DNA from: a virus
Lineage: Duplodnaviria; Heunggongvirae; Uroviricota; Caudoviricetes
Strand: one strand, 5' to 3'
Length of the DNA stretch: 64,000 nucleotides
IMG/VR virus record: IMGVR_UViG_3300028833_000001
Span: 255,171 to 319,170 of that record
The notes under the pieces were generated by a model. It saw nothing but the letters and a program-made list of their open reading frames with translations, searched no databases and was not told where the DNA came from. Made by a program: the position numbers and the translations under genes. Below, piece after piece: positions 1 through 64,000 of this stretch; the first letter of the stretch is position 1; every line of letters begins with the position of its first letter.

Positions 1-3
1 TAT

Positions 4-3000
4 ATGCCACAAGGTATTGATTATTGGGACACAAGAGTTAATACAGATAAGCTTTTTGTCTTTAAGCAAAAAGATGGCAGTACATCACCAATGATTAGAT
101 TCCCAGAATTAATTTCTAAAATATACAGTATAGAGTCAGACAAGGAGATGGTCGATTCGAAATCAGAAGAAGCCTCAAAAATGGAAATTTTGGCAAATAC
201 TGAATCGGCTTTATCAGACGTGTCCCAAATTCCATTTTTAATTGAGCCAAATGCTTTTTTATTTGATAAAACGCATGATAATAAAAAAATTGTTGTTTAC
301 GTATGTAAAAATGATTCCGAATGGGAAGCTGAAGTTCAAAATATAGATAAATATGCTGAAAGCGTGAAAAAATGTGATGAAACATTTAATACTAATTATT
401 ATAATCGCATTAAAAGCTTTCATAAATCAGCAGATAATAAAAGAAGTCATGAAAGAGTAGTTCTAAAAAAGACAGCAAATAACGAGTTTAATTTTGAAAA
501 AATAATCGATGAATCTGCTGAATATCAATCAGATATTGGAAAGGTTGCTGGGTATGTTAAGAATATGAACGGCATTAATGAAGTGTGCGTTTATGTTTTG
601 TACATTGACAACGATGATTATGTTGGACTGAAAAATGAAATAGAAAAAAAAATCAAAAACATTGATACTCAAAAAAAGTCAATAACAAATAGGTATAAAC
701 AAGAGCAGGAAGAAATAATTGAAAAAATATTGGGGTTTTGTCCGTCAGTAAAAAATTTTTACAATTTAGCATTTGCACATATGGACACATTTATGCATTG
801 TTATAATGATATGTTGTCAACAATTAACGCACAAATAATAAACGAGTGCGAGGAAAGAGACCCACGTACATATGGGTTTGGCGAAGCAGATAGTAACTTA
901 TCAACTGATTTGATAGAAACCATATACAGATTGCCTCCGTTTCCTGCAATTTATAAGAAGGACACTGGTTCTCAAACAAGGACAGTTGAACAATGGCCAG
1001 AGGAAATCATAAATGGGAATAAATTAATTGAAGTTGATTTTGTTAAAAATTTATTAATGGCAACTAAAATGTATATTGAAGAGATTGACAAAGTTAGGGA
1101 AGCAGTTGAATTTGAGCAAAGTTCAAAAAAAGATGGGGAAAATTCGCAATCTAATGAAATGTCTTTAGCTTCATTTATACGTTTGAATAATGTTGATTTC
1201 ATATTAAATAGTTCTACAAACCCGTATATTTCTGCTAAACAATTAGCGCTGTCTAATAGTGATGATTTTCTTGGCACAACAATTGCTATATTGTCGACTA
1301 GGTTATTTATATATTTGACATGTAACAATAATGGCGAATACGCAGCAAGAGAAGCTGGTAAAATAGAAGCGATAAATTTATACAAAGCATTTGGGGACAA
1401 AATAAACAGTAGAGCATTCATTCAATTTTTAAAAAAATATGTAGTTGATGGGTCTGATGAGAACGGTATTTATGAAGCTATAACAAGTGTAAAACACAGT
1501 GACATTTCTGGTGCTTGGGACTTTTCAGAGTGTGATAATTGCAATAAAATTTTGTTTGCCGAAAATGGTGGCGGTTATTTATCATGGAAGTTGTATAATA
1601 ATGGAGGAAAAAACCCAATGCCAGCAACATTATCTAGTTTGGCAAAATTAAAAAAAGATTTTGTAGAAAAGAACTTCCCAAAAGACGGAATAAGCTATAT
1701 TAACACATCGTCTGATATGAGGCAATCAAATTGGAAGACGTATTCCATAAAAAACGATGGGTCTTATTTTAAAAAATATAGTGAAAACTTAAGGACTGAA
1801 ATAGAGATGATAGAAAACGGAGGCCAGCAACAAGAAACTGACTCTGAAGACAATAAAAGCAAAGCTAAATTATCTATTTTAAAGCCTAACGAGATTGATA
1901 AATTGTTTAAAAATTATAGAACAGAAATAGATGTAATTCCTTATGCCAAATATGTTTTTTATGGAAAAAATGATGAGGGGAAATTTAAAAGTAAGGCTGA
2001 TAGTGATGATATAAAAGAAGTAATCAATGGTACTTCTAATAAAACTTCGTTAGCCATACAATTAACCACAAATAGTCGTTTCTATGATAATTGGGCGTCA
2101 ACATTTAATTTATCGAATGAATATGGAAAAGCTTACATGTTTTTAATGGCGTTTCCGTGGCTACAGCAAAAAAAGTCATTTTTGGATGATAATTTAGAAA
2201 ATGGCACTGTAATGAAATCTAAATTGTTGTTAGAGGGTGCGTTTTTTTATAGAAAGCATCAGTTAACGCATAATAATATTGACATTATTAAATTAGATGC
2301 AAGTAAGAAATATGTAGCTGCGCTAGCTAATCAAATTTATGCTAAACCAGGTGATGATGTATATCTTTATTTTAGAAAAAAAGATGATACAAATTATATG
2401 TTGTTCCCGTGGGCGCCACATTATTCTTCCGAAAGGGGCATCGCTTTAATGGGCTTTTTTAAAGATTGGGTTAAAAATGAGTTTTCTAAAATTATGGGTT
2501 TTTTATTTGACCCAAAATTATATTCTAATTTCAATGAAAAGAAATTAAATTTAGAACTACTAACGTCAGACATTTCTGAAACATTAGTACAGAATGCAAA
2601 TTCACTCCAAGACTTTTTGCGCGATACATTTTTAACTACTGTTTCAAGTGTTGAACTGTATATGACGGATAAACAGCCTCTTTTAGCGTCATCAAACGAT
2701 ATGAAACTGGCAATTACTGGTTTTAAATCGGCACTTAAAGAACTTTATGCTGATTTATCTGATAAATTAGAACAGGATTCTAATGATGTTATCGATGAAA
2801 CATATAAACAAAATGCGTCGGACCCGTTTAAAAACAAGGATATTAAGCTATCAACATATATAACATTAAAAAATTTATATGACAAGTGGTTGGCTAATCC
2901 GTATAAAGGACCATCGACATGGAGATATGTTAATGTAGATGACCCTAATAGCGACCAAGATAGTGATTTTAATAGTTTTGTGTATGTAGATAGTTTATAT

Positions 3001-4674
3001 CATGATATTGGATATCAAATTTTAGCCAATGTAAATAGAGTTGCTGAATGGGTGGCGTCTTGTATGCCGTCATCAGAGTTAAATGGCTCTTACGGCTCAA
3101 GTGTGCAGGTTAGTAAGTCAATATTTGAATACCTATCAGAAATAGCGCAACATACTGGTGGTTTTTTAATAGCGTTACCGCAAAAGATTGGGGTTTTTAA
3201 AGATGATGTGGCATCTATGTTCAAAGCAATACCATTTGAATCGTATGATTGGCATAGAGATTCATCGTGTTTTGTGTATATGTACACATATAAACCATCT
3301 GAGCACCTAGGTACTGACCAATATGTTGACGATGGGATTTTAGATTTAACAGCAGAAGAGATAAAAGACACGTTTAGTGATGATGGATATTCGATTCCAG
3401 CATTTGGTGTTACATTTGCAAAACAAAACCAATCATTTTTCAAGAATTTAACTTTAAACACAGAAAGCACAACAATAACGGAAGCATCATTAGCAGCTGC
3501 CAGTTATATTGCGTCAAAAGGGTCAGAAGCGCCAAAAGAAATGTCGTTTTTTGGACAAGATTTGTATAAAGTAAGAACTTCTTATTCTTATGAGTGTTCG
3601 TTTGAAATGATGGGTAATATCCAGATAATGCCTTTAATGTATTTTCAGTTAAACAACGTTCCTTTTTGGCGCGGAGCTTATATGGTGATTAAAGTAACAC
3701 ATTCAATAACGCCAGGCAATATGGTCACTACGGTTACTGGCGTCAGAATTAATAAATATGCATTACCAATCAGCGATGGTGCGGTATTAAGAAGCGGCGG
3801 CGCGAATGGAAGTAGACAAGGTGATTTATATTCAACAAACAACCCATTGTATCAAGGGCAATTTGTTGAGGATAATACGTATGTACCGCAAAAGGGTGTC
3901 GCAGGTACTATTGATTTTGATAAAACCAAAGTTAACAATTTGCACCCGTTAATATGTATAACTCCAGCATACGGTCCTAATTTTGTGAACAAGACAGCAT
4001 CGTGGAAAATTAGTTATGATTTGGTTGAAAACCATATAATTAAAAAACTAAAGGGGATGAAATATAAGGATGGCACTAAATTTAATGTGCAGATGTGTAA
4101 CAAAGATGGCAACCATACAACCACAAATGCATGTTTGATGTCGGAAACAGAAGGGTTCATAAAAGAGTTCGGAAAAGACGCTGTAATATCTGTAGTTCCA
4201 AGATTTAATACTGGGTCATCTAACTATTTTAAAATATTCTATGGCGGTAAAACGACTGGAGGCCAAATAGTTGCGACAGAAGATTCTAAAAAACTGGCAG
4301 ATTTTTTCGCCGCAGAAGTTCGTGAACTCATACAAAAACAAAGCTATTATAAGGAAATGACACCTGGTATGATGAGTTCTAATCAGACAAGTGGTGTTAT
4401 TGTGGCTGGAGAAACAAAAGCTGTTGATTACGGCCCATCACTTTCTTGCGCAAGTGTAGTAACTTTTAATTGGTTTGACGCATATCCAGCCAGTGAAATA
4501 TGCAGAAAGGCATTAACAAGGAGTGCATTAGATAAAACTCAAGGCTATAAAGGTAAAAACCCACAAGGTAGATATTATTTGTCTCAAGGTTGGTTAAATA
4601 GTAATGAAGGAAAGGAGGCGATTGCTACAATGCACGTTAATGCTATTAAAAAATATGTAGACTCCTTACAGTAG
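4..4674 (+). CDS. Large baseplate hub-like virion protein (probably 5'-truncated) with C-terminal degenerate N-acetylmuramoyl-L-alanine amidase (Amidase_3-like) domain
   Basis: ORF is open to the window edge. Segment SYECSFEMMGNIQIMPLMYFQLNNVPFWRGAYMVIKVTHSITPGNMVTTVTG resembles the C-terminal barrel of gp27/late-control-D hubs. The last ~240 aa follow the Amidase_3 pattern. Confidence 0.6.
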   Translation: MPQGIDYWDTRVNTDKLFVFKQKDGSTSPMIRFPELISKIYSIESDKEMVDSKSEEASKMEILANTESALSDVSQIPFLIEPNAFLFDKTHDNKKIVVYVCKNDSEWEAEVQNIDKYAESVKKCDETFNTNYYNRIKSFHKSADNKRSHERVVLKKTANNEFNFEKIIDESAEYQSDIGKVAGYVKNMNGINEVCVYVLYIDNDDYVGLKNEIEKKIKNIDTQKKSITNRYKQEQEEIIEKILGFCPSVKNFYNLAFAHMDTFMHCYNDMLSTINAQIINECEERDPRTYGFGEADSNLSTDLIETIYRLPPFPAIYKKDTGSQTRTVEQWPEEIINGNKLIEVDFVKNLLMATKMYIEEIDKVREAVEFEQSSKKDGENSQSNEMSLASFIRLNNVDFILNSSTNPYISAKQLALSNSDDFLGTTIAILSTRLFIYLTCNNNGEYAAREAGKIEAINLYKAFGDKINSRAFIQFLKKYVVDGSDENGIYEAITSVKHSDISGAWDFSECDNCNKILFAENGGGYLSWKLYNNGGKNPMPATLSSLAKLKKDFVEKNFPKDGISYINTSSDMRQSNWKTYSIKNDGSYFKKYSENLRTEIEMIENGGQQQETDSEDNKSKAKLSILKPNEIDKLFKNYRTEIDVIPYAKYVFYGKNDEGKFKSKADSDDIKEVINGTSNKTSLAIQLTTNSRFYDNWASTFNLSNEYGKAYMFLMAFPWLQQKKSFLDDNLENGTVMKSKLLLEGAFFYRKHQLTHNNIDIIKLDASKKYVAALANQIYAKPGDDVYLYFRKKDDTNYMLFPWAPHYSSERGIALMGFFKDWVKNEFSKIMGFLFDPKLYSNFNEKKLNLELLTSDISETLVQNANSLQDFLRDTFLTTVSSVELYMTDKQPLLASSNDMKLAITGFKSALKELYADLSDKLEQDSNDVIDETYKQNASDPFKNKDIKLSTYITLKNLYDKWLANPYKGPSTWRYVNVDDPNSDQDSDFNSFVYVDSLYHDIGYQILANVNRVAEWVASCMPSSELNGSYGSSVQVSKSIFEYLSEIAQHTGGFLIALPQKIGVFKDDVASMFKAIPFESYDWHRDSSCFVYMYTYKPSEHLGTDQYVDDGILDLTAEEIKDTFSDDGYSIPAFGVTFAKQNQSFFKNLTLNTESTTITEASLAAASYIASKGSEAPKEMSFFGQDLYKVRTSYSYECSFEMMGNIQIMPLMYFQLNNVPFWRGAYMVIKVTHSITPGNMVTTVTGVRINKYALPISDGAVLRSGGANGSRQGDLYSTNNPLYQGQFVEDNTYVPQKGVAGTIDFDKTKVNNLHPLICITPAYGPNFVNKTASWKISYDLVENHIIKKLKGMKYKDGTKFNVQMCNKDGNHTTTNACLMSETEGFIKEFGKDAVISVVPRFNTGSSNYFKIFYGGKTTGGQIVATEDSKKLADFFAAEVRELIQKQSYYKEMTPGMMSSNQTSGVIVAGETKAVDYGPSLSCASVVTFNWFDAYPASEICRKALTRSALDKTQGYKGKNPQGRYYLSQGWLNSNEGKEAIATMHVNAIKKYVDSLQ

Positions 4675-4677
4675 TGT

Positions 4678-4706
4678 TTGTTTGTTATAATATATTTTTG
4701 TATTTT
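4678..4706 (+). promoter_or_regulatory. Putative host-RNAP-type promoter TTGTTT-N17-TATTTT
   Basis: Intergenic, 20 nt upstream of the 4727 ATG. Same TTG-N20-TA spacing as at other non-structural genes. Confidence 0.35.
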
Positions 4707-4726
4707 TATAAAAAATTTTGGGATAA

Positions 4727-5317
4727 ATGAAAAAAATTGGAAATATTTTTACTAAAAATAAATTTTTAGATGCGACTTGGTGTAATGTAACTGACAAAAA
4801 GGAAAATTTAATTCCAAATTTGCCTACATTGGTAATTGGTCTTGAGAATGCTAAAAATTTTGACAAAAATTTCACAATTTTAGATTGGAAACTAAACGAT
4901 AACGCTTATTGGTCGTTTGGTCCGAGAGAACATAGGCATATTTACGAAAAAAGGATTGATGACTTTTTAAAACTATGCCTAACAGCCCAAAAAAAATCTA
5001 TCGAATATACATTTTTTAATGTATTAACAGAAGACAGGACATCAAAGATGTTACTATTTGAGGAAATTACAGCATCAAATATTTGTAATTGTTTTCTTTG
5101 CAATGATATGATATACATTTGTATTAACAACGATAATAAAATCACAGGGATATCGCTTAGGGATATAGATTATAACGGTATGGATAAAAACCGATTTTTG
5201 TTGGAATTAAAGTCTATGGGTAATGTTAAAGTTTATACAAACCAGTATGATTTTCCTTATATAGTTAGAACATTTTTACAAGACTCTATGTATTTGGCCG
5301 TTAAATTGTGTGAATAA
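4727..5317 (+). CDS. Hypothetical protein (196 aa)
   Basis: Long ORF in the gene-dense + strand; no recognised motif. Confidence 0.8.
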   Translation: MKKIGNIFTKNKFLDATWCNVTDKKENLIPNLPTLVIGLENAKNFDKNFTILDWKLNDNAYWSFGPREHRHIYEKRIDDFLKLCLTAQKKSIEYTFFNVLTEDRTSKMLLFEEITASNICNCFLCNDMIYICINNDNKITGISLRDIDYNGMDKNRFLLELKSMGNVKVYTNQYDFPYIVRTFLQDSMYLAVKLCE

Positions 5318-5330
5318 ACAATAAATTAAA

Positions 5331-5338
5331 CTATTTAT
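5331..5338 (+). promoter_or_regulatory. Putative late promoter CTATTTAT
   Basis: Motif recurs in intergenic gaps upstream of virion genes; starts 26 nt before the ATG at 5357. Confidence 0.55.
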
Positions 5339-5356
5339 AACAAATAGTGTAAGCAT

Positions 5357-5707
5357 ATGAAATCAAGATTCTTTAAAAAAAATATAATGTCAAGAAGCTA
5401 TCCTATTGTTGTATCAACAAAGATTGATATTGATAATGATGCAAAATCAAAAAAGAATAGCGAAGAAAATGTAGTTAAAGATAATGATATTGCTGATGAA
5501 AAAAAGCAACAAAAGTCTAAAAATAAATCAAGTAAAAAACAAGATATTATGACAACTGATGACAATAAATTTGATTTGGCTCAAGAGATTGTACAAGAGT
5601 TAAAACCAGAAACAAAAGTTTTGAAAAAAGATAAAGGTATCATTGAGAGAACAGAATCATCAAAGATTATTTTAACAGAGGATAATAAACAAATTCTTAA
5701 CGACTAA
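5357..5707 (+). CDS. Hypothetical charged protein, probably late-expressed
   Basis: ORF track; preceded by CTATTTAT. Confidence 0.75.
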   Translation: MKSRFFKKNIMSRSYPIVVSTKIDIDNDAKSKKNSEENVVKDNDIADEKKQQKSKNKSSKKQDIMTTDDNKFDLAQEIVQELKPETKVLKKDKGIIERTESSKIILTEDNKQILND

Positions 5708-5711
5708 TATC

Positions 5712-6560
5712 ATGAAAGGAAAGGATTTTAAGGACATCTTTAACAGAATAATCATGTATGAATATACAAATCTAGGTGACACCGTTGACGAGGTTGGAGA
5801 AGAACAACCAGACATGCAGGAAGACCCTGGTATGGGGGACCAAGATATGGGCGGAGACCCTGGTATGGGGGACCAAGATATGGGCGGAGACCCTGGTATG
5901 GGGGACCAAGATATGGGCGGAGACCCTGGTATGGGAGACCCTGGCATGGGCGGAGACCCTGGCATGGGAGACCCTGGAATGGGCGGAGCACCTCAACAAG
6001 GAAATGAACCAGCAAATCCTCCAGAAGGGTTCGCTCCGCAAGGTGTTGATTCCAATAGTGGAATAGACGGAATGGGCGGCGCTGAAAATATGCAACAAGA
6101 CAATGCTATTCAATCAGAGCCAGCAGAAGACGAAGAGGTAATAGATGTTGACGATTTAACTGATTCACAAGAAAAAACAGAAAAGAAAGTTGATTTGTTA
6201 TCAGATAAATTTAAAAGCATAATACACGCGTTAAAAGGAATTATGCAAAAAATCGACGATTCAGATACGAAAGTCGATAATTTGTTAAATAGTGTCAAAA
6301 GAGAAGTAGAACTACATAATCCAACTCCAATGCAGAGACTTACAATGAGGTCGGCTAAGTCTAGTCCATACGCTATAACTCCAAATGAGTATATGAACAA
6401 TTATGCGCCAGATAATTATAGTCCAGATGACGATAATAATGGCGCCGATGACCCTCAATATAAAATAACAAAGGACGATATTGATAATTTTACAAATTAT
6501 CAATCTGTTGCGAATGATTTTAAATACGACAATGATTTGAGAAATATTTTTGGATATTAA
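5712..6560 (+). CDS. Acidic low-complexity protein with G/M/D/P repeats and coiled coil; putative head-internal or scaffold-like protein
   Basis: GGDPGMGDQDM repeats, acidic tract, then a heptad-like segment. Function is inferred. Confidence 0.6.
   Translation: MKGKDFKDIFNRIIMYEYTNLGDTVDEVGEEQPDMQEDPGMGDQDMGGDPGMGDQDMGGDPGMGDQDMGGDPGMGDPGMGGDPGMGDPGMGGAPQQGNEPANPPEGFAPQGVDSNSGIDGMGGAENMQQDNAIQSEPAEDEEVIDVDDLTDSQEKTEKKVDLLSDKFKSIIHALKGIMQKIDDSDTKVDNLLNSVKREVELHNPTPMQRLTMRSAKSSPYAITPNEYMNNYAPDNYSPDDDNNGADDPQYKITKDDIDNFTNYQSVANDFKYDNDLRNIFGY
5823..5987 (+). repeat. In-frame 33-bp tandem repeat, 5 units (3 identical, 2 variant)
   Basis: gaccctggtatgggggaccaagatatgggcgga x3, followed by two 33-nt variants. 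Confidence 0.95.
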
Positions 6561-6574
6561 TTTAATAATTATGT

Positions 6575-6614
6575 GCCAAATATGCCAATATTGGTGTATT
6601 TGGCTTTGTTTTTT
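6575..6614 (+). terminator. Intrinsic terminator
   Basis: gccaaatatgcca...tggtgtatttggc stem followed by a T-rich tract. Confidence 0.75.
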
Positions 6615-6634
6615 ATAGAGTTTTTTTGTAATAT
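6606..6634 (+). promoter_or_regulatory. Putative promoter TTGTTT-N17-TAATAT
   Basis: Upstream of SSB; TTG-N20-TA spacing. Confidence 0.35.
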
Positions 6635-6684
6635 AAATTAGAATAACAATTTATCGAATTATAATTTTTAATAAAATTTTGAAA

Positions 6685-7710
6685 ATGGGAGAATTAATTG
6701 ATTTACCTAACATCACACCCGATTCAATTGTTTTTGATGATAATAAAGAAGAACGGGTAGTAAAACCAAATAGTAATTTTGACATAAAGAACTATTTGAA
6801 CGTTCGTTTAAAAAAAGACGAAACCGAGAAAACAATCACTATTAGATTATTGCCTATGGATTTAAAAACAGGCAATCCATTTGTAAAGGTTCATCTCCAC
6901 AATGTACAGGTGCCAAAAGACATGGTTAATCCAGGAGATAAACCGTATAAATCATACATTTGCTTGTCTAAGAATCCAGATATTAATCATGAAAAATTTG
7001 GAAATAATTGTCCATATTGCGAATTAAATAGGGCTGCGTATCTTGAATCTACAAAAACAGATGACCCGATTAAAAAGAAACAATTGCAAAAACTATCAAC
7101 AGATAGCCTTGCCAAAGAAGGTGTTATTTGTAGGTGTATTGAACGAGGTAAAGAAGACGAGGGCGTAAAATTTTGGAAATTCAATGTCAGATACGATAAG
7201 ACTGACCCTTATAATCAAATACTTAACCTTTATAAAATGCGAAAAGAAAGCGCTGAGAAAAAAGGTAAAACAGAAAACATTTTAGACATTTATGAAGGTA
7301 GAGATTTGAATGTTACAATTACCTCTGAAGGCACTTCTGCACCAACAATTATTGATGATAGCGACCGTAGTCCTCTTTCAGACGATAAAGAACTAATGAA
7401 AAAATGGATTTACGACAAAAAAACGTGGCAAGATGTTTTTACTTGTAAACCATATGATTATTTAAATTTGGTTGCCCAAATGAAAGTGCCTTGGTATGAT
7501 AGAGCTTCAAATTCTTGGGTTGATAAAGCAGAAATTGACAAGAAAAAAGAAGAAGAGAAAAATCACGCCAATGAGGAAATAGAAAATGCCGAGAAAGCAA
7601 TTACCGACATGATTGATGGGCAAACAGACGTCAATACAGTTAATAATACAACAAATAGAAACAATTTAGTTGAATCATTAATGATTAATGACGATGATTT
7701 ACCGCTTTAA
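6685..7710 (+). CDS. Single-stranded DNA-binding protein, T4 gp32-like
   Basis: IRLLP...PFVKVHLH, zinc ligands C...CPYCE, GVKFWKF, GRDL, acidic tail DDDLPL. ATG 6685 preferred over TTG 6679. Confidence 0.8.
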   Translation: MGELIDLPNITPDSIVFDDNKEERVVKPNSNFDIKNYLNVRLKKDETEKTITIRLLPMDLKTGNPFVKVHLHNVQVPKDMVNPGDKPYKSYICLSKNPDINHEKFGNNCPYCELNRAAYLESTKTDDPIKKKQLQKLSTDSLAKEGVICRCIERGKEDEGVKFWKFNVRYDKTDPYNQILNLYKMRKESAEKKGKTENILDIYEGRDLNVTITSEGTSAPTIIDDSDRSPLSDDKELMKKWIYDKKTWQDVFTCKPYDYLNLVAQMKVPWYDRASNSWVDKAEIDKKKEEEKNHANEEIENAEKAITDMIDGQTDVNTVNNTTNRNNLVESLMINDDDLPL

Positions 7711-7717
7711 TAAATAA

Positions 7718-7744
7718 CAAACAACCCAGTTTTTGGGTTGTTTG
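7718..7744 (+). terminator. Stem-loop between SSB and tdk (terminator or processing site)
   Basis: caaacaaccca-gtttt-tgggttgtttg, an 11-bp stem with a weak U tract. Confidence 0.5.
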
Positions 7745-7771
7745 ACTTTAATAATAGTAAATTTGTAATTA

Positions 7772-8395
7772 ATGGGACGAGGTAAGTTAATTTTTAAATA
7801 CGGTTGTATGGGAAGTGGCAAAAGCTTACAACTATTAGCCACAGCAAATAATTTTTCAGAACACAATATTCCGTTTCTAATATTTAAAAGCAATATAGAC
7901 ACAAGAGATGGTGGCGATGTTGTTCGCTCTAGAGATGGAAAACAGCGTAAATGCATCGAGATTACTCCGACAGATAATTTATTTACATTAATATCAGACA
8001 TTTACAACACCAGTTATGAAGTAGTAAATGGTATCGACAAATTAAAATGGATTTTGGTTGATGAAGCACAATTTTTAACCGAAAATCAAATAGACGAATT
8101 AGCTGCAATAGCTGATATGTTTAATATTAACATTTTATGTTACGGTTTAAGAACTGATTTCACAACACATCTGTTTCCAGCATCAAAAAGATTATTTGAA
8201 ATAGCAGACAGTTTTGACGAAATCAAATCTAGTTGTTTTTGTGGAAGCAAAACTATATTTAACGCTAGGATTAATGAAGATATGGAATTAGAGTTAGATG
8301 GAGAACAAATTGAACCTGGCGATAAAGGCAGATATGTATCTTTATGCCGAAAATGTTTTTTCCAGAAAGCAAAAAATAAGTATTATATGCAATGA
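7772..8395 (+). CDS. tdk: Thymidine kinase
   Basis: YGCMGSGKS P-loop, DTR, VDEAQF, CYGLRTDF, C-terminal zinc cysteines (CFCG...CRKC). Confidence 0.95.
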   Translation: MGRGKLIFKYGCMGSGKSLQLLATANNFSEHNIPFLIFKSNIDTRDGGDVVRSRDGKQRKCIEITPTDNLFTLISDIYNTSYEVVNGIDKLKWILVDEAQFLTENQIDELAAIADMFNINILCYGLRTDFTTHLFPASKRLFEIADSFDEIKSSCFCGSKTIFNARINEDMELELDGEQIEPGDKGRYVSLCRKCFFQKAKNKYYMQ

Positions 8396-8439
8396 TATAA
8401 AATATTAACAAAAAAATAAACATTAAAAAAATCAAAAAT

Positions 8440-9642
8440 ATGGCTCAACCAAAAAAGAAAACCCCAATAACTAAAAAATCAACAATATCCGACCTAAAAG
8501 CAAAAATGGGGATTAGTGTTAGTGTTGATAAAGGGAACATAGAAGGTGCAAGCAATGCAGATAAAGAAATGGAATGGCTTATTATGCCCAAAGCGTTTCA
8601 GGACGCTGTGAAACTACCAGGATTCCCATGCGGGTATGTAAGCACAATTTGTGGTCATTCAAATACTGGCAAATCAACCTTGATTAATCATGCTATAGTG
8701 GCAGCACAGAGGCAAAATACAATTCCGATTATATATGACACAGAAAACAATTTCGACTTTAATTATGCCATAGATATGGGCTTTAATGCCGAGCCAGTTT
8801 ATGGTGTTGTTGAAGAAGAAGACCCAGAAACTGGCGAAGTTAGAGAGGTAGAAAAAATTATTGAATGGACTGGAGATTTTTTCTATTTCAACAGTGCTAT
8901 TTTGCGCGAAATGTACGGTGACATAGATTACTCTACAGGCAAGAAAGGCGGTAAAAAAAGGATTACAGCTGTGATTGAAGATATGGCGTATTCAATCAAG
9001 TCGTTTTTGGAAATGCAGGAAAATGGTGAACTACCATATAATTTGCTTTTTGTTTGGGATTCAATAGGAAGCATAGGAGGATTAAAATCATATAACAGCA
9101 AAGTTGGAAACAATATGTTTGACGCTGGAACTATATCCGTCGCCCTACAAGATATCATGGAAAGCCTTATTCCAGGTTCAAGAAAAGTGTCGTCAAAATA
9201 CACCAACACAATGATAGTGGTAAATAAAGTTTGGACCGACTCAACAACAAATCCAGTTGGACCTCCTAGTCTTGAGTTAAAGGGTGGAAAATCGGTAACG
9301 TATCGTTCGAGACTAATATTCTTACTTGGCGGGCAATTAAAGGCGTCAATTAAGCGATTAACAGCGACATCAAAAGGGTTGAACTACAATTGGGGTATTT
9401 TAACAAAAATTAAGGTACTTAAAAATCAGTTACCATCACCGTATGATTTAACTTATGAAGGAGAATTTATATGTACTGGTTTTGGAATTATAGGCTCATC
9501 TAAAGAAGAACAGGATGAATTCAAAAAGACTAAAGTTCCTTTGGCGATGAAACGCATACTTGAACGAAATAATTCAGAAATTCAAGATATTGGTAATATT
9601 TCATTTGGTGAAACAGTAGAAGATGGCGTTTCGATTGAATGA
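8440..9642 (+). CDS. uvsX: RecA/UvsX-like recombinase
   Basis: Walker A GHSNTGKST, YDTEN, FVWDSIGS, GGKS, KVLKN. Confidence 0.88.
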   Translation: MAQPKKKTPITKKSTISDLKAKMGISVSVDKGNIEGASNADKEMEWLIMPKAFQDAVKLPGFPCGYVSTICGHSNTGKSTLINHAIVAAQRQNTIPIIYDTENNFDFNYAIDMGFNAEPVYGVVEEEDPETGEVREVEKIIEWTGDFFYFNSAILREMYGDIDYSTGKKGGKKRITAVIEDMAYSIKSFLEMQENGELPYNLLFVWDSIGSIGGLKSYNSKVGNNMFDAGTISVALQDIMESLIPGSRKVSSKYTNTMIVVNKVWTDSTTNPVGPPSLELKGGKSVTYRSRLIFLLGGQLKASIKRLTATSKGLNYNWGILTKIKVLKNQLPSPYDLTYEGEFICTGFGIIGSSKEEQDEFKKTKVPLAMKRILERNNSEIQDIGNISFGETVEDGVSIE

Positions 9643-9662
9643 TGAGTTTATTATAAATCTTG

Positions 9663-9670
9663 CTATTTAT
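9663..9670 (+). promoter_or_regulatory. Putative late promoter CTATTTAT
   Basis: Exact motif in the uvsX-phoH gap. Confidence 0.4.
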
Positions 9671-9717
9671 GACAAAGTAATACTTTGATGAAAATCACTA
9701 GTGAAATAACGAAAAAT

Positions 9718-9754
9718 GGCACATAATACAAAAAGGTATGTTGTGCCTTTTTTT
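9718..9754 (+). terminator. Intrinsic terminator
   Basis: ggcaca...tgtgcc stem with inner atac/gtat pairing and a T6 tract. Confidence 0.65.
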
Positions 9755-9781
9755 ATTATAATAATGATTTAAAACACTTTT

Positions 9782-10570
9782 ATGTCTAGAAAACAAGATT
9801 TAATGAAATCGCTTGATGAAGATGAAGCTATGTATTTAACTGACAAAATGTCAAGAGTTCCAAAAGGTACCACAACAATAGCGCAATTAACATCATTTAA
9901 GGTTGGCCTAAAGTGCAAAAATAAAAAACAAAAAGATTTGCACAAACTTATTCAAGACAAAGAAATAGTATTTTGCCAAGGGTCTGCTGGAACTGGGAAG
10001 TCGTATATTGCAACAGAGACTGCATTGGAATTATTAAAAAACGGCGGATATAATAAAATAATAATATGCTGCCCCAATGTGGAATCATCGTCAATGCCTA
10101 TTGGACTTTTGCCAGGAACTATTGATGAAAAAATGCAGCCATATATGGATGCTATCGAGTTTACAATCCAGAAAATACTCGATGAAAGCGGAAACATGAA
10201 TTCAAGCGAAATATTAACAACTCTATTGAAAAATGACATTATAAGGGAAGAAGCTGTGTCATTTTTAAGAGGTAAAACATTCGACAATAGTATTATAATA
10301 GTCGACGAGGCTGAAAATCTCAACAAACAGGAAACGTTATTAATATTGTCAAGAATAGGTAGAAACAGTAAAATGATTTTTCTTGGCGACAATCAGCAAA
10401 TTGATAGAAGAGACATAAAAAAGTCAAAAGACAAATGCGGACTTGATTTTGCATTTGAGGTTTTGCAGGATATAGATGAAATAGGGTTTCTGCAATTTAC
10501 AGAAGAAGATATTGTTCGTAATCCAATTATATCAAAAATAATAAAGAGATGGAATGGAATAGAAAATTAA
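9782..10570 (+). CDS. phoH: PhoH family ATPase
   Basis: GSAGTGKSY, GLLPG, FLRGKTF, IVDEAEN, SRIG, GDNQQID, DIVRNP. Confidence 0.95.
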   Translation: MSRKQDLMKSLDEDEAMYLTDKMSRVPKGTTTIAQLTSFKVGLKCKNKKQKDLHKLIQDKEIVFCQGSAGTGKSYIATETALELLKNGGYNKIIICCPNVESSSMPIGLLPGTIDEKMQPYMDAIEFTIQKILDESGNMNSSEILTTLLKNDIIREEAVSFLRGKTFDNSIIIVDEAENLNKQETLLILSRIGRNSKMIFLGDNQQIDRRDIKKSKDKCGLDFAFEVLQDIDEIGFLQFTEEDIVRNPIISKIIKRWNGIEN

Positions 10571-10580
10571 CAAGTTTAAT

Positions 10581-10588
10581 CTATTTAT
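10581..10588 (+). promoter_or_regulatory. Putative late promoter CTATTTAT
   Basis: Starts 27 nt upstream of the GTG at 10608. Confidence 0.55.
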
Positions 10589-10607
10589 AGAATAATAGAA
10601 TTAAATT

Positions 10608-11000
10608 GTGGTTATTATAAAAATTTTAGAATCTGATATAAAAAATATGGTAAAGAACTCTGTGTTGCTATTAATGGAGAACGCAGAGACAAATAATATT
10701 AATAATGAAGAGAACGAAAGAGGCGAAATATCTAAAGAAGATGTTATTAGAATGTTTGCCATGAAAGAGGAGACAACGTTAAACGGTTATGCTTGGGGAA
10801 GAAAATTTAAGAAAAGAAATTATCATGGATATGTAAGTGTATATCCAAATCTGATAGGTGGTTACACATATTTCATATCACTTTTCAGATATGAACCTAA
10901 TGGAGAGGATATTCCAATGATAAAACACGTTGAGTCATCTCCACAGAAGTTTATTGATTATGTAAAGGGCAAAGTTAATCCAATAATTAATATTTTATAA
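10608..11000 (+). CDS. Hypothetical protein with IKILESDIKNMV leader; putative head-packaged protein
   Basis: Flanked by its own CTATTTAT motif and a terminator; GTG start. Confidence 0.65.
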   Translation: MVIIKILESDIKNMVKNSVLLLMENAETNNINNEENERGEISKEDVIRMFAMKEETTLNGYAWGRKFKKRNYHGYVSVYPNLIGGYTYFISLFRYEPNGEDIPMIKHVESSPQKFIDYVKGKVNPIINIL

Positions 11001-11030
11001 ACGGGAATTCTTTAAATTCTCGTTTTTTTT
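10998..11030 (+). terminator. Intrinsic terminator
   Basis: aaacgggaatt...aattctcgttt stem followed by a T8 tract. Confidence 0.7.
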
Positions 11031-11068
11031 ATGTATTATTATAAGAAATAATGATTAATTTTGTTTTT

Positions 11069-12313
11069 ATGGCCCAACCAATTAGACCAATTATACGGCA
11101 AGAATATTCAGACAACTCAGACAAGACATTTTATACACTTATTATCGATGGAAACAACCTGTTGAGGCAATGTTTGATTGATACAAAGGAAAATGCCGAT
11201 GGCAAACATTACGGTGGTGTGTTTCAATTCTTCTTACAAGTAAGAATGATGTTACAAGCCATTAAATATGACTATGTTTATGTTGTTTTTGATGATACCG
11301 ATTCTGGTATATTGAGATATGAGCTTTATAACGAGTATAAGGCAAACAGAGATAAAAAATATGCCCAGCACATGATGAGTAGTGGACAAGAAACAGACTA
11401 TTGGAAACGTCTTAACCAGACAATTAAGGGTATGACCAAGTTTATTAAGGAAAAAGAACGTAAAAACGATAGAAAAAAAGAATTAACTGATGAAGAAATA
11501 GAGAAAAGAAACAAAAGACAGACCGAAAAGGATATTGTTGATGAGAATTTCGAGCGTGAAAGGAATATAATCATGCTTTTCTGTGTTGAAATGTCGATAA
11601 GGGTGTTATTTGACGATAAAACAGAGGGCGATGACTTCATTGCGTATTATGTAAATCATAAACAGCCAGAAGAAAAGATAGTCATTGTCAGCGCTGACCA
11701 GGATTTAACGCAATTAATCAGTCCAACAGTGTCATTATATAACAGAATGACAAAAAAATACCTTAAATATAGTAATTTTCAACGCATTAAGGGATTTCCA
11801 GTTGAAAATGTGCTATTAAAAAAGGTATTTTGTGGTGACACATCCGACAATATAGGTAATATCAAGGGTCTTTCAGAAGCAAGATTAATGGAATTGATGC
11901 CAGAAATAGCAGAAAGACCAGTGACCATAGAAGAAGTCATAGATAGAGCAAAAGAAAAGATAGAAGAGAGAAAAAACGAGAAGAAAAAACCGTTACAATG
12001 GCACGAAAACATTGTAAACGGTGTATCAAACAAGGAATATAACGGTGATTTCTATGAGATAAACAAGAAAATCATAGACCTTAAACATCCGTTATTGACC
12101 GAATCGGCAGAAAACGATATAGAATCGGTTATGTACGCTCCTTTGGACCCAGAAGGTAGGTCTTTTGAGAACCTTTATTCAATGATTTCCAAAAATAACA
12201 TAGAAATTTGGAAGGATGCTGGTTCTTTTTCAACATTTTTTAGACCTTTTAAAGAATTGTCTGACAGGGAAAAACAAAGGTACGAAGAGTTTATTTCAGA
12301 AAATCATTGCTAA
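11069..12313 (+). CDS. 5'-3' exonuclease / flap endonuclease (T4 RNase H-like)
   Basis: LIIDGNNL, VVFD, YKANR, EGDDFIA, SADQDLTQL, GDTSDNIGNIKG. Alternative start at 11051. Confidence 0.92.
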   Translation: MAQPIRPIIRQEYSDNSDKTFYTLIIDGNNLLRQCLIDTKENADGKHYGGVFQFFLQVRMMLQAIKYDYVYVVFDDTDSGILRYELYNEYKANRDKKYAQHMMSSGQETDYWKRLNQTIKGMTKFIKEKERKNDRKKELTDEEIEKRNKRQTEKDIVDENFERERNIIMLFCVEMSIRVLFDDKTEGDDFIAYYVNHKQPEEKIVIVSADQDLTQLISPTVSLYNRMTKKYLKYSNFQRIKGFPVENVLLKKVFCGDTSDNIGNIKGLSEARLMELMPEIAERPVTIEEVIDRAKEKIEERKNEKKKPLQWHENIVNGVSNKEYNGDFYEINKKIIDLKHPLLTESAENDIESVMYAPLDPEGRSFENLYSMISKNNIEIWKDAGSFSTFFRPFKELSDREKQRYEEFISENHC

Positions 12314-12335
12314 TTTGAAAAAAACTATGTATTAT
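12307..12335 (+). promoter_or_regulatory. Putative promoter TTGCTA-N17-TATTAT
   Basis: TTG-N20-TA with ATGTATTA core; followed by a GTAA-loop hairpin at 12344-12357. Confidence 0.4.
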
Positions 12336-12400
12336 AATTTAAACTTGGGTAACCAAGATGGTTTTTATTAATTTATTGTTTAACATTAATTTTTGTTTAA

Positions 12401-13156
12401 ATGGCAGAAATCAGAAAGCAGTCATATGAACCACGTGACTATAAAGAAAGGTTCGAGTTTGTATTAACAACTGGCGGTAACATTATTTGTCAACGCTATT
12501 TTAAGATTAATAGTTTTAATCCGACATCTCTTCGTTCTTACGAGCTTACGTCGGCACTTCGTAAGTGTGTGAGTGTTATTGAACGAGATTTGAAAGATAA
12601 AGCTCATGTTTATTTGGACATTTATGCTCCGAGAGTCTTTTCTTCAGAAGAAGAGATGAAATCTTATTTTGCTAATCCAGAACATTGTGCAGGAATGACG
12701 TTTGGAGAAGGAATTGTCATTAGGGGCAATGACAAAACAGATTATTTTTGGGGTGACAAAGGTCCGACGGCTATTGGCTCTAAGTTTGATGATGGAGAGC
12801 TCACTACTAGTACAGTAGAAGCTACTAAAACGTCATACAAACTAGCGTTCAAGGTTGATGGTCAAGAAGTGAGTTCTATTATGTGGGATGGAAATTATCC
12901 TAAGTTTATGAGGGATAAAATTGACTTGTCAAATAAGAAATTTAGATTTGAGAATGAAGATAAGAATCGTCTAACTCTTGAGCAATATACCCTTTACAAA
13001 ATGGTTGAAGGTAAAAACGACCTTGTTTATGGTATTATTAAGACTATTTGTGCCGCTTGCAGTATTCAGGATAATTCAAAATACACAACAAGTCCAGACG
13101 CAATTATGGAAGCATGGAGTAATGACAGTAATAAACTAATGTATGGAGCTTTTTAA
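12401..13156 (+). CDS. Hypothetical protein co-transcribed with the helicase
   Basis: 251-aa ORF ending 14 nt upstream of the helicase gene. Confidence 0.8.
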   Translation: MAEIRKQSYEPRDYKERFEFVLTTGGNIICQRYFKINSFNPTSLRSYELTSALRKCVSVIERDLKDKAHVYLDIYAPRVFSSEEEMKSYFANPEHCAGMTFGEGIVIRGNDKTDYFWGDKGPTAIGSKFDDGELTTSTVEATKTSYKLAFKVDGQEVSSIMWDGNYPKFMRDKIDLSNKKFRFENEDKNRLTLEQYTLYKMVEGKNDLVYGIIKTICAACSIQDNSKYTTSPDAIMEAWSNDSNKLMYGAF

Positions 13157-13170
13157 AATAATTCGTTTAA

Positions 13171-14718
13171 ATGGCAAAAATACTTAATAAAAATAATTTA
13201 GGTTATTTAGATGTTGGGTTCCAATATAAACTCGTAAAGATTTTTATTGAGGATTCTAAGTTTTTTGAGGATTTGGTGTCTATTACAGACCAAAACGCAT
13301 TTACAGACCCACTTTTAAGAACTTTTGTAGGCACTATCAAAGACTATTATGCTAAAGAAGGTGTTGTTCCTTCGTATGAAATAATGGGCTTTTTGTTAAG
13401 CGAAAAGGCCAAAACTGAAATTGAATTGGAGGAATGGAAGGCTTTAATTCATAAGCTTAAATTTGAAGTAAGTTATGAAGGATATTCTTTAGTTAAGGAA
13501 AACGCGTTAAAATTTTTCAAACAGCAAAATTTAATCAAGGTAGCTAATAAAATTCTTGAAATTGCTGGAAACGGAGATATTGATAGGTATGACGAATGCA
13601 AAAAATTGTGGGACGATGCAACAATGGTCGGACAAGAGGATGATTTTGGGTTTAATATATTTGAACTACAAGAGAAGGCTTTGGCAAATGATTATACCAT
13701 TTCAATCCCAACTGGCATATCAAAGCTTGATGAAGTACTTGGAGGAGGCTTAGATAAAGGAAAATTAGGATTACTTATCGCCCCAGCTGGATTTGGCAAA
13801 ACATCATTTACAACCGCAATTGACGCGTATGCCGCATCATATAGGTGCGATATAAACAATAATAGTGGTTTTAAAGTCTTACAAATATTTTTTGAGGATG
13901 ATGATATTGACTTGACTAGAAAGCATTTCTCCAAAATCACACGTTGTGAGGCTGTTAAAATGAAGAGATTGACAAATGTAGACAGAGATGAGATAGAAAC
14001 GTTGTTGAATAATTTTCCAGATAGGGAGATTTTGAAACAAAATTTAAGATTGAAGCATTTTAAAACTGGTACAAAGTCGGCGAGTGATATCGAAATTTTT
14101 GTTAAAAAATTGATTAATACTGGATTCAAGCCAGACCTCATCTCTATTGATTATTTTGAATGTCTAGCTCCAGAAAAGGGTGGATATGCCAGCGATAGTG
14201 AATGGACTCGTGAAGGTATAACGATGCGTAAGCTTGAAAATATGGCACACGATTTAGATTGCGCCATATGGGTACCAACACAGGGAACCAAAGACAGTAT
14301 GAACAGCCCAGAGGTTGTGAGAATGGACCAAGCAAGTGGCTCCTCAAAGAAAATTCACGTAGCTCAATTGATTCTGTCAATTGCCAGGGCAATTGATGAT
14401 ATTAATAATAGCAGAGCAGTTATAGCAGTGCTTAAAAACAGGTCTGGGCGGTCTGGTAAAATCTTCAATAATGTTTATTTTGATAACGGAACCTGTACAA
14501 TTTCTTGTGACGAAACACAAGAATTTAACGATACCTTGGCTTGGGAGGAAGAATCTTCTCGTTTGAAAGAGGAAAATCGAATACAACTAACACGAAATCT
14601 TTTAGAAACAAGAAGACAATTCGCGTCTCATTCAGAAATAATGAATAATCATTCAGCTGGAAATGGCAATTTTGTAGGAGTGATTAATACTGGACATAAC
14701 GATATTCCAAATAGTTAA
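13171..14718 (+). CDS. Replicative DNA helicase, DnaB/T4 gp41-like
   Basis: PTGISKLDEVLGGG, APAGFGKTS Walker A, FFED, IDYFEC, WVPTQ, KNRSG. Confidence 0.93.
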   Translation: MAKILNKNNLGYLDVGFQYKLVKIFIEDSKFFEDLVSITDQNAFTDPLLRTFVGTIKDYYAKEGVVPSYEIMGFLLSEKAKTEIELEEWKALIHKLKFEVSYEGYSLVKENALKFFKQQNLIKVANKILEIAGNGDIDRYDECKKLWDDATMVGQEDDFGFNIFELQEKALANDYTISIPTGISKLDEVLGGGLDKGKLGLLIAPAGFGKTSFTTAIDAYAASYRCDINNNSGFKVLQIFFEDDDIDLTRKHFSKITRCEAVKMKRLTNVDRDEIETLLNNFPDREILKQNLRLKHFKTGTKSASDIEIFVKKLINTGFKPDLISIDYFECLAPEKGGYASDSEWTREGITMRKLENMAHDLDCAIWVPTQGTKDSMNSPEVVRMDQASGSSKKIHVAQLILSIARAIDDINNSRAVIAVLKNRSGRSGKIFNNVYFDNGTCTISCDETQEFNDTLAWEEESSRLKEENRIQLTRNLLETRRQFASHSEIMNNHSAGNGNFVGVINTGHNDIPNS

Positions 14719-14729
14719 GGTGACAAAAA

Positions 14730-14768
14730 AAAGATTCCAGTAAAGTAAAATTTATTGCTGGAATCTTT
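14730..14768 (+). terminator. Long stem-loop between helicase and RNR
   Basis: aaagattccag/ctggaatcttt perfect 11-bp inverted repeat, extendable by taa/ttg. Confidence 0.6.
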
Positions 14769-14817
14769 GTATTTATATGAAAATATAAGAGGAATAAATT
14801 ATAAAAGAGAATATAAT

Positions 14818-17211
14818 ATGTATAATGTTACAAAAGTAAACTCTGTTGAAGAATGGGTTAATGGGAATCAATTAAGTATTGATATTATCAATAAAAAGTA
14901 CCTTCAAGAAGGTGAAACATTTGAAGAATGGTGTGATAGAATTACTGGCGGTAATGAAGACTATAAGAGATTATTTATTGAGAAAAAATTTATTCCTGGC
15001 GGGAGAATATTATCAAATAGGGGACTTGATAATAAATCAATAAAGTCCACAATGTCAAATTGTTATGTTTTGTCTGTTGATGATTCAATCGAAAGCATTT
15101 ATGATACATGTTCAAAAATGGCTAGAACTTATAGCTATGGTGGTGGTGTAGGTATCGATATTTCAAAATTAAGACCATGTGGCGCTATTGTTAAAAATTC
15201 TGCTAGAACAACAACTGGTGCTGTTAGTTTTATGAGGACATTTGATGTAGTTACTGGTACAATTGGTCAAAACGGAAGACGAGGCGCCCTTATGATTAGC
15301 ATGGATGTATCGCATCCAGATGTAACTGAATTCATCAATATTAAAGCTAATACGGACCAAATCACAAATGCAAACATCAGCGTTCGTGTTAATGATAAAT
15401 TCATGGAAGCGGTTAAGAATGATGATGATTATATTCTTCACTGGCCATGCGATATGACAATTAGCGATAAAGAGATTAACGCGATAAACAAGTATAATGA
15501 GCTTGTAATGGTTGAAACTAATTGTGGGCCAGTGTATTTGAAAAAAATTAAGGCGAAGGAATTGTTTATGCAGCTGGCAAAAAACAATTGGGATTATGGT
15601 GAACCAGGTATTCTTTATTGGAATAGAATTTCGTCTTATCACTTAATGTCAGAAAATAAAGATTTTGAATATGCTGGTGTAAACCCTTGTGCTGAAGAAC
15701 CATTACCAAATGGTGGCGCATGCCTTCTTGGTTCAATGAATCTTTATCAATATGTTGTAAATGGATTATTTGATTATAAAGCTTTTGCGAATGATTGTAA
15801 AATAGCTACAAGATGGCTTAACGACATCCAAAAAGAAGGTGGAGAGCTTCATCCATTACAAGTACAAAGAGATACAGCGAGAGATTATAAACAAATTGGA
15901 CTTGGCATATTTGACCTTGCTGGTGCATTAATTAAAATGGGTGTAAAATATGGGTCTAAACAAGCGCAAGATGTTGCTAGGGAAATCACAAAAACAATGC
16001 TTATAGCAGCATTTGAACAATCTTGCGATTTAAATACTGAAGGTAAAGAATATCCAAATATGTTCGATTCTGAATTTTACAAAAAACAAGTCGAGCCATA
16101 TATTGCAGAACAGTATAAGGGTAGATATCCGTTGAATAGTCAGATTTTAACAATTGCACCGACAGGTACTATTTCAACGATGCTGAATGCAACAGCTGGT
16201 GGTGGTGAACCAATGTTTGCACTATTTTATATTAGAAGCACTAAATCAATTGGTGAAACTGATTATAAGGTTTATCCACAATGTGTTTTAGATTATTTTG
16301 GTGAAAATGAAGTTGATGAAGAGAAACTTCCAGATTATTATATCAGTTCTGATATGATTTCACCTAAAGAGAGAATTGAAATGCAAGCAGCGTTACAGGA
16401 AAATATTGATGCATCAATCAGTTCAACCATAAATTTGCCAGAAAAAACAACGGTGCAAGATGTTTATGACATTTATATGTACGCTTGGGAATCTGGGTTG
16501 AAGGGAGTCACTATTTTCAGAGACGGTTGTAAAAGAGTGGCAATTTTGAACAGGACTGAAAAGAAGAACAATGAGTGTGTATTCAATACAGTCAATGCTC
16601 CAAAACGCCCAAAAAGTTTGGATGCTGATTATTATCAAGTGAAGGTTAAAGGTGAAAATTTTATTATTATTGTAGGATTATTGGACGGGAAACCTTACGA
16701 ATTGTTTGCACTTCCATGTGATAATTGCCAAAAGGTGAAAAACCATAGAGGTAAAGTTATCAGAGTTAAAAAACGTGAATATAAATTCGAATCTGACATT
16801 CTTACGATTGATAATATAGCTATTGAGCCAGGCATTTACAACATTAATGATGAAGTTTCCAAAATTTCGGAAATTGTTAATGACGGCCATAAATTAAATA
16901 AGATTGAAACAGACGCTATTAAAGATTCAATTTATAAGATTATTGATTGGAGCGAAAAACGTGAATACAGAAATGTTGCACTCCATGTAAGTGGAAATTT
17001 GAGGACTGGAATGAGAATTGAGGATATTGTGAAGTTGGAAGATAAATGTGCTGATAGTATAGTGTCATTCCCGAAGGCAATTGGCAGAGTATTGTCAAAG
17101 TATATGGAAACATCTGAATTGGATGATATTTGCCCAGAATGTGGTGAGAAACTAATCAGAGAAGGTGGATGTATTCATTGCCCAAACTGTGGATGGGGAA
17201 AATGCTTGTAA
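14818..17211 (+). CDS. nrdJ: Class II (adenosylcobalamin-dependent) ribonucleotide reductase with C-terminal zinc ribbon
   Basis: PGGRIL, SNCYV, GGGVG, RRGALM, NPCAEEPL, ACLLGS, IAPTGTIS, SSTINLP, GLKGVTIFRDG, C-terminal CPECG...CPNCG. No ATP cone. The TTG at 14755 lies inside the hairpin, so ATG 14818 is preferred. Confidence 0.92.
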   Translation: MYNVTKVNSVEEWVNGNQLSIDIINKKYLQEGETFEEWCDRITGGNEDYKRLFIEKKFIPGGRILSNRGLDNKSIKSTMSNCYVLSVDDSIESIYDTCSKMARTYSYGGGVGIDISKLRPCGAIVKNSARTTTGAVSFMRTFDVVTGTIGQNGRRGALMISMDVSHPDVTEFINIKANTDQITNANISVRVNDKFMEAVKNDDDYILHWPCDMTISDKEINAINKYNELVMVETNCGPVYLKKIKAKELFMQLAKNNWDYGEPGILYWNRISSYHLMSENKDFEYAGVNPCAEEPLPNGGACLLGSMNLYQYVVNGLFDYKAFANDCKIATRWLNDIQKEGGELHPLQVQRDTARDYKQIGLGIFDLAGALIKMGVKYGSKQAQDVAREITKTMLIAAFEQSCDLNTEGKEYPNMFDSEFYKKQVEPYIAEQYKGRYPLNSQILTIAPTGTISTMLNATAGGGEPMFALFYIRSTKSIGETDYKVYPQCVLDYFGENEVDEEKLPDYYISSDMISPKERIEMQAALQENIDASISSTINLPEKTTVQDVYDIYMYAWESGLKGVTIFRDGCKRVAILNRTEKKNNECVFNTVNAPKRPKSLDADYYQVKVKGENFIIIVGLLDGKPYELFALPCDNCQKVKNHRGKVIRVKKREYKFESDILTIDNIAIEPGIYNINDEVSKISEIVNDGHKLNKIETDAIKDSIYKIIDWSEKREYRNVALHVSGNLRTGMRIEDIVKLEDKCADSIVSFPKAIGRVLSKYMETSELDDICPECGEKLIREGGCIHCPNCGWGKCL

Positions 17212-17237
17212 TTAACATACACTTAGCAAATTTAAAC

Positions 17238-17262
17238 GGCGGCAATATTTGTCGCCTTTTTT
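17238..17262 (+). terminator. Intrinsic terminator
   Basis: ggcggcaa-tat-ttgtcgcc followed by T6. Confidence 0.8.
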
Positions 17263-17264
17263 AT

Positions 17265-17293
17265 TTGAAATTTATAAATGATTTAATTATATT
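17265..17293 (+). promoter_or_regulatory. Putative promoter TTGAAA-N17-TATATT
   Basis: Near sigma70 consensus; at the start of the glycan island. Confidence 0.5.
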
Positions 17294-17340
17294 TTTGTAT
17301 AAAAAAATAAAATGAAGAAGTACTTAAATATTTTATTGGT

Positions 17341-18267
17341 ATGTTAAACCAGTGTGTAATTGTAGTTCCAATTTATAAAGAGTTTAATGACTTGACAGAC
17401 GGTGAGCTAGCTTCTCTTGAACAGTTAAGAGTTGTACTGAGCAAAAGGTATGATATATGTTTTTTAACGCATAATTCAATAGATATAGCTCAATATAAAG
17501 TCATATTTAGTCACGAAACCAAGTTGTCAGTAATTTATGTAGACAAAAAACATTTTTTGAATCGAGAGAATTACGCTAAGTTTGTTTCAGAAAAAACGTT
17601 TTATGAATATTTTGATTCATATCAATATATGTTAATATATCAATTAGACGCTTTTGTTTTTTACGACAAATTGGAATATTGGTGTAGTTTAGACTATGAT
17701 TATATTGGCGCCCCATTCTTTATGGAAGATTTTGTTAAAGAAGGGAAAATGGTCGGAAATGGTGGGTTTAGTTTGAGAAAGATTTCTGCCATGATAAATT
17801 ATATTAATAAAAATGGAGATATAGACACGCCATATAGATGGCTTGATGATTTATTTTTCTCTATGAATTATGGGAATATTTTAAATATTCCGACAATTGA
17901 TATTGCTCGTAAATTTTCAATTGAATGCCACGTACAGGAAGAGTTTAAGCTGTCAGGTGAATTACCGTTTGGATGCCATGCGTTTGAAAAATATGACAGA
18001 AATTTTTGGTTGAAATATGTTCCATTATACGAAAATGCTTATAACGTTTTATTGTTATATTTACAAAATACAGATTCGTCAATGAATACCAAGTCTGATG
18101 CATGGCTTTATGATAAACTGTCTTTAGAGGCTTATTATAGTGGTCGTAAAAAAGATTCATTAATGTATGGCTTGATGGCTGAACATTTAAATCCAATTGA
18201 CAAAAGACTGAAAAATAATGTAGATATAATATTAGGACAAATATCTAAAAATGATTTAATAAATTAA
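17341..18267 (+). CDS. DUF5672-like glycosyltransferase-related protein with C-terminal TPR-like fragment
   Basis: VIVVPIYK, YMLIYQLDAFVF, YDYIGAP, VGNGGFSLRK, DDLFF, PFGCHAF. Confidence 0.8.
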   Translation: MLNQCVIVVPIYKEFNDLTDGELASLEQLRVVLSKRYDICFLTHNSIDIAQYKVIFSHETKLSVIYVDKKHFLNRENYAKFVSEKTFYEYFDSYQYMLIYQLDAFVFYDKLEYWCSLDYDYIGAPFFMEDFVKEGKMVGNGGFSLRKISAMINYINKNGDIDTPYRWLDDLFFSMNYGNILNIPTIDIARKFSIECHVQEEFKLSGELPFGCHAFEKYDRNFWLKYVPLYENAYNVLLLYLQNTDSSMNTKSDAWLYDKLSLEAYYSGRKKDSLMYGLMAEHLNPIDKRLKNNVDIILGQISKNDLIN

Positions 18268-18279
18268 GATTTATATAAT

Positions 18280-18348
18280 ATGAAGAAAAGTATGCTTATA
18301 ACAGGAAATGCTGGTCTTATTGGGTCAAGGATGGCCGATATGAAATAA
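18280..18348 (+). pseudogene. N-terminal remnant of an NAD-dependent epimerase/dehydratase
   Basis: Translates MKKSMLITGNAGLIGSRMADMK*, matching the extended-SDR TGxxGxxG motif. Not in the ORF track. Confidence 0.7.
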
Positions 18349-18376
18349 CAAAAGGAATATATGAATATTGGAAATA

Positions 18377-18643
18377 ATGAACGATAAAGATAAACTTTTA
18401 TTAATTTTTTATGTTGGTTTGAAACATATTCAACAGGAAGACAGACCAGCTTATTTTAGTGAAATATTACAGCATTTTACGAATTCATTTGACGAAACAA
18501 TAAAGCCTATATTGATAGCTGATGTTACATCTGACAAGACAAAAGTTGAATGTATTAATCCGAAACTTATTACAGAAGATGAGTATGTAAAAGTACAAGA
18601 AATCATAGACAAGGCTAATTACATTGTTGAAAAGCTAAAATAG
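18377..18643 (+). CDS. Hypothetical protein
   Basis: ORF track; ATG 18377 preferred over TTG 18368. Confidence 0.7.
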   Translation: MNDKDKLLLIFYVGLKHIQQEDRPAYFSEILQHFTNSFDETIKPILIADVTSDKTKVECINPKLITEDEYVKVQEIIDKANYIVEKLK

Positions 18644-18652
18644 AATATAGAC

Positions 18653-18988
18653 ATGAATGACATAACAGAAAGAGAAGTGGAGCAATATAAAAGGCTCACA
18701 CAATTATTTGAAAAATACAAAGACCATAAATTCAACCCGTTTGACAAGGTTCTTATATATTTCAAAACTAGAGGTGTTTCTAACGAATTTAGAATAGTCC
18801 CACATATTGTGTGGTACTATGACAAAGAAGAAAGCAAGCACGTTTTATATGACCCGACAATAAGGTTTACAGCCAGTAGCCTTATTCCGTTTGACGGAAA
18901 CGAGGAGTTTATAGGGTTTAAAGGCGACACTCGCGTTGTGTCTGAAATAAAGGCTGAATTGGAAGCCACAAATAAGGCCACAACGTGA
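18653..18988 (+). CDS. Hypothetical protein
   Basis: ORF track; contains FNPFDKVL...IPFDGNEEFIG. Confidence 0.7.
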   Translation: MNDITEREVEQYKRLTQLFEKYKDHKFNPFDKVLIYFKTRGVSNEFRIVPHIVWYYDKEESKHVLYDPTIRFTASSLIPFDGNEEFIGFKGDTRVVSEIKAELEATNKATT

Positions 18989-19037
18989 TGTAATGCGTGG
19001 TGGTAGTAATGAATAATAAATTTATTTAAAATAAGTT

Positions 19038-19814
19038 ATGATGGCTATTCTTTGTAAGAATAAGGATAATATATATTGGTTATTATGGGGTAATCCTGGT
19101 GATACGATTTATTCTTATAGTAGATTCACAAACCCAGAATCACTAGACAGTAAGTATTTTGACCAAACGAAACTTGTGGATATGCGACAATTTAATTGTA
19201 GATATTATGAAGGGTTCAAAGACAATAGACATCACATAACAACATCGTCTTACTATCGTATTATAATTCCATATCTTTCGTTATTGTTGGGTTTTAATTT
19301 TGATATTAATGATTTTGACAAAATCACGTACATAACAAATGAATATCCAAAACCATCTTATTTAATAAGTAGCGGTGGGGTTAGATTTGATTGTTCTTAT
19401 TTGTGGCCAAAAAAGGATTATAAATTTACGTTAGATATTGGCGGCGAGCGCGTTTGTGAACATGAGAATTTTGAATGCCTTACAAATGCAACAGATAAAT
19501 GGGATAAAAAATATGGTGCGTGTGGAACTGAATACCATAAACTTTTTAGAGGTTCTCATGAATCATCTGTCGTTATAAATGAAACAATTGACAGCGACAA
19601 ATCAATTTGTATTAGTGGCGATTCGTTCTTTATACCAATAGTTCCAATATTGGCTTGTTACTTTAAAGAGGTTGTATATTTAGACACAAGATTGGATGAA
19701 AAAGTACAAGTATCAAGAAAAAAATATTACGAAGGAAAGGTTTTTGATTTTGTAATAATAAGTTGTTGGGAGGGTAATTCAATTTTCAAATATTTGAAGT
19801 TTAATTTAGAATAA
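19038..19814 (+). CDS. SGNH/AlgX-AlgJ/DHHW-like protein, putative glycan O-acetylation factor
   Basis: C-terminal KSICISGDSF...PILACYFKEVVYLDTR pattern. Confidence 0.5.
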   Translation: MMAILCKNKDNIYWLLWGNPGDTIYSYSRFTNPESLDSKYFDQTKLVDMRQFNCRYYEGFKDNRHHITTSSYYRIIIPYLSLLLGFNFDINDFDKITYITNEYPKPSYLISSGGVRFDCSYLWPKKDYKFTLDIGGERVCEHENFECLTNATDKWDKKYGACGTEYHKLFRGSHESSVVINETIDSDKSICISGDSFFIPIVPILACYFKEVVYLDTRLDEKVQVSRKKYYEGKVFDFVIISCWEGNSIFKYLKFNLE

Positions 19815-19815
19815 T

Positions 19816-19843
19816 AAACGGATTTAAACAGTTCGTTTTTTTT
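19816..19843 (+). terminator. Intrinsic terminator
   Basis: aaacgga...ttcgttt followed by a T tract. Confidence 0.55.
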
Positions 19844-19852
19844 GTTTTATAA

Positions 19853-19881
19853 TTGACAATATTAGTTTTTATTTTTATTTT
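19853..19881 (+). promoter_or_regulatory. Putative promoter TTGACA-N17-TATTTT
   Basis: Perfect -35 with a 17-nt spacer, upstream of the methyltransferase-GT operon. Confidence 0.5.
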
Positions 19882-19897
19882 TTAATAAAAACTTAAT

Positions 19898-20515
19898 ATG
19901 AACATTTTTAATTATTTAATAGAACAAAACAACTACAAAAGTTATTTGGAAATTGGTTTAGATAACGCTGGAACGTTCAATAGTATAAACATAGAAAACA
20001 AATATAGCGTTGACCCTTATTTTATGACTGGCATGGATAATATACGAAGAGAAGAAGACATACCAAAATGTTTGACATGGAGAATGACGTCTGACGAAAT
20101 GTTTGAAACCGTAGCAAAAGACATGAAATTTGATTTAATCTATATTGACGGTATGCACACAGAAGAACAGGTTGGAAGAGATATAATAAACGGCTTAAAA
20201 CATTTAAACGTTGGTGGAAAGTTGGTTTGTGACGATTGCATACCAGCAAGCTACGAGGCACAAATAGTCCCTCGAATTCAAGGGTTATGGAATGGCGATG
20301 TATGGAAAGCTATTGTAATGCTTGACAAATATGGTGTGTCATATAGGACAATCAATGAAGCCTTTGGTTGGTGTGTTATAGATTATACTGAAAATTTATC
20401 AAATGTTAATCAATTACAAAAATGTACTATAACGTATGAAGAGTTTGAGCGTAATAAAAGCAAACTGTTACATATAATCACGATGGATGAGTTTATTGAG
20501 TTATATAAGAAATAA
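19898..20515 (+). CDS. Class I SAM-dependent methyltransferase (Methyltransf_24-like), putative sugar O-methyltransferase
   Basis: YLEIG, SVDP, TSDEMF, FDLIYIDGMH, LNVGGKLVCDD, WNGDVWK. Confidence 0.85.
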   Translation: MNIFNYLIEQNNYKSYLEIGLDNAGTFNSINIENKYSVDPYFMTGMDNIRREEDIPKCLTWRMTSDEMFETVAKDMKFDLIYIDGMHTEEQVGRDIINGLKHLNVGGKLVCDDCIPASYEAQIVPRIQGLWNGDVWKAIVMLDKYGVSYRTINEAFGWCVIDYTENLSNVNQLQKCTITYEEFERNKSKLLHIITMDEFIELYKK

Positions 20516-20552
20516 AATTACAAAATGGATAACATAAGAAAAGAAAAAAAAT

Positions 20553-21377
20553 ATGATTGAAAATTCAGTTATTGTGATACTTAAAGGTCGATTTGGTAAT
20601 ATATTATTCCAAATAGCGGCTGGGATGTCTTATTCTGTTAAATATAATAAAAATTTATATTTGTTTCCTGGTAATGGCGGTGGGTGGATTAATTATTATC
20701 CGTTATATAATGATTTCTTGAAAAATTTTAAGATAATTAATCAAGAAGATTTTGACAAAATAAACGGTGTGTTTTGGAATGAAACAGAACCAACACATGA
20801 GTATATAGAATTTCCAGATGTTAATAAACAAAATTTGATAATTGATGGATATTGGCAAGATTTAAGGTATATAGATTTTAACGTTATTTCACCTAAATTT
20901 ATGTGTCCATCTGATAAAATAGAAAGTATTAAGGAAAGACTTAATGTGAAAAATTATGATGATTACGTTTTTATGTCAATTAGACATGGCTTAGATTATC
21001 AAAGATATAATGTAGCACTATCTATGGAGTGGTTTGAAAATGTCTATAACAAACATTTTGAAAACAAAAAGGCAATAATAGCTACCGATGATATTTTATT
21101 TGTTGAAAAAAATCTAAATATACCAGACAAACGCATTATTCCAATGTGTGATGATTTTTATTTAAGTCATGAAAACCTATATTTAGGAACGTTTTTTAAG
21201 AATCAAATAATATCAAACAGTTCATATTCAATTTGGGGTGCATTGTTTCAAAACAATTCGGACCAAAAAATTGTTTACCCAAGTGATTGGTTTGGTGTAG
21301 GCTCTAAAATAATAAGTGTGCCAACAAAGGATAATTGGATTTGTGAAGGTGCAATTTTTGAAAATCATAAACAATGA
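20553..21377 (+). CDS. Glycosyltransferase family 11 (alpha-1,2-fucosyltransferase-like)
   Basis: GRFGNILFQ, GYWQ, SIRHGLDY (variant of HxRRGD), TDD, IISNSSYSIWGA, YPSDW. Confidence 0.85.
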   Translation: MIENSVIVILKGRFGNILFQIAAGMSYSVKYNKNLYLFPGNGGGWINYYPLYNDFLKNFKIINQEDFDKINGVFWNETEPTHEYIEFPDVNKQNLIIDGYWQDLRYIDFNVISPKFMCPSDKIESIKERLNVKNYDDYVFMSIRHGLDYQRYNVALSMEWFENVYNKHFENKKAIIATDDILFVEKNLNIPDKRIIPMCDDFYLSHENLYLGTFFKNQIISNSSYSIWGALFQNNSDQKIVYPSDWFGVGSKIISVPTKDNWICEGAIFENHKQ

Positions 21378-24300
21378 AAACAGCAATTTGTTGTATAGCT
21401 AAAATGGAAAACCACTATATTAGAGAGTGGGTGGAATGGTATAAAAACATCGGTGTTGACAATATTATTTTGTATGACAATAACGATATTGATGGTGAAA
21501 GATTTGAAGACGTAATAAACGATTATATAACAGATGGTTTTGTTATATTAAACAATGTTCGTGGTAAAGAAAAATGGCAAATGCCATCATACCAAGATTG
21601 TTACGAAAAATATTCAGACAAATATGATTGGATTGGCTTTTTTGATGCCGATGAGTTTTTGGAATTTGACAACAACAAAACAATTTCAGATTTCCTTAAT
21701 GAAGATATTTTCAAAGAAGCTGATTTCATAAAGGTTTGTTGGAAAAATTTCAGTGACAATGGATTGCTACGGGTTGAAAATGAAAATTATTCAATAAAAC
21801 GATTTACAAAGGTAATCGAAGAAAAATCTCAAACATCGTTTTTAGCTAATAGAAGTACAAAGATTATAATTAGAACAAAGTTGCCAAACTTTCATTTTTA
21901 TATGGAACCAGGTGGAGAGCATGGGTGGCATCTTCCGTTCAAATCTATTGATTGTCATGGTAATCCTTGCAATAACAATACACAAGTTATTGGTGAAAGA
22001 ATTTGGGACAATGCTTGGTTAAATCACTATCGTTTTAAGACTATGGAAGAATATTGCAAACATAAGCTTGTTAGATTATACCCAGATGTTGATAAAAAAA
22101 CAGGGGAGTCTTGGTTAAACAAGAATGAATTTTTTGATTATAATGAGTGGACTCAAGAAAAAGAAAATTTATATAATAAAATTATGGACGTAAAGGAACA
22201 AAAATTAGTATGTACGATTTTAAATTACAAACACGATGATAATGCATTGAGATTATATAACGCATTGAAAAATCGTTTTGTTACGTATCTTATAGATACA
22301 AATTACTTGGATAACGGTGGTAAGTGTCCATTTGATAAGAATGATGAGCATGTTATTCTTGAGCATAATTTATATAACGGTGGTGGTTTTATTAAGGAAT
22401 ATGAAATTTTATGTCAAGAAAACGGAAATGTTGCGTTTGAGATAAATTCAGATGTTGAGTTTGATGATGCTAATTTGAATAAATTGTTAGATGTTATAAA
22501 TGATGTAAAATACGATAAAAGAATTGGCGTTTGGGAACCGTCTGCTAGACAAGGTTCTATGTGCAATGGCTCAACACAGTTGTTGTTGACAAATATCCAT
22601 CAGTATAATCAAGGCACAAACTTCATGAGAAAAGTAAAGTGCGGAGAAGGCTGGTGTATGTTAGCTAAAAAAGAGGTTTTAGATATGGTAATACCGCATC
22701 TAGATTATGAAAACAATAAATATGGGTGGGGTGTAAATGATGCATATAATAGGGCGGCAAGAAAATTAGGCTTGGATGTTGTAATAGACGATAGGGTTAT
22801 GGCTTATCATCCAGCTGGAACTGGATATTCCCATCAAGAAGCTGCTGCTGAGTATGAGCGTTTTAAGTCTAGGTTTCAAGAGTTAGGATTAGATGAGCCA
22901 CAACCAAAATCTCCTAACGAAATTAAAACACTTATTTGTTGCATAGGAAAGAACGAGAATAGATATATTATAGAATATGTTAATTGGTATAAACACATAG
23001 GTGTGACAAATATTTGTTTATATGACAACAATGACGTCGATGGTGAAAGGTTTGAAGATATAATCGGAGATGATATTAACTCTGGATATGTCATTTATAA
23101 TGATTGGAGAGGAAAGAAAGATTGCCAGATAGATGCATATAATGACTGTTATCAACGTTTTGGCGGAGAATACGATTGGATTTTATTTATAGATTGTGGA
23201 GACGAATATCTTGAATTGACTAGATGTAAAACAATTGGAGAATATTTGGCGATGCCACAGTTTGTTAATTTTGATATGATACATATTAATTTAATGACAA
23301 TTGGCGATAATGGTTTGACAAAATATGATGATAGGCCGTTGCGTGTAAGATTTCCAGAAGAAATATCGCATAACACCAAAATAGCTTATGATTTTCCAGA
23401 AAACTATCATATTTCGTCAATTGTTAGGGGTGGAAGAAATGATGTTGTGTTTAACAAGGTTGGGTGGTCACACACGCCAATTTCAGATAATTTGAGGTGT
23501 TGTAACAATGTTGGTTTTACGGTTGATAGCAAATCTCCGTTTTGTAAGGATGACTACACGTTGGCATATTTTAAACACTACACAACGAAGACGGCTGAGG
23601 AATATGTGGAAAAAATGAAACGAGGGTTTCCAGACCAAATGTGGGATGGCAGCAGAATTAAAGAACTAATCGAAACAAGGTTTTTTAGGACAAACGTTGT
23701 AACGCAAGAAAAAATAGACATATTCAAGGAGGCATTTGATTTGGATTTCAGTTATTTGTTACCAAAAAAATACAATGGAGAAAAAAGTAACGATGTAAAA
23801 ATTTTCTCTTTATGTTATGATAAGAAGAATTTCCAATTCATTGATGATGCGTATGTTACTCCATTGCAGGTTGGAGCAGCAAATGGGAAATATGTTTGTG
23901 ACCTAAAGGATAATACTGGAGACAATATTTCTGGTATAAATTATTTCTTTATAGAAAACACAGGCACTTATTGGATTTGGAAAAACGTTCATGGGGCAAA
24001 ATATAAGGGACAAATGCAATATAGAAGGCCAATGTTCGGTGTGAACGAAAATATGGATATTGACACTATATTTGAACAATATGACGTTATTACATGTTCT
24101 CCGTTTTACCACAAAGAACACAATACGCCAACTCCAGAAGAACCTATGTGCATTCCAGCGAACACTGTTGAAGAGGGTTATGGTTTTTCCAATTGTATTG
24201 ATGATTTGTATGTTTTGGAAATGGTTATAAAGTTTTATTTTCCAGATTATTATCCAGATTATGTGAAATACATAAAAGAAAGTGATAGGTTATATTACTC

Positions 24301-24619
24301 AAACGGTTTCATCATGAAATCCGATGATTATGACAGATATGCCGAATTTTTATTTGCATGTTTAAATGTATATGCACAATTAACTGGGATAAGAACGCCA
24401 GATGATTTAGTAAACCATGTAAAATATAATTTAGAAGTCGGAAAATATAAAAGATACCAGCCAAACGAAATTAACGACGCGATTTTAAGGTGGCAATGTT
24501 CAATTTGCGGATTCTTGAGCGAGAGAATATGGACATTATGGGTGCAGCACAATTTCAGGCATCCAAGAATATTTGAATTGCCATACATAAAGATGGAACC
24601 AGACAAAATGTATACGTAA
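21374..24619 (+). CDS. Four-domain glycosyltransferase: GT92/GT2-like, GT-A, GT92/GT2-like, DUF4422-like
   Basis: Duplicated CCIxKxEN...LYDNND domains; central NSDV domain; C-terminal TPLQVG, DNTGDNIS, ENTGTYWIWKN, QYRR, GFLSER. Confidence 0.85.
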   Translation: MKTAICCIAKMENHYIREWVEWYKNIGVDNIILYDNNDIDGERFEDVINDYITDGFVILNNVRGKEKWQMPSYQDCYEKYSDKYDWIGFFDADEFLEFDNNKTISDFLNEDIFKEADFIKVCWKNFSDNGLLRVENENYSIKRFTKVIEEKSQTSFLANRSTKIIIRTKLPNFHFYMEPGGEHGWHLPFKSIDCHGNPCNNNTQVIGERIWDNAWLNHYRFKTMEEYCKHKLVRLYPDVDKKTGESWLNKNEFFDYNEWTQEKENLYNKIMDVKEQKLVCTILNYKHDDNALRLYNALKNRFVTYLIDTNYLDNGGKCPFDKNDEHVILEHNLYNGGGFIKEYEILCQENGNVAFEINSDVEFDDANLNKLLDVINDVKYDKRIGVWEPSARQGSMCNGSTQLLLTNIHQYNQGTNFMRKVKCGEGWCMLAKKEVLDMVIPHLDYENNKYGWGVNDAYNRAARKLGLDVVIDDRVMAYHPAGTGYSHQEAAAEYERFKSRFQELGLDEPQPKSPNEIKTLICCIGKNENRYIIEYVNWYKHIGVTNICLYDNNDVDGERFEDIIGDDINSGYVIYNDWRGKKDCQIDAYNDCYQRFGGEYDWILFIDCGDEYLELTRCKTIGEYLAMPQFVNFDMIHINLMTIGDNGLTKYDDRPLRVRFPEEISHNTKIAYDFPENYHISSIVRGGRNDVVFNKVGWSHTPISDNLRCCNNVGFTVDSKSPFCKDDYTLAYFKHYTTKTAEEYVEKMKRGFPDQMWDGSRIKELIETRFFRTNVVTQEKIDIFKEAFDLDFSYLLPKKYNGEKSNDVKIFSLCYDKKNFQFIDDAYVTPLQVGAANGKYVCDLKDNTGDNISGINYFFIENTGTYWIWKNVHGAKYKGQMQYRRPMFGVNENMDIDTIFEQYDVITCSPFYHKEHNTPTPEEPMCIPANTVEEGYGFSNCIDDLYVLEMVIKFYFPDYYPDYVKYIKESDRLYYSNGFIMKSDDYDRYAEFLFACLNVYAQLTGIRTPDDLVNHVKYNLEVGKYKRYQPNEINDAILRWQCSICGFLSERIWTLWVQHNFRHPRIFELPYIKMEPDKMYT

Positions 24620-24624
24620 AAATC

Positions 24625-24647
24625 AGCGGCCAACCAGCCGCTTTTTT
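24625..24647 (+). terminator. Intrinsic terminator ending the glycan island
   Basis: agcggc-caacca-gccgct followed by a T tract. Confidence 0.8.
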
Positions 24648-24702
24648 ATTTATTATAAACAATAAAAGAATTATATTGTATAAAACAAAAAAATCAAAAA
24701 AT

Positions 24703-24710
24703 CTATTTAT
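24703..24710 (+). promoter_or_regulatory. Putative late promoter CTATTTAT for the baseplate operon
   Basis: Immediately upstream of the gp25-like gene. Confidence 0.6.
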
Positions 24711-24725
24711 TGATATAAAATCTGA

Positions 24726-25121
24726 ATGGTTATGGGTAAGACTCAAAAATATGGAATAAAATATCCTTTTTCGTCAAATAATTCTGATAATGTGTATTTG
24801 GACACGAATGATACGTTTTCAGAAAGTATTAAATCACAACTATTGCATTTGATTTTCACAGAAAAAGGACAGAGGATTAGAGACCCAGAATTTGGCACTG
24901 GATTGATTAATTTTATTTTTCAGCCAAATGACGGAGATACTATAGGCAGTATTAAAAACGAAATAATAACGCAGGTAAATAAGTATATACCAGGATTAAT
25001 ATTCGATGAAATTAAAGTGTATAAGCAAGATGATGAATTATCGAATATTATTGTATCTATAACGTATTCAATAAAAAAAGGAAATAAATTAGACACAACA
25101 ACTGTGGCAGTAAAATTATAA
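24726..25121 (+). CDS. Baseplate wedge / sheath initiator, gp25/GPW-like
   Basis: GIKYPF, IKSQLLHLIFTEKGQRIRDPEFGTGLINFIFQP. Confidence 0.9.
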   Translation: MVMGKTQKYGIKYPFSSNNSDNVYLDTNDTFSESIKSQLLHLIFTEKGQRIRDPEFGTGLINFIFQPNDGDTIGSIKNEIITQVNKYIPGLIFDEIKVYKQDDELSNIIVSITYSIKKGNKLDTTTVAVKL

Positions 25122-25128
25122 TTGTAAC

Positions 25129-27063
25129 ATGGATAAACAAATTTCATATTTAAATAGAACGTTTAGTGACTATAAGGAAGCTCTTATTGAGTTCTCAAAA
25201 AAATATTACCCAGACTTAAATGTAACTTACAACGATGCGTCTGTGGCTTCTTGGTTGATAGACCTTAATGCGTCTGTAGCTGACAATCTTTCTTATCATA
25301 TTGACAGGGTTTACCAAGAAACAAATTTAGATAGCGCGCAAGAACGAAGCTCGTTGTTGAATATGGCCAGAAGTTGTGGGGTTAAAGTTCCAGGGCCAAA
25401 GGCTTCTATGGCGGAGGTCAGGTTTTATTGTGTTTTGCCAACAAATAACGAAGGAAATGCCCCAGATTATACATATGCGCCAATCATAAAACGTGGGACT
25501 AGATTGTCTTCTGCAACGCAAATTTTTGAGGTAATGGAGGATGTTGATTTCTCTGAACAATTTAATAACGACGGTATTAGTGACAGAACATATAAACCTA
25601 ATAGAAACAGTAATAATGTTATCACTGGTTATACTGTCACAAAATTAAGTGTTGTTGTGGCTGGTGAATCTAGGGTTTTTAGGCAGATAATTAACACTCA
25701 AGACGTTAAACCGTTTATGGAAATTGTTATTCCGTACAAAAATGTGATGAATGTTGAGTCGGTATTAGTTGTTGATGGCACTGGAGACATGGATGTTCCA
25801 ACTTACGGGGCGTTTTATACAGAGATTGAATCTTGTGATAATGGTACAAGGTTTTTTGAGGTTGATAGTCTGGCGGAAGGTGAAAGATGGGGCGACGCTA
25901 TCGACCCAACAAGTAAAAGGGCCTTAAAATACAAATATGGTTATAGCAGCGACGGTTCTGTTGCAGCAACTTATTGTGTAACAAAGGGCGAATGGAAACC
26001 AGTGCACCATAAATTTATTACAGAGTACACTGATAGTGGTTATATGAAATTAACATTTGGTGCTGGTGTTAATTTTCAACAAGAGACTCTAAGCGAAGCT
26101 ACAAATATGACTGATTTTGCTAAATGGCAAATTTCCAGAGCATTAAATAACGATTCATTAGGTGTACTTCCAACAGGAAACAGCACAATGTTTATTCTTT
26201 ATAGGATTGGCGGAGGAACAGCAAGTAACGTTGCAGAGGGTGCAATTAATAGGATATCGTATTTGAACGCGGAATATCGCGGCCAAAACCAAGAATACAT
26301 TAATCAGATAAAGAAAACAATTAGGGTTAGAAATACAACTCCATCTGTATGCGGTAAAGACGCCCCGTCAAACGAAGAATTAAAATACTTAATAAAATAC
26401 AACAAAGCGGCACAGGAAAGATGTGTTACTGTTAAGGATTATATTGATAGAATTTTAAACTTGCCGCCAAAATATGGCACGCCATTTAGGGTTGGAGTCA
26501 CTGAAGAAAACAATAAAATAATGATTTATCTTCTTGGATTAAATAGCAACGGCAAATTGGACTCAAATCTTCCTATAACATTAGTCAAGAACATTGAGAA
26601 ATATTTGTCTCATTATAAGATGATAAACGATTTTGTTGAAATTAAATCTGGTAGAATAATTAATTTGGAGTTTGAGGCTGATATTATAATAGACAAAAAT
26701 TATAATAGTTCAGATGTCGTTTCAAATGTTATTAACACCATTAAGAATTACATGGATATCAACTCTCATATGATGGGTGAAGAAATCTATATTGGTGACT
26801 TGGAAAAGGAGATTTCAAAGGTTGACGGTGTTATAAATTTAATTGACTTATCAATATACAACATAACATCAAATGGCTATTCCAGTACCCAAATTTCTCA
26901 GCCAACAGTGGAATTTGATTCAAACAGTGTCTCTATTATAAGCGAAAATGAAGAGAAAATAGATTTAGATGCTACTGATGGGATATTATATAATGATGGT
27001 GATTGTATGATGGAGATTAAAAATCCTTCAATTAATATTAGAATTAGGGTAAAGGAAAAGTAA
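25129..27063 (+). CDS. Baseplate wedge subunit, T4 gp6 / baseplate J-like
   Basis: YLNRTFSDYKEAL, LDSAQERSS, LTFG, YRIGGG, GKDA, QERCVTVKDY; follows gp25. Confidence 0.88.
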   Translation: MDKQISYLNRTFSDYKEALIEFSKKYYPDLNVTYNDASVASWLIDLNASVADNLSYHIDRVYQETNLDSAQERSSLLNMARSCGVKVPGPKASMAEVRFYCVLPTNNEGNAPDYTYAPIIKRGTRLSSATQIFEVMEDVDFSEQFNNDGISDRTYKPNRNSNNVITGYTVTKLSVVVAGESRVFRQIINTQDVKPFMEIVIPYKNVMNVESVLVVDGTGDMDVPTYGAFYTEIESCDNGTRFFEVDSLAEGERWGDAIDPTSKRALKYKYGYSSDGSVAATYCVTKGEWKPVHHKFITEYTDSGYMKLTFGAGVNFQQETLSEATNMTDFAKWQISRALNNDSLGVLPTGNSTMFILYRIGGGTASNVAEGAINRISYLNAEYRGQNQEYINQIKKTIRVRNTTPSVCGKDAPSNEELKYLIKYNKAAQERCVTVKDYIDRILNLPPKYGTPFRVGVTEENNKIMIYLLGLNSNGKLDSNLPITLVKNIEKYLSHYKMINDFVEIKSGRIINLEFEADIIIDKNYNSSDVVSNVINTIKNYMDINSHMMGEEIYIGDLEKEISKVDGVINLIDLSIYNITSNGYSSTQISQPTVEFDSNSVSIISENEEKIDLDATDGILYNDGDCMMEIKNPSINIRIRVKEK

Positions 27064-27311
27064 TGGGGTGTCAATGTAAAGTTACAAAAAACATAAATTA
27101 TATACAGCAGACATATGGAGCCAACCAGATAGTTAGAAAAAAAACTAATATCAGAGGTATGGTGTCAAAGGGTGTGTCAAGTGTTGTAGTGTTTATATTA
27201 GAGTTACCAATTATTCCAATAATGTTTTTGATTAACATTTTCAAATCATTAACAACAAGTAAAATAAATTTTTCAAAACTTATAAGACCTCTAGGGAATG
27301 TCAGAGATTAA
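27063..27311 (+). CDS. Small protein with N-terminal CxC and a hydrophobic segment
   Basis: MGCQCK start; VVVFILELPIIPIMFLINIF. Overlaps both neighbours. Confidence 0.65.
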   Translation: MGCQCKVTKNINYIQQTYGANQIVRKKTNIRGMVSKGVSSVVVFILELPIIPIMFLINIFKSLTTSKINFSKLIRPLGNVRD

Positions 27312-30300
27312 CAAAACTTATAGAATTAGGGCGACAGTTGGCGAGGAATCGTTTATTCCGTTACATTTAGAGCAAGAATATGATGTTTTAGATGTTTTAT
27401 CGTTGAAAATTAGGAGTAAAGATACATTTAAATTGCACAACTCAAATGTTGGCATAATTGTTGGCAGAGTACAGGCAAATAATGGATTTGGGATACCGAA
27501 CGCTAAAGTTAGTGTTTTTATACAGTCAACAGAGCAGAATGGAACATTATTAAGGAATTTATATCCGTTCACGAATGCGGCCTCGAAAACAAAAGACGGC
27601 GTTAGGTATAATTTATTACCAGATGAGAAAACTGGCGATTGTCATCAAATTGTTGGCACGTTTCCTAATAAAAGATACGTTTTGGACAATGATATTATAT
27701 TAGAAGTATTTGACAAGTATTATAAATATACCACTAAGACTAACAACTCTGGCGATTATCTATTGGCTGGCATACCAACTGGAAGCCAAACAGTCCATGT
27801 CGATATTGATTTGTCTGATTGCGGTATTTTATCGCAAAGGCCTAGGGATTTTGTGTATAAAGGATACACAATAGAACAATTTGAAAGCCCAAATATGTTT
27901 AAAAGTGGAACCGAATATGGAAATTTAAGTCAGGTTTTCAGCCAAAACAAAAGTGTTTACGTATATCCATATTGGGGTAACGAATCTCTTGGCGAAGAGA
28001 TAGGGCTAACTAGACTTGATTTCGACATTGCGTATAAATTTGAGCCGACTTGTGTGTTTATTGGCAGTGTCATTAGCGATAATTCATCACAAGGTATATC
28101 AAAAAAATGTATACCGACTGAGAACATGGGCAATATGGACGAGCTTGTGTCTGGCAAGGGTACAATAGAGATGATTAGAAAAACCATTGGAGGTGATGTG
28201 GAAGAATTTCAAATTAACGGCACTGAATTAATCAATGGTGATGGTATTTGGTGTTATCAAATACCAATGAACCTTGATTACATGATGACAGACGAGTATG
28301 GAAATATGGTTCCAACAGATAGTCCAGACAAGGGGATTCCGACAAGAGCAAGGGTTCGATTTAGAGTCTCAATGGAAGATATGGAAGACAACACCAACAA
28401 CTTTTTCAGGGCTAAAATTTTGGTGCCACATAATCCGCAAAATACCGATGGTTCAAAACACGAATTATATGATTATGAATTTGGAAGTTTCACAAAGGAT
28501 GAGTCTTTTAGGGATTTGTTTTGGAATAATGTATATTCTGTAAAAAGTTATATACCAAGAATACAGAAGAAAAAGGTTCTTGGATGGAAAACTAAAAAAT
28601 TTACAGGAATAAAAGGATGCCAAAATTTTGGTTCAAATAATCCGCTTCCTTATAATAACATTAGAATACACTTGCCGCTAATGTTTACGGTAATGTGTTT
28701 GTTATTAAAGGCGTTCATTAGAATAACAGCTATTTTTAACTCAATTATAGCTGGAGTTGGAAATGCTATGGCAAACTTAGCCAATGTTATGTGGTCTACG
28801 CTTATATTGCAAAAGCCCGCCAAAAAGGTATATGCGTTGGCTAGAAATTTAAAACTTAATGTTATTGAAGATGGTATATGCCCAGATTTGGAAAATTGGT
28901 ATTTTGCTCCGTTATCTAAAAATAATATAAAAACTATAAATGTTAAGCATAAATTGTCAAGTGATGATGACGACGAATTTAATATATTGCAACAAACACT
29001 GGATAGTCTCGTACAAGATGATGGTACTGTAACGCCAAAAGACGAAATGTCGATTGACATAGAAAATGCAGACACAGAAGACGAATCTGTTTGCGTGACA
29101 ACATCCACAAATTATCTAATATCATGCATGGAAATGAATTTGGCTTTGGAATACAAAGTAATTAATTTTGATTTTTATAATGATTGGATTAATGGAGTGT
29201 TGTATTTCCCTCGTTGGATGAGAGATGTAAGGACTAAAAGAAGCATTAATGGAACGTTCTTTGCTGAAACAAAAATAAAATCATGCATGGATAATACGGC
29301 TATTTTTAGCAAGGCTAGACGATATACGCAATTGTGCTCTCTTGGATATGAAGCCAATAATTATGACTCACATACAACATTCTCTCGTGTTAATGTTAAA
29401 TTAAATAACAAATCACAAATAAATAAAGCGAATAAGTTTCATAAGAAAAGCGGTATTACACAGGTTAAAATATTTGGTAAAAACGGAGGAATCTGTCACC
29501 AGCATAAAACAATGATTGGTCAGTATGTCTATTATTTGAAACCGTGTGAATGGACATATAAAACGGCACCTCAGAATAGAAAGGTAACGTTATTCGCGAC
29601 AGATATAATTCTTTTAGGGTCCCTTAATTCGTGCGATTTGTTCGGTTTACCGCAAGCGTTTAGTCATCTTGGCGGAACAACGTATATTATGCCGCCAAAT
29701 TTAGCGCTGACTAATTTAGAAACAGAAAGCGCGCTTTTTACAGCAGAAAACGGTAGGTTATGTTCAAAGAAAAATAGTAGTTCGACCGACACGATGGGTT
29801 TGTCCATGATTGATGGTGAAATAAATAATCCGTTAACTTCTGAACTGTTAGCTTATAGTGGTGTTTCCGATAATTACGATGTTCAATTTAATGGGGACGA
29901 AAACGATACAATAGCGTTAACTGAATTAGCTGGAATATCATGGAATTATGTTGGGCCTGGCCAAGGCACAAATGTTCCAAAACACCTTTACTACCCAGGT
30001 GGCCATTTTCTAGGGTTATCATGTGCTAATTCTCAAACAAACATTAAATCATGTGTTAATTTAGAAAGGATATGTGAGGCTGGGGCTTCCATGTCACAAA
30101 GAAAAGATGAAGTTTCTGCTGTGATTGATGGTGATGTAAAGTACGTTTACACCGTACCAAGTGGTTTGATATCTGGAGGTGATATAGTCGACCCAGATTT
30201 TAGGGCCATGTTTGCCACTATGAACCAAAAAAGATTGATAGCGGATACCATAAACAAAGACACTGGTTATTTAAATTATGATTTTTTATTTGTCAAACCA

Positions 30301-33207
30301 AATAATTTTAATGGCGAACTAAATACTTATGGTTCAAGTGTGTCATATAATAAAAGGATACAAATAACTGATGAAAGTGAAACGTTAAGTGCATTCGGAA
30401 TATCCGATTCTAGTGAGTTGCAAGATACAGATGCCACAGAGACAGGTTATACACAAGTTAAAACGATTGAAAAAAACAGTGTAGATTATTATAGGTTTAG
30501 ACTTGGACTTGATTATGATAATCTTAACAAAACCAATGGTAAACATATTAGACAATTTGCGGTAACTAAAGGAAATAAGTATTATTTACCACAGTATGAA
30601 AATAGCTTTTATTTTTATTTTGGTTTAAAAGCTGGTGCGACAGCAATTGACGAATTTAATAAACAATTTTTTTCAGAGTGCGAGCAGTCTAATTTAATTG
30701 AATATGACTATGGTGTTAGAGTGCATGTCGATGACTATAATTTTGTGTCTGGTAGCTCACAAGTCACTTTTGAAATAGTAAACATGACGCCAGGATATAT
30801 ATATTCAATCAACACGTTAGACGATAAGCAATATGTAACAGGCACGACTGAAGATAGTGAATTTGTTTTAGACATACCATATGGCTCGTATTATATAATA
30901 ATTCGTGATAGTGAAGGTCTTAACAGTAAGGCAGATTTTGTTGTTGGTGAAAATGTTAAAACTGGAGTTTTAAATGTGCAGAATTTTACATTGCCAATTA
31001 GTAAAACAAGAGGCCTAGACAGAAATTATGCTAACAAAAATCTTTTTTATGGTGGTTTTGTTGAACTTTCTGAAGCTATATTGGATTCAGATGTTCAGTT
31101 TGTAAATAAATATTTAGTTTTATTCAATAAAGACTCTGACCCAGAAACAACTTATCCGATATTTAATACAATTATAAACGATTCTGGGTATGCCATATAT
31201 TATTTGAAATATAAAGATGTCGAAAGTGATGCCTATATAAGATATAAATGCATTGGCGGCGATTATGTATGGATTTTTCTCGAAACTATAACAATTACGG
31301 ATAATAGTAGACTTGGTCTAAGTATTGGTTCGCCAATTAGTTATAATTTTTCTAGCATAGCATCTGCGAGTTCTATTGTTTGGTGGGATAACGGAAATAC
31401 TAACACTAATTTTAATGATTCGGCTTTATCTGGGTGGTCCATAAGAAATGCGATTATAAAAAGAAATTCGTCTGCTTATACATATTCTAGCGGAGTTTTC
31501 CCAGTTGGCGGTGATAAGATGCTGTTTGGGTCGTTGCAAAACTATAATAACATTTATATTGCACAAAATAAAAAATTATATTCAAGTGATTATATAGAGG
31601 ACTGGGAAAACGGATATACTCTTGATGATTCGGTGTCTTATTGGGCCACATACGGTAAAAACTATACGCCAAGTATAAATCAATATCAAGCAATCACCGT
31701 TGACGGTTTTGACGTAATGGGAAAATGGGTTGCAAAAGTTTCTGGTAAAACTGGCATAACAAAAGAGGTTGTTTTGGAGTTAGAAGATACAAGTTCACTA
31801 AGAGACGGTGGTGGGTGTGTTCTTAAATCTGTTACTTCTCCTGCAATTGTTGGTTGTGTTTATCACGAAGATAACCATACAATCGAATGCTTATGCGACA
31901 TTAATGAGGCCAATAGTATAGAATATGGGATTGTTTATCCAACAATTCATTATCCTGTGATTAAAAAAGATTTTACAGTAAGTACGAATTATTTTTATTT
32001 TTCGATTAAAAATTTATTACTACCTACAAGCACGAATGATAATTCTCTTGTTGTTGAAACCGTTGACGTGCATGAATTTTTAGAGTGTTTAGTTCGTAAT
32101 GGATTAACATATAAGGGCTTTTATTCTGGAAAATCATTTATAAGTGGTGCGTTCAAGTATATGCCGTACAGTGAAATTGTAGCTAAAAATGGTGAAATAA
32201 GAAAGAAAGCAAAACCAAATATGTCACTTTTTTATCTTGGCGAGAATTATGATATGGCTGGCATCGGGCCACAATCAACTTCAACTAGTATATTTGAGTT
32301 TTCAGAGGTAAATGCGTTTCCAGATTACAATAGGCATTACGAGTTCATCGAGGGTTTCCCATTGCATAAAAGTGGAAGCACGTATTTAGCGTATTCTGCC
32401 ACAACTGGTAGTTTATATGAAAATGCTTCGTTATATGAAGATGTCGCAGAAAAAAGGTCATTGCAATTATCACCGAATTTTTATGATGAAATTAACTACG
32501 CAATAGATTCTGCGTCAACACATCTTAGATTTGTAGGCGTTGGAGCAAGCGATTATGATGTTGAATATTATTATTGTGATAGGAGTGATGAAGATTTGCA
32601 AAGATTAATGATAACTGGATATTTACCGCTTGACCGTAAATATGTATATGCCGTTAGAGATGAGTATGATAATTTTAGGGAATTTTATATGTTGTGTAAA
32701 TATACATCAAAGAACCCGACAGCGTTAATCGGGGCGGAGTTTTCGATAAAAGTTTCTAAAGTTGCATTTAAGAAGTGGTATATGGCAAATGTTCCAGTGT
32801 TTACAGTTACTGAGGATGAATTAGGAGAGAGTTCTTATACACCAACATTTGTTGAATGCTTATACGAGAAAGGTAGCGACTACGATGTCACTGATATGCC
32901 AACAATGGCCACTATAATTGAATATCACACAAGTGGTCATGTTAAATGTGTACATAATGTATCACCAAAAGTAGAGAATATTATAGAGCCTGGAAAACAA
33001 ACTGACTTGAATTCTTTTACGTCAACATTATTACCAAAATTAACTAATGATAAAAAAATAACGCTAAATACAACGTTAGAAAATACTGGAATAAATCCAG
33101 ACGATATTTTTATTGTTGGTATAGCAAGATATAATAGTGATATGTTGGCTAGCGGAAATGTATGCAAGATTTATTCTACATTAAGACAGATAGCATATAT
33201 TGAATAA
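27298..33207 (+). CDS. Very large virion/baseplate protein (1969 aa) with N-terminal carboxypeptidase-regulatory-like beta-sandwich
   Basis: GIIVGRV...GIPNAKVSVF...TKTNNSGDY; position in the baseplate operon. Confidence 0.65.
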   Translation: MSEINKTYRIRATVGEESFIPLHLEQEYDVLDVLSLKIRSKDTFKLHNSNVGIIVGRVQANNGFGIPNAKVSVFIQSTEQNGTLLRNLYPFTNAASKTKDGVRYNLLPDEKTGDCHQIVGTFPNKRYVLDNDIILEVFDKYYKYTTKTNNSGDYLLAGIPTGSQTVHVDIDLSDCGILSQRPRDFVYKGYTIEQFESPNMFKSGTEYGNLSQVFSQNKSVYVYPYWGNESLGEEIGLTRLDFDIAYKFEPTCVFIGSVISDNSSQGISKKCIPTENMGNMDELVSGKGTIEMIRKTIGGDVEEFQINGTELINGDGIWCYQIPMNLDYMMTDEYGNMVPTDSPDKGIPTRARVRFRVSMEDMEDNTNNFFRAKILVPHNPQNTDGSKHELYDYEFGSFTKDESFRDLFWNNVYSVKSYIPRIQKKKVLGWKTKKFTGIKGCQNFGSNNPLPYNNIRIHLPLMFTVMCLLLKAFIRITAIFNSIIAGVGNAMANLANVMWSTLILQKPAKKVYALARNLKLNVIEDGICPDLENWYFAPLSKNNIKTINVKHKLSSDDDDEFNILQQTLDSLVQDDGTVTPKDEMSIDIENADTEDESVCVTTSTNYLISCMEMNLALEYKVINFDFYNDWINGVLYFPRWMRDVRTKRSINGTFFAETKIKSCMDNTAIFSKARRYTQLCSLGYEANNYDSHTTFSRVNVKLNNKSQINKANKFHKKSGITQVKIFGKNGGICHQHKTMIGQYVYYLKPCEWTYKTAPQNRKVTLFATDIILLGSLNSCDLFGLPQAFSHLGGTTYIMPPNLALTNLETESALFTAENGRLCSKKNSSSTDTMGLSMIDGEINNPLTSELLAYSGVSDNYDVQFNGDENDTIALTELAGISWNYVGPGQGTNVPKHLYYPGGHFLGLSCANSQTNIKSCVNLERICEAGASMSQRKDEVSAVIDGDVKYVYTVPSGLISGGDIVDPDFRAMFATMNQKRLIADTINKDTGYLNYDFLFVKPNNFNGELNTYGSSVSYNKRIQITDESETLSAFGISDSSELQDTDATETGYTQVKTIEKNSVDYYRFRLGLDYDNLNKTNGKHIRQFAVTKGNKYYLPQYENSFYFYFGLKAGATAIDEFNKQFFSECEQSNLIEYDYGVRVHVDDYNFVSGSSQVTFEIVNMTPGYIYSINTLDDKQYVTGTTEDSEFVLDIPYGSYYIIIRDSEGLNSKADFVVGENVKTGVLNVQNFTLPISKTRGLDRNYANKNLFYGGFVELSEAILDSDVQFVNKYLVLFNKDSDPETTYPIFNTIINDSGYAIYYLKYKDVESDAYIRYKCIGGDYVWIFLETITITDNSRLGLSIGSPISYNFSSIASASSIVWWDNGNTNTNFNDSALSGWSIRNAIIKRNSSAYTYSSGVFPVGGDKMLFGSLQNYNNIYIAQNKKLYSSDYIEDWENGYTLDDSVSYWATYGKNYTPSINQYQAITVDGFDVMGKWVAKVSGKTGITKEVVLELEDTSSLRDGGGCVLKSVTSPAIVGCVYHEDNHTIECLCDINEANSIEYGIVYPTIHYPVIKKDFTVSTNYFYFSIKNLLLPTSTNDNSLVVETVDVHEFLECLVRNGLTYKGFYSGKSFISGAFKYMPYSEIVAKNGEIRKKAKPNMSLFYLGENYDMAGIGPQSTSTSIFEFSEVNAFPDYNRHYEFIEGFPLHKSGSTYLAYSATTGSLYENASLYEDVAEKRSLQLSPNFYDEINYAIDSASTHLRFVGVGASDYDVEYYYCDRSDEDLQRLMITGYLPLDRKYVYAVRDEYDNFREFYMLCKYTSKNPTALIGAEFSIKVSKVAFKKWYMANVPVFTVTEDELGESSYTPTFVECLYEKGSDYDVTDMPTMATIIEYHTSGHVKCVHNVSPKVENIIEPGKQTDLNSFTSTLLPKLTNDKKITLNTTLENTGINPDDIFIVGIARYNSDMLASGNVCKIYSTLRQIAYIE

Positions 33208-33230
33208 ATAAACTAACACAAGGGTTATAC

Positions 33231-35942
33231 ATGGAAAGAAAGATTTTTTTGGAGAAGAACAACAGCGTTAATTCGATTAATCGTGAATCGAGAATGTCTA
33301 TAGGATTGTCTGTTAATGAGAAATTGTTAAAAGGTAATAATGTAGACACAGAATTTTCTTTGTTTGAAGAGTATAACGCTGAAAGGGATTCGTGCGACAA
33401 ATATCGTTTCTTGCTGAAAATAAATCCGATATGCACGAATGTTCTGTTTAACACTCAAACAGAGGTTGTTTATCTTGAGGGCTCTGATAGTGCTACTGTT
33501 ATATCTGACCAATCAACTATTTCGCCAAACACAATTAATGGTGGGCAAAATAACATACAAAATTCAACTGTCATAAACAGAAAACAAGCTATACGAGATA
33601 CTGAATATTCTCATAATAGCAATGGCGATTTTTCTTATCATTGCGGTGTTGATATGTTCAATAACCATCAAATACGTAATATAGGTTTTTCGCATGTTAA
33701 CCAAATTAGTACTTCAATGTCCAATCAGGATTATGCAATGCAAAAGGGTGTTTATAACACCATTAAAGATTTTATGAGAGACGGAAGCGGTATGCCTATT
33801 ACTGGGGATGTCAATCCAAGGTACAACAGTAATAGTTATAACACTAAATTACATTTATACACTACTGATAACATAAGAACGATGAAAAGAGCTTATGTTG
33901 AAGAAATTTCTGAACAAAATGGGTGGATAGGTTTTTTTAATAAAAGCAATATTGACATTAAGAACAATGAAGAGGATACAGCGAGGATTAATTGTGTTAT
34001 AAACAACAAAAAACCGTGCGAATATATTGATTTGTATCCAGATAGAAGTCTATTTTCATTTGTTCCAAAGTATAACAAATATAGGAAAAGGGACGAAAAA
34101 AATTGGGATTATTGTATAACATACCCATTTTTAAAGGATTACGATTTAGTTGATACTATTTGTTGCGGTAGAACTCAAGCCATTAGATGTTCAGTTAAAG
34201 AAACGGTAACGCCAACTGGAAATGCCGTTATAGAATGTTCATCGTTATTTAAACATACCTTAAAAGAAGGAAGTGTAATAAACGTGTATTATTATGAGGT
34301 GGGTATGCACAATACACTGACGTTCAAAAAGTATCCTGGTAAAGTAACTGTATATTATGTTGGTGATGTTAACGGTTTAAACAATGATAATGTATTCAAT
34401 ATTAGATACGATGAAATTAGCGACATACTAGACAACATAATAAATTATGGACTTTATTATAAAAAAGTTGAAAACGGTGAAGAATGTGAATACTACTTTA
34501 GAAAATATAAGAAATTATTTGGTGTTAATAATAGCGGGAATAGAACAAAAGAACTCAAAAGCAATGTCGGGGCAGTGGCTTTTGGGCAGACAATTTACGG
34601 AGATGCAACAGCCCAAGTAACGTTTATTGATGATATTGACGTTTCTGGGTTAGTTGACCATCATGGAAGGCCGTTGTCTGAAGTGTATTTTACTGTCATT
34701 AAAAGAAATGCTGGGCACAATTTATGGTATTATCAAGACAATACATCGTCATCAGCCATCGAATTTTCGCATTGTTTCGGAAAAGTAACCAGCGGAGTTA
34801 AACTATATGGTGATAATAAAATTAATTTTGATTACAATATTAATAAATTGCATAATATTAATTCAAAGGTAAATATCCATCCGATTCCGTATAACCACGT
34901 TTATGACGTTCTTGGAGATGCAGTATTGTCTGGCACGCCAAAAGTTATTGAAAATAATATAACAAATTTAGATTCAATATTTTACGGGAATTTAGTTGAA
35001 TTTAATAAATCTGAGTATGAAGAGACTGAGTTAACTCCAGTTTTTCACAGATTTAATACTGAGCAGCGCGAATATTGTAAAGACAATAAATACGCTGAGA
35101 TATTTCATGATGAAATTAGGTTTGACGATTATGATTTTAAGAATTCTAATAATACTCAGTTTGAAGTAAATGAGCTTGATTATTCTAATATTTCAATTAG
35201 CGGAACAAATATTAAAGTATTCGGAAATTTACGGCCAGAGGGTTATTTTTATAACCCGCACACAAAAATCGCAATAAAAAAAGAAAGCGAAATAGTAAAA
35301 ACAGCAAAAGCCAAATATTTGAATTTTATTTCAATATCTGGAGCGTTTTACACAGTAAAAAACTGTACCATAGTATCTATTGAAGTGCCAACTGGTTATC
35401 AAATTTTGCGTGGAGAGCATATTGCCGTGTATGATAGAGGTGATGGGATAAATATACATGATATTAAATGGGGTGAAGTATGCAAGGTAAACGGTAATTT
35501 ACTTGAAATAGAATTTCAAGGAAGCCCATTTGGGTCGTTTCCAGTACAATATGGCGGAGTATACGATATAACATACATATTGCAAGAAGAAAGTGATGGG
35601 GTTAGGAGATTTTATATGTTCTACTCGAATGATGGTGTTCCTAATTATGCCACATTTGTTAAATCAAATTTAACATTTGTTTGGAGGGGATTAGATTTGA
35701 TGTCTGAATGCAATTATGGAGATGAATTATATAACATACCATTTGCCAATGGCAGATTGTATGTTGAGAAAAACATTAATTTTTTTGTCAAAAGACAAGA
35801 CCCTAACGGAAAATTCGGCTTATTATATGGGCTAAATGCAACTTATAACAACCCAGTGAATTTATTTAGTTTACCAGGGACAGAATTTGATATGTCACAA
35901 GCAGAAGAATTTTACAATAATTTAAATAATGTTTGCTATTAA
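33231..35942 (+). CDS. Putative virion structural protein (903 aa)
   Basis: Operon context; no specific motif recognised. Confidence 0.6.
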   Translation: MERKIFLEKNNSVNSINRESRMSIGLSVNEKLLKGNNVDTEFSLFEEYNAERDSCDKYRFLLKINPICTNVLFNTQTEVVYLEGSDSATVISDQSTISPNTINGGQNNIQNSTVINRKQAIRDTEYSHNSNGDFSYHCGVDMFNNHQIRNIGFSHVNQISTSMSNQDYAMQKGVYNTIKDFMRDGSGMPITGDVNPRYNSNSYNTKLHLYTTDNIRTMKRAYVEEISEQNGWIGFFNKSNIDIKNNEEDTARINCVINNKKPCEYIDLYPDRSLFSFVPKYNKYRKRDEKNWDYCITYPFLKDYDLVDTICCGRTQAIRCSVKETVTPTGNAVIECSSLFKHTLKEGSVINVYYYEVGMHNTLTFKKYPGKVTVYYVGDVNGLNNDNVFNIRYDEISDILDNIINYGLYYKKVENGEECEYYFRKYKKLFGVNNSGNRTKELKSNVGAVAFGQTIYGDATAQVTFIDDIDVSGLVDHHGRPLSEVYFTVIKRNAGHNLWYYQDNTSSSAIEFSHCFGKVTSGVKLYGDNKINFDYNINKLHNINSKVNIHPIPYNHVYDVLGDAVLSGTPKVIENNITNLDSIFYGNLVEFNKSEYEETELTPVFHRFNTEQREYCKDNKYAEIFHDEIRFDDYDFKNSNNTQFEVNELDYSNISISGTNIKVFGNLRPEGYFYNPHTKIAIKKESEIVKTAKAKYLNFISISGAFYTVKNCTIVSIEVPTGYQILRGEHIAVYDRGDGINIHDIKWGEVCKVNGNLLEIEFQGSPFGSFPVQYGGVYDITYILQEESDGVRRFYMFYSNDGVPNYATFVKSNLTFVWRGLDLMSECNYGDELYNIPFANGRLYVEKNINFFVKRQDPNGKFGLLYGLNATYNNPVNLFSLPGTEFDMSQAEEFYNNLNNVCY

Positions 35943-38335
35943 TGGAACACATTAAAATTAATCTTGTAAATCCAGTTTATGGCGTTCGTGAAATGCCAAT
36001 ACATTGTTTTTTTATTGAAAACAATATGTTAAAGATAGTTTTTGTTGACGATGAAAACCATAAAATGAATATTGGACAGCATTTAACGTTTGTGCGGTAT
36101 ATTTACGACGATAACGACATATCTACATCTATTCAAGATAATATAGAAGTAATTTCGTTTGATAAATACTATGATAATGGTGTTGAGTACGATTGCGTCT
36201 ATACAACAATACCGCAAAAACGTCGTTTATCGCTAGATAGGACTACGACAGAAAATGTTGTATATTGGGATAAAATTGATAACAGGTATGTTGTTGTTGA
36301 TAATCCGACATTAGGATTTTATGATTATGTTTTCGATGAAAATAATGTTACTGGAATTGATTTATCGTCATTAACAAACGAAGAAATCGATTCTCTTCCA
36401 GAGCATTTATACACAATTGAGGAAAGTATTTACGGTATTAGAAAATTCAAAACGCTGTTCCCAGCTGGAACAATACCAAGTTCAGATATACTGACTTCTA
36501 TTATTATAGAAGCTATGACTAATGAAGGCATAGAAATTCCAGAAGAATATTTAGGAGATAATATATATGATTATATCGATGAGGGCCTTGGTGGCGATAA
36601 TTATGATGGAATGGATTCTACTTTGGACCATTTATACGATATAGGCGCATTTGACATTGATAGATATGACGAATATTTCGTTTTAACGTTTAATGAAAAA
36701 CATGATATCTATCAACAAGATATCGATTTACTGGCCAGCAGCCAAATGACTGGAGAATATTATATTAATGTGTACGATTCAGAAATGAGTAAAATTGGTT
36801 ATTTTCTTGCATTGCATATTCCTTACGTCGATAATTTGCTTCCAGTAGATAAAAAAACGACTTTAACTGAATGGGTTGAACAAACATGCGGTATGTTTGA
36901 TATGGATGGAAATCCATACGATATTACGTATCATAAATATGTTTTTGCCCCAAACAGATTTAGCAAAAAAAGTATTATAGTTAGAAAAGCTGAAACTGGA
37001 TATGTCAGTGAATCACCTATAGATACACCACAAACACTTAATATAAAAAAAATAGAATATCTTTTAGAGCATGGTTTCTGGTTTGAGCCAGCATATACAC
37101 CGTTTTTTTATACAACAACAATTAATAACTCAGAATGGTGCACAATGTGGGACGATATATGGTGGGATTATTATGAAAACAACAACGGAGCTATCCCACA
37201 AAAAAACATTTGGTTTAACAGTGGTAATACACATGTGGCTCTTACAATAGATAATAGTTATTGGAATGTTCCGACATTATTTTCATCTAATGATGAATTT
37301 ACGTCGCTTAATACCGACGAAGACGGTGTTTATAATTTCATTGAAAATACGATATCAAACTCATTACCAAAAGCTATTGATTTTGAAAGAGTTAAATATT
37401 TTCCAGTCATTTTTAATGAAACGCCATCTGGAAACTACACTAAAGCAAGTGAAATAATATATAGGCTACATTTCAGACAGAGAGTCAAAAAAAATGGGCA
37501 AGAAGTGTCTAATATTCCAGAAGAATATAGGCCATATGAAGATGGTTGGTATGTTAATCAAGAATCAGGAAGTACTGTGTGGTGGAATGAAATGCAATAC
37601 TCTTTAACAAAACTAACCAATTCAGAAATGACGGCTTTTGTTTTATCGCAAAACAAAAAATCCGATATGTTGGGGTATCTTAATTTTAATGATGATGATG
37701 TGTTTTTTAGCAAAACTAAACTAACAAAATCTTTTGTTAGATTTTCATTCTACACATCAAAAGACCCTATAGAGCAAAAACTTCTTTATTATTCTACTTC
37801 GTTTTTTGATATTCATGAATTAAGGCAAAAATATATTAAACTTTTGATAAAAAACGGTAGAAAACCAGAAAAAAATGAGCGACCGTTTGTGCTAACTGAT
37901 GATAATGAAAATAGACTTGACAGTACAATAAAATTAACTGATGAACATAATTCAGATAAGTCCAGCGATGGTTTCAATATATACCTATTTTTAGAAGATG
38001 CTCCAATAGAAAATAGTGAAAAAACTATTTATATGAAAGTTGAATTTAACCATGCTGGGAACGGAAAAACTATACCAATGATATTATGGCCTAAAAACAA
38101 TAACGGAAATTATGTCAGTCTTACAACGTCTAATTTTCTTAGTAGTCTTTACATTCCAATTATAATTAAATACATTAATGGAGAATATGTGTATGAAATA
38201 GTTGGTTCACAAGTAAATGGCGATATAATTGAGGTTAGTTTATTTGAGCCAAAACTTGATATAGAAGGTGACGATTTCGTACCAACAACTGGTAATACAG
38301 ATTCAACGAGTGATACACAAACACAAAACACATAA
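35942..38335 (+). CDS. Putative virion structural protein
   Basis: TAATG coupling with the upstream gene places the start at 35942; operon context. Confidence 0.6.
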   Translation: MEHIKINLVNPVYGVREMPIHCFFIENNMLKIVFVDDENHKMNIGQHLTFVRYIYDDNDISTSIQDNIEVISFDKYYDNGVEYDCVYTTIPQKRRLSLDRTTTENVVYWDKIDNRYVVVDNPTLGFYDYVFDENNVTGIDLSSLTNEEIDSLPEHLYTIEESIYGIRKFKTLFPAGTIPSSDILTSIIIEAMTNEGIEIPEEYLGDNIYDYIDEGLGGDNYDGMDSTLDHLYDIGAFDIDRYDEYFVLTFNEKHDIYQQDIDLLASSQMTGEYYINVYDSEMSKIGYFLALHIPYVDNLLPVDKKTTLTEWVEQTCGMFDMDGNPYDITYHKYVFAPNRFSKKSIIVRKAETGYVSESPIDTPQTLNIKKIEYLLEHGFWFEPAYTPFFYTTTINNSEWCTMWDDIWWDYYENNNGAIPQKNIWFNSGNTHVALTIDNSYWNVPTLFSSNDEFTSLNTDEDGVYNFIENTISNSLPKAIDFERVKYFPVIFNETPSGNYTKASEIIYRLHFRQRVKKNGQEVSNIPEEYRPYEDGWYVNQESGSTVWWNEMQYSLTKLTNSEMTAFVLSQNKKSDMLGYLNFNDDDVFFSKTKLTKSFVRFSFYTSKDPIEQKLLYYSTSFFDIHELRQKYIKLLIKNGRKPEKNERPFVLTDDNENRLDSTIKLTDEHNSDKSSDGFNIYLFLEDAPIENSEKTIYMKVEFNHAGNGKTIPMILWPKNNNGNYVSLTTSNFLSSLYIPIIIKYINGEYVYEIVGSQVNGDIIEVSLFEPKLDIEGDDFVPTTGNTDSTSDTQTQNT

Positions 38336-38362
38336 ATAATAATATGATAGTTAATACTATAA

Positions 38363-40849
38363 ATGGATATTATACGTAAACAAGTAAGTGTTGATAGAGG
38401 CATTTCCCACACACCTGGGCTAATTCCGTATTATCCATATAATGATATAAATTCAAGCATTAGATTCGTTACTGGAATCGATGTTGATGGCAATTATAAT
38501 GAATATGTATGTGATTTTGGGAAGGTGGCCAGTTGTGTGTGTGGCGTAACAGAAACACTATCGTATTATAAAGAAGAAATCTGCACATCTGGCATTTCAG
38601 AGTCTGATAATTCTATAGAGGCTAGATTTAGGTATTGTGATGCCATACATCATTACCTGAAAATTTCGGAATCTCTTAGAACTGGTGTTTTCGGAAAGGT
38701 TGTTAAACATACAGAAACTACTGTTGTTAATGTAAATTGTTCAACTTCTGACCATAATTGTTCTGAAGGCCCAATAGAAGAAACAAATTCTGAAGACTAT
38801 TATGATATAGTGACTTGTTTTCATGAAACACCATCAAAATTTGAATTTAAACCGTTAGATTGTGACTTGTTTTCGCGTATTGACCAAAATATATATAGAT
38901 TAACTTATCCAGAAATAGACCCAGACGAACCACAAACAAGTGACGAGCCAGTTCAAATAGATATGAATATGGTTTTAAAAAGACAGGAAGCCGTCGAGTC
39001 GCTTGTAGAAGGGAATTTCGTTGTTTTAATTTCAAATTATGACGAAATTATTGGTTACGAAAACGAATGGAAGTCTTGGTGGGAAAAGTGGTTTGGAGAA
39101 GGATGGGAAACAATAGCATATGGTGAGTCATATGTTCAACCCAATGAGCCGTCTTTTTTCCCTTTTTGTCAGAATTTTGAAAAATATTTTTTAGGAAAAA
39201 ATTATGTACCAAATGAATTTGCTGAAAGCGCTATAACTGGGATTTACGTTCCAGAATATGTATATAATGCCGATTTATATAATTATATAACTTGGTTTGA
39301 AGAACGTAATATCGAAAGGGATGATGAACTGCAAAAAGATTGGGATAAACATGGCGGGGATGTTTTTTTTGAATATTTAAAGACACTGTCAACACGGTGG
39401 ATAACAGGAAACACAGAGCATGATTTTTCGATACAAGAGCCACAAACAAGGTTTAAATTTTTAACGCCATATGTTAGTGTTCCTATAGTATTGACGCAGT
39501 CAAATGACGTTGCCTGGAATTATGAAAGTTATTTAGATTCAAGTAGACCGTTTTTGCCAGAAGGGGAGTTTAGCGGATATTCGATTTTTAACAGTGGGCA
39601 TTTTGTTACGTTGTCTGATTCTGGCTATGTAGAATCAAAATTATCATTTGTAGCCGACAAAAAAGCAACATTTGTTGACGGTATTTTTGGCGTGTGGGAT
39701 GAAATGAGTATCAGTAATAGCAGTTCGAAAATTTTTGCTGGAACATATCATACAGGCAACAGTGCAACCATAGGTGTATCTGTTATTCGGAAAATTTATC
39801 ATAGTGGCGGTACTGTTGATATTATTCAATTACAAGAGCAAAATGTTTTAGAAGAAGCCCCAACCGTACAACCATCAACTTCAATGGTGCTATTGGTTAA
39901 TAAATTTTTGGATGCTACAGATGGTGCCAACACGCAAAATACAACACAAATAACAAGTGGCCCAGAAATTAATGGTGATATTGTTCTAATTGAAGAAATT
40001 ACAGCAACAACGAACTACAAATATGGCTGGTGGGAATTTCAAGAAACTGATGCTAATGTGTCTTGTGGAGATGGTGAAATAATACATCCTAACGACGAAA
40101 AGTATCAAACAGTCCAAACGATATCAAACGTTAAGACGATAGTTAAAAACCCACAAGAAAATGATTTGTATTACTTTTATGTTCAATATAACAACGGTGT
40201 TGTATGTACTGGAGGTACACAAGTAAAGGTGGACTCTAAAAATACAACAAAAAATTTCATGTTGCCATATAAAAGTGATACATATTTTGACATGGAATAT
40301 ATAACAACGGATAATAACGGTGATTTGTATGTTGGTAACTATATACCTCCATCTGGTGTGACAATTGAAAGCGGTTTTTGTACTATAAATTATGTCATTG
40401 GTGGTAGGGCATATTATAATTCACAAACATCAGCATACACACCAGTGACTTATAGCGGAATACATTATTCCGAGAGTTATCCATATATAACTGGGTATAA
40501 GTTAATTACGCTTGACGGTTATAAAAATCTTGATTTTTATTACGAAACACTTCAATATGATGCAAACATAGAAACTGCAATATACGAAGAGTATAAAAAA
40601 GAAAGAAAAGTAATTAGAGCAAAGCTTGTTGGGATGGAAGTCGGTACAACGTGGACCAGCGGAAATTCAATAATAGCGCCTATATTCACTGACGAATTTA
40701 CATCAACACAACAATATGACAATAAAAGCATAATGGATATTTCAATAGATAGAGGAGTTGCGGCTGCATTTGAAACTAATTATAAGTTAGGTGAATGTAA
40801 CACACTTGAAGATATTGAAAATTATTCAAACAACTTTTTTAAAATTTAA
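38363..40849 (+). CDS. Putative virion structural protein (828 aa), rich in S/T-G motifs
   Basis: Operon context; acidic, with many SG/TG dipeptides. Confidence 0.6.
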   Translation: MDIIRKQVSVDRGISHTPGLIPYYPYNDINSSIRFVTGIDVDGNYNEYVCDFGKVASCVCGVTETLSYYKEEICTSGISESDNSIEARFRYCDAIHHYLKISESLRTGVFGKVVKHTETTVVNVNCSTSDHNCSEGPIEETNSEDYYDIVTCFHETPSKFEFKPLDCDLFSRIDQNIYRLTYPEIDPDEPQTSDEPVQIDMNMVLKRQEAVESLVEGNFVVLISNYDEIIGYENEWKSWWEKWFGEGWETIAYGESYVQPNEPSFFPFCQNFEKYFLGKNYVPNEFAESAITGIYVPEYVYNADLYNYITWFEERNIERDDELQKDWDKHGGDVFFEYLKTLSTRWITGNTEHDFSIQEPQTRFKFLTPYVSVPIVLTQSNDVAWNYESYLDSSRPFLPEGEFSGYSIFNSGHFVTLSDSGYVESKLSFVADKKATFVDGIFGVWDEMSISNSSSKIFAGTYHTGNSATIGVSVIRKIYHSGGTVDIIQLQEQNVLEEAPTVQPSTSMVLLVNKFLDATDGANTQNTTQITSGPEINGDIVLIEEITATTNYKYGWWEFQETDANVSCGDGEIIHPNDEKYQTVQTISNVKTIVKNPQENDLYYFYVQYNNGVVCTGGTQVKVDSKNTTKNFMLPYKSDTYFDMEYITTDNNGDLYVGNYIPPSGVTIESGFCTINYVIGGRAYYNSQTSAYTPVTYSGIHYSESYPYITGYKLITLDGYKNLDFYYETLQYDANIETAIYEEYKKERKVIRAKLVGMEVGTTWTSGNSIIAPIFTDEFTSTQQYDNKSIMDISIDRGVAAAFETNYKLGECNTLEDIENYSNNFFKI

Positions 40850-40877
40850 TGAAAATAAATAAAAATTATAACGTAAT

Positions 40878-41741
40878 ATGAGTAGCGGAATATTTGGAAC
40901 AGTAAAACCTGCAAATATAACACCACATTTAGATGTGGAAATTCTTTATTATTATAGGCCGACGAGAAGCAGAACTGACGCAAGTTTTGACGGATATAAG
41001 GCCCTTGACCCATCTGAATGCCTGAAAAAATCAGTAATCACAGAGTCGCATGACGCAGTTGAGGGGCTGTTCGAATTGAGATTGCCGCTTGACAAATTCA
41101 ATATGAAAGGCTTTTATACCGTTTACATAAGGCCAAAAGAATGCCAGGCAAAAATTATAGATGTAAGTGTATTGGCTAGTTATCCAGACATAAAAGGTGT
41201 TGTTTTTAATATATCAAATGGCCCACTTGCTGGTATAAATGATTTAACTGGCTATAGAATGGAATTTGAAGATGGGACAACAAGAATTATTAAATCATGT
41301 AATAGATGCGAGCCAGTGTCAGTGAATAACGGAGACGGTTACCCTAACGTTACTCGTTACATTTTGGTTGATACATCTAGCGATTATGTATTTTGTACTG
41401 TAAGCCCGTCAACAGCCCCGACGTTTAAGCCAAACGCATTGCCTTATATAGGTACACCAGGTGAGACCGTCAAAATTATGAACACTAAATTTACGCCGCA
41501 ATTAATTGAGTTCGAAATGGTTGACCATGATGCTGATACTATTTCTTATATGCTTGAAGGTGAACAGGTTAGAGATAGAGATAATGGTATTTTGACAACA
41601 TATAACACAGATAATGAAATTTATCGCCAATTTGATTTCTATTCTATTAAGAGTACTCTTGGTGAACCTCTTTATGATGTTAAAAAACGTAGAAATGATA
41701 TTGACGGAACACAATCATATGAAAATATAATGAACAAGTAA
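40878..41741 (+). CDS. Putative virion structural protein (287 aa)
   Basis: Operon context; TAATG-coupled to the next gene. Confidence 0.6.
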   Translation: MSSGIFGTVKPANITPHLDVEILYYYRPTRSRTDASFDGYKALDPSECLKKSVITESHDAVEGLFELRLPLDKFNMKGFYTVYIRPKECQAKIIDVSVLASYPDIKGVVFNISNGPLAGINDLTGYRMEFEDGTTRIIKSCNRCEPVSVNNGDGYPNVTRYILVDTSSDYVFCTVSPSTAPTFKPNALPYIGTPGETVKIMNTKFTPQLIEFEMVDHDADTISYMLEGEQVRDRDNGILTTYNTDNEIYRQFDFYSIKSTLGEPLYDVKKRRNDIDGTQSYENIMNK

Positions 41742-44701
41742 TGGCAAAAAGTAATCAATATATTAAAACAAAAGCCAATTATACGTTAGTCAAAAAACAC
41801 ATGACAACGTATAGTGGAGATATTTTTGAACAGGACCATCTTACAATATCTGCTCCGTATGATGGGGTGTATGATGACTCCGTTACTATGTTTTCCGATT
41901 CAAATTTTAAATTTAGAATCAGGGGTAAAGAAAATGCAAAGAAAAAACATTTTAACGGAAATTGGTTAGAGTCTGATAATGGGTCAACATATTGGACAGA
42001 GGCAGATTGCAATCAAGTCAATACATCAGAGACTTCAATTAAACTTAAACCGAATTACACATCATTAAAGGATTTTGCTTATTTTGGGTCGGCAAGCCAA
42101 TTAGTTAAGGCTACAATTACAGATATAATTATGCATTATCCAGGTGGAATATATTATTTAGGTGATTCATACCCAATTGATGTTAATGGTGACACATATT
42201 ATTTGGTTGCTAACGATTTTGATATTGATATAATGTCGATGGGGTGTGTTTTCGACGAAGAGGAAAACCCGATGAGAGTTTTAAGTGCTTCGTTGGATAA
42301 ATACAATTTCAAAACCACAGACAAAAAATTAACCGAACTGACATTTGAATATATAAATGGATTATGTAATGGCGAAATTTTAGGAAAATCAACAATTGTG
42401 AGTGATGGCGGTGCAGTTGTGTTATATGTTTATTTGGACAAAAACGGAGAAAAAAAGATATTAACCGATGACCCTGGAGCTTTTGGTAATCCTATAATTG
42501 TACCAACAAAAGAAGTTTTTGATGAAATGTATGATTCGTTAGATGATTTTTCAAAGGTTTTACTTGATTATACAACGAATCCATTGTTTGTGGCAAAATT
42601 TGATACCCCACATTTTAATCGCGACGGTAGATATTGGGTACTAGAAAAATATATATTTCCAAGTATTACCAGTTCAGACGGTAAATTTTTCAGTCCAAGA
42701 ACATCTGGCCCAGCATTTTCTGGGTATTTTGCCAAACTAATGGCATTGGCTGAATCTTTGGATGAGTTTGATTCTAATAATTTGATTAGAATGTTGACTC
42801 ACGAATCAATTTTGAATTTGGATTGGAGTGTATTAAACACGAAATATGCCGATGACGAAGATAATTCTGTTGACAACTCCAGAATTAAAGCTATGCTTGA
42901 AATTTATGCTAGACAGTTTGATGACATAAAAAGATATGCTGACAACGTTAAAAACACTACTAAAATTTCGTATAATGAATCTAGTAATGTTCCTGACTAT
43001 TTTCTTTCTGATAAAGCGAATAATGATGGGTGGGATTTGCCAAATATGGCCCCAATAGAGGATACAAGTATATACACTAATGTTTTATACCCGCAATCAA
43101 TGTCTGTCGGGTACAATAGTTCTGATTATAATATAGAGTTTGAAAGAAGACTAATACTTAATAGTCGGTTCATAAAATCATTAAGGGGTACGAGATATGG
43201 TGTTGAAACGCTTCTTGGCTTGCTTGGATTGAAAAATGGCGCAAAGGAAACAGACCAATCCATAAACACTGGTTTGACAGCTGGATATTATGAATTGCAT
43301 GAACATATTGCGGTTGCAACTACATTTCCGTCATTAATAGACATTAATTTAGCCATTGAAAATAGCGATGATTATGACGAAACTTATTCTCAATATTTTG
43401 ATTACCCAATAGCTATCGTAAACAGGGGTGAAACGCCTAGTGCAAATTTTGTTGTTCCGTGGTACGACAGAAAAAATAGCTATACAAATTATATGTACTT
43501 TCAGATGAATGGAGGTTGGGGGCACGTTCCGTCTAAAAAAATTAATCTTGAAATTAGTACGGCTTCGTCAATAACGGAAACTGCAATAACATCAATCTAC
43601 GATGAAACTATACAATATTTGAAGTATGCCACCACAATAGATGAGTTGACTGGATACACGCAATCAAATATTAGGAGAAACATGGTTTGTTATGTCGAAA
43701 ATATAGAGGGTATTTACGGTGGATACAATGCGGATGAGGAAGATAAGGCTATAATAGAAGAAACTAGTGGCGAATGTTTTTCTCACTATTTTATATTGAA
43801 AAACACAGCGTTGTCTCCGTTTATAGGATTTGTAACTCCAGATGAAAGTGGGGGGAAATATAATTGTTATGGGTGGAGAAACGTATTCAGACATGAATTT
43901 GATGGAACATCGGCCATAACTTGCGATGGAACTTGCGTTTTGTATTTAGAATCAATACAATCGGATAACAGTGGAAATAACATGCACGCTGGATTTGGTG
44001 AATATGACGATGGGTTAGAATATCTTGAATATTTCAATCAAATTTTTAAAAACAAATTAGAAAATAACCAATTTTCACTAGTTTCGTCAAACGATGGGGC
44101 AGACCTACCAATTTCAATTGACACAATTAAAAATATTGGGTTTAATGTTGATTTTAATTTAGTTGTTGACGATACAAAATGCCATTGTTTCATTAATACA
44201 GATTCAACTGGAATAGAAATAATTGACCCGTCTGTGCTTGGAGATGATGCGAATGATAGCGAACAGACTGATAGTGAAACTTTGGTTATAGTTGGCGATG
44301 AAGTTGACGATGATATGGATTTAACAAATTGGGATGATATATATGATTCTTTTGTTAATCCTATTGATGGTGGTGATTCAGTTGATGAAATGGCTGCTCT
44401 ATCGGTTATTAATGTTAAAAATACAAATATTAATTTTATAACGAACAATAATATTCATTATAGGGAATACATACAATATATCATAATACCTTTATTAGAG
44501 CAAATGATTCCGTCTACAACGATTTTTTCATACACATTTGACGGAGAAGAAAGCCCAGCAATTGCTGAACCGTTTAGTAATGCTCAACCAATTTCAATAA
44601 CCACATTGTATGCCGATGCTGCTGTTCCGTCAGAATATGAACCATTGACCGAGTTTGACATCAATACAAATACAATACCGACAATAATAGAAGTAGAATA
44701 A
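41741..44701 (+). CDS. Baseplate wedge subunit, P2 gpI / T4 gp7-like
   Basis: VPDYFL and RRLILNSRFIKSLRGTRYGVETLLGLLG resemble the K-GT...E..L motif; C-terminal MIPSTT. Confidence 0.6.
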   Translation: MAKSNQYIKTKANYTLVKKHMTTYSGDIFEQDHLTISAPYDGVYDDSVTMFSDSNFKFRIRGKENAKKKHFNGNWLESDNGSTYWTEADCNQVNTSETSIKLKPNYTSLKDFAYFGSASQLVKATITDIIMHYPGGIYYLGDSYPIDVNGDTYYLVANDFDIDIMSMGCVFDEEENPMRVLSASLDKYNFKTTDKKLTELTFEYINGLCNGEILGKSTIVSDGGAVVLYVYLDKNGEKKILTDDPGAFGNPIIVPTKEVFDEMYDSLDDFSKVLLDYTTNPLFVAKFDTPHFNRDGRYWVLEKYIFPSITSSDGKFFSPRTSGPAFSGYFAKLMALAESLDEFDSNNLIRMLTHESILNLDWSVLNTKYADDEDNSVDNSRIKAMLEIYARQFDDIKRYADNVKNTTKISYNESSNVPDYFLSDKANNDGWDLPNMAPIEDTSIYTNVLYPQSMSVGYNSSDYNIEFERRLILNSRFIKSLRGTRYGVETLLGLLGLKNGAKETDQSINTGLTAGYYELHEHIAVATTFPSLIDINLAIENSDDYDETYSQYFDYPIAIVNRGETPSANFVVPWYDRKNSYTNYMYFQMNGGWGHVPSKKINLEISTASSITETAITSIYDETIQYLKYATTIDELTGYTQSNIRRNMVCYVENIEGIYGGYNADEEDKAIIEETSGECFSHYFILKNTALSPFIGFVTPDESGGKYNCYGWRNVFRHEFDGTSAITCDGTCVLYLESIQSDNSGNNMHAGFGEYDDGLEYLEYFNQIFKNKLENNQFSLVSSNDGADLPISIDTIKNIGFNVDFNLVVDDTKCHCFINTDSTGIEIIDPSVLGDDANDSEQTDSETLVIVGDEVDDDMDLTNWDDIYDSFVNPIDGGDSVDEMAALSVINVKNTNINFITNNNIHYREYIQYIIIPLLEQMIPSTTIFSYTFDGEESPAIAEPFSNAQPISITTLYADAAVPSEYEPLTEFDINTNTIPTIIEVE

Positions 44702-44714
44702 ACACTATACATAT

Positions 44715-45791
44715 ATGGCTAGAATATTTAGTTGGAAAATAACAAACGGTAAGTACGCCTATCTTGTTAAAGATGAGGAAAATAACACTTATATTAGAAA
44801 TAGAATAAACGACAGCCTTACATTATTGGCTTTTTCAAAAACAATTTTAGGCTTTAGTGAAAATCAATATATGGCTGAATATAATAACCTAAGGAATGAA
44901 GTATTAAGCCTTTACGGGAAAGATATTGGTAGTGATTATAGCGTATATTATGATACTGGAGAAGATGGAGGCTCTAACAGGCTAATACTTTTAACTGGAA
45001 AAGATGGTGAAAATGCAAGTAGTGTACAAAACAATAATGGAGTCATATCTAATAATGATTATGAGACTTTATCTAGTATTATAGACACCAGAATTGACGA
45101 ATATCAAGAAAGGGAAAATTTGTTACGAGACGATGTTAAGGAATATATTGAAGCTTCTATAGGCTCATCAGTGTCAAATGCTATGGAAAATATAATTGCG
45201 ACAAACGCAAGACTAGATGCATTACAATTAGAAGTTAATGATGTCATATCCAACGACTCTGATATAATTAATGCAATTGATGTTTTTACTGGCGCAACGC
45301 AAAACAATATGGCAACACTTTTGTCAGACACAACTGCGTTGAAAGGTTGGATGAATGATTATAGTGGAAGTATCAGTGGAATTGTTCATGATTATAATGA
45401 GGCAAATTATACAATTGGTTCTATGGATGGGGCCAACCCTTCTAGTGGCTTATTCGCCAATATTGGAACATGTTTCAACAAATTAAACAATAAAATAGGT
45501 AAAGTTGAATCTCAATGCTATGAATTATCTGGCACTGTAGAAACTATAAGAAAACCTATATCGAACGATGATATAACTCAAATATTATCTTCAAAGTCTG
45601 TAATAAATAAAGATTCGTGCGTGCAGCAATTATCTTCAGAAGATGGGATTGTTTTTAAATATAGCGACAACGCTTTTATGTCGTTTTTGAGCGGCGAAAT
45701 AACACTACAATCTGGCGATTATGGACTGAAAATAACTAATGATGGTATTTTTGTAAGAAAAAAAGGTGGTGATTACATAAAACAAAAATAG
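44715..45791 (+). CDS. Putative tail-associated coiled-coil protein
   Basis: Heptad-like middle region and beta-strand-repeat-like C-terminus; last gene before the terminator. Confidence 0.55.
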   Translation: MARIFSWKITNGKYAYLVKDEENNTYIRNRINDSLTLLAFSKTILGFSENQYMAEYNNLRNEVLSLYGKDIGSDYSVYYDTGEDGGSNRLILLTGKDGENASSVQNNNGVISNNDYETLSSIIDTRIDEYQERENLLRDDVKEYIEASIGSSVSNAMENIIATNARLDALQLEVNDVISNDSDIINAIDVFTGATQNNMATLLSDTTALKGWMNDYSGSISGIVHDYNEANYTIGSMDGANPSSGLFANIGTCFNKLNNKIGKVESQCYELSGTVETIRKPISNDDITQILSSKSVINKDSCVQQLSSEDGIVFKYSDNAFMSFLSGEITLQSGDYGLKITNDGIFVRKKGGDYIKQK

Positions 45792-45801
45792 AATAAAAAA
45801 T

Positions 45802-45834
45802 GCGTGGCAAATAAAATGCCACGCTTGTTTTTTT
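45802..45834 (+). terminator. Intrinsic terminator
   Basis: gcgtggca/tgccacgc 8-bp stem followed by a T tract. Confidence 0.85.
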
Positions 45835-45842
45835 ATGACAAA

Positions 45843-45850
45843 CTATTTAT
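45843..45850 (+). promoter_or_regulatory. Putative late promoter CTATTTAT
   Basis: Directly after the terminator, before the fibre operon. Confidence 0.6.
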
Positions 45851-45895
45851 GTTAAATGAATAATAACCACAAGACTTCAATATAACAACATATAC

Positions 45896-46870
45896 ATGGC
45901 AAGAATAGTTGTAAATCCCCATAGAGATACTGAAAGTGTAATAAGACATGAGCAGAGTAAAGGCAAAATACTTAATAACAGAGGGGAGATTTTAATTTGT
46001 AACGAGCCTGGAAACGAGGGGGTATACGTTTTAAATTCAAGGCATGAACTTGTCAAAGTTGGAACTAATTTATCAACAGCAACAAGCGCTATAACTAAAG
46101 AATATATCGACCAAAGAATTGTTGAATTAATGTCTGGCTATAGCGGAACAAGTATTGATGAAAATGTCGTTAGACAGATAGCTAATGACAGTGTTAATAC
46201 GGCTATAGAAGAGTTAATTGATAATGCTGATGAGAGGTATAATACACTTGGCAAAATTTCTGAGTGGATTATTAATAATTCTGGTTCCGATGTTACTTGG
46301 GTTATTGATAGTATTTCAGCGCTTACAGAAAATATTACTAACATTGAAAATGATGTTTCTGGTATAACAGAAAACATGTCAGGTCTTGATAATAGAGTTG
46401 GGTATCTTGAAGGGGTTGTTTCAGGCAAAAGTACAGACCATTTTGTGATGACTTTAAGTCAATATCAAGAATTATTGACAAACGGTATTGTTAATGTGGA
46501 CAAATATGGCACAATAACATATAATGATGACCATTTTTATTGTATATATGAAGATGATACCCCTCAACCAACACCATCAAGTGGAACTATTATAATGAGT
46601 GGCGACACAATAAGTTTTGATGCAAATTATCCGTATGAAAATGGCGAAGTTCCATCACTATACATAGGAGAAATAGAAACATCTGGAAATGGTGTAGTTC
46701 AAGTTGATTGGCTCATTGATAACGGAAATGATGATAGTCAAACTGAAGATGTTGATATAGAAGGTGATAGAATATCAATTAGCAATGCAGTTTATAACTC
46801 TGGTGAACTAAACATAGGAACAATAAACGATAATAAATATGGTATTGTTGATGTACCATGGGAAATTTAA
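45896..46870 (+). CDS. Putative short tail/head fibre protein
   Basis: N-terminal GEILICN motif related to the two fibres downstream; YNTLGKISEWI fibre motif; coiled coil. Confidence 0.55.
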   Translation: MARIVVNPHRDTESVIRHEQSKGKILNNRGEILICNEPGNEGVYVLNSRHELVKVGTNLSTATSAITKEYIDQRIVELMSGYSGTSIDENVVRQIANDSVNTAIEELIDNADERYNTLGKISEWIINNSGSDVTWVIDSISALTENITNIENDVSGITENMSGLDNRVGYLEGVVSGKSTDHFVMTLSQYQELLTNGIVNVDKYGTITYNDDHFYCIYEDDTPQPTPSSGTIIMSGDTISFDANYPYENGEVPSLYIGEIETSGNGVVQVDWLIDNGNDDSQTEDVDIEGDRISISNAVYNSGELNIGTINDNKYGIVDVPWEI

Positions 46871-46907
46871 ATTAGAAGTGAATAATAAGTAAAAAAGAAA
46901 TAAAAAT

Positions 46908-48947
46908 ATGTCATACGTAAAACAATTTAGAGCAAAAGCAAAAGATACTGGCGCAGATGTAATTCTTGATATTTATGCTTCATCAGCAGATACATCTATA
47001 AGCGCAGTAACTTCTTTAAATACAGAAGCTATTGGTAATGTTGAAAAATACTCAGAATATGATGGTGAGAAATATCATGAAGGTTTGACATTTGTCAATG
47101 GAGCACAAAGAGGTGTGATAGAGCTAAATGATAAGGGTAATTTGGCTGTGGAATCGTTATCAAAGCATCTTAACCTTGAATCAGCAAAGGGTGTGCAAAT
47201 TAAACCAACAACAAACATAATATTAGACTCAACAAGAAGAATTGTTTCAAATAAGGGTAACGAAATTCAAGTAGAAGCAAAGTTTGATGATTATGGAAAA
47301 GTAACTGGTTTTGACGGCTCTGATGAACCTTGGGCGGAATTAAAAATAAACTCAAGAAATCTTGATTTACGCTGTCACGACCACGGTGGAATTGCATTGC
47401 AAATTGCTGGGCACGATGGAAGCGGTTTTGAAAATAAAATAAAATTTGAAAGCGATAGAACAACGCAAATCGGTGCGACAAAACATTACAGTGGAGAAGG
47501 CGGAAAAGGCCTTGAATTTGGAACCTTTAATAATGAACATGCATCTCTTTTCTGTGGTGATTATAGATTTAAGGGGGACGCTAATGTATATGGAGTAACA
47601 AGACAAACACCAACACAAACGTCAACTGGAAAAATAGATTACCCAACACAAAATGATGATTTTAAGGATGTTATAGACCCAACAAAGGCTGCTACTTGGA
47701 ATGAAATTATAGATGCAGCTAAAAAATGTGCAAATCTTGATGAAACTGTTAGGGCTGAAGTTGCAAAAGCGGCTTTGAGTGGCGAAATAGACACTAGTAT
47801 ATTCGTTACTAAGAGCGATGTTAACGATATTGTAGCGTCCGCAATAAGCGAAGCACATATTGATTTAACTGGGCTAGCAACAGAAGAGTGGGTTCTTGAC
47901 CAAAATTATATTGACGCTTTACCAGATGGTGTTCAATATATTAAAATGGGTAAGAGCAAAGGCAATTTCGCCGTTGATGTTACTGGCAAATATACTTGGG
48001 AGTTAACAAGTCCTAAATCAGCAACGACAGTTGATGAATATGATGATGTACACGCAAAAGGTGATAGGGTTATAAATTACACAAATGAAGCGTTTTATAC
48101 CGACCCAAATAAGGTGTACTACAAAGCTGGAATGGAGACCAAACTAGCTGATAACGTTACTGTTGTACCAGCAGATACAATTGTTTACAACCAAGCATGT
48201 AATTTAACATTTGATGTTCCTGAAGGTGCATATCAATATTTCCCATGCACAAGTGCAGATACATCATTTTATGAGGACCCAACTAAATTTGCTTATAAAT
48301 GCCTAATTAAGGACTCTTTAGATTTTGAAGGAAATCCAAGGCCGAAAAAATATATGGTTGATGGTGCTGGCCTTTCTGAATCAGCAATTACATATTATAA
48401 CAGTAAAGCAACAGTTTATGATGAAGATGGTGTTACCGTTTTAGTTCCTGGCGAATGGGAACGTGTTGATGTTTGGAAAAAATCGACATTGTGGTCACAA
48501 AACGAAATCAACATTAACCTTGAAACAGATAGTAAAATAAAATTTGCTGGAAAGAAAATAGAAACTGTATGGACCTATGATGATGTAGACCATAAAATGG
48601 ATGATATTTTACTTTCAACCAATACATTATCTACAGATGCAAATGAAGTTGTGTTTGAACAAAAGATTTCTAAAAACGGTGATAGAGAAGGCCAAGATAG
48701 TGAAATAGTGTATTCATTTGGAAATAATGTTGCTGACACTGAAAAGGTTCCAGATTTTGAAGCGTTTAAGGCAAATTACAACGGAAAGCATACACCAAAA
48801 ACAGATGAAGAACTACAATCAATGTATGATGCTTTCTTAGCTGAAGGTCAATCGTTTGAAATTAGGGTAAAAGTAAGTGAACTTCTTGGATTGGTTTCCA
48901 GGGTTGCTGAACTTGAAGCAAGGTTGAATGCATTAGAAAATAATTAA
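46908..48947 (+). CDS. Putative tail fibre protein
   Basis: DLTGLATEEWV motif; C-terminal coiled coil RVAELEARLNALE. Confidence 0.55.
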   Translation: MSYVKQFRAKAKDTGADVILDIYASSADTSISAVTSLNTEAIGNVEKYSEYDGEKYHEGLTFVNGAQRGVIELNDKGNLAVESLSKHLNLESAKGVQIKPTTNIILDSTRRIVSNKGNEIQVEAKFDDYGKVTGFDGSDEPWAELKINSRNLDLRCHDHGGIALQIAGHDGSGFENKIKFESDRTTQIGATKHYSGEGGKGLEFGTFNNEHASLFCGDYRFKGDANVYGVTRQTPTQTSTGKIDYPTQNDDFKDVIDPTKAATWNEIIDAAKKCANLDETVRAEVAKAALSGEIDTSIFVTKSDVNDIVASAISEAHIDLTGLATEEWVLDQNYIDALPDGVQYIKMGKSKGNFAVDVTGKYTWELTSPKSATTVDEYDDVHAKGDRVINYTNEAFYTDPNKVYYKAGMETKLADNVTVVPADTIVYNQACNLTFDVPEGAYQYFPCTSADTSFYEDPTKFAYKCLIKDSLDFEGNPRPKKYMVDGAGLSESAITYYNSKATVYDEDGVTVLVPGEWERVDVWKKSTLWSQNEININLETDSKIKFAGKKIETVWTYDDVDHKMDDILLSTNTLSTDANEVVFEQKISKNGDREGQDSEIVYSFGNNVADTEKVPDFEAFKANYNGKHTPKTDEELQSMYDAFLAEGQSFEIRVKVSELLGLVSRVAELEARLNALENN

Positions 48948-48961
48948 TATATTGTTTATAA

Positions 48962-49141
48962 ATGATAATTCACGGTAAACAAGAAATAATTGACTTATAT
49001 CATGGTGCACTTCAATTAATAGAAGTGTACCATGGTAAATTATTGATTTATAAGTTAAAAAAGGAAATAGATTCATGTTTTGGTAATGGGTATTGGATTA
49101 ACAATTTACCGTGGTTAAATACAGATGGGTGGAAAAATTAA
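48962..49141 (+). CDS. Small 59-aa tail-associated protein, missing from the ORF track
   Basis: MIIHGKQEIIDLYHGALQLIEVYHGKLLIYKLKKEIDSCFGNGYWINNLPWLNTDGWKN*; fills the gap on the coding strand. Confidence 0.8.
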   Translation: MIIHGKQEIIDLYHGALQLIEVYHGKLLIYKLKKEIDSCFGNGYWINNLPWLNTDGWKN

Positions 49142-49179
49142 ATTTTATTAATAACAAACAATATTTTCATTAAGGAAGA

Positions 49180-52100
49180 ATGGCAAAAACGTATAACGGA
49201 AATATTACAAAGCATACTGATTGGGGCGGGGATGCCTCAACAAGCGGATTACCAGTAAGCGGAAAAATCGTACAGCAATTTATAAAAGATGAACTTGATA
49301 GCAAGATTGGCGCTTTCTACAAACCAGAAGGCAGCACAACAATATATTCGTTTCCAGACGATGAAACTAAAGAAGCTTATATTCTAACTGGAGATGAATC
49401 ACTGATTATTGATAGTTTTGAAACAGTGTCAAAATATAATGTTGTCATCAATCAAGAAGGCCTTGATTTGTCGCATAGTGTTTTAGCTGGTTCTACTGGA
49501 AATACGGTTGAATTTTCTTTTAAGATAGTTGACGATAACAACATGAGTTCTGACGCGTCAGCTAAAATTGAGTTTTCTATTACTGGGTCTGGTATTAATA
49601 ATAAATTCACGACAGAAGTTGCTGTTGCGGCTGGAGAATGGACCGTTGTACGGGAAAATATAGATAAATATTTGAGAACTGGGGCAAATAGTGTGTCAAT
49701 TAAGATTGTAGGTTTGACAACGTTTACAACCACACAATTTATTATGACATATAATTTGTTTGATTTAACTTTTATCCCTAATTTTGAATATCAGACAGTC
49801 AAAACTGGTAACACAATTTCTGTTCCTTATATTATTGCTTGTAGTGATACAAAATACCTGGAATTTTATATTGATGGAGAACAAGTTCATAGTTCAGAAT
49901 CTGAAACAATCACAGATATTAGAAAAGATGGGACTGCGACTTTGAATATATCTAATTTGTCGATAGGCCAACATTCATTGCAGGTTAGAGCGTATGTACG
50001 TTCAGGAGACGGAACGGTTTTTTATACACCGATACATTTTTATACGTTTGCAAAATATGGCGAAACATCCCCGTCGTTTTTGTTTTATAAAGAATTACCA
50101 AATGACAATGCTATTGTTTTAAATAATGAGGTTTTAACCATTACTGGAAACCAGTTTGAAGAAATATCGTTCGATTGGTCTTTATATGATTATCTCGAAA
50201 GAAAAACCACTGTTTATTTTGAATTTAATGGTCTTGTAATCGGTAATACTGTTGTTTTGTCAAATGGTGTGCTAAATTCATTTTCATATAGGCCTATGGA
50301 TTTCGGTACCAATTTGCCTTTGCGTGTATATGCATATAATGAAAATGATGCGTTACTATTCGATTATTTGATTCATGTCAACGTAATTGAAGCCGTTGGC
50401 GGTATTAAGGAAACTAAAGATGGTTTGCTATTAAAATTACAAGCTATAGGAAGAAGAAACACTGATTTGGATAAAGATGTTTGGTCTTGTGTTGGCAGCG
50501 ATGGGCAAACATATAAGGCGACATTTAATGGTTTTGCGTGGAATTCACAACAGGGATGGAATGAAGAACACGAGGCTCTTGTAGTGTCAAACGGGGCCAC
50601 TGTTGATTTTAATATCCAGCCAATGATATCTGACTGGGCAATTAACGGCGGAACATTTGAAATTGATTTAGAAACTTTCGATATTGATGATGATAATGCA
50701 GTAATTTGCGAATGCGCTGATGAAGTTAACGCATCAATGTTCAGAATTACAGCAACAAAAGCTGAAATATCCACAAACCAAGGGGTTTCAATTAATACGA
50801 GATATAAAGATAATGAAAAATTAAAAATATCCTTTATATGTAATAGGTCTGGAAATTTCGATGACGGAAATCTGTTATACATAATGGTTAATGGGGTGTT
50901 GGAACGTGCAGCATTATATCTTGATAGCGACAGTGTAAGGTCGTTGGGTTATTTAAAAATTGGCGACCCAACTGGAAACAGTAAAGTTAGAGTTAAATCG
51001 ATAAGAGTATACAATAGAGCAATTTCAATTGATGAAGCATTTAACAATTATGTTGTTGATTCTCCTAATGTTCAAGAGATTTACGATAAAAATGACGTTT
51101 TAGGCGCTGGAACAACTGAAGTTGGTTTTGATGAGGTAGCTAATAAAATTCCAGTAATGATTTTTACTGGCAATATGGATGATTTAAGGACTAATGGGCA
51201 AGATAAGGAGTGGAGGTATTTTGATGTTGAATATGTTAACAGACAAACACCAGAATTAAATTTTGTTTCATTTAACTGTAGACTAAAATTACAAGGTACA
51301 TCGTCTTTAGGCTATCCTCGTAAAAACTTTAAATTAAGCACTAAAGAGTCTGATTTTACACAGGAAATGTATGAGGCTTCAAATTACGAACTTGACCCTG
51401 ATAGTACTATAGGTAATAAAATGCTTCGTAATAAGAGGACACATGAATTGATTGATTTTGATGATTTTAAGAATGGTGGAACATTACACAATAGCTATTG
51501 TTTTACACTAGATTCAGATGGAAAGGCACTTAAAAAAGGTAAATATAAATTTAAAAAGGGTGCTCATAAAGCAAATAAATGGACATTGAAGGCCGATTTT
51601 ATGGAATCTTCATGCTCACACAATGTCGGAGCTGGTAGAAGTTGGAACGATATCTTTGAAAATACAGAACTATTAGCCAATGGAGATGCTTCTTACACTA
51701 ATCACACATATAGAGATGAGGCATTGGTAAGCAATAGCCCATATTTGAATTACACTAGACAAGACGGTGTTCATTGTTTTATTGAGAACAACACACAAGC
51801 TATTAAAGACCAAAAAAAATATGTTTGTAGGACAGATGCCCAAAAGATTTGTATTGCAAATTTGAGCAATGGAGTTGATGATATTAGAACAGCAATCGAT
51901 GGATTTCCTATGGTTTGTTTTTACAGAACATCACATGCAGCAAACGATTTGGTTTTCATGGGCCAATATAATTTCATTGACGACAAGGGTTCTTATGAGG
52001 TGTTTGGATTTGAAGACATTGAAGACCCAGATGATGATAGTACTATGATTTATGATGCCGATAAAGTTGAATGCTGGGAAGGGTTAAAAAACACTAATCC

Positions 52101-55100
52101 AATTTCATTATTCAAGGTGTCAGACACATTTTACGATACTGTTGATTTGGGTGACGGTAAAACCATATATAAATGGGAAGAAACTTATGAGTCAAGATAT
52201 CCAGACCCAGATGATTATGGTAAACCAGGGAAAAAACAATACAATCCAGAAGCGTTATATGAATTAACCAAATGGCTTGTATCGACCAGACATGAATCCG
52301 ATAATATAAATTCAATCAATAGTTCTAATACCATAACAATTGACAGTTCTTTTGCTGAACGTATTAATGAGTACCAATATGGTTATACACCAGATACAGC
52401 TAGTAATTATATTTATGACAGTGGTACAATGCCAGATACCCCAGAAAACAGACAAAAGAAATTCAACACTGAAAAATGGGAGCATTTTGACGTGTGGAAA
52501 CTTGCTGGGTATTATATATTCTTAATGAGATATGGAGCTGTTGACCAATTTGTTAAAAATACAATGCTGTTTACTGATGGTAACGGAAAATATGATTTAA
52601 GAACTGATAAAAAATATAGGAAATGGTTCTTTATTAACTATGATAATGACTGTTTGTTTGGATTGAGGAATAACGGACAGTTAGCGTTTGATTGGACGCT
52701 TGATAGACAGACAATCGATTCCGCTTCTGATATAATAGTTGACGACCAGGCCGATAATGACGATTCTAATAATGCGTATGCTATGATGGGCCACGATTCT
52801 ACATTGTGGAACAATCTTGAACGCGATGATGAATTTATGAGAATGGTTCGTGATTTGGATTACTCGATGAGTAAATACAAATTAAATTACGATAACATGG
52901 TTACCGAATTTGATACCAACCAAACTGAACGTTGGTGTGAAAGAATTTACAATGCCAACGAAAAATACAAATATATTAACTCAGCAAAGGGTATTGGTGA
53001 TATGAGCGGAAGCCCAGTAAACAACTTGTGGATGCTACAGGGTACGAGAAGGTCACATAGACACTGGTGGATAGCTAACCATTTTAACTTACTTGATGCA
53101 CGTTGGTTGTCAGGAGATTATAAAAATACTTATGTTGAGATTAAAACTAACTGTAAAGCTGGGACCGCGATACATGCAGTCGCTTCAATGAAATATTATT
53201 ACGCTTGGGGTCAACAAAAGAAAATATACGAAAGTAATATGGTGCGCAATGAGGGCGAACCAATCGATTTTATTTTCGATACAGACCAATCACAAGGCGA
53301 CCCAGTATATATTTATGCGTTTAATAAGTTTTCTGAACTTGATTTTTCAGAAATTGCACCGTTAGCGTATGAGGGTTGTTTTAAGTTTGTTCTTGGCGAC
53401 ACATTAGTATCAAACAGCCTTAAAAAGTTAGTACTTGGTAATCCTTCTGTTGTTAATAATGCCGCCCAAGACACAACGACTTGGATTAATTTACCTAATT
53501 TGGAATATCTCGATATAACTAATTGGGCAGGTATTACAAGCGTTCCGTTACATGCATTTAACAATTTAACAGTATTTAAGGCTGGTGGGTCAAGAATTGG
53601 CTCATTTGAGCCTTCTGAAGGTTCTAATTTTTCACAGGTTGTATTGCCGACAACAATTAGACATATTAACTTAAATAACGTTAAATTTGGTAATAATATG
53701 AACCAAAATTTGGAATATACACCAAATACTACGTTAGATAATTTAATTATAAGTAATAATGACGGTGTTGGGTTAAATTATTATAATAAATTAATATTGC
53801 CGTGGATTACCTCAATCGAAAATTCAGTGCAATCAGATTTATTGTATGCAAACAAAACATTATCAATTAACAATGTTGATTGGGTCTTTAATAATATGAA
53901 CTCCGTTCGTATTTTTAAGAACTTCAAGACCAAAGGAATGTCGTTTAATATTACTGGTAGAATTGATTTAACTCGTTGCGGTAATTTATCAATGGAAAAT
54001 ATTGATGAGTTAAAGGAAATTTTTGGTGAAAATTGCTTCAACCCAGTAACCGCTAAACTATATGTACTTACTCCAGAGAGTATTTTTATTCAATCCGATT
54101 CTGACCATATGGTTGCTGGACAAACAGCAATATTTCGTAGGGAAATTTATCCAGACGAAACATCTGTTGACGGTAAATTGCAATCGTTAAGATTTTTATT
54201 GGTTAAGGAAACGGACCAGGATAAATCAGATAACCCAGAAGTTATTGAGGATAATGTAACACAAAAGAGATATTTGGAATTGACTCCAGATGAAATTGAG
54301 GCTAAAAGACATGGATTGACACTGGTTAACAATGCTTTGTTAGCTGATTATGCAACGTTGTATGTGCCAGAAGAGGTGACAGGAGTGGATACTGAGTGTC
54401 TTGTTATGGTATATATGGATTTAACTGGTGGCGGAGAAAAAATAGCTGTAATGAATTTCACGATTAAAGACCCTACTTACGCCACAACAGCAACCATTAA
54501 CGGACAAACATCACAATACCATAACACTGAGTACGTTTATAGTATAGATTTAAGAACGCCAAGCAATAACGTTCCTATTGGAAGTTATACTGTTGAGTGG
54601 AGCCTATCTGGTAACGGTGTACAATACGTAGAATCAAGCGGTATCATAGATGGTAATCAATTAAGGTACAGTATTGTAATTGGAAATGACCAGCCAGAGG
54701 TATCAGAAGAAATGGTTTTACTGGCAAAAGTGTATAACCATAATGGCACGCAAGTCACTAGAACTGTTGAAATTCTCGTACTAAATGAAGAAGTTATTAT
54801 GACGTCGCAAAGCAACCAATTTGTTTTAAGTAGATTAAACGCAGCTGGTTGGACATCTGACCCTTATGCGACTGCAATGAAAAAACAAGAGGCAGAAGCT
54901 GTTACAGTCGAAATGTTTGCCAATGACATGCCGTTTTATCAACAGACGCCAGAAAATGGATTTTCTTTTACAGAATTACAGTATTTTACTGGTTTAACTA
55001 AATTGCCAGATAACGCATTTGCTGGTTCTAATATAAAACATATATCATTGCCATTAACAATGACTGGGCTTGGCATTTCTTGCTTTGAATCATGTTCAAT

Positions 55101-57399
55101 GCTAACTGGAATAACAGAAAACGGTGTGGCTGAATATACTGAAAATGATATTCCGTTTAACGTAATCCATAGTGGTATAACAACAATTTCCGAGGCTTGT
55201 TTTAGAGGTTGTTCAATGCTTAATGATTTAACTTTGGATAATGTTTTAACAATTGAAAATTTTGCATTTGGTAATACTGGATTTAAGGAAGTAAGATTTA
55301 GAAATGACCAAAGAGGCCAAAATATTTTAAGAGTATCAGATAACCTCGAAATGTTTAGGCAAAATGCTTTTGAAGCTGAACGTTGGTCGCAAAACACGAC
55401 ATCAAATAAAATTGAGGTTTTATCTGTACCAAAAGATGCTAGATTTGAAACAAATTATTTATTATATGGTAAAAATTATGTCGAATTCATAACACATGAT
55501 GAAAACATTCGTTATAAGGCGATAGACGGTGTTTTGTGGACGGCAGATGAAACAACATTATTAAGATTTCCTCCAAAAAAACAAACTAGTGGTGATTTGT
55601 ATTATTCATATATACAAAACGTTGGTAATTATGCGTTTTTTGGAACTCAATATGTCAATGATATTACAATAGATTTCACATTAAGTTTAGGCGAAGGAAC
55701 GTTTAGGGATTCTAAATTTAAAAATATTGACATTTCTAATTGTGATGCCGTGTCATTAATACCAATGCATTGTTTTTATGGGTGTACGTTGCTTGAGTCT
55801 ATAGTGTTACCAGATACTGGGGCGCTTAAAGAAATTGGTGTTGGAGCATTCCAAAACTGTTCCACGCTAACTGAAATTAATATACCATCTAGTGTTGAAA
55901 AATTCTTGTATGGAAATTCAGGCAGTTTGACATTTGCTGGATGTTCAAATATAACACACCTGGAATTGCCAGAAAATGCTTCTGTGCTGGGTAGTAACGC
56001 GTTTGATTGGTGTACATCGCTAGAAACATTAGTTCTTCCAGGAATGGTACCGCAATTAACATCGCAAACTAATATAGTGACTAATTGTCAATCATTAACT
56101 GCATTAACAATGCCAATATTCTCATACACGGCAAATTTGAAGTATTTGGTATATAATGAAAATAATGAATTGGTTGGAGAATTTGTTAATATAGAAGACG
56201 CAAATGCCGCTATGGCTGAAGGTTATTCAATGGTTGAGACTGGTGATAATATAATATTAAACACTGAAATTAAATCAGAAACAGGAACTACTGGAGGCTA
56301 TATGATGAATAACACTCCAGAAATTATAAATTTCTATTGTAACGAAAAAGACAATAATCAATTGGTTTATGAGTATGATGGTAATCTTTATAAAAAATTG
56401 TTTGACGAAAACAATAACGAGATTCCGAACGAACATATGTTGTTAAAGGTTGCTTATGGAAAAACAGTGTTTAATCAAAAGAATATTATGCGAGAAGTCG
56501 CTCCATATGCGTTTGACGGATGTAATAAATTAACTTCAATAACGTTGGACGATAATGTAACATATGTCGGCGATAGAGCGTTTGGCGGATGTACGCATAT
56601 TCAAAATATCGTATTTGGAACGAAAATAACAAATATTCCTACTGAGTGTTTTTATGGCTGTACTGAATTGCGGTCAATTACTTTACTTGGTGACATTGTA
56701 AATATAGATTCAATGGCGTTTGCTGCGTGTCCAAATCTTGGTGCGATTTATTTGAATTCTGTTGTATCACCATCTATTTTCACTTTCATTTATTCATCGT
56801 TTATCCAAACTATATTTGGCAGAACTGGAGTACTAGGACCAATTAACCCTAAAACAGGTAGCTATAATATTAATAACTATGTTTATGTTCCATACAATGC
56901 CGAAGGCTATGATAGTGATAATTGGGAATTAGTTAAGGCTAACAATGAGTCTGGTTATAATTTTACTGTACAGACAATGGAATTAAATGGTGATTATAAT
57001 TTTAAGATATATATTGATAATCAAGAAATAGTTGACCCGTCTGCAATTTTTTATGTAAAAAGTGAAAGCGGCAACTTGACATACGACAATGGAAACGCTA
57101 CAGCAAATACTATTTTTAATAGTGACGTTAGTGCACATACGTTAGTTGTTAATAATAATGTTTATAATGGAGAACAATTAACTTTTTATACTGATTACGA
57201 ATGCACAAATAGCATAGGTTCTATTTCTGTTTGGAATGGTAAAAACAATTATGAGGTTGGTGAGCGTATATTATCTCGTTCAACATTTAAGTCTCCAAAA
57301 ATTCTTGGTACAAGTGATGATACCATAGAAATAACAAAACAAGATTATTTGACAATGGTTTCAAAATTAAACTTCTTAATGGAAAAAATTAAAAAATAA
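49180..57399 (+). CDS. Giant tail-associated protein: Ig-like, LamG/ConA-like, CotH-kinase-like and BspA-type LRR domains
   Basis: LamG-like (YIMVNGV, VKSIRVYNRAI); CotH-like (LQGTSSLGYPRKNFKL, LKADFMESS, DQFVKN, YDND); LRR_5-like repeats (xIxxxxFxxCxxL). Confidence 0.75.
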   Translation: MAKTYNGNITKHTDWGGDASTSGLPVSGKIVQQFIKDELDSKIGAFYKPEGSTTIYSFPDDETKEAYILTGDESLIIDSFETVSKYNVVINQEGLDLSHSVLAGSTGNTVEFSFKIVDDNNMSSDASAKIEFSITGSGINNKFTTEVAVAAGEWTVVRENIDKYLRTGANSVSIKIVGLTTFTTTQFIMTYNLFDLTFIPNFEYQTVKTGNTISVPYIIACSDTKYLEFYIDGEQVHSSESETITDIRKDGTATLNISNLSIGQHSLQVRAYVRSGDGTVFYTPIHFYTFAKYGETSPSFLFYKELPNDNAIVLNNEVLTITGNQFEEISFDWSLYDYLERKTTVYFEFNGLVIGNTVVLSNGVLNSFSYRPMDFGTNLPLRVYAYNENDALLFDYLIHVNVIEAVGGIKETKDGLLLKLQAIGRRNTDLDKDVWSCVGSDGQTYKATFNGFAWNSQQGWNEEHEALVVSNGATVDFNIQPMISDWAINGGTFEIDLETFDIDDDNAVICECADEVNASMFRITATKAEISTNQGVSINTRYKDNEKLKISFICNRSGNFDDGNLLYIMVNGVLERAALYLDSDSVRSLGYLKIGDPTGNSKVRVKSIRVYNRAISIDEAFNNYVVDSPNVQEIYDKNDVLGAGTTEVGFDEVANKIPVMIFTGNMDDLRTNGQDKEWRYFDVEYVNRQTPELNFVSFNCRLKLQGTSSLGYPRKNFKLSTKESDFTQEMYEASNYELDPDSTIGNKMLRNKRTHELIDFDDFKNGGTLHNSYCFTLDSDGKALKKGKYKFKKGAHKANKWTLKADFMESSCSHNVGAGRSWNDIFENTELLANGDASYTNHTYRDEALVSNSPYLNYTRQDGVHCFIENNTQAIKDQKKYVCRTDAQKICIANLSNGVDDIRTAIDGFPMVCFYRTSHAANDLVFMGQYNFIDDKGSYEVFGFEDIEDPDDDSTMIYDADKVECWEGLKNTNPISLFKVSDTFYDTVDLGDGKTIYKWEETYESRYPDPDDYGKPGKKQYNPEALYELTKWLVSTRHESDNINSINSSNTITIDSSFAERINEYQYGYTPDTASNYIYDSGTMPDTPENRQKKFNTEKWEHFDVWKLAGYYIFLMRYGAVDQFVKNTMLFTDGNGKYDLRTDKKYRKWFFINYDNDCLFGLRNNGQLAFDWTLDRQTIDSASDIIVDDQADNDDSNNAYAMMGHDSTLWNNLERDDEFMRMVRDLDYSMSKYKLNYDNMVTEFDTNQTERWCERIYNANEKYKYINSAKGIGDMSGSPVNNLWMLQGTRRSHRHWWIANHFNLLDARWLSGDYKNTYVEIKTNCKAGTAIHAVASMKYYYAWGQQKKIYESNMVRNEGEPIDFIFDTDQSQGDPVYIYAFNKFSELDFSEIAPLAYEGCFKFVLGDTLVSNSLKKLVLGNPSVVNNAAQDTTTWINLPNLEYLDITNWAGITSVPLHAFNNLTVFKAGGSRIGSFEPSEGSNFSQVVLPTTIRHINLNNVKFGNNMNQNLEYTPNTTLDNLIISNNDGVGLNYYNKLILPWITSIENSVQSDLLYANKTLSINNVDWVFNNMNSVRIFKNFKTKGMSFNITGRIDLTRCGNLSMENIDELKEIFGENCFNPVTAKLYVLTPESIFIQSDSDHMVAGQTAIFRREIYPDETSVDGKLQSLRFLLVKETDQDKSDNPEVIEDNVTQKRYLELTPDEIEAKRHGLTLVNNALLADYATLYVPEEVTGVDTECLVMVYMDLTGGGEKIAVMNFTIKDPTYATTATINGQTSQYHNTEYVYSIDLRTPSNNVPIGSYTVEWSLSGNGVQYVESSGIIDGNQLRYSIVIGNDQPEVSEEMVLLAKVYNHNGTQVTRTVEILVLNEEVIMTSQSNQFVLSRLNAAGWTSDPYATAMKKQEAEAVTVEMFANDMPFYQQTPENGFSFTELQYFTGLTKLPDNAFAGSNIKHISLPLTMTGLGISCFESCSMLTGITENGVAEYTENDIPFNVIHSGITTISEACFRGCSMLNDLTLDNVLTIENFAFGNTGFKEVRFRNDQRGQNILRVSDNLEMFRQNAFEAERWSQNTTSNKIEVLSVPKDARFETNYLLYGKNYVEFITHDENIRYKAIDGVLWTADETTLLRFPPKKQTSGDLYYSYIQNVGNYAFFGTQYVNDITIDFTLSLGEGTFRDSKFKNIDISNCDAVSLIPMHCFYGCTLLESIVLPDTGALKEIGVGAFQNCSTLTEINIPSSVEKFLYGNSGSLTFAGCSNITHLELPENASVLGSNAFDWCTSLETLVLPGMVPQLTSQTNIVTNCQSLTALTMPIFSYTANLKYLVYNENNELVGEFVNIEDANAAMAEGYSMVETGDNIILNTEIKSETGTTGGYMMNNTPEIINFYCNEKDNNQLVYEYDGNLYKKLFDENNNEIPNEHMLLKVAYGKTVFNQKNIMREVAPYAFDGCNKLTSITLDDNVTYVGDRAFGGCTHIQNIVFGTKITNIPTECFYGCTELRSITLLGDIVNIDSMAFAACPNLGAIYLNSVVSPSIFTFIYSSFIQTIFGRTGVLGPINPKTGSYNINNYVYVPYNAEGYDSDNWELVKANNESGYNFTVQTMELNGDYNFKIYIDNQEIVDPSAIFYVKSESGNLTYDNGNATANTIFNSDVSAHTLVVNNNVYNGEQLTFYTDYECTNSIGSISVWNGKNNYEVGERILSRSTFKSPKILGTSDDTIEITKQDYLTMVSKLNFLMEKIKK

Positions 57400-57423
57400 A
57401 TGTTTTTTTTCAATACTATACAG

Positions 57424-57431
57424 CTATTTAT
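57424..57431 (+). promoter_or_regulatory. Putative late promoter CTATTTAT
   Basis: Starts 43 nt before the fibre ATG. Confidence 0.6.
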
Positions 57432-57466
57432 TGTGTAGAAAATAATAATATAATATATAATTAATA

Positions 57467-59038
57467 ATGGCAAATAGAAAATCTCAACAATTAATCAATT
57501 ATCATAGTCCTGGCCCACTGTCATCACATCAGCCATCGTCAAGTGATGTCCAATATGGCGAAATACTTGTTATACACAACCAAACAGAGCCATTACTAGG
57601 AATAAAAGTAAATTCAGCTGGAACAAATAGCGATTTTGCATGGTTTATTAGTTCAGCAGCAGTTGCGTCTGCTATTGCAACGGTTGATGGTGGCGCTACT
57701 GATGCGTTAAATAAAGTATTAGCATTGTCTGGTTCTGTAACTGGATTTAGCGCTTCAGTTATAAGTACTTACGCTACTAGTTCTAATACTGTTGCAGCTA
57801 TTAACTCTGCAATAGAAGGCTTGGATTCTGGTCCGTTTAATGGCACATCAGCAAAGACAATTACAAAGGTACAGGAAGTTAATGGTAAACTTACAACCGT
57901 AGAATTTAGCCCAATTTTTATTGAACAAAGCCAAGTTAATGGTTTACCAACAATAGCTAGTGATGTAGCGACCAACACTAGCAATATAACTAAACTAACT
58001 ACTGGGCTTAGCGCAACAGTTGTTTCTAGTTATGCCACAAAAAGCCAAGTAAGTGCTCATGTAAATACTGAAATTCAAAAATTAGACGTAAGTAATATTA
58101 GTGGTTTTGGTGCTGGTAAAACATTAAAAACGTTAACAGAAACTGACGGTAAAATTGCGGCAACATTCCAAGATATCGAAATAGCTCAATCTAAAGTAAC
58201 AGGTTTGGAATCTAGATTAAGTGATATTGACGAGACATTGGTGACGCATACAACAAACATCGGAGCAGTTAGCGGGTCGTTAGTTGCATTGTCTTCAAGT
58301 GTTATTACAACATTAAGCACTGTGTACCATGTTATGGGCACAAAGGGAAGTAAATCAGATTTACCAACAACTGGACAGAAAACTGGTGACGTTTGGAACG
58401 TTACAAATGCCGAAGGTACTCCTGGAACTACTGGATATACGCCAGCAGGTACGAACTATGTGTGGGATGGAACTAAATGGGATGCACTTGGAGGTACGGT
58501 TGATTTAACTAATTATGCTACAAGCGCTAATACATATAACGCCATAAAAGCAGTTGCTGATGACTTAAGTGGCCACATTACTGGTAATTTTAAAACTCTT
58601 TCTGGTAATGTATTTACGTTAAGCGGACAAGTTGTGACTAAATATGCTACTAGTGCAAATACTGTCAATGCTATAAACGCAAAAGTTAACGCCTTAGATT
58701 TTGGCCCGTTAAGTGCAGAAACTGTTAGCGGTTTTGTGATTTCAGCAATTAAGCAAGTTGATGGTAAGATAGACGCCGTAAAATCAAAATTAAGAATTGA
58801 TACAAGTCAAATTGATGGCTATAGTGCAGTAACAAGCGATATTGCTAAACTAAGAAGTGATTTGAATGCGGTTTCTGCTGTAACAAAAACAGCTTTACAA
58901 CAATACAAGCTTAATACTATTAGTGGCACTGGTGGAAATATAACTCAACAAAGTGGTGCTAAGGCTACATATGATAATTCAACAAATATAGCTACTTTAG
59001 ATTTAAGTGGTTTGATTATTGATTGTGGTGACTTCTAA
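57467..59038 (+). CDS. Tail/head fibre protein (S/T-rich)
   Basis: VQYGEI N-terminal motif, three LD...DGKI-type modules, GDVWNV...GTNYVWDGTKWDALGG domain, C-terminal IDCGDF. Confidence 0.7.
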   Translation: MANRKSQQLINYHSPGPLSSHQPSSSDVQYGEILVIHNQTEPLLGIKVNSAGTNSDFAWFISSAAVASAIATVDGGATDALNKVLALSGSVTGFSASVISTYATSSNTVAAINSAIEGLDSGPFNGTSAKTITKVQEVNGKLTTVEFSPIFIEQSQVNGLPTIASDVATNTSNITKLTTGLSATVVSSYATKSQVSAHVNTEIQKLDVSNISGFGAGKTLKTLTETDGKIAATFQDIEIAQSKVTGLESRLSDIDETLVTHTTNIGAVSGSLVALSSSVITTLSTVYHVMGTKGSKSDLPTTGQKTGDVWNVTNAEGTPGTTGYTPAGTNYVWDGTKWDALGGTVDLTNYATSANTYNAIKAVADDLSGHITGNFKTLSGNVFTLSGQVVTKYATSANTVNAINAKVNALDFGPLSAETVSGFVISAIKQVDGKIDAVKSKLRIDTSQIDGYSAVTSDIAKLRSDLNAVSAVTKTALQQYKLNTISGTGGNITQQSGAKATYDNSTNIATLDLSGLIIDCGDF

Positions 59039-59071
59039 CAAGAATAATGTATAATCAACCAAAAGTTGAAT

Positions 59072-59110
59072 AAAAAAATTAACGCAGTCTAAACGGCTGC
59101 GTTTTTTTTT
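59072..59110. terminator. Bidirectional intrinsic terminator
   Basis: A7...aacgcagtc/ggctgcgtt...T tract between convergent genes. Confidence 0.85.
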
Positions 59111-59128
59111 ATTGAAATTAATAATGTT

Positions 59129-59629
59129 TTATTTTGTTTTGTTCTTTTTTTTGTCTTTTTTTTCAGCTTTTTTTCGCTCGGCTTCTTTTTTTTTCATTTT
59201 TGTAATTTGTGCCATAGTGTATAGTCCCAATCTTGCAGCGTCAATTGTTGGTTCTTTGAATTTTTCATAAAAACCAAGTGGTACTGAAATCATTGGGCAG
59301 CTAAGAATAACTTTATCTTTTTCTGAGTCATAAGAAATAACTTCCATAGCATTTCTAATCCACATATATTTTGTTTTTTCATCCGCCAATGGATGGCCCA
59401 TAGGGTCAGTACCATTAAAAACTTCTTCATTGCACATAACAAAAATAAGGTTGTCGCGAGCTGATACATATTCAGCAAGTTGGTTTGCCCTAACTACTTT
59501 ACATACTTCTGATAGTTTTTCGGCGCATATTGGTTGTACATCTATGTTATAAGCACTTAAACCTAGCTCATTTGAAATTTCTTTAACAATTTTAACGATA
59601 TCTTCCGTTGCTTCAATAAGTTTACCCAT
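59129..59629 (-). CDS. Hypothetical protein, resembling the putative phage metallopeptidase family but lacking HExxH
   Basis: KVVRAN...NEEVF...ISYDSEKDK pattern (recalled family resemblance); basic C-terminus. Confidence 0.5.
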   Translation of the reverse strand: MGKLIEATEDIVKIVKEISNELGLSAYNIDVQPICAEKLSEVCKVVRANQLAEYVSARDNLIFVMCNEEVFNGTDPMGHPLADEKTKYMWIRNAMEVISYDSEKDKVILSCPMISVPLGFYEKFKEPTIDAARLGLYTMAQITKMKKKEAERKKAEKKDKKKNKTK

Positions 59630-59643
59630 AATTAATAAAGTAA

Positions 59644-59712
59644 TTGAAAATTATTTATATATTTATTATAATATTATGTATTAATAATACATTTTTTTCA
59701 ATCAAAAAACAA
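59644..59712. promoter_or_regulatory. Divergent promoter region: + strand TTGAAA-N17-TATAAT, - strand TTGTTT-N17-TATTAT, 17-bp palindrome
   Basis: + strand promoter 59644-59672; palindrome atgtatta-a-taatacat 59676-59692; - strand promoter 59712-59684. Confidence 0.6.
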
Positions 59713-59717
59713 GGCCG

Positions 59718-60761
59718 ATGGAAAATAGCGAACACATATCAAAGAAAGAATTAGCTAGGCGAAAAAAAATTTCTAGGTACAGAAAACGTGTAATCAAAGA
59801 ACGCCAAAAACGCGGATACAGAGAATGGTTAAAATTAAAAAGGCGAGAAATTAGAAAACGAGAAACTAAAAAACGTCATGAAAAGGAAAAAGAAAAATTA
59901 AGAAAAGAACGTGAACGTTTAAAAAAATTAAAATTAAAAAAGAAAAAGTCTGTTGGCAGACCCAAAAAACGTGGACCAAAGAAAAAACGAAATTACAAAA
60001 AGAAAGAATCAGAAAAAAAGAAATGCAATAGGGTCTTGCAGAAATTGCCAAAAATAGAATACAGAATAGTACAATTCAGAAACGGTAAACACAACACAAC
60101 AGTTGGAACATATGATAGTATTGTTACGGCATATGAAACGTTTCATCGCATTTTAGAAGAAAGTAAAAACGTCATATTTCAGGCTACTATAGATGCAAGA
60201 GAATGGAATATGCCAGAAGCTATTGACGAATATGTTATAATAACAAATGTTCCGCCAGAAAATCAAAAAGGAAGCTATTTTAGAAATGAATTCGGAAAAT
60301 TATGCAAGGCTGAATTAACGAATGACAGATGGTTTATTGTTGACAAGGCAAGATTTTATAAAGAGGAAACGTTTTGGGTTTGGGGGTATAATAAAGTATC
60401 AGACAGAAAAACGTTTTTATGGATTTATGAGAATTTGTTACCTTCTGGCATAAACACGATATATGACCATAAAAGAATATTAACATTTAGAAATAAAGTT
60501 ATATTTAAATCAGATAATGGTGAAATTGATTTAATATTGTGTAAGCACACAAGCGATGCTGTTAAATTTTACAATAAGTTGTATGAGTTTGTAAAAAGAG
60601 ATAAGTTAAAGCAATTTTTGTTTGTTGGTGATTTTAGTAAATTAACCCCAGCAAGAAAAAAATTGGAGGAAGATATTTTTAAACTTACTGGATGGCCATT
60701 AAAAAAAATAAGAATGTCTTCAACAACTTTTTATACAAAAGAAAAAACAAAAACCAAATGA
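59718..60761 (+). CDS. Hypothetical protein with very basic N-terminus and AT-hook-like motif
   Basis: K/R-rich first ~100 aa; GRPKKRGPKK. Confidence 0.7.
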   Translation: MENSEHISKKELARRKKISRYRKRVIKERQKRGYREWLKLKRREIRKRETKKRHEKEKEKLRKERERLKKLKLKKKKSVGRPKKRGPKKKRNYKKKESEKKKCNRVLQKLPKIEYRIVQFRNGKHNTTVGTYDSIVTAYETFHRILEESKNVIFQATIDAREWNMPEAIDEYVIITNVPPENQKGSYFRNEFGKLCKAELTNDRWFIVDKARFYKEETFWVWGYNKVSDRKTFLWIYENLLPSGINTIYDHKRILTFRNKVIFKSDNGEIDLILCKHTSDAVKFYNKLYEFVKRDKLKQFLFVGDFSKLTPARKKLEEDIFKLTGWPLKKIRMSSTTFYTKEKTKTK

Positions 60762-60778
60762 GGTTTCGTTTGTAAAGA

Positions 60779-60786
60779 CTATTTAT
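60779..60786 (+). promoter_or_regulatory. Putative late promoter CTATTTAT
   Basis: Starts 43 nt before the fibre ATG, the same offset as at 57424. Confidence 0.6.
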
Positions 60787-60821
60787 TATTGGAAAATAAT
60801 AAACATAATATATAACATATA

Positions 60822-62888
60822 ATGGCAGCAAACGAAAATAGGCAAAAATTAATTCATTTACACAAATCTACTAGCGGGTCGCCAGCGACAAGTGATTTAA
60901 ACTTTGGCGAAATAGCGGTCAATCATTCGATAGACAAGCCTGCTTTGTATATTAAAAATAATGATGGTATTATTGAATTTTTACCAGCGACAGCTATAAC
61001 CCAAATATCAAAAATTTATGCCGATGGGTTGATTGATGCTTTGGATGTATCAGCTCAAACTATAGCGTATGTAACATCTGGCGATAACGTTATAATTTAC
61101 CCAACAATCACAGAAGATGACGGAAAAATATTAATTTCTGGGGACCCAATAACATTGGCAAAGGTGGCTAAAACTGGAAATGCGGCTGACATCTCTATAG
61201 ATGATACAAACGATAATTTTAGTGCTACAACAGTAGAGGGCGCATTAGCTGAATTGGTTGCAAAAGTAAGTTTTGGTACAACTATCGATGGAGAAGGTGG
61301 AGTTTTTACTACTGGTAATGGTATTGACGATGTAACATCTGAAAACAAAGTATTATCTGTTAAAGTAAAAGATAATGATTACATATCAGTTGACAGTACT
61401 GGCGTTCAGTTAGACTCATCAAAAATCGATTCTTCTTATGAGACAGGAACAACTGGAAATCTAGCGACAGTTGGAACTGTTAAAAGCGCTATTGAAGATT
61501 TAGACACTGATGGTTTTAGAATGCTTGACGTGGTTGCTAGTGCTCAAAACGAAACAACTTTAATTGTTAGAGGAATAAAAGAAGTTGACGGAAAAATTGA
61601 ACTTGATTCACCGACTAACGATTTTGCTATATTGGTTGACGGTCAATATAACAATACAACAAATAAACTTGCAACAGAGCATACAGTTTTTGAAGCTATT
61701 TCTGGTTTGGATGTTACTGCTATTACTGGCTCGGCTAATCAAACTATTACTTCAGTAAGTGAAGAAGACGGTAAGATTTCAGCAACTTATAGCGATATTT
61801 CAATAACAAAGAGCCAAATTTCTGACTTGGGAGATTTAGACAGTCTTTATGCGCCGAAATCATTAAGTGGTACTGTTGAAACGCTTAACGGAAAAATTGA
61901 TACTTTAATAGGAAGCGATTCTGGAAAATCTGTTAGAACAATAGCAAATGAAGAACTTGTTGCGCAATTAATTCCAGCAACAGCACAAGAGTCATTAGAT
62001 ACGTTACAAGAAATTGCGGATTGGATTCAGCAACATCCAGACGATGCTTCTGCAATGAATACTGCGATAACATCACTAAGTGCTGTATCAGCAAGCACAA
62101 GATTATCGGCCCTTGAAACTTCTACTCACACACACGAAAACAAGTCAACACTTGACACTATTAGTGCGGAAAAAGTAACAGCTTGGGATGGTGCCGTAAC
62201 AAACTCACATACTCACAGCAATCAATCTTTATTAGATACCTATACTCAAACTGAAGCTAATTTGGCTGACGCAGTTGATAAAAAACACGAACATTCTAAC
62301 AAATCCGTTCTTGATGGTATTACAGCAGAAAAAGTTGCTGGATGGGATGCAGCTTCAGCAGATACTCACACACATGAAAATAAAGAGGTTATTGATGCTA
62401 TTACAGCAGAAAAGGTTGCTGGTTGGGATGCCGCTTCGGCAGATTCTCATACTCATAGCAATAAAGCTCTGTTAGACACATATACACAAACAGAGGCTAA
62501 TTTGGCAGCAGCTGTAGCAAGCGCTCATAATCATACAAATGCAACCGTTCTTGATGGTATTACGGCAGAAAAGGTTGCTGGTTGGGATGCCGCTTCGGCA
62601 GATTCTCATACACACACAAACAAATCCATTATTGATGATATTGACCAAACAGACATTGATAAGTGGAATGCTTCTGTTACTGGCGCAACTGGAGACACTT
62701 ATGTTGCCGCATCGGTAGCTGATAATGTTGTTACCGTTTCATCAACAACAGCAGCCACAAATGTGTTTACAAATGCAGTTTTAGGCGTTAATAACACGTC
62801 ATCAGCAACATCAGCTAATGTTACAGTTGATAGCACATCAAAATTGTTAGATTTTTCAAATCTGTCAATTGATTGTGGAGAATATTAA
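60822..62888 (+). CDS. Tail/head fibre protein with HxH repeats
   Basis: LNFGEIAVN N-terminal motif, LD...DGKI modules, LDTLQEIADWI, 7 HxH repeats, C-terminal IDCGEY. Confidence 0.75.
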   Translation: MAANENRQKLIHLHKSTSGSPATSDLNFGEIAVNHSIDKPALYIKNNDGIIEFLPATAITQISKIYADGLIDALDVSAQTIAYVTSGDNVIIYPTITEDDGKILISGDPITLAKVAKTGNAADISIDDTNDNFSATTVEGALAELVAKVSFGTTIDGEGGVFTTGNGIDDVTSENKVLSVKVKDNDYISVDSTGVQLDSSKIDSSYETGTTGNLATVGTVKSAIEDLDTDGFRMLDVVASAQNETTLIVRGIKEVDGKIELDSPTNDFAILVDGQYNNTTNKLATEHTVFEAISGLDVTAITGSANQTITSVSEEDGKISATYSDISITKSQISDLGDLDSLYAPKSLSGTVETLNGKIDTLIGSDSGKSVRTIANEELVAQLIPATAQESLDTLQEIADWIQQHPDDASAMNTAITSLSAVSASTRLSALETSTHTHENKSTLDTISAEKVTAWDGAVTNSHTHSNQSLLDTYTQTEANLADAVDKKHEHSNKSVLDGITAEKVAGWDAASADTHTHENKEVIDAITAEKVAGWDAASADSHTHSNKALLDTYTQTEANLAAAVASAHNHTNATVLDGITAEKVAGWDAASADSHTHTNKSIIDDIDQTDIDKWNASVTGATGDTYVAASVADNVVTVSSTTAATNVFTNAVLGVNNTSSATSANVTVDSTSKLLDFSNLSIDCGEY
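62127..62670 (+). repeat. Seven 26-27-aa HxHxN repeats
   Basis: Includes an exact 47-bp direct repeat at 62406-62452 and 62565-62611. Confidence 0.9.
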
Positions 62889-62909
62889 AAATTGGAATTT
62901 TATTAAAAT

Positions 62910-62941
62910 AAAAAAGGAAACCTGATGGTTTCCTTTTTTTT
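62910..62941. terminator. Bidirectional intrinsic terminator
   Basis: A6-ggaaacc-tgat-ggtttcc-T8 between convergent genes. Confidence 0.88.
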
Positions 62942-63296
62942 ATTTTTCATATCTTTTGCGCTTTCTACGCATTGGCCTTCCAGCGATTACATCACCGTTT
63001 GATTCTTCATCAATAGGTTCGTCTTGGTATTCAAATTTTTCAGACCAAGCTTTTGTTATACCAGCGCTTAAAAATAGCGAAGCAACTGCGGTGATATATG
63101 CCGCCATTCCAGTTAAATCGGTTGCTATTGTATGAGTAAATATAACTTCGACAATAAGTGTTATTGCTGGAACTAAAAGCAATAGGAAGCCTATAAGAGT
63201 TACAACAACTAGAAAAAAACTCTTAGAACTTACTCCACTATTATTAGATACTAATTTTTTAAAAAAACTTTCTTCTTTATTAACGTTCTTACTCAT
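62940..63296 (-). CDS. Two-TM membrane protein, holin-like
   Basis: SSK motif then two hydrophobic helices and a basic C-terminus. Start at 63296 preferred. Confidence 0.5.
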   Translation of the reverse strand: MSKNVNKEESFFKKLVSNNSGVSSKSFFLVVVTLIGFLLLLVPAITLIVEVIFTHTIATDLTGMAAYITAVASLFLSAGITKAWSEKFEYQDEPIDEESNGDVIAGRPMRRKRKRYEK

Positions 63297-63582
63297 AAAA
63301 ATCGTCCTTAAAATTCTCATTAAATTGCCCTTGTTCATGTTGTTTGTGATATTTTTTAGCCTTAGATTTACATTTTTGTATTGTTATCCATCTTTGTATT
63401 CTTAACAATAAACCATGAAATCTATTTTTTTTAGGCGGATTATTTAGTGTTTCAATCATATCGTCTCCGAATGAAGTTTTAAGTAACTTTGCGAACTCAG
63501 TCTTTTCAGCTTCAAGTTCTCTGTCTTTACTTAAAATTTCGCCCTTTAATGCGTTCAACTCAGTCCTGATTCTAAAGTCCAT
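63289..63582 (-). CDS. Hypothetical protein
   Basis: ORF track; coupled to both neighbours. Confidence 0.65.
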   Translation of the reverse strand: MDFRIRTELNALKGEILSKDRELEAEKTEFAKLLKTSFGDDMIETLNNPPKKNRFHGLLLRIQRWITIQKCKSKAKKYHKQHEQGQFNENFKDDFYE

Positions 63583-63998
63583 TATTTATGTATTTCAATT
63601 GAATCGTTATTATTATCAATGTATTCTACATTTTGTTGCTGTGAATTTCCGTCGGCAATACTTTCAAAAAAACTTTCAAAGTTATGGATTAACCACACAA
63701 TACCAGATGTAAATATACAGTCCCCAATAATCGCAACCCACCATAAATTAGTTCCTATTAGTAAAATGTTAAATGGTGTTATTGCTATTTGTTTAATAAA
63801 GAACCAATCAATTAAACTTGCGACCCATCCTATATTGGCTGGAAAACACATCATGCACTGAAACATTGAGCCAAAATGTTCTGATATGTTTGTTGTTATG
63901 CTTCTTAGGTGTTCAAAAACACGAAACGGGCCGCTGCCAAACACTGTCATATTTGAGAGTCCGTATGCGGCTATTGAATATATTAAAATAATTAACCA
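63582..63998 (-). CDS. DUF1360-like membrane protein (start lies beyond the window)
   Basis: Frame stays open upstream (WLIILIYSIAAYGLSNM); GPFRVFEHLR, CMMC, hydrophobic helices. Confidence 0.6.
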   Translation of the reverse strand, partial: WLIILIYSIAAYGLSNMTVFGSGPFRVFEHLRSITTNISEHFGSMFQCMMCFPANIGWVASLIDWFFIKQIAITPFNILLIGTNLWWVAIIGDCIFTSGIVWLIHNFESFFESIADGNSQQQNVEYIDNNNDSIEIHK

Positions 63999-64000
63999 AC

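Follow-up and report, generated by a model that had tools for sequence, protein, structure and literature searches.

The window analysed here, a stretch of 64,000 nucleotides, belongs to the 361 kb genome of an uncultured jumbo phage and carries a block of sugar-enzyme genes immediately 5′ of the baseplate genes. Two terminator-like hairpins with T-runs on the forward strand delimit this island: one (17238-17256) closes the ribonucleotide-reductase gene on the left and the other (24625-24642) forms the right border, which confirms the limits proposed in the initial annotation. Terminator-like sites number 6 in the region, where 2.3 ± 1.7 would be expected. Seven genes (g1 to g7) lie between both terminators, all on the forward strand; g2, g3 and a 22-codon epimerase stub had been overlooked earlier. 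On the 3′ side follow two baseplate wedge genes, gp25-like (24726-25121, +) and gp6/Baseplate_J-like (25129-27063, +), and the opposite flank holds replication and nucleotide-metabolism genes (helicase, 5′-3′ exonuclease, ribonucleotide reductase and thymidine kinase).

The first gene, g1 (17341-18267, +), encodes a 308-aa DUF5672 protein (Pfam 146.5 bits) whose model (AF2 pLDDT 85.3) shows a GT8/glycogenin-type GT-A fold. Foldseek gave glycogenin as the first PDB match (E = 2.6e-7), followed by UGGT, GlyE and AgtA. D103, D170 and H213 are invariant in the homologue alignment, with the motif L-D-A-F instead of D-x-D. DUF5672 also serves as an alternative N-terminal module in homologues of the g7 fusion, an indication that it is a glycosyltransferase (GT) acting in the same pathway. 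Next comes a remnant of an SDR nucleotide-sugar epimerase (18280-18348, +; 22 codons and a stop), where relatives have a full epimerase. Its N-terminal residues, including the T-G-x-x-G-x-x-G motif, match the 333-aa epimerases of loci L010 and L009, and DNA homology to L010 picks up again at position 18339; an internal deletion has removed about 0.9 kb. The small proteins g2 (18368-18643, +; 91 aa) and g3 (18653-18988, +; 111 aa) match no family and are 88% and 91% identical, respectively, to their L010/L018 copies. The 258-aa product of g4 (19038-19814, +) has no Pfam match and is classed by structure and profile as an AlgX/DHHW/PatB-like SGNH-fold protein (Atlas model against ALGX/DHHW clusters, TM 0.77; profile match to B. 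cereus PatB1, 5v8d, E = 0.002, aligned across the GDS motif). H66 and G-D195-S196 are invariant in the alignment; conservation does not extend to the D-x-H triad Asp, which is R64 in g4. The protein lacks a signal peptide and is a candidate O-acetyltransferase or esterase acting on glycans. A second candidate decorating enzyme, a sugar O-methyltransferase, is g5 (19898-20515, +; 205 aa), a class I SAM methyltransferase (Methyltransf_24, Pfam 35.2 bits, cut-off 26.3) with a weak PDB match to 6g7d.

The 274-aa GT11-like protein g6 (20553-21377, +) overlaps g7 by 4 nt. It scores 23.4 bits against Pfam GT11, slightly below the cut-off of 23.9, and 76.5 bits against PHROG 2644 'glycosyltransferase'; the proteins at its place in L010 and L009 score 73.5 and 47 bits. 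The GT11-type motifs are G-R-F-G-N-x-x-F-Q, S-I-R-H-G-L-D-Y and S-N-S-S-Y-S-I-W-G-A. With the score under the cut-off, motif I altered and GDP-fucose genes absent from the phage genome, the fucose suggested earlier is not specifically supported. Pfam and modelling divide g7 (21374-24619, +; 1081 aa) into four GT domains. Domain A1 (aa 1-262; 21374-22159, +) is a GT92/GT2_4-type GT-A with the family match at aa 5-170 and invariant D91-A-D93-E94, and A2 (aa 516-800; 22919-23773, +) is a second one (GT2_4 match at aa 526-622; invariant D607, D610 and E611). Domain B (aa 263-515; 22160-22918, +), with no Pfam family matched, is a novel GT-A: its model has this fold (AF2 pLDDT 83.8), its best Foldseek PDB matches are all GT-A transferases (LH3, heparosan/hyaluronan synthases, WrtF and ppGalNAc-T; E ~1e-7), and D360, D472-D473 and H479 are invariant. 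Domain D (aa 801-1081; 23774-24619, +) is DUF4422/GT111-like, with DUF4422 at aa 817-1004 (Pfam 112-118 bits). The fusion has at least 237 homologues, in which the N-termini are modular and the core, A2 plus D, is conserved across the clade. On checking 15 full-length homologues for catalytic residues, the invariant acidic motifs were found to be kept in all four g7 domains, and alignments show catalytic-type residues conserved in each of the six GT domains of the island. The earlier tally, six GT-like domains plus two decorating enzymes, is correct as per Pfam, PHROG and structure models. It also holds, by a Kyte-Doolittle scan, that the products of g1 to g7 have no signal peptides or membrane helices; the sole hydrophobic stretch is aa 189-215 of g4, around the conserved GDS motif. 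Being soluble, the products should be cytoplasmic. Together with the acidic motifs, the GT-A models, the methyltransferase and the SGNH enzyme, this makes the cytoplasmic route to a decorated oligosaccharide proposed in the initial annotation a sound reading, its fucose component apart.

The island is one version of a hypervariable locus that uncultured jumbo phages of a large clade keep. The GT92-like plus DUF4422 half, the C-terminal part of g7 homologues, lies directly 5′ of gp25-gp6 in 18 of the 19 related IMG/VR loci, and all else at these 19 loci is swapped between phages, the N-terminal domains of the fusion included. The variable content comprises GT2, GT10, GT11, DUF4422, hexapeptide acetyltransferase, FkbM methyltransferase and SDR epimerase genes, and also TOD1/MUCI70 with a TupA ATP-grasp domain. 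Five distinct relatives have collagen-repeat genes within or next to the island; all 3 of the island collagen-repeat genes scanned contain the endosialidase-chaperone (S74) domain that phage fibres typically have.

Several features bear on what the glycan is attached to. The PHROGs name of the g5 family, 'DNA methyltransferase', the adjoining helicase, exonuclease, ribonucleotide-reductase and thymidine-kinase genes, and multi-sugar DNA glycans made by phage GTs (Pyle et al. 2024, as cited in PMC12619734) would agree with a glycan built on modified bases of the phage DNA against restriction, like that of phage GTs acting on hydroxymethyl-pyrimidines. We consider this very improbable. The sole thymidylate-synthase-family gene is a bifunctional DHFR-TS (Pfam 324.9 bits, best PDB matches thymidylate synthases), and since it is genuine, no dCMP/dUMP hydroxymethylase is left among the genes of this family to supply the acceptor base, an argument that concerns the hydroxymethyl-pyrimidine route only. 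The presence of a thymidine kinase in the phage also counts against it. To our knowledge, none of GT92, GT11, DUF4422, DUF5672 and the AlgX-like group is a DNA glycosyltransferase family.

More weight attaches to the polysaccharides of the host. The sole characterised DUF4422 relative is the galactofuranosyltransferase domain of WbbM, the soluble bifunctional D-galactan I polymerase (GT111/DUF4422 plus GT8) of Klebsiella pneumoniae O2a (PDB 6u4b; PMC12269835), which domain D matches with E = 6e-14. Like WbbM, g7 fuses DUF4422 to another GT-A in a soluble protein free of membrane helices, and the GT8-like DUF5672 that stands in for other modules in g7 homologues recalls the GT8 of WbbM. However, DUF4422 is C-terminal in the four-domain g7 and N-terminal in WbbM, which polymerises a lipid-linked O-antigen and requires UDP-galactofuranose from UDP-galactopyranose mutase (Glf). 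No Glf was found in the phage genome, so the galactofuranose hinted at by the initial annotation is not specifically supported. The relationship to WbbM, along with the acetylation of polysaccharides by AlgX/PatB-type enzymes, would suit soluble GTs that take an undecaprenyl-linked host intermediate at the cytoplasmic membrane face and extend or cap an O-antigen, a capsule or a cell-wall polysaccharide, as in ABC-transporter-dependent O-antigen synthesis, with the host transporter and ligase exporting the product. The infected cell surface would then be altered, for example to block superinfection or progeny adsorption. Soluble polymerases of several domains, accompanied by a chain-end methyltransferase, are the hallmark of that pathway (WbdA/WbdD, WsaE), which favours such remodelling. 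It is also the usual reading of similar GT and epimerase clusters in cyanomyoviruses: the large T4-like cyanophages P-SSM2, S-SCSM1 and S-SCSM2R, whose hosts are marine cyanobacteria, carry 'LPS' or cell-wall-modification clusters with likewise many GTs (GT2, GT10, GT11 and GT25) and sugar epimerases (PMC12801897). The target of those clusters is likewise putative, and they are not described as having a four-domain conserved-core fusion or a fixed pre-baseplate position (PMC12801897). On the whole we find remodelling of the host envelope less likely than a virion target, though a real rival and the strongest of the alternatives. A hydrophobic-segment scan of the genome ORFs gave no candidate for an initiating phosphoglycosyltransferase, flippase, ABC transporter, polymerase or ligase, only one ORF (205 aa) having four or more hydrophobic segments. 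The bacterial relatives of g4 act outside the cytoplasm, for which g4 lacks the signal peptide, and the T4-like virion module makes long-term serotype conversion unlikely, as no signs of lysogeny were noticed either. A protein target fits better with the baseplate-side position, the in-island collagen-like genes of relatives and a GmaR/SunS-type transferase found in related islands.

This transferase is a GT2 protein glycosyltransferase with a TPR repeat, encoded far from the island in our phage (C1:35281-36372); its best matches are GmaR (2.7e-18) and SunS (5e-16), and homologues sit within the islands of L023, L028 and L010. Also outside the island, the phage encodes RmlA and RmlD equivalogs, which point to dTDP-L-rhamnose as a likely donor, in place of fucose or galactofuranose. 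Its own collagen-like fibre proteins, whose genes are far from the island, have Gly-X-Thr repeats in which 63-66% of triplets place Thr at position Y. We infer, as an evenly balanced call, that the island serves to glycosylate the phage's own virion proteins in the cytoplasm, with rhamnose as a probable sugar. The domains would act sequentially, one sugar per domain, on nucleotide-sugars of host or phage, with phage-derived dTDP-L-rhamnose a likely donor, to give a short hetero-oligosaccharide, which would next be O-methylated and O-acetylated (or de-acetylated). The acceptors would be Ser/Thr residues of virion proteins, before or during assembly, with proteins of the tail or fibres and the collagen-like Gly-X-Thr fibres as the best candidates; the first sugar may come from the GT2-TPR enzyme. 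Variation of the island would then alter the glycan coat of the particle. The virion target had already been put forward in the initial annotation; it is plausible and somewhat strengthened by the baseplate adjacency, the collagen-like fibre genes of relatives, the GmaR/SunS-type enzyme and the lack of export machinery, and we still infer it from gene context.

Some observations run against a virion target. The baseplate adjacency has its equal on the opposite flank, where the neighbours serve replication and nucleotide metabolism, the phage's own collagen-like genes and GmaR/SunS-type enzyme are distant from the island, and the nearest characterised relatives of two components (DUF4422/WbbM and AlgX/PatB) modify polysaccharides, not proteins. 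Also, in two relatives the collagen genes inside the island are rich in Gly-Pro-Gln and not in Thr. Expression signals point the same way. The late-promoter-like motif CTATTTAT lies 15 nt 5′ of the gp25 start (24703-24710, +), a position conserved in relatives, and across the genome it occurs in 43 upstream regions where chance would give 1.9, structural genes being among those that it precedes. The island has no copy of it, and none stands before its GT genes, which are therefore not obviously co-regulated with the virion genes. This absence counts for host remodelling. The earlier remark on promoters thus stands as far as the motif goes, being real and missing here, but not for host-type promoters, as the 62 sigma-70-like matches in the island are at chance level (54.8 ± 6.0). 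In the islands of relatives, the late motif precedes one collagen-repeat gene.

Signals that are not late-type would also suit another cytoplasmic target, such as host proteins that are redirected or disarmed, a secreted glycocin-like peptide or a small molecule. The nearest solved GT2-TPR relatives act on flagellin (GmaR) and bacteriocin peptides (SunS, ThuS), and g2 and g3 are small, strongly conserved island proteins without a family. Such a target has a low probability in our estimate: with six GT domains plus two decorating enzymes the oligosaccharide should be elaborate, whereas inactivating modifications are normally one sugar, no precursor-peptide gene was recognised, and a surface-exposed product accounts better for hypervariability at a fixed site next to structural genes.

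Known systems offer precedents for glycosylated virion proteins and, outside viruses, an analogy. In Bacillus exosporium, the Thr residues of the collagen-like Pro-Thr-Gly repeats of BclA carry an O-linked, rhamnose-rich methylated oligosaccharide, a rhamnose trisaccharide with a 2-O-methylated anthrose cap (PMC6222408). The phage would be analogous in its collagen-like filaments with Thr in most triplets, its RmlA and RmlD rhamnose supply and its candidate sugar methyltransferase; its collagen-like genes are, however, outside the island and its fibres candidate acceptors. The motif S-[AG]-x-T occurs more often than expected, chiefly in probable virion proteins; the counts are small and could reflect fibre architecture instead of glycosylation sites. 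In the mycobacteriophages Che8, Corndog and Myrna (Freeman et al. 2023, via PMC12363180 and PMC12619734), phage-encoded cytoplasmic GTs likewise lie near structural genes and the glycan is proposed as a coat on particle proteins. There, one to a few single-domain GTs are involved, against six GT domains plus decorating enzymes here, and the glycans were demonstrated on C-termini of capsid and tail-tube proteins in siphoviruses of Actinobacteria; ours is a jumbo myovirus-type phage with a predicted glycan and with fibres or collagen-like repeats as candidate acceptors. Multi-domain capsid-glycan transferases are known from chloroviruses, where PBCV-1 has A111/114R, with three GT domains, and A064R, which joins two rhamnosyltransferase domains to a methyltransferase (PMC7826918, PMC9614988). 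By analogy, the island would share with these the virus-encoded soluble fusions with one sugar per ~200-300-aa domain, decoration by a methyltransferase, the use of 6-deoxyhexoses and a cytoplasmic location independent of the host secretory glycosylation machinery. The PBCV-1 enzymes come from a eukaryotic virus and their capsid N-glycan product is proven, whereas the island has other domain families (GT92-like, DUF4422 and the new GT-A), a separate methyltransferase gene and N-terminal fusion modules shuffled among related phages. DUF5672 is common in giant viruses too, the Foldseek matches of g1 in BFVD being giant-virus DUF5672 proteins.

Two terminator-like hairpins on the forward strand, located by a hairpin scan at 17238-17256 and 24625-24642, mark the left and right edges of the island, and between them lie seven co-oriented ORFs (g1 to g7) with short spacers and a 4-nt overlap between g6 and g7. 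The gene island between two terminators proposed in the initial annotation is thus confirmed. The window has a GC content of ~33%, with most genes on the forward strand, and corresponds to C1:255171-319170 of the whole record (C1), which is 361,445 bp long and rated complete by CheckV. Upstream of the island are genes for thymidine kinase, a RecA-like protein, PhoH, a 5′-3′ exonuclease, a DnaB-like helicase and a class I/II-type ribonucleotide reductase. Downstream come the baseplate genes, gp25-like and gp6/Baseplate_J-like, and then genes of very large structural proteins, the gp6-like protein being 26-27% identical to its Flavobacterium and Microcystis myovirus counterparts. Among 50,697 phage records, megablast found no match to the island, and the tblastn matches were limited to short gut contigs and to Lak megaphage genes of the single-domain GT92-like kind (~41% identity); therefore the phage collection searched offers no cultured relative to lean on.

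The largest product, g7, is a four-domain fusion for which Pfam scans detected GT92/GT2_4 twice (domains A1 and A2) as well as DUF4422. A1 scores 69-84 bits against PF01697 and 52-76 bits against PF13704, and A2 scores 35.9 bits against PF13704 (cut-off 27.5); D91-A-D93-E94 of A1 and D607/D610-E611 of A2 are invariant, as expected of D-x-D-type sites. The DUF4422 part scores 112.4-117.6 bits against PF14393 (cut-off 25) and matches the solved WbbM domain 6u4b with E = 6e-14, WbbM being the nearest characterised protein by sequence (PMC12269835). Across 15 full-length homologues, acidic residues are invariant in every g7 domain at the places where nucleotide-sugar or metal binding is expected, and the invariant residues comprise D360 with D472-D473 and H479 in domain B and several Asp residues in the DUF4422 part. 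Domain B (aa 263-515) is placed in no named family, since it has neither a Pfam match nor, in a profile search, a PDB sequence match. When modelled from six homologues (AF2, pLDDT 83.8), all PDB matches listed for it by Foldseek were GT-A glycosyltransferases (TM 0.5-0.58, E about 1e-7). Compared with the closest IMG/VR relative (loci L008/L018), A1 and B are 94% and 91% identical, and A2 and DUF4422 68% and 64%; recombination at the B/A2 boundary is suggested.

At least 237 multi-domain homologues of g7 came out of the database search, and the contigs that carry them reach ~400 kb. Modules were counted in the 120 homologues listed, after mapping onto the g7 domains of the window; among these, the C-terminal pair of GT92-like A2 and DUF4422 is constant and the N-terminal modules are interchangeable. 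The N-terminal module is A1-B, as in the window, in 14 of these 120 proteins, DUF5672-B in 29 (and in 4 more with an extra N-terminal extension), a second DUF4422 in 38, a module of ~360 aa of no known family together with DUF4422 in 16, and B alone in 7. Such fusions form a natural library of soluble glycosyltransferase combinations. DUF5672, the domain of g1, appears in this comparison as an alternative module of the g7-type fusion, which is the best available argument that it is likely a transferase of the island pathway. The fusion would also give DUF5672 its first functional setting; the literature holds a single mention of the domain, none of whose members has a known activity.

Pfam, PHROG and NCBIfam scans assigned g1 to DUF5672 (146.5 bits against PF18922), g5 to Methyltransf_24 and g6 to GT11 near the threshold. 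The DUF5672 sequence profile gave nothing useful against the PDB, and the fold was therefore taken from prediction: the model built from 30 homologues (AF2, pLDDT 85.3) has a GT-A fold, whose nearest PDB structures in Foldseek are glycogenin, the UGGT catalytic domain, GlyE and AgtA, i.e. GT8-like. Its neighbours in the viral structure library are giant-virus DUF5672 proteins, several of them fused to other sugar enzymes. The g1 motif is L-D103-A-F, in which the second Asp of the canonical D-x-D is absent; D103, D170 and H213 are invariant. For g6, the score against PF01531 (GT11) is 23.4 bits, below the gathering score of 23.9. Its positional counterparts in relatives exceed this score (73.5 and 47 bits), yet they are only 28-29% identical to g6, and a search of g6 against the PDB gave chance matches only. 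GT11 enzymes carry the signature motifs G-x-x-G-N-x-x-F-Q (N-terminal), H-x-R-R-x-D and S-N-S-x-F-S-W-W (C-terminal). The first and third are found in g6, and the second, Arg-rich one appears as S-I-R-H-G-L-D-Y, where another residue replaces the second Arg and one extra residue is present, against S-V-R-R-G-D-Y in the counterpart from the related locus L010.

No Pfam match was obtained for g4, which resembles AlgX/DHHW by language-model features and by predicted structure (Atlas, TM 0.77 to ALGX/DHHW clusters). A profile of ten homologues matched B. cereus PatB1 in the PDB with E = 0.002, the alignment covering the G-D-S motif. In these 10 homologues H66 and G-D195-S196 are invariant, and the position of the triad Asp is taken by R64 (R, N, D or E in relatives), so that, of the SGNH/AlgX triad, Ser and His are retained in g4 and the Asp is not. 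Extracytoplasmic features typical of AlgX/PatB enzymes are lacking, as the hydropathy scan shows no signal peptide or N-terminal helix in g4, and the same scan of the whole genome found no large polytopic membrane protein that could be an MBOAT partner. Hence g4, if an acetyltransferase, must use a different acetyl-donor route.

Family scans, fold models and the structure and profile matches of g4 together bear out the six GT-like domains and two decorating enzymes counted in the initial annotation. The predicted transferases keep their candidate catalytic residues, with acidic residues invariant in the g7 domains and in g1 and two of the three GT11 motifs retained in g6; a loss of such residues, which the initial annotation had named as a ground for refutation, is thus not seen. 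Also, no N-terminal signal-like or membrane segment was seen by hydropathy in any of the 7 products, as had been claimed. The genes it named are all there, but two small ORFs, g2 and g3 (18368-18988, forward strand, no family match), and an epimerase remnant had been overlooked. The g2 and g3 products are 88-91% identical to the L010/L018 copies, which makes them as conserved as the N-terminal half of g7 (91-94%) and far more so than the core domains (64-68%). It is highly probable that the island encodes a soluble pathway for glycan assembly and decoration.

The overlooked remnant is a stub of 22 codons at 18280-18348 on the forward strand, which reproduces the N-terminus, including the nucleotide-binding motif T-G-x-x-G-x-x-G, of a 333-aa SDR nucleotide-sugar epimerase encoded at the same spot in the related loci L010, L009 and L023. 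At the DNA level, similarity to L010 picks up again at 18339, which corresponds to ~38 nt before the end of the L010 epimerase gene. As the matching N-terminus and this point of return show, the window phage has lost ~0.9 kb from the middle of the gene.

In 18 of the 19 IMG/VR loci that hold the core (A2 with DUF4422), the genes immediately following it are gp25, gp6, a small ORF and one for a ~1,970-aa protein (1969 aa, at 27298-33207, in the window). Phage-encoded glycosyltransferases beside structural genes, the arrangement of mycobacteriophage-type virion glycosylation, are therefore found in the window and in these 18 of 19 loci. On the other side of the island the relatives have a helicase and a reductase, some carrying anaerobic NrdD instead of the enzyme of the window. 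Between these flanks the gene content changes with the phage and includes GT2, further DUF4422 and GT92-like genes, GT11, GT10, a TOD1/MUCI70-like domain fused to a TupA-type ATP-grasp, a hexapeptide acetyltransferase, an AlgX-like gene, an FkbM methyltransferase and the SDR epimerase. Because the place is conserved across loci, the content varies and g7 is a mosaic, the island is an old, resident and recombining locus. A recent foreign insertion was rejected, as the locus is ancestral to the clade and the GC dip is small (0.29-0.30 at 18-22 kb against ~0.33 around it). One locus (L030:1949-6408, IMGVR_UViG_3300001598_002233) has two TupA-like ATP-grasp and TOD1/MUCI70 fusions beside a hexapeptide acetyltransferase, which suggests amino-acid or acyl decoration of the glycan there. 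A more distant group (L013, L014 and L015) has tandem single-domain GT92-like genes and a DUF5672 gene. Its member L013 (IMGVR_UViG_3300028048_000204) shows a DUF5672 match with 4 in-frame stops at 8393-9082 and few long ORFs, a hint that this group may use a reassigned stop codon, as in some Lak-type phages.

For the target of the pathway, we judge the chances evenly balanced that the island product decorates virion proteins. Remodelling of host-envelope glycans is a fairly improbable target that nevertheless keeps real weight, because relatives of DUF4422 and of AlgX/PatB act on polysaccharides and because ABC-transporter-dependent O-antigen synthesis typically employs soluble multi-domain transferases together with a methyltransferase. 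Family scans of the island show no initiating phosphoglycosyltransferase, Wzm/Wzt-like exporter or ligase, for which host machinery could be used. In the hydropathy scan of the whole genome there was no candidate ORF for a flippase, polymerase, ligase or initiating phosphoglycosyltransferase: one 205-aa ORF has five hydrophobic segments and all others have at most three. Likewise, no polytopic candidate of > 219 aa for an ABC-transporter-dependent pathway was found genome-wide by hydropathy. If the host envelope is nonetheless the target, the island would amount to surface-remodelling equipment of unusual complexity for a virulent phage. Glycosylation of the phage DNA is very improbable. The sole thymidylate-synthase-family gene (C1:336918-338537, the same stretch as L017:982-2601) encodes a bifunctional DHFR-TS of 539 aa, whose best solved matches are protozoan bifunctional enzymes and true thymidylate synthases, and a thymidine kinase is also encoded; as no hydroxymethylase is present, the usual acceptor bases are not made, and this target was set aside. 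The fusion of DHFR with thymidylate synthase is in itself an unusual arrangement for a phage. Cytoplasmic acceptors other than DNA and virion proteins are also unlikely, if less so than DNA.

Clues to a virion acceptor come from elsewhere in the genome and from the relatives. About 0.6 kb upstream of a putative RmlA gene is a 363-aa GT2 with a C-terminal TPR repeat (C1:35281-36372), the best solved relatives of which are GmaR (2.7e-18), then SunS and ThuS. GmaR is the flagellin O-GlcNAc transferase of Listeria, and SunS and ThuS are peptide S-glycosyltransferases. Homologues with 34-42% identity across the catalytic domain lie inside the islands of L023, L028 and L010/L018, so a transferase of the protein- or peptide-directed type belongs to the island gene pool. 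For the two tested (L023 and L010), SunS was the top curated family at 45-52 bits, far below the equivalog cut-off. Collagen-repeat genes occur in or beside the island in five distinct relatives; the three scanned all have the intramolecular-chaperone domain typical of phage fibres, and one is preceded by the putative late motif CTATTTAT. The window phage has its own collagen-like Gly-(Ala/Pro)-Thr proteins (C1:358138-361445 continuing at C1:1-about 4100; C1:329119-332190; C1:182380-184203), with Thr at the Y position in 63-66% of triplets. In Bacillus BclA, such Thr-rich collagen-like repeats carry, O-linked to Thr, a rhamnose trisaccharide with a methylated sugar as its cap (PMC6222408). Of 136 ORFs of at least 250 aa, 14 have more S-[AG]-x-T motifs than residue shuffling predicts (z > 3), the counts being small. 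Seven of these 14 fall within the window, where six belong to the large ORFs that follow the baseplate genes, and a further enriched group lies at C1:14-28 kb, where several genes have CTATTTAT. Against decoration of the virion stand the distance of the collagen-like genes and of the GmaR/SunS-type enzyme from the island in the window phage, and the in-island collagen genes of two relatives, which are Gln-rich and not Thr-rich. The largest collagen-like protein ends in an endosialidase-chaperone domain at C1:3798-3956 and runs into both record ends, so the linear record is probably broken inside this repeat gene.

As to the sugar, the phage encodes only two steps of dTDP-L-rhamnose synthesis, the first through an RmlA equivalog at C1:36977-37813 (360.8 against 360.65 bits) and the last through an RmlD equivalog among tail genes at C1:239425-240306 (267.1 against 224 bits). 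The full RmlABCD set is not present, since RmlB is absent from the phage genome, where RmlD is the sole PF01370 match, and RmlC has no match there either. Also, the genome gave no match to Glf (PF03275, UDP-galactopyranose mutase), and no GDP-fucose genes were found in it. A possibly fucosylated product and a hint of galactofuranose had been put forward earlier, for which we find no specific support, given these absences and the sub-threshold g6 score. From gene content, rhamnose or a related dTDP-6-deoxyhexose appears better supported than fucose or galactofuranose, though the host may supply any donor, UDP-galactofuranose among them, and the donor specificity of DUF4422 is unreadable from sequence. 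RmlA belongs to a second sugar cluster (C1:34515-37813, the same stretch as L045:3516-6814) with a GH16 glycoside hydrolase, the GT2 with TPR repeat and an 86-aa ORF, and RmlD stands alone among the tail genes beside a papain-like peptidase gene. The phage RmlA was uninformative about the host, as its 50-53% matches in genome contigs spread across unrelated phyla.

We tentatively propose that this clade of gut or rumen jumbo phages wears a variable, serotype-like glycan coat, a scheme that, with all its steps taken jointly, is possible but doubtful. A GmaR/SunS-type protein glycosyltransferase would start the chain on Thr of the collagen-like Gly-X-Thr fibres and of tail-fibre proteins, the soluble, domain-shuffled 'assembly-line' glycosyltransferases would build a rhamnose-containing, methylated and acetylated oligosaccharide, and recombination at domain boundaries would generate glycan diversity. 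Such a coat would be to these phages what the BclA nap of the exosporium is to Bacillus and fibril glycans are to giant viruses. Nearest in working principle are the multi-domain cytoplasmic capsid-glycan transferases of chloroviruses, A111/114R and A064R, the latter with a methyltransferase domain (PMC7826918, PMC9614988); mycobacteriophage virion glycosylation, as summarised elsewhere (PMC12363180, PMC12619734), is also close. Clusters of GT2, GT10, GT11 and epimerase genes are carried by large cyanomyoviruses, with targets unproven (PMC12801897). Novel by comparison with these systems are a four-domain fusion whose core stays constant while its N-terminal modules are shuffled, a position ahead of the baseplate genes that is kept throughout a large clade, and the association with collagen-like fibres and an enzyme of the GmaR/SunS type. 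Should the particle bear the glycan, glycosylation of virions would be no peculiarity of mycobacteriophages and giant viruses but a conserved, diversifying trait of abundant gut or rumen jumbo phages, bearing on sticking to mucus or host surfaces, avoidance of immune or bacterial recognition and antigenic variation.

The motif CTATTTAT, often as AACTATTTAT, is found on the coding strand in 43 upstream regions genome-wide against 1.9 expected, mostly before structural genes and usually 15-45 nt before the start codon, and is probably a phage late promoter element. Its sites in the window are 5331, 9663, 10581, 24703, 45843, 57424 and 60779, and 38025 inside a gene. Nearly all relatives share with the window a copy 15-25 nt ahead of gp25, and the transferase genes of the island are not preceded by it, so transcription of the island together with the late genes is improbable. 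This speaks neither for nor against a requirement that the enzymes be ready when virion proteins appear. The initial annotation had ascribed host-type promoters to the island in place of this motif; the motif is genuine and is indeed missing from the transferase genes, but the sigma-70-like matches are at chance level and were rejected as evidence for host promoters. Outside the window, a separate motif, TTGGCAC(G), precedes 16 genes of a single minus-strand block (C1:110797-151885) at distances of 19-87 nt, where TTGGCACG is enriched about 26-fold; it may be a phage-specific early or middle promoter, or an element resembling the -24 element of sigma-54 promoters.

Follow-up and report, generated by a model that had tools for sequence, protein, structure and literature searches.

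Does a phage that carries glycosyltransferase (GT) genes beside its tail genes also carry, in the tail proteins themselves, the sites that these enzymes would modify? The question is raised by the window analyzed here, a 64,000-nucleotide stretch of a 361-kb phage genome in which a GT island (17341-24619) lies just upstream of a late tail module; all window features given below are on the plus strand, and genes are designated by their start positions. An earlier note on this DNA had drawn attention to a four-residue motif, [ST][AG]x[ST], in unrelated virion proteins and had taken it for a convergently acquired O-glycosylation sequon. Each instance that it listed (SAIT, TAIT, SAVT, SADT, SATT, SANT, and the Gly variants) was found at the genes named. 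The motif-bearing late proteins are also unrelated as claimed, with detectable paralogy limited to the pair 57467 and 60822. We rejected paralogy and internal repeats as an explanation of the counts, given this one related pair and a triple repeat in 60822 that adds 3 instances.

In the late proteins of the window (24726-62888, 12,288 aa), the motif occurred 89 times vs. 39-41 expected, whether residues were shuffled globally or within local stretches of 10, 20, and 40 (z 7.7-8.3). In the same proteins, the mirror motif [ST]x[AG][ST] was flat (43 vs. 40 expected), and five permuted control motifs gave z between −2.4 and +2.0. In an unbiased scan covering every a-b-x-c triple (8000 in all), SAxT came first (25 vs. 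5.0, P = 1.5 × 10−10) and TGxT second (19 vs. 5.4, P = 4 × 10−6), a ranking that survives Bonferroni correction. Early and replication proteins contained 18 motifs vs. 12 expected (z ~2), and the refined form S[AG]xT was flat there (3 vs. 2.8 expected). The late-versus-early difference over composition-preserving shuffles anticipated in the earlier note is thus borne out, and the enrichment in the window late proteins is confirmed as real and stronger than that note had claimed.

The residues allowed at each position were narrow. Position 1 was enriched 3.6-fold for Ser and 1.75-fold for Thr, with Asp and Asn at 1.3-fold; position 2 admitted only Ala or Gly; and position 4 was enriched 3.7-fold for Thr, with Asp, Glu, and Val at 1.0-fold. 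The structural analogues [DN][AG]x[ST] and [ST][AG]x[DE] showed no enrichment (z = 0.0). Lys and Arg were depleted at −2, −1, x, and +5 in the Ala and Gly classes alike, and within the window Ser was paired mostly with Ala and Thr mostly with Gly, a preference that hints at two motif classes. Because the underlying codons are diverse (Ser by both TCN and AGY, and every Ala and Gly codon used), we rejected a DNA-level cause. From these sequence statistics, the signal lies at the amino acid level and is hydroxyl-specific, with Ser or Thr at position 1 and Thr at position 4. It is also distinct from the Bacteroidota sequon, as the earlier note had held: D[ST][ALVIMT] was found 52 times in the late proteins vs. 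52.1 expected. The N-glycosylation sequon N-x-S/T was similarly unenriched in them (146 vs. 151.8 expected).

Enrichment was uneven across the late tail module, which is anchored by baseplate wedge gp25-like and gp6/J-like genes (24726..27063; Pfam, PHROGs). It was strong in a 1969-aa tail protein (27298..33207; 15 motifs vs. 5.2 expected), a conserved tail protein of 828 aa (38363..40849; 11 vs. 2.2), a fibre-like protein of 324 aa with a heptad region (45896..46870; 8 vs. 1.0), and a fibre of 688 aa (60822..62888; 16 vs. 6.2, three of them inside one internal repeat). Moderate enrichment was seen in a conserved tail protein of 986 aa (41741..44701; 6 vs. 2.7), a fibre-like protein of 679 aa (46908..48947; 6, all of the Ala type, vs. 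2.1), and a coiled-coil fibre of 523 aa (57467..59038; 10 vs. 5.9). A further conserved tail protein of 800 aa (35933..38335) had 3 motifs vs. 1.1 expected, and enrichment was absent from the window late proteins 33231, 44715, and 49180. The enriched proteins fall into two fold classes, beta-rich conserved tail proteins, in which Gly-type motifs prevail, and coiled-coil fibres that are non-homologous between phages, in which Ala-type motifs prevail. The distal fibres are not conserved, as a search for loci related to 45896 returned no relatives and homologues of 46908 numbered zero in four related genomes. 57467 weakly resembles the coiled coil of reovirus sigma-1, and PDB sequence searches with 60822 and 57467 gave weak coiled-coil similarity and nothing else useful.

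An AlphaFold2 model of 38363 (pLDDT 80) allowed us to judge motif location from secondary structure. Nine of the 11 motifs (residues 76, 289, 348, 404, 464, 481, 547, 616, 664, 690, and 766) lay in confident hairpin turns, strand-loop boundaries, or loops, and the remaining two in low-confidence regions. Foldseek found no credible match to this model in the PDB. The single-sequence AF2 model of 45896, made with no alignment, was unreliable (pLDDT 35).

Elsewhere in the virion the motif was not in excess. The major capsid protein of this phage had 0 motifs, and nine other large head-module proteins (genome 184550-205175) had 5 vs. ~8 expected. Enrichment is confined to tail and fibre proteins, and head and replication proteins are without it. 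As null controls, we used five phage sets, namely T4, three distant myoviruses, and one Lak megaphage. Counts were at expectation in T4 structural proteins (43 vs. 48 expected), Flavobacterium phage immuto (50 vs. 53), and LR756508 (11 vs. 10), and the whole genome of Lak-A1 had 275 motifs, with 262 mirror motifs and 240 expected, showing no enrichment anywhere. T4, immuto, LR756508, Mel-JY01, and Lak-A1 together rule out a generic property of fibres. Lak-A1 has a single GT92 homologue and is yet unenriched, which counts against a GT-linked reading.

The signal recurred in relatives. Across 164 late proteins from 20 related loci, SGxT (268 vs. 53) and SAxT (213 vs. 39) were the top two triples, each ~5-fold enriched. 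The 38363 family, with 98 diverged homologues, contained 674 motifs vs. 176 expected and 171 mirror motifs, and its median member had 3.8 times the expected number; the homologues in these replicate sets are not mutually independent. In the family alignment, 685 instances were spread over 259 columns. Motif Ser/Thr residues were retained at 33-34%, close to the 31% of background Ser/Thr, and motif Ala/Gly residues at 32%, less than the 45% of background Ala/Gly. Orthologous sites show swaps between Ala and Gly and between Ser and Thr, and motif positions among 27298 homologues are nearly all lineage-specific. Judged from these alignments, motif positions turn over while motif density is kept, a pattern that supports the convergent acquisition proposed in the earlier note.

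The virus encodes GTs of its own, as identified by domain matches. The island begins with a DUF5672 protein, a putative GT-like enzyme (17341..18267; Pfam PF18922, E = 7 × 10−43), and continues with a SAM-dependent methyltransferase (19898..20515; Pfam Methyltransf_24, E = 2 × 10−8), a GT11-like protein with a weak match (20553..21377; Pfam Glyco_transf_11, 23.4 bits vs. a cut-off of 23.9), and a 1081-aa multi-domain protein with two GT92/Glyco_tranf_2_4 domains and a DUF4422 domain (21374..24619; Pfam). One more GT2 match is located elsewhere in the phage genome. In INPHARED phage records, the nearest relatives of the GTs belong to Prevotella Lak phages. Members of the GT92, DUF4422, GT11, and DUF5672 families have a known or presumed role in extending glycans, and none of the island proteins resembled a known protein-initiating O-GT. 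A shared late promoter linking island and fibres was considered and rejected: the 8 sites of the candidate element CTATTTAT all lie on the plus strand, and since none is located ahead of the island and several stand before genes of the early region, no inference on a shared promoter can be drawn.

The motif and the GT genes were partly co-distributed. A homologue of the 1081-aa GT was present in 13 of 15 related records. Two genomes, G018 and G020, are equally distant (baseplate J 41-44% identical). In G018, which has a cluster of four GT2-type matches, the late block had 89 motifs vs. 40 expected, fibres reached 28 vs. 4.8, and the totals were 428 observed, 282 mirror, and 252 expected. G020, with one lone GT2 match, was null genome-wide (123 observed, 113 mirror, 119 expected; genome 76% complete), and orthologous core proteins lose their enrichment there. 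G019 was discordant, with several GT matches and only 1.3-fold enrichment in the 10 kb downstream of the baseplate J gene, and G011 and G013, which have no island at the canonical site, retained 1.7-fold enrichment in core proteins. The earlier note's expectation that motif and island occur together is thus partly supported; the co-distribution comes from few independent lineages, is confounded by phylogeny, and has an incomplete genome as its negative case.

Based on these patterns, our best reading, which we hold as an even bet, is that S/T-[A/G]-x-T/S, with S-[A/G]-x-T as its core, is an O-glycosylation acceptor motif for phage-encoded GTs. Our fuller reading, to which we give a probability of about 45%, concerns a clade of jumbo phages of roughly 280-390 kb that, from IMG sample numbers, we take to come probably from rumen or gut: these phages would use their own soluble GT clusters to O-glycosylate baseplate-distal tail and fibre proteins through an undescribed sequon, S/T-[A/G]-x-T, with sites that shift, a density that is held, and loss of the motif where the GT cluster is lacking. 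Late in infection, soluble GTs from the island (17341-24619) would work in the cytoplasm on baseplate-distal tail and fibre proteins, at loops that are exposed, at hairpin turns, and at coiled-coil positions that face outward. Initiation at a Thr (or Ser) hydroxyl may fall to one enzyme, and the glycan could then be extended by the other GT domains and capped by the methyltransferase. What selection maintains would be how many sites there are, not where they lie, as might be expected of a glycan coat on those parts of the virion that face the host or the environment.

On the main rival reading, which we regard as rather unlikely, the same motif could instead be a lineage-specific structural element, or two, propagated as fibre modules were reused inside the clade. 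[ST]-G-x-T would then form a turn followed by the start of a strand in beta-rich tail proteins and in beta-solenoid or collagen-like repeats, and in fibres made of segmented trimeric coiled coils S-A-x-T would serve as a helix N-cap or resemble a beta-layer. The placement of motifs at hairpin turns and strand boundaries in the 38363 model, the prevalence of the Gly type in beta-rich proteins and the Ala type in fibres, and the ~1.7-fold enrichment that persists in island-less relatives all suit such elements. [ST]GxT is plainly a structural repeat unit in the hexapeptide-like [ST]GxTxx repeats of a 2060-aa protein of G011 (109 vs. 39) and in the collagen-like (G-x-T)n proteins of this phage, and a fibre of G001 repeats the unit L-S-A-S-T with a heptad spacing that would put the motif Thr at the core coiled-coil position a. 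Beta-layers are also common in phage fibres, and a solved one in AP22 gp53 reads G-S-A-L-S-A-A-Q (PMC4786415). However, the fibre and tail proteins of T4, immuto, LR756508, and Lak show no enrichment, and a beta-layer or helix N-cap would have conserved positions, interchangeable capping residues (S/T/D/N at the cap, D/E/T at N3), and a constant downstream register, behavior that was not seen in the motif itself: the usual cap and turn formers, Asp and Asn at position 1 and Asp and Glu at position 4, are unenriched, and conservation of motif residues does not exceed background and for Gly/Ala falls below it, the opposite of structural turns. Two unrelated structural classes are enriched and share their flank biases; the heptad phase seems to vary, with x at d in 45896 and Thr at a in the G001 repeat; and orthologous core proteins are unenriched in GT-poor G020.

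Hydroxyl specificity and positional turnover would suit any modification of Ser or Thr, so another process directed at these residues, such as phosphorylation by a virion kinase or docking of an assembly factor, might also produce the pattern, with the GTs serving host surface glycans or DNA. We find this quite improbable, as no kinase was seen in the 64-kb window and the co-distribution with multi-GT clusters would be left unexplained. A CotH-like kinase in 49180 was a rejected candidate, Pfam giving no CotH or kinase domain there even at E up to 1. An origin of the motif by chance, or as an artefact of composition where S/T/A/G are abundant, is effectively rejected. The motif was chosen after looking, fibres are S/T-rich, and the replicate homologues share ancestry, but the local shuffles down to 10 residues and the mirror and permuted controls all hold, the ranks among 8000 triples are Bonferroni-proof, the result replicates in sequences outside the set from which the hypothesis was formed, and the five control phage sets and G020 are null.

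The best-studied glycosylation of phage structural proteins is that of mycobacteriophage capsids. PMC5852040 describes such glycosylation as seldom identified in phage structural proteins. If the O-glycosylation reading is true, tail proteins and receptor-binding proteins would carry a defined acceptor motif that can be read from sequence, making glycosylated phages predictable from metagenomes, and a new specificity would be indicated among enzymes of the GT92, DUF4422, and DUF5672 families. The result would also be relevant to the ways in which phages of the gut and rumen protect or adjust the structures that recognize their hosts, and it would give phages an equivalent of the glycan shields that shift in animal viruses. 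Even if the motif is structural, a fold-independent, hydroxyl-specific four-residue motif that stands 2- to 5-fold above expectation in hundreds of diverged proteins, and whose positions turn over freely, is unusual and wants explanation.

Several known systems resemble parts of this one, and SgtA, the SASSAS signature, and the GTs of mycobacteriophages serve as precedents for the O-glycosylation reading. Beta-layers (consensus [aliphatic]-A-T-K-[polar]-[D/E]; PMC4786415) and helix caps are alike in being short and in placing a small residue with Thr/Ser before helical segments of phage fibres, as in the G-S-A-L-S of AP22 gp53; unlike them, the motif here has unenriched D/E equivalents, unconserved positions, and equal enrichment in beta-rich proteins. 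SASSAS, described as the signature for O-glycosylation in S-layer proteins of Lentilactobacillus (PMC10221546), shares the Ser-Ala-x-Ser acceptor context and fits [ST][AG]x[ST]. It occurs, however, once in each protein, and the protein is secreted by a Gram-positive bacterium; the sites here are many and dispersed, with Thr preferred at position 4. The O-glycosylation sequon of Bacteroidota, the phylum of the likely host, is D-(S/T)-(A/I/L/V/M/T), likewise a sequon of three to four residues, but it is unenriched here and its system is periplasmic and host-encoded. The general system of that phylum is described in PMC8698959. In C. difficile BclA3, the GT-A enzyme SgtA adds O-GlcNAc to Thr of GPT collagen-like repeats (PMC7157674). 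The acceptor Thr in that system also lies two residues past a small residue (G-x-T), Ser is also accepted, and the GT-A fold enzyme is encoded beside its substrate, which we liken to the island here; no TPR-bearing SgtA-like enzyme was seen, and motif sites here are mostly isolated, outside collagen repeats. Long (G-x-T)n repeats were absent from window proteins and present in four proteins of this genome outside the window. Collagen-like repeats were rejected as a unifying substrate since, among five genomes tested, they were present in this one only and absent from G001, G007, and G008 (enriched) and G011 (weakly enriched).

Virus-encoded systems offer the nearest comparison in who supplies the enzymes. 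Mycobacteriophage capsids are glycosylated by phage-encoded GTs, as summarized in PMC11256854; Che8 and Rita (Freeman et al. 2023, via PMC11256854) likewise combine phage-encoded GTs, glycans on structural proteins, and a proposed glycan shield, which here is a candidate only. Going by that summary, they modify major capsid proteins, whereas in the phage analyzed here the capsid protein is free of the motif and the candidates are tail and fibre proteins distal to the baseplate. The two systems also differ in GT families and in host phylum. The PBCV-1 chlorovirus has multi-domain GTs, a methyltransferase, and a non-canonical acceptor context. Its capsid is glycosylated by virus-encoded GTs, as cited in PMC5852040. 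PBCV-1 differs in being a eukaryotic virus whose glycans are N-linked to Asn and whose target is the capsid; it is alike in its virus-encoded multi-domain GTs, its methyltransferase, its non-canonical acceptor context, and, if the GTs of this island do act as proposed, its cytoplasmic site of glycosylation.

The window lies within one 361,445-bp contig (GC ~33%) from an uncultured jumbo myovirus, with almost all genes on the + strand. Genes 4-17211 include those for thymidine kinase, a RecA-like protein, PhoH, a 5'-3' exonuclease, a DnaB-like helicase, and ribonucleotide reductase. The glycosyltransferase (GT) island (17341-24619) encodes DUF5672, a Methyltransf_24 methyltransferase, a weak GT11-like protein, and a 1081-aa GT with two GT92/Glyco_tranf_2_4 domains and one DUF4422 domain. 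In one relative, its place is occupied by an anaerobic ribonucleotide reductase (NrdD) split by a LAGLIDADG-containing intein (L009:4106-7546). Baseplate wedge genes (gp25-like and gp6/J-like) directly follow the island, and large orphan proteins without a family match then extend to 62888; synteny and fibre-like sequence suggest that these are virion tail proteins. The sequence CTATTTAT has eight sites, all on the + strand (5331, 9663, 10581, 24703, 38025, 45843, 57424, and 60779), and seven of them shortly precede a gene start, those of gp25, 45896, 57467, and 60822 among them (proteins are named by gene start). Its total count is at chance level, and a promoter element is suggested by where and on which strand the sites lie.

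Using composition-preserving shuffles, we found 89 copies of [ST][AG]x[ST] in the late proteins (24726-62888) against 39-41 expected (z 7.7-8.3), with the same outcome for shuffling of entire proteins and of 40-, 20-, or 10-residue blocks. Every tetrapeptide listed in the earlier note was found in its gene. The early proteins (4-24619) are flat for S[AG]xT (3 vs 2.8 expected). The sole early outlier is TGxS (7 vs 1.5), an excess which probably stems from the Walker A loops of several ATPases. In the window late proteins, neither the mirror motif [ST]x[AG][ST] (43 vs 40) nor any of five permutations of the residue classes was enriched. A scan of all 8000 a-b-x-c triples placed SAxT first (25 vs 5.0) and TGxT second (19 vs 5.4). 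Position 2 admits A or G only (z ~6 each), position 1 prefers S (z 7.9) followed by T (3.7), and position 4 prefers T (z 9.6), with S barely raised (1.4). The underlying codons are diverse, so the signal lies in protein and not DNA. Kinship among the motif proteins was detectable only for the 57467-60822 pair. Residues ~500-600 of 60822 (62280-62640) also hold three tandem copies of the unit AEKVAGWDAASAD[ST]HTH. HxH repeats of phage fibre tips bind metal, and the H-x-H within this unit recalls them.

The enrichment is a clade-wide property. Across 26 loci around homologues of 38363, late-region ratios of observed to expected were 1.45-3.55, and those of the mirror stayed close to 1. The top two triples in the 164 late proteins taken from 20 of these loci were SGxT (268 vs 53) and SAxT (213 vs 39), and the position profile matched that of the window, with D, N, E, and V not enriched. 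The 38363 homologues, 98 after clustering at 50% identity, held 674 motifs against 176 expected (mirror 171). Some of the strongest enrichment (39 vs 12 and 25 vs 7) was seen in fibre proteins of the relative G001 that lack a window homologue.

It is not general to phage tails. There was no enrichment in 24 T4 structural proteins, including gp34-37, gp12, and fibritin (43 vs 48), or in proteins downstream of the baseplate in Flavobacterium phage immuto (50 vs 53), LR756508 (11 vs 10), and Microcystis phage Mel-JY01 (34 vs 22, yet mirror 31). The whole 541-kb Lak-A1 genome, translated with TAG=Q, gave 275 observed, 262 mirror, and 240 expected, with no outlier protein. Within the source phage (G000), the Gp23-family major capsid protein (G000:C1:195234-197162) has 0 motifs, nine other large head-module-region proteins (G000:C1:184550-205175) are at or slightly below chance (5 vs ~8), and the remainder of the genome (observed 225, mirror 183, expected 179) was counted among the controls without enrichment.

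Long collagen-like stretches of (G-x-T)n, for example TGATGPTGKTG, occur in four source-phage proteins outside the window (G000:C1:358138-361445, 1080-4103, 329122-332193, and 182392-184206), one of which has 133 motif matches against 19.5 expected. A DNA pattern of five G-x-T units matches 68 times in this genome and 0 times in four related jumbo phages. A 44-base stretch inside collagen-like coding sequence is identical at both contig ends (G000:C1:150-193 and 361261-361304); the ends may overlap, either as a terminal redundancy or because a circular assembly was opened within a repeat gene. In the relative G011, whose genome lacks a baseplate-proximal GT island, hexapeptide-like repeats, [ST]-G-x-T-x-[IV], make up most of a 2060-aa protein (G011:C1:186456-192638; 109 motifs vs 39 expected), probably a beta-solenoid fibre.

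A confident model of 38363 (pLDDT 80, built from a 55-sequence alignment) locates the motifs in hairpin turns, in loops, and where strands meet loops, with two in low-confidence loops. By our reading of the 45896 heptads, x would occupy core position d, with S, A/G, and T facing outward at b, c, and e; the G001 fibre repeat would instead place Thr at core position a. The Ala and Gly classes are alike poor in K and R at -2, -1, x, and +5, and Pro is over-represented at -3 and -2. Close homologues (51-78% identity) retain the majority of sites, with A-G and S-T swaps within the motif, and the A-G swaps at kept sites tie the Ala and Gly variants together. At 25-45% identity, motif Ser/Thr are retained no better than other Ser/Thr (33-34% vs 31%), and motif Ala/Gly worse than other Ala/Gly (32% vs 45%). 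The 38363 family spreads 685 instances across 259 alignment columns, with a few hot columns (e.g. residues 464 and 547), and placement in 27298 and 41741 homologues is likewise lineage-specific. Density is therefore kept while positions drift.

The 1081-aa GT has homologues in 13 of 15 related records. Among 63 loci centred on J, the gp6/J-like protein, those with an upstream island had downstream ratios mostly of 1.7-2.7, and island-less loci had 0.55-3.05. Two island-less, enriched relatives, G017 and G018, carry GT clusters elsewhere (in G018, four GT2-type matches within 14 kb). The unenriched genomes, which form one subclade (G020, G021, G022, and G029), have one lone GT2 match only, and G030 has none. 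The contrast is clear between G018 and G020, which are equally distant from the window phage (41-44% identity in J): whole-genome counts were 428 observed, 282 mirror, and 252 expected in G018 (late block 89 vs 40) versus 123, 113, and 119 in G020 (late block 24 vs 20), whose orthologous core proteins lose the motif too. Several points temper this contrast: G020 is 76% complete; the unenriched genomes are a single subclade; G019 has GT matches, yet reaches only 1.3x over the 10 kb that follow its J gene; G011 and G013 lack the island and still reach ~1.7x in core proteins; and Lak-A1 has a GT92 homologue and no enrichment. Among INPHARED phage records, the 1081-aa GT has its nearest kin (41-43% identity, with in-frame TAG codons) in Prevotella Lak megaphages (L026/L027; Lak-A1, MK250016.1 ~418,200-419,040), which hints at Prevotella or other Bacteroidota as the clade's hosts.

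We put the probability that [ST][AG]x[ST] is a glycosylation sequon at roughly 0.5; of the earlier proposal, the enrichment was confirmed and extended to the clade, and the interpretation is partly supported. A Ser/Thr-directed modification would fit the null controls, residue specificity, turnover, two structural classes, and the loss in a GT-poor relative, and O-glycosylation is the one such modification whose enzymes these genomes encode. That the motif is purely structural in origin seems less likely to us, although it sits at turns, [ST]GxT is the repeat unit of the G011 2060-aa protein and of the collagen-like proteins, and beta-layer motifs have been published for phage fibres (PMC4786415). 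Against this stand the null control phages, D/N and D/E equivalents that were not seen enriched, the unconserved positions, the motif's presence in two unrelated structural classes that have flank biases in common, and again the loss in the GT-poor relative. Some other modification or function is a long shot, and we give an artefact almost no weight.

The sequon reading is now directly testable and, if true, would add a new sequon and new targets to a known kind of system, virion glycosylation by phages. There is precedent for acceptors of the G-x-T type (PMC7157674) and the S-A-x-S type (PMC10221546), and for virion glycosylation encoded by phages (PMC11256854).
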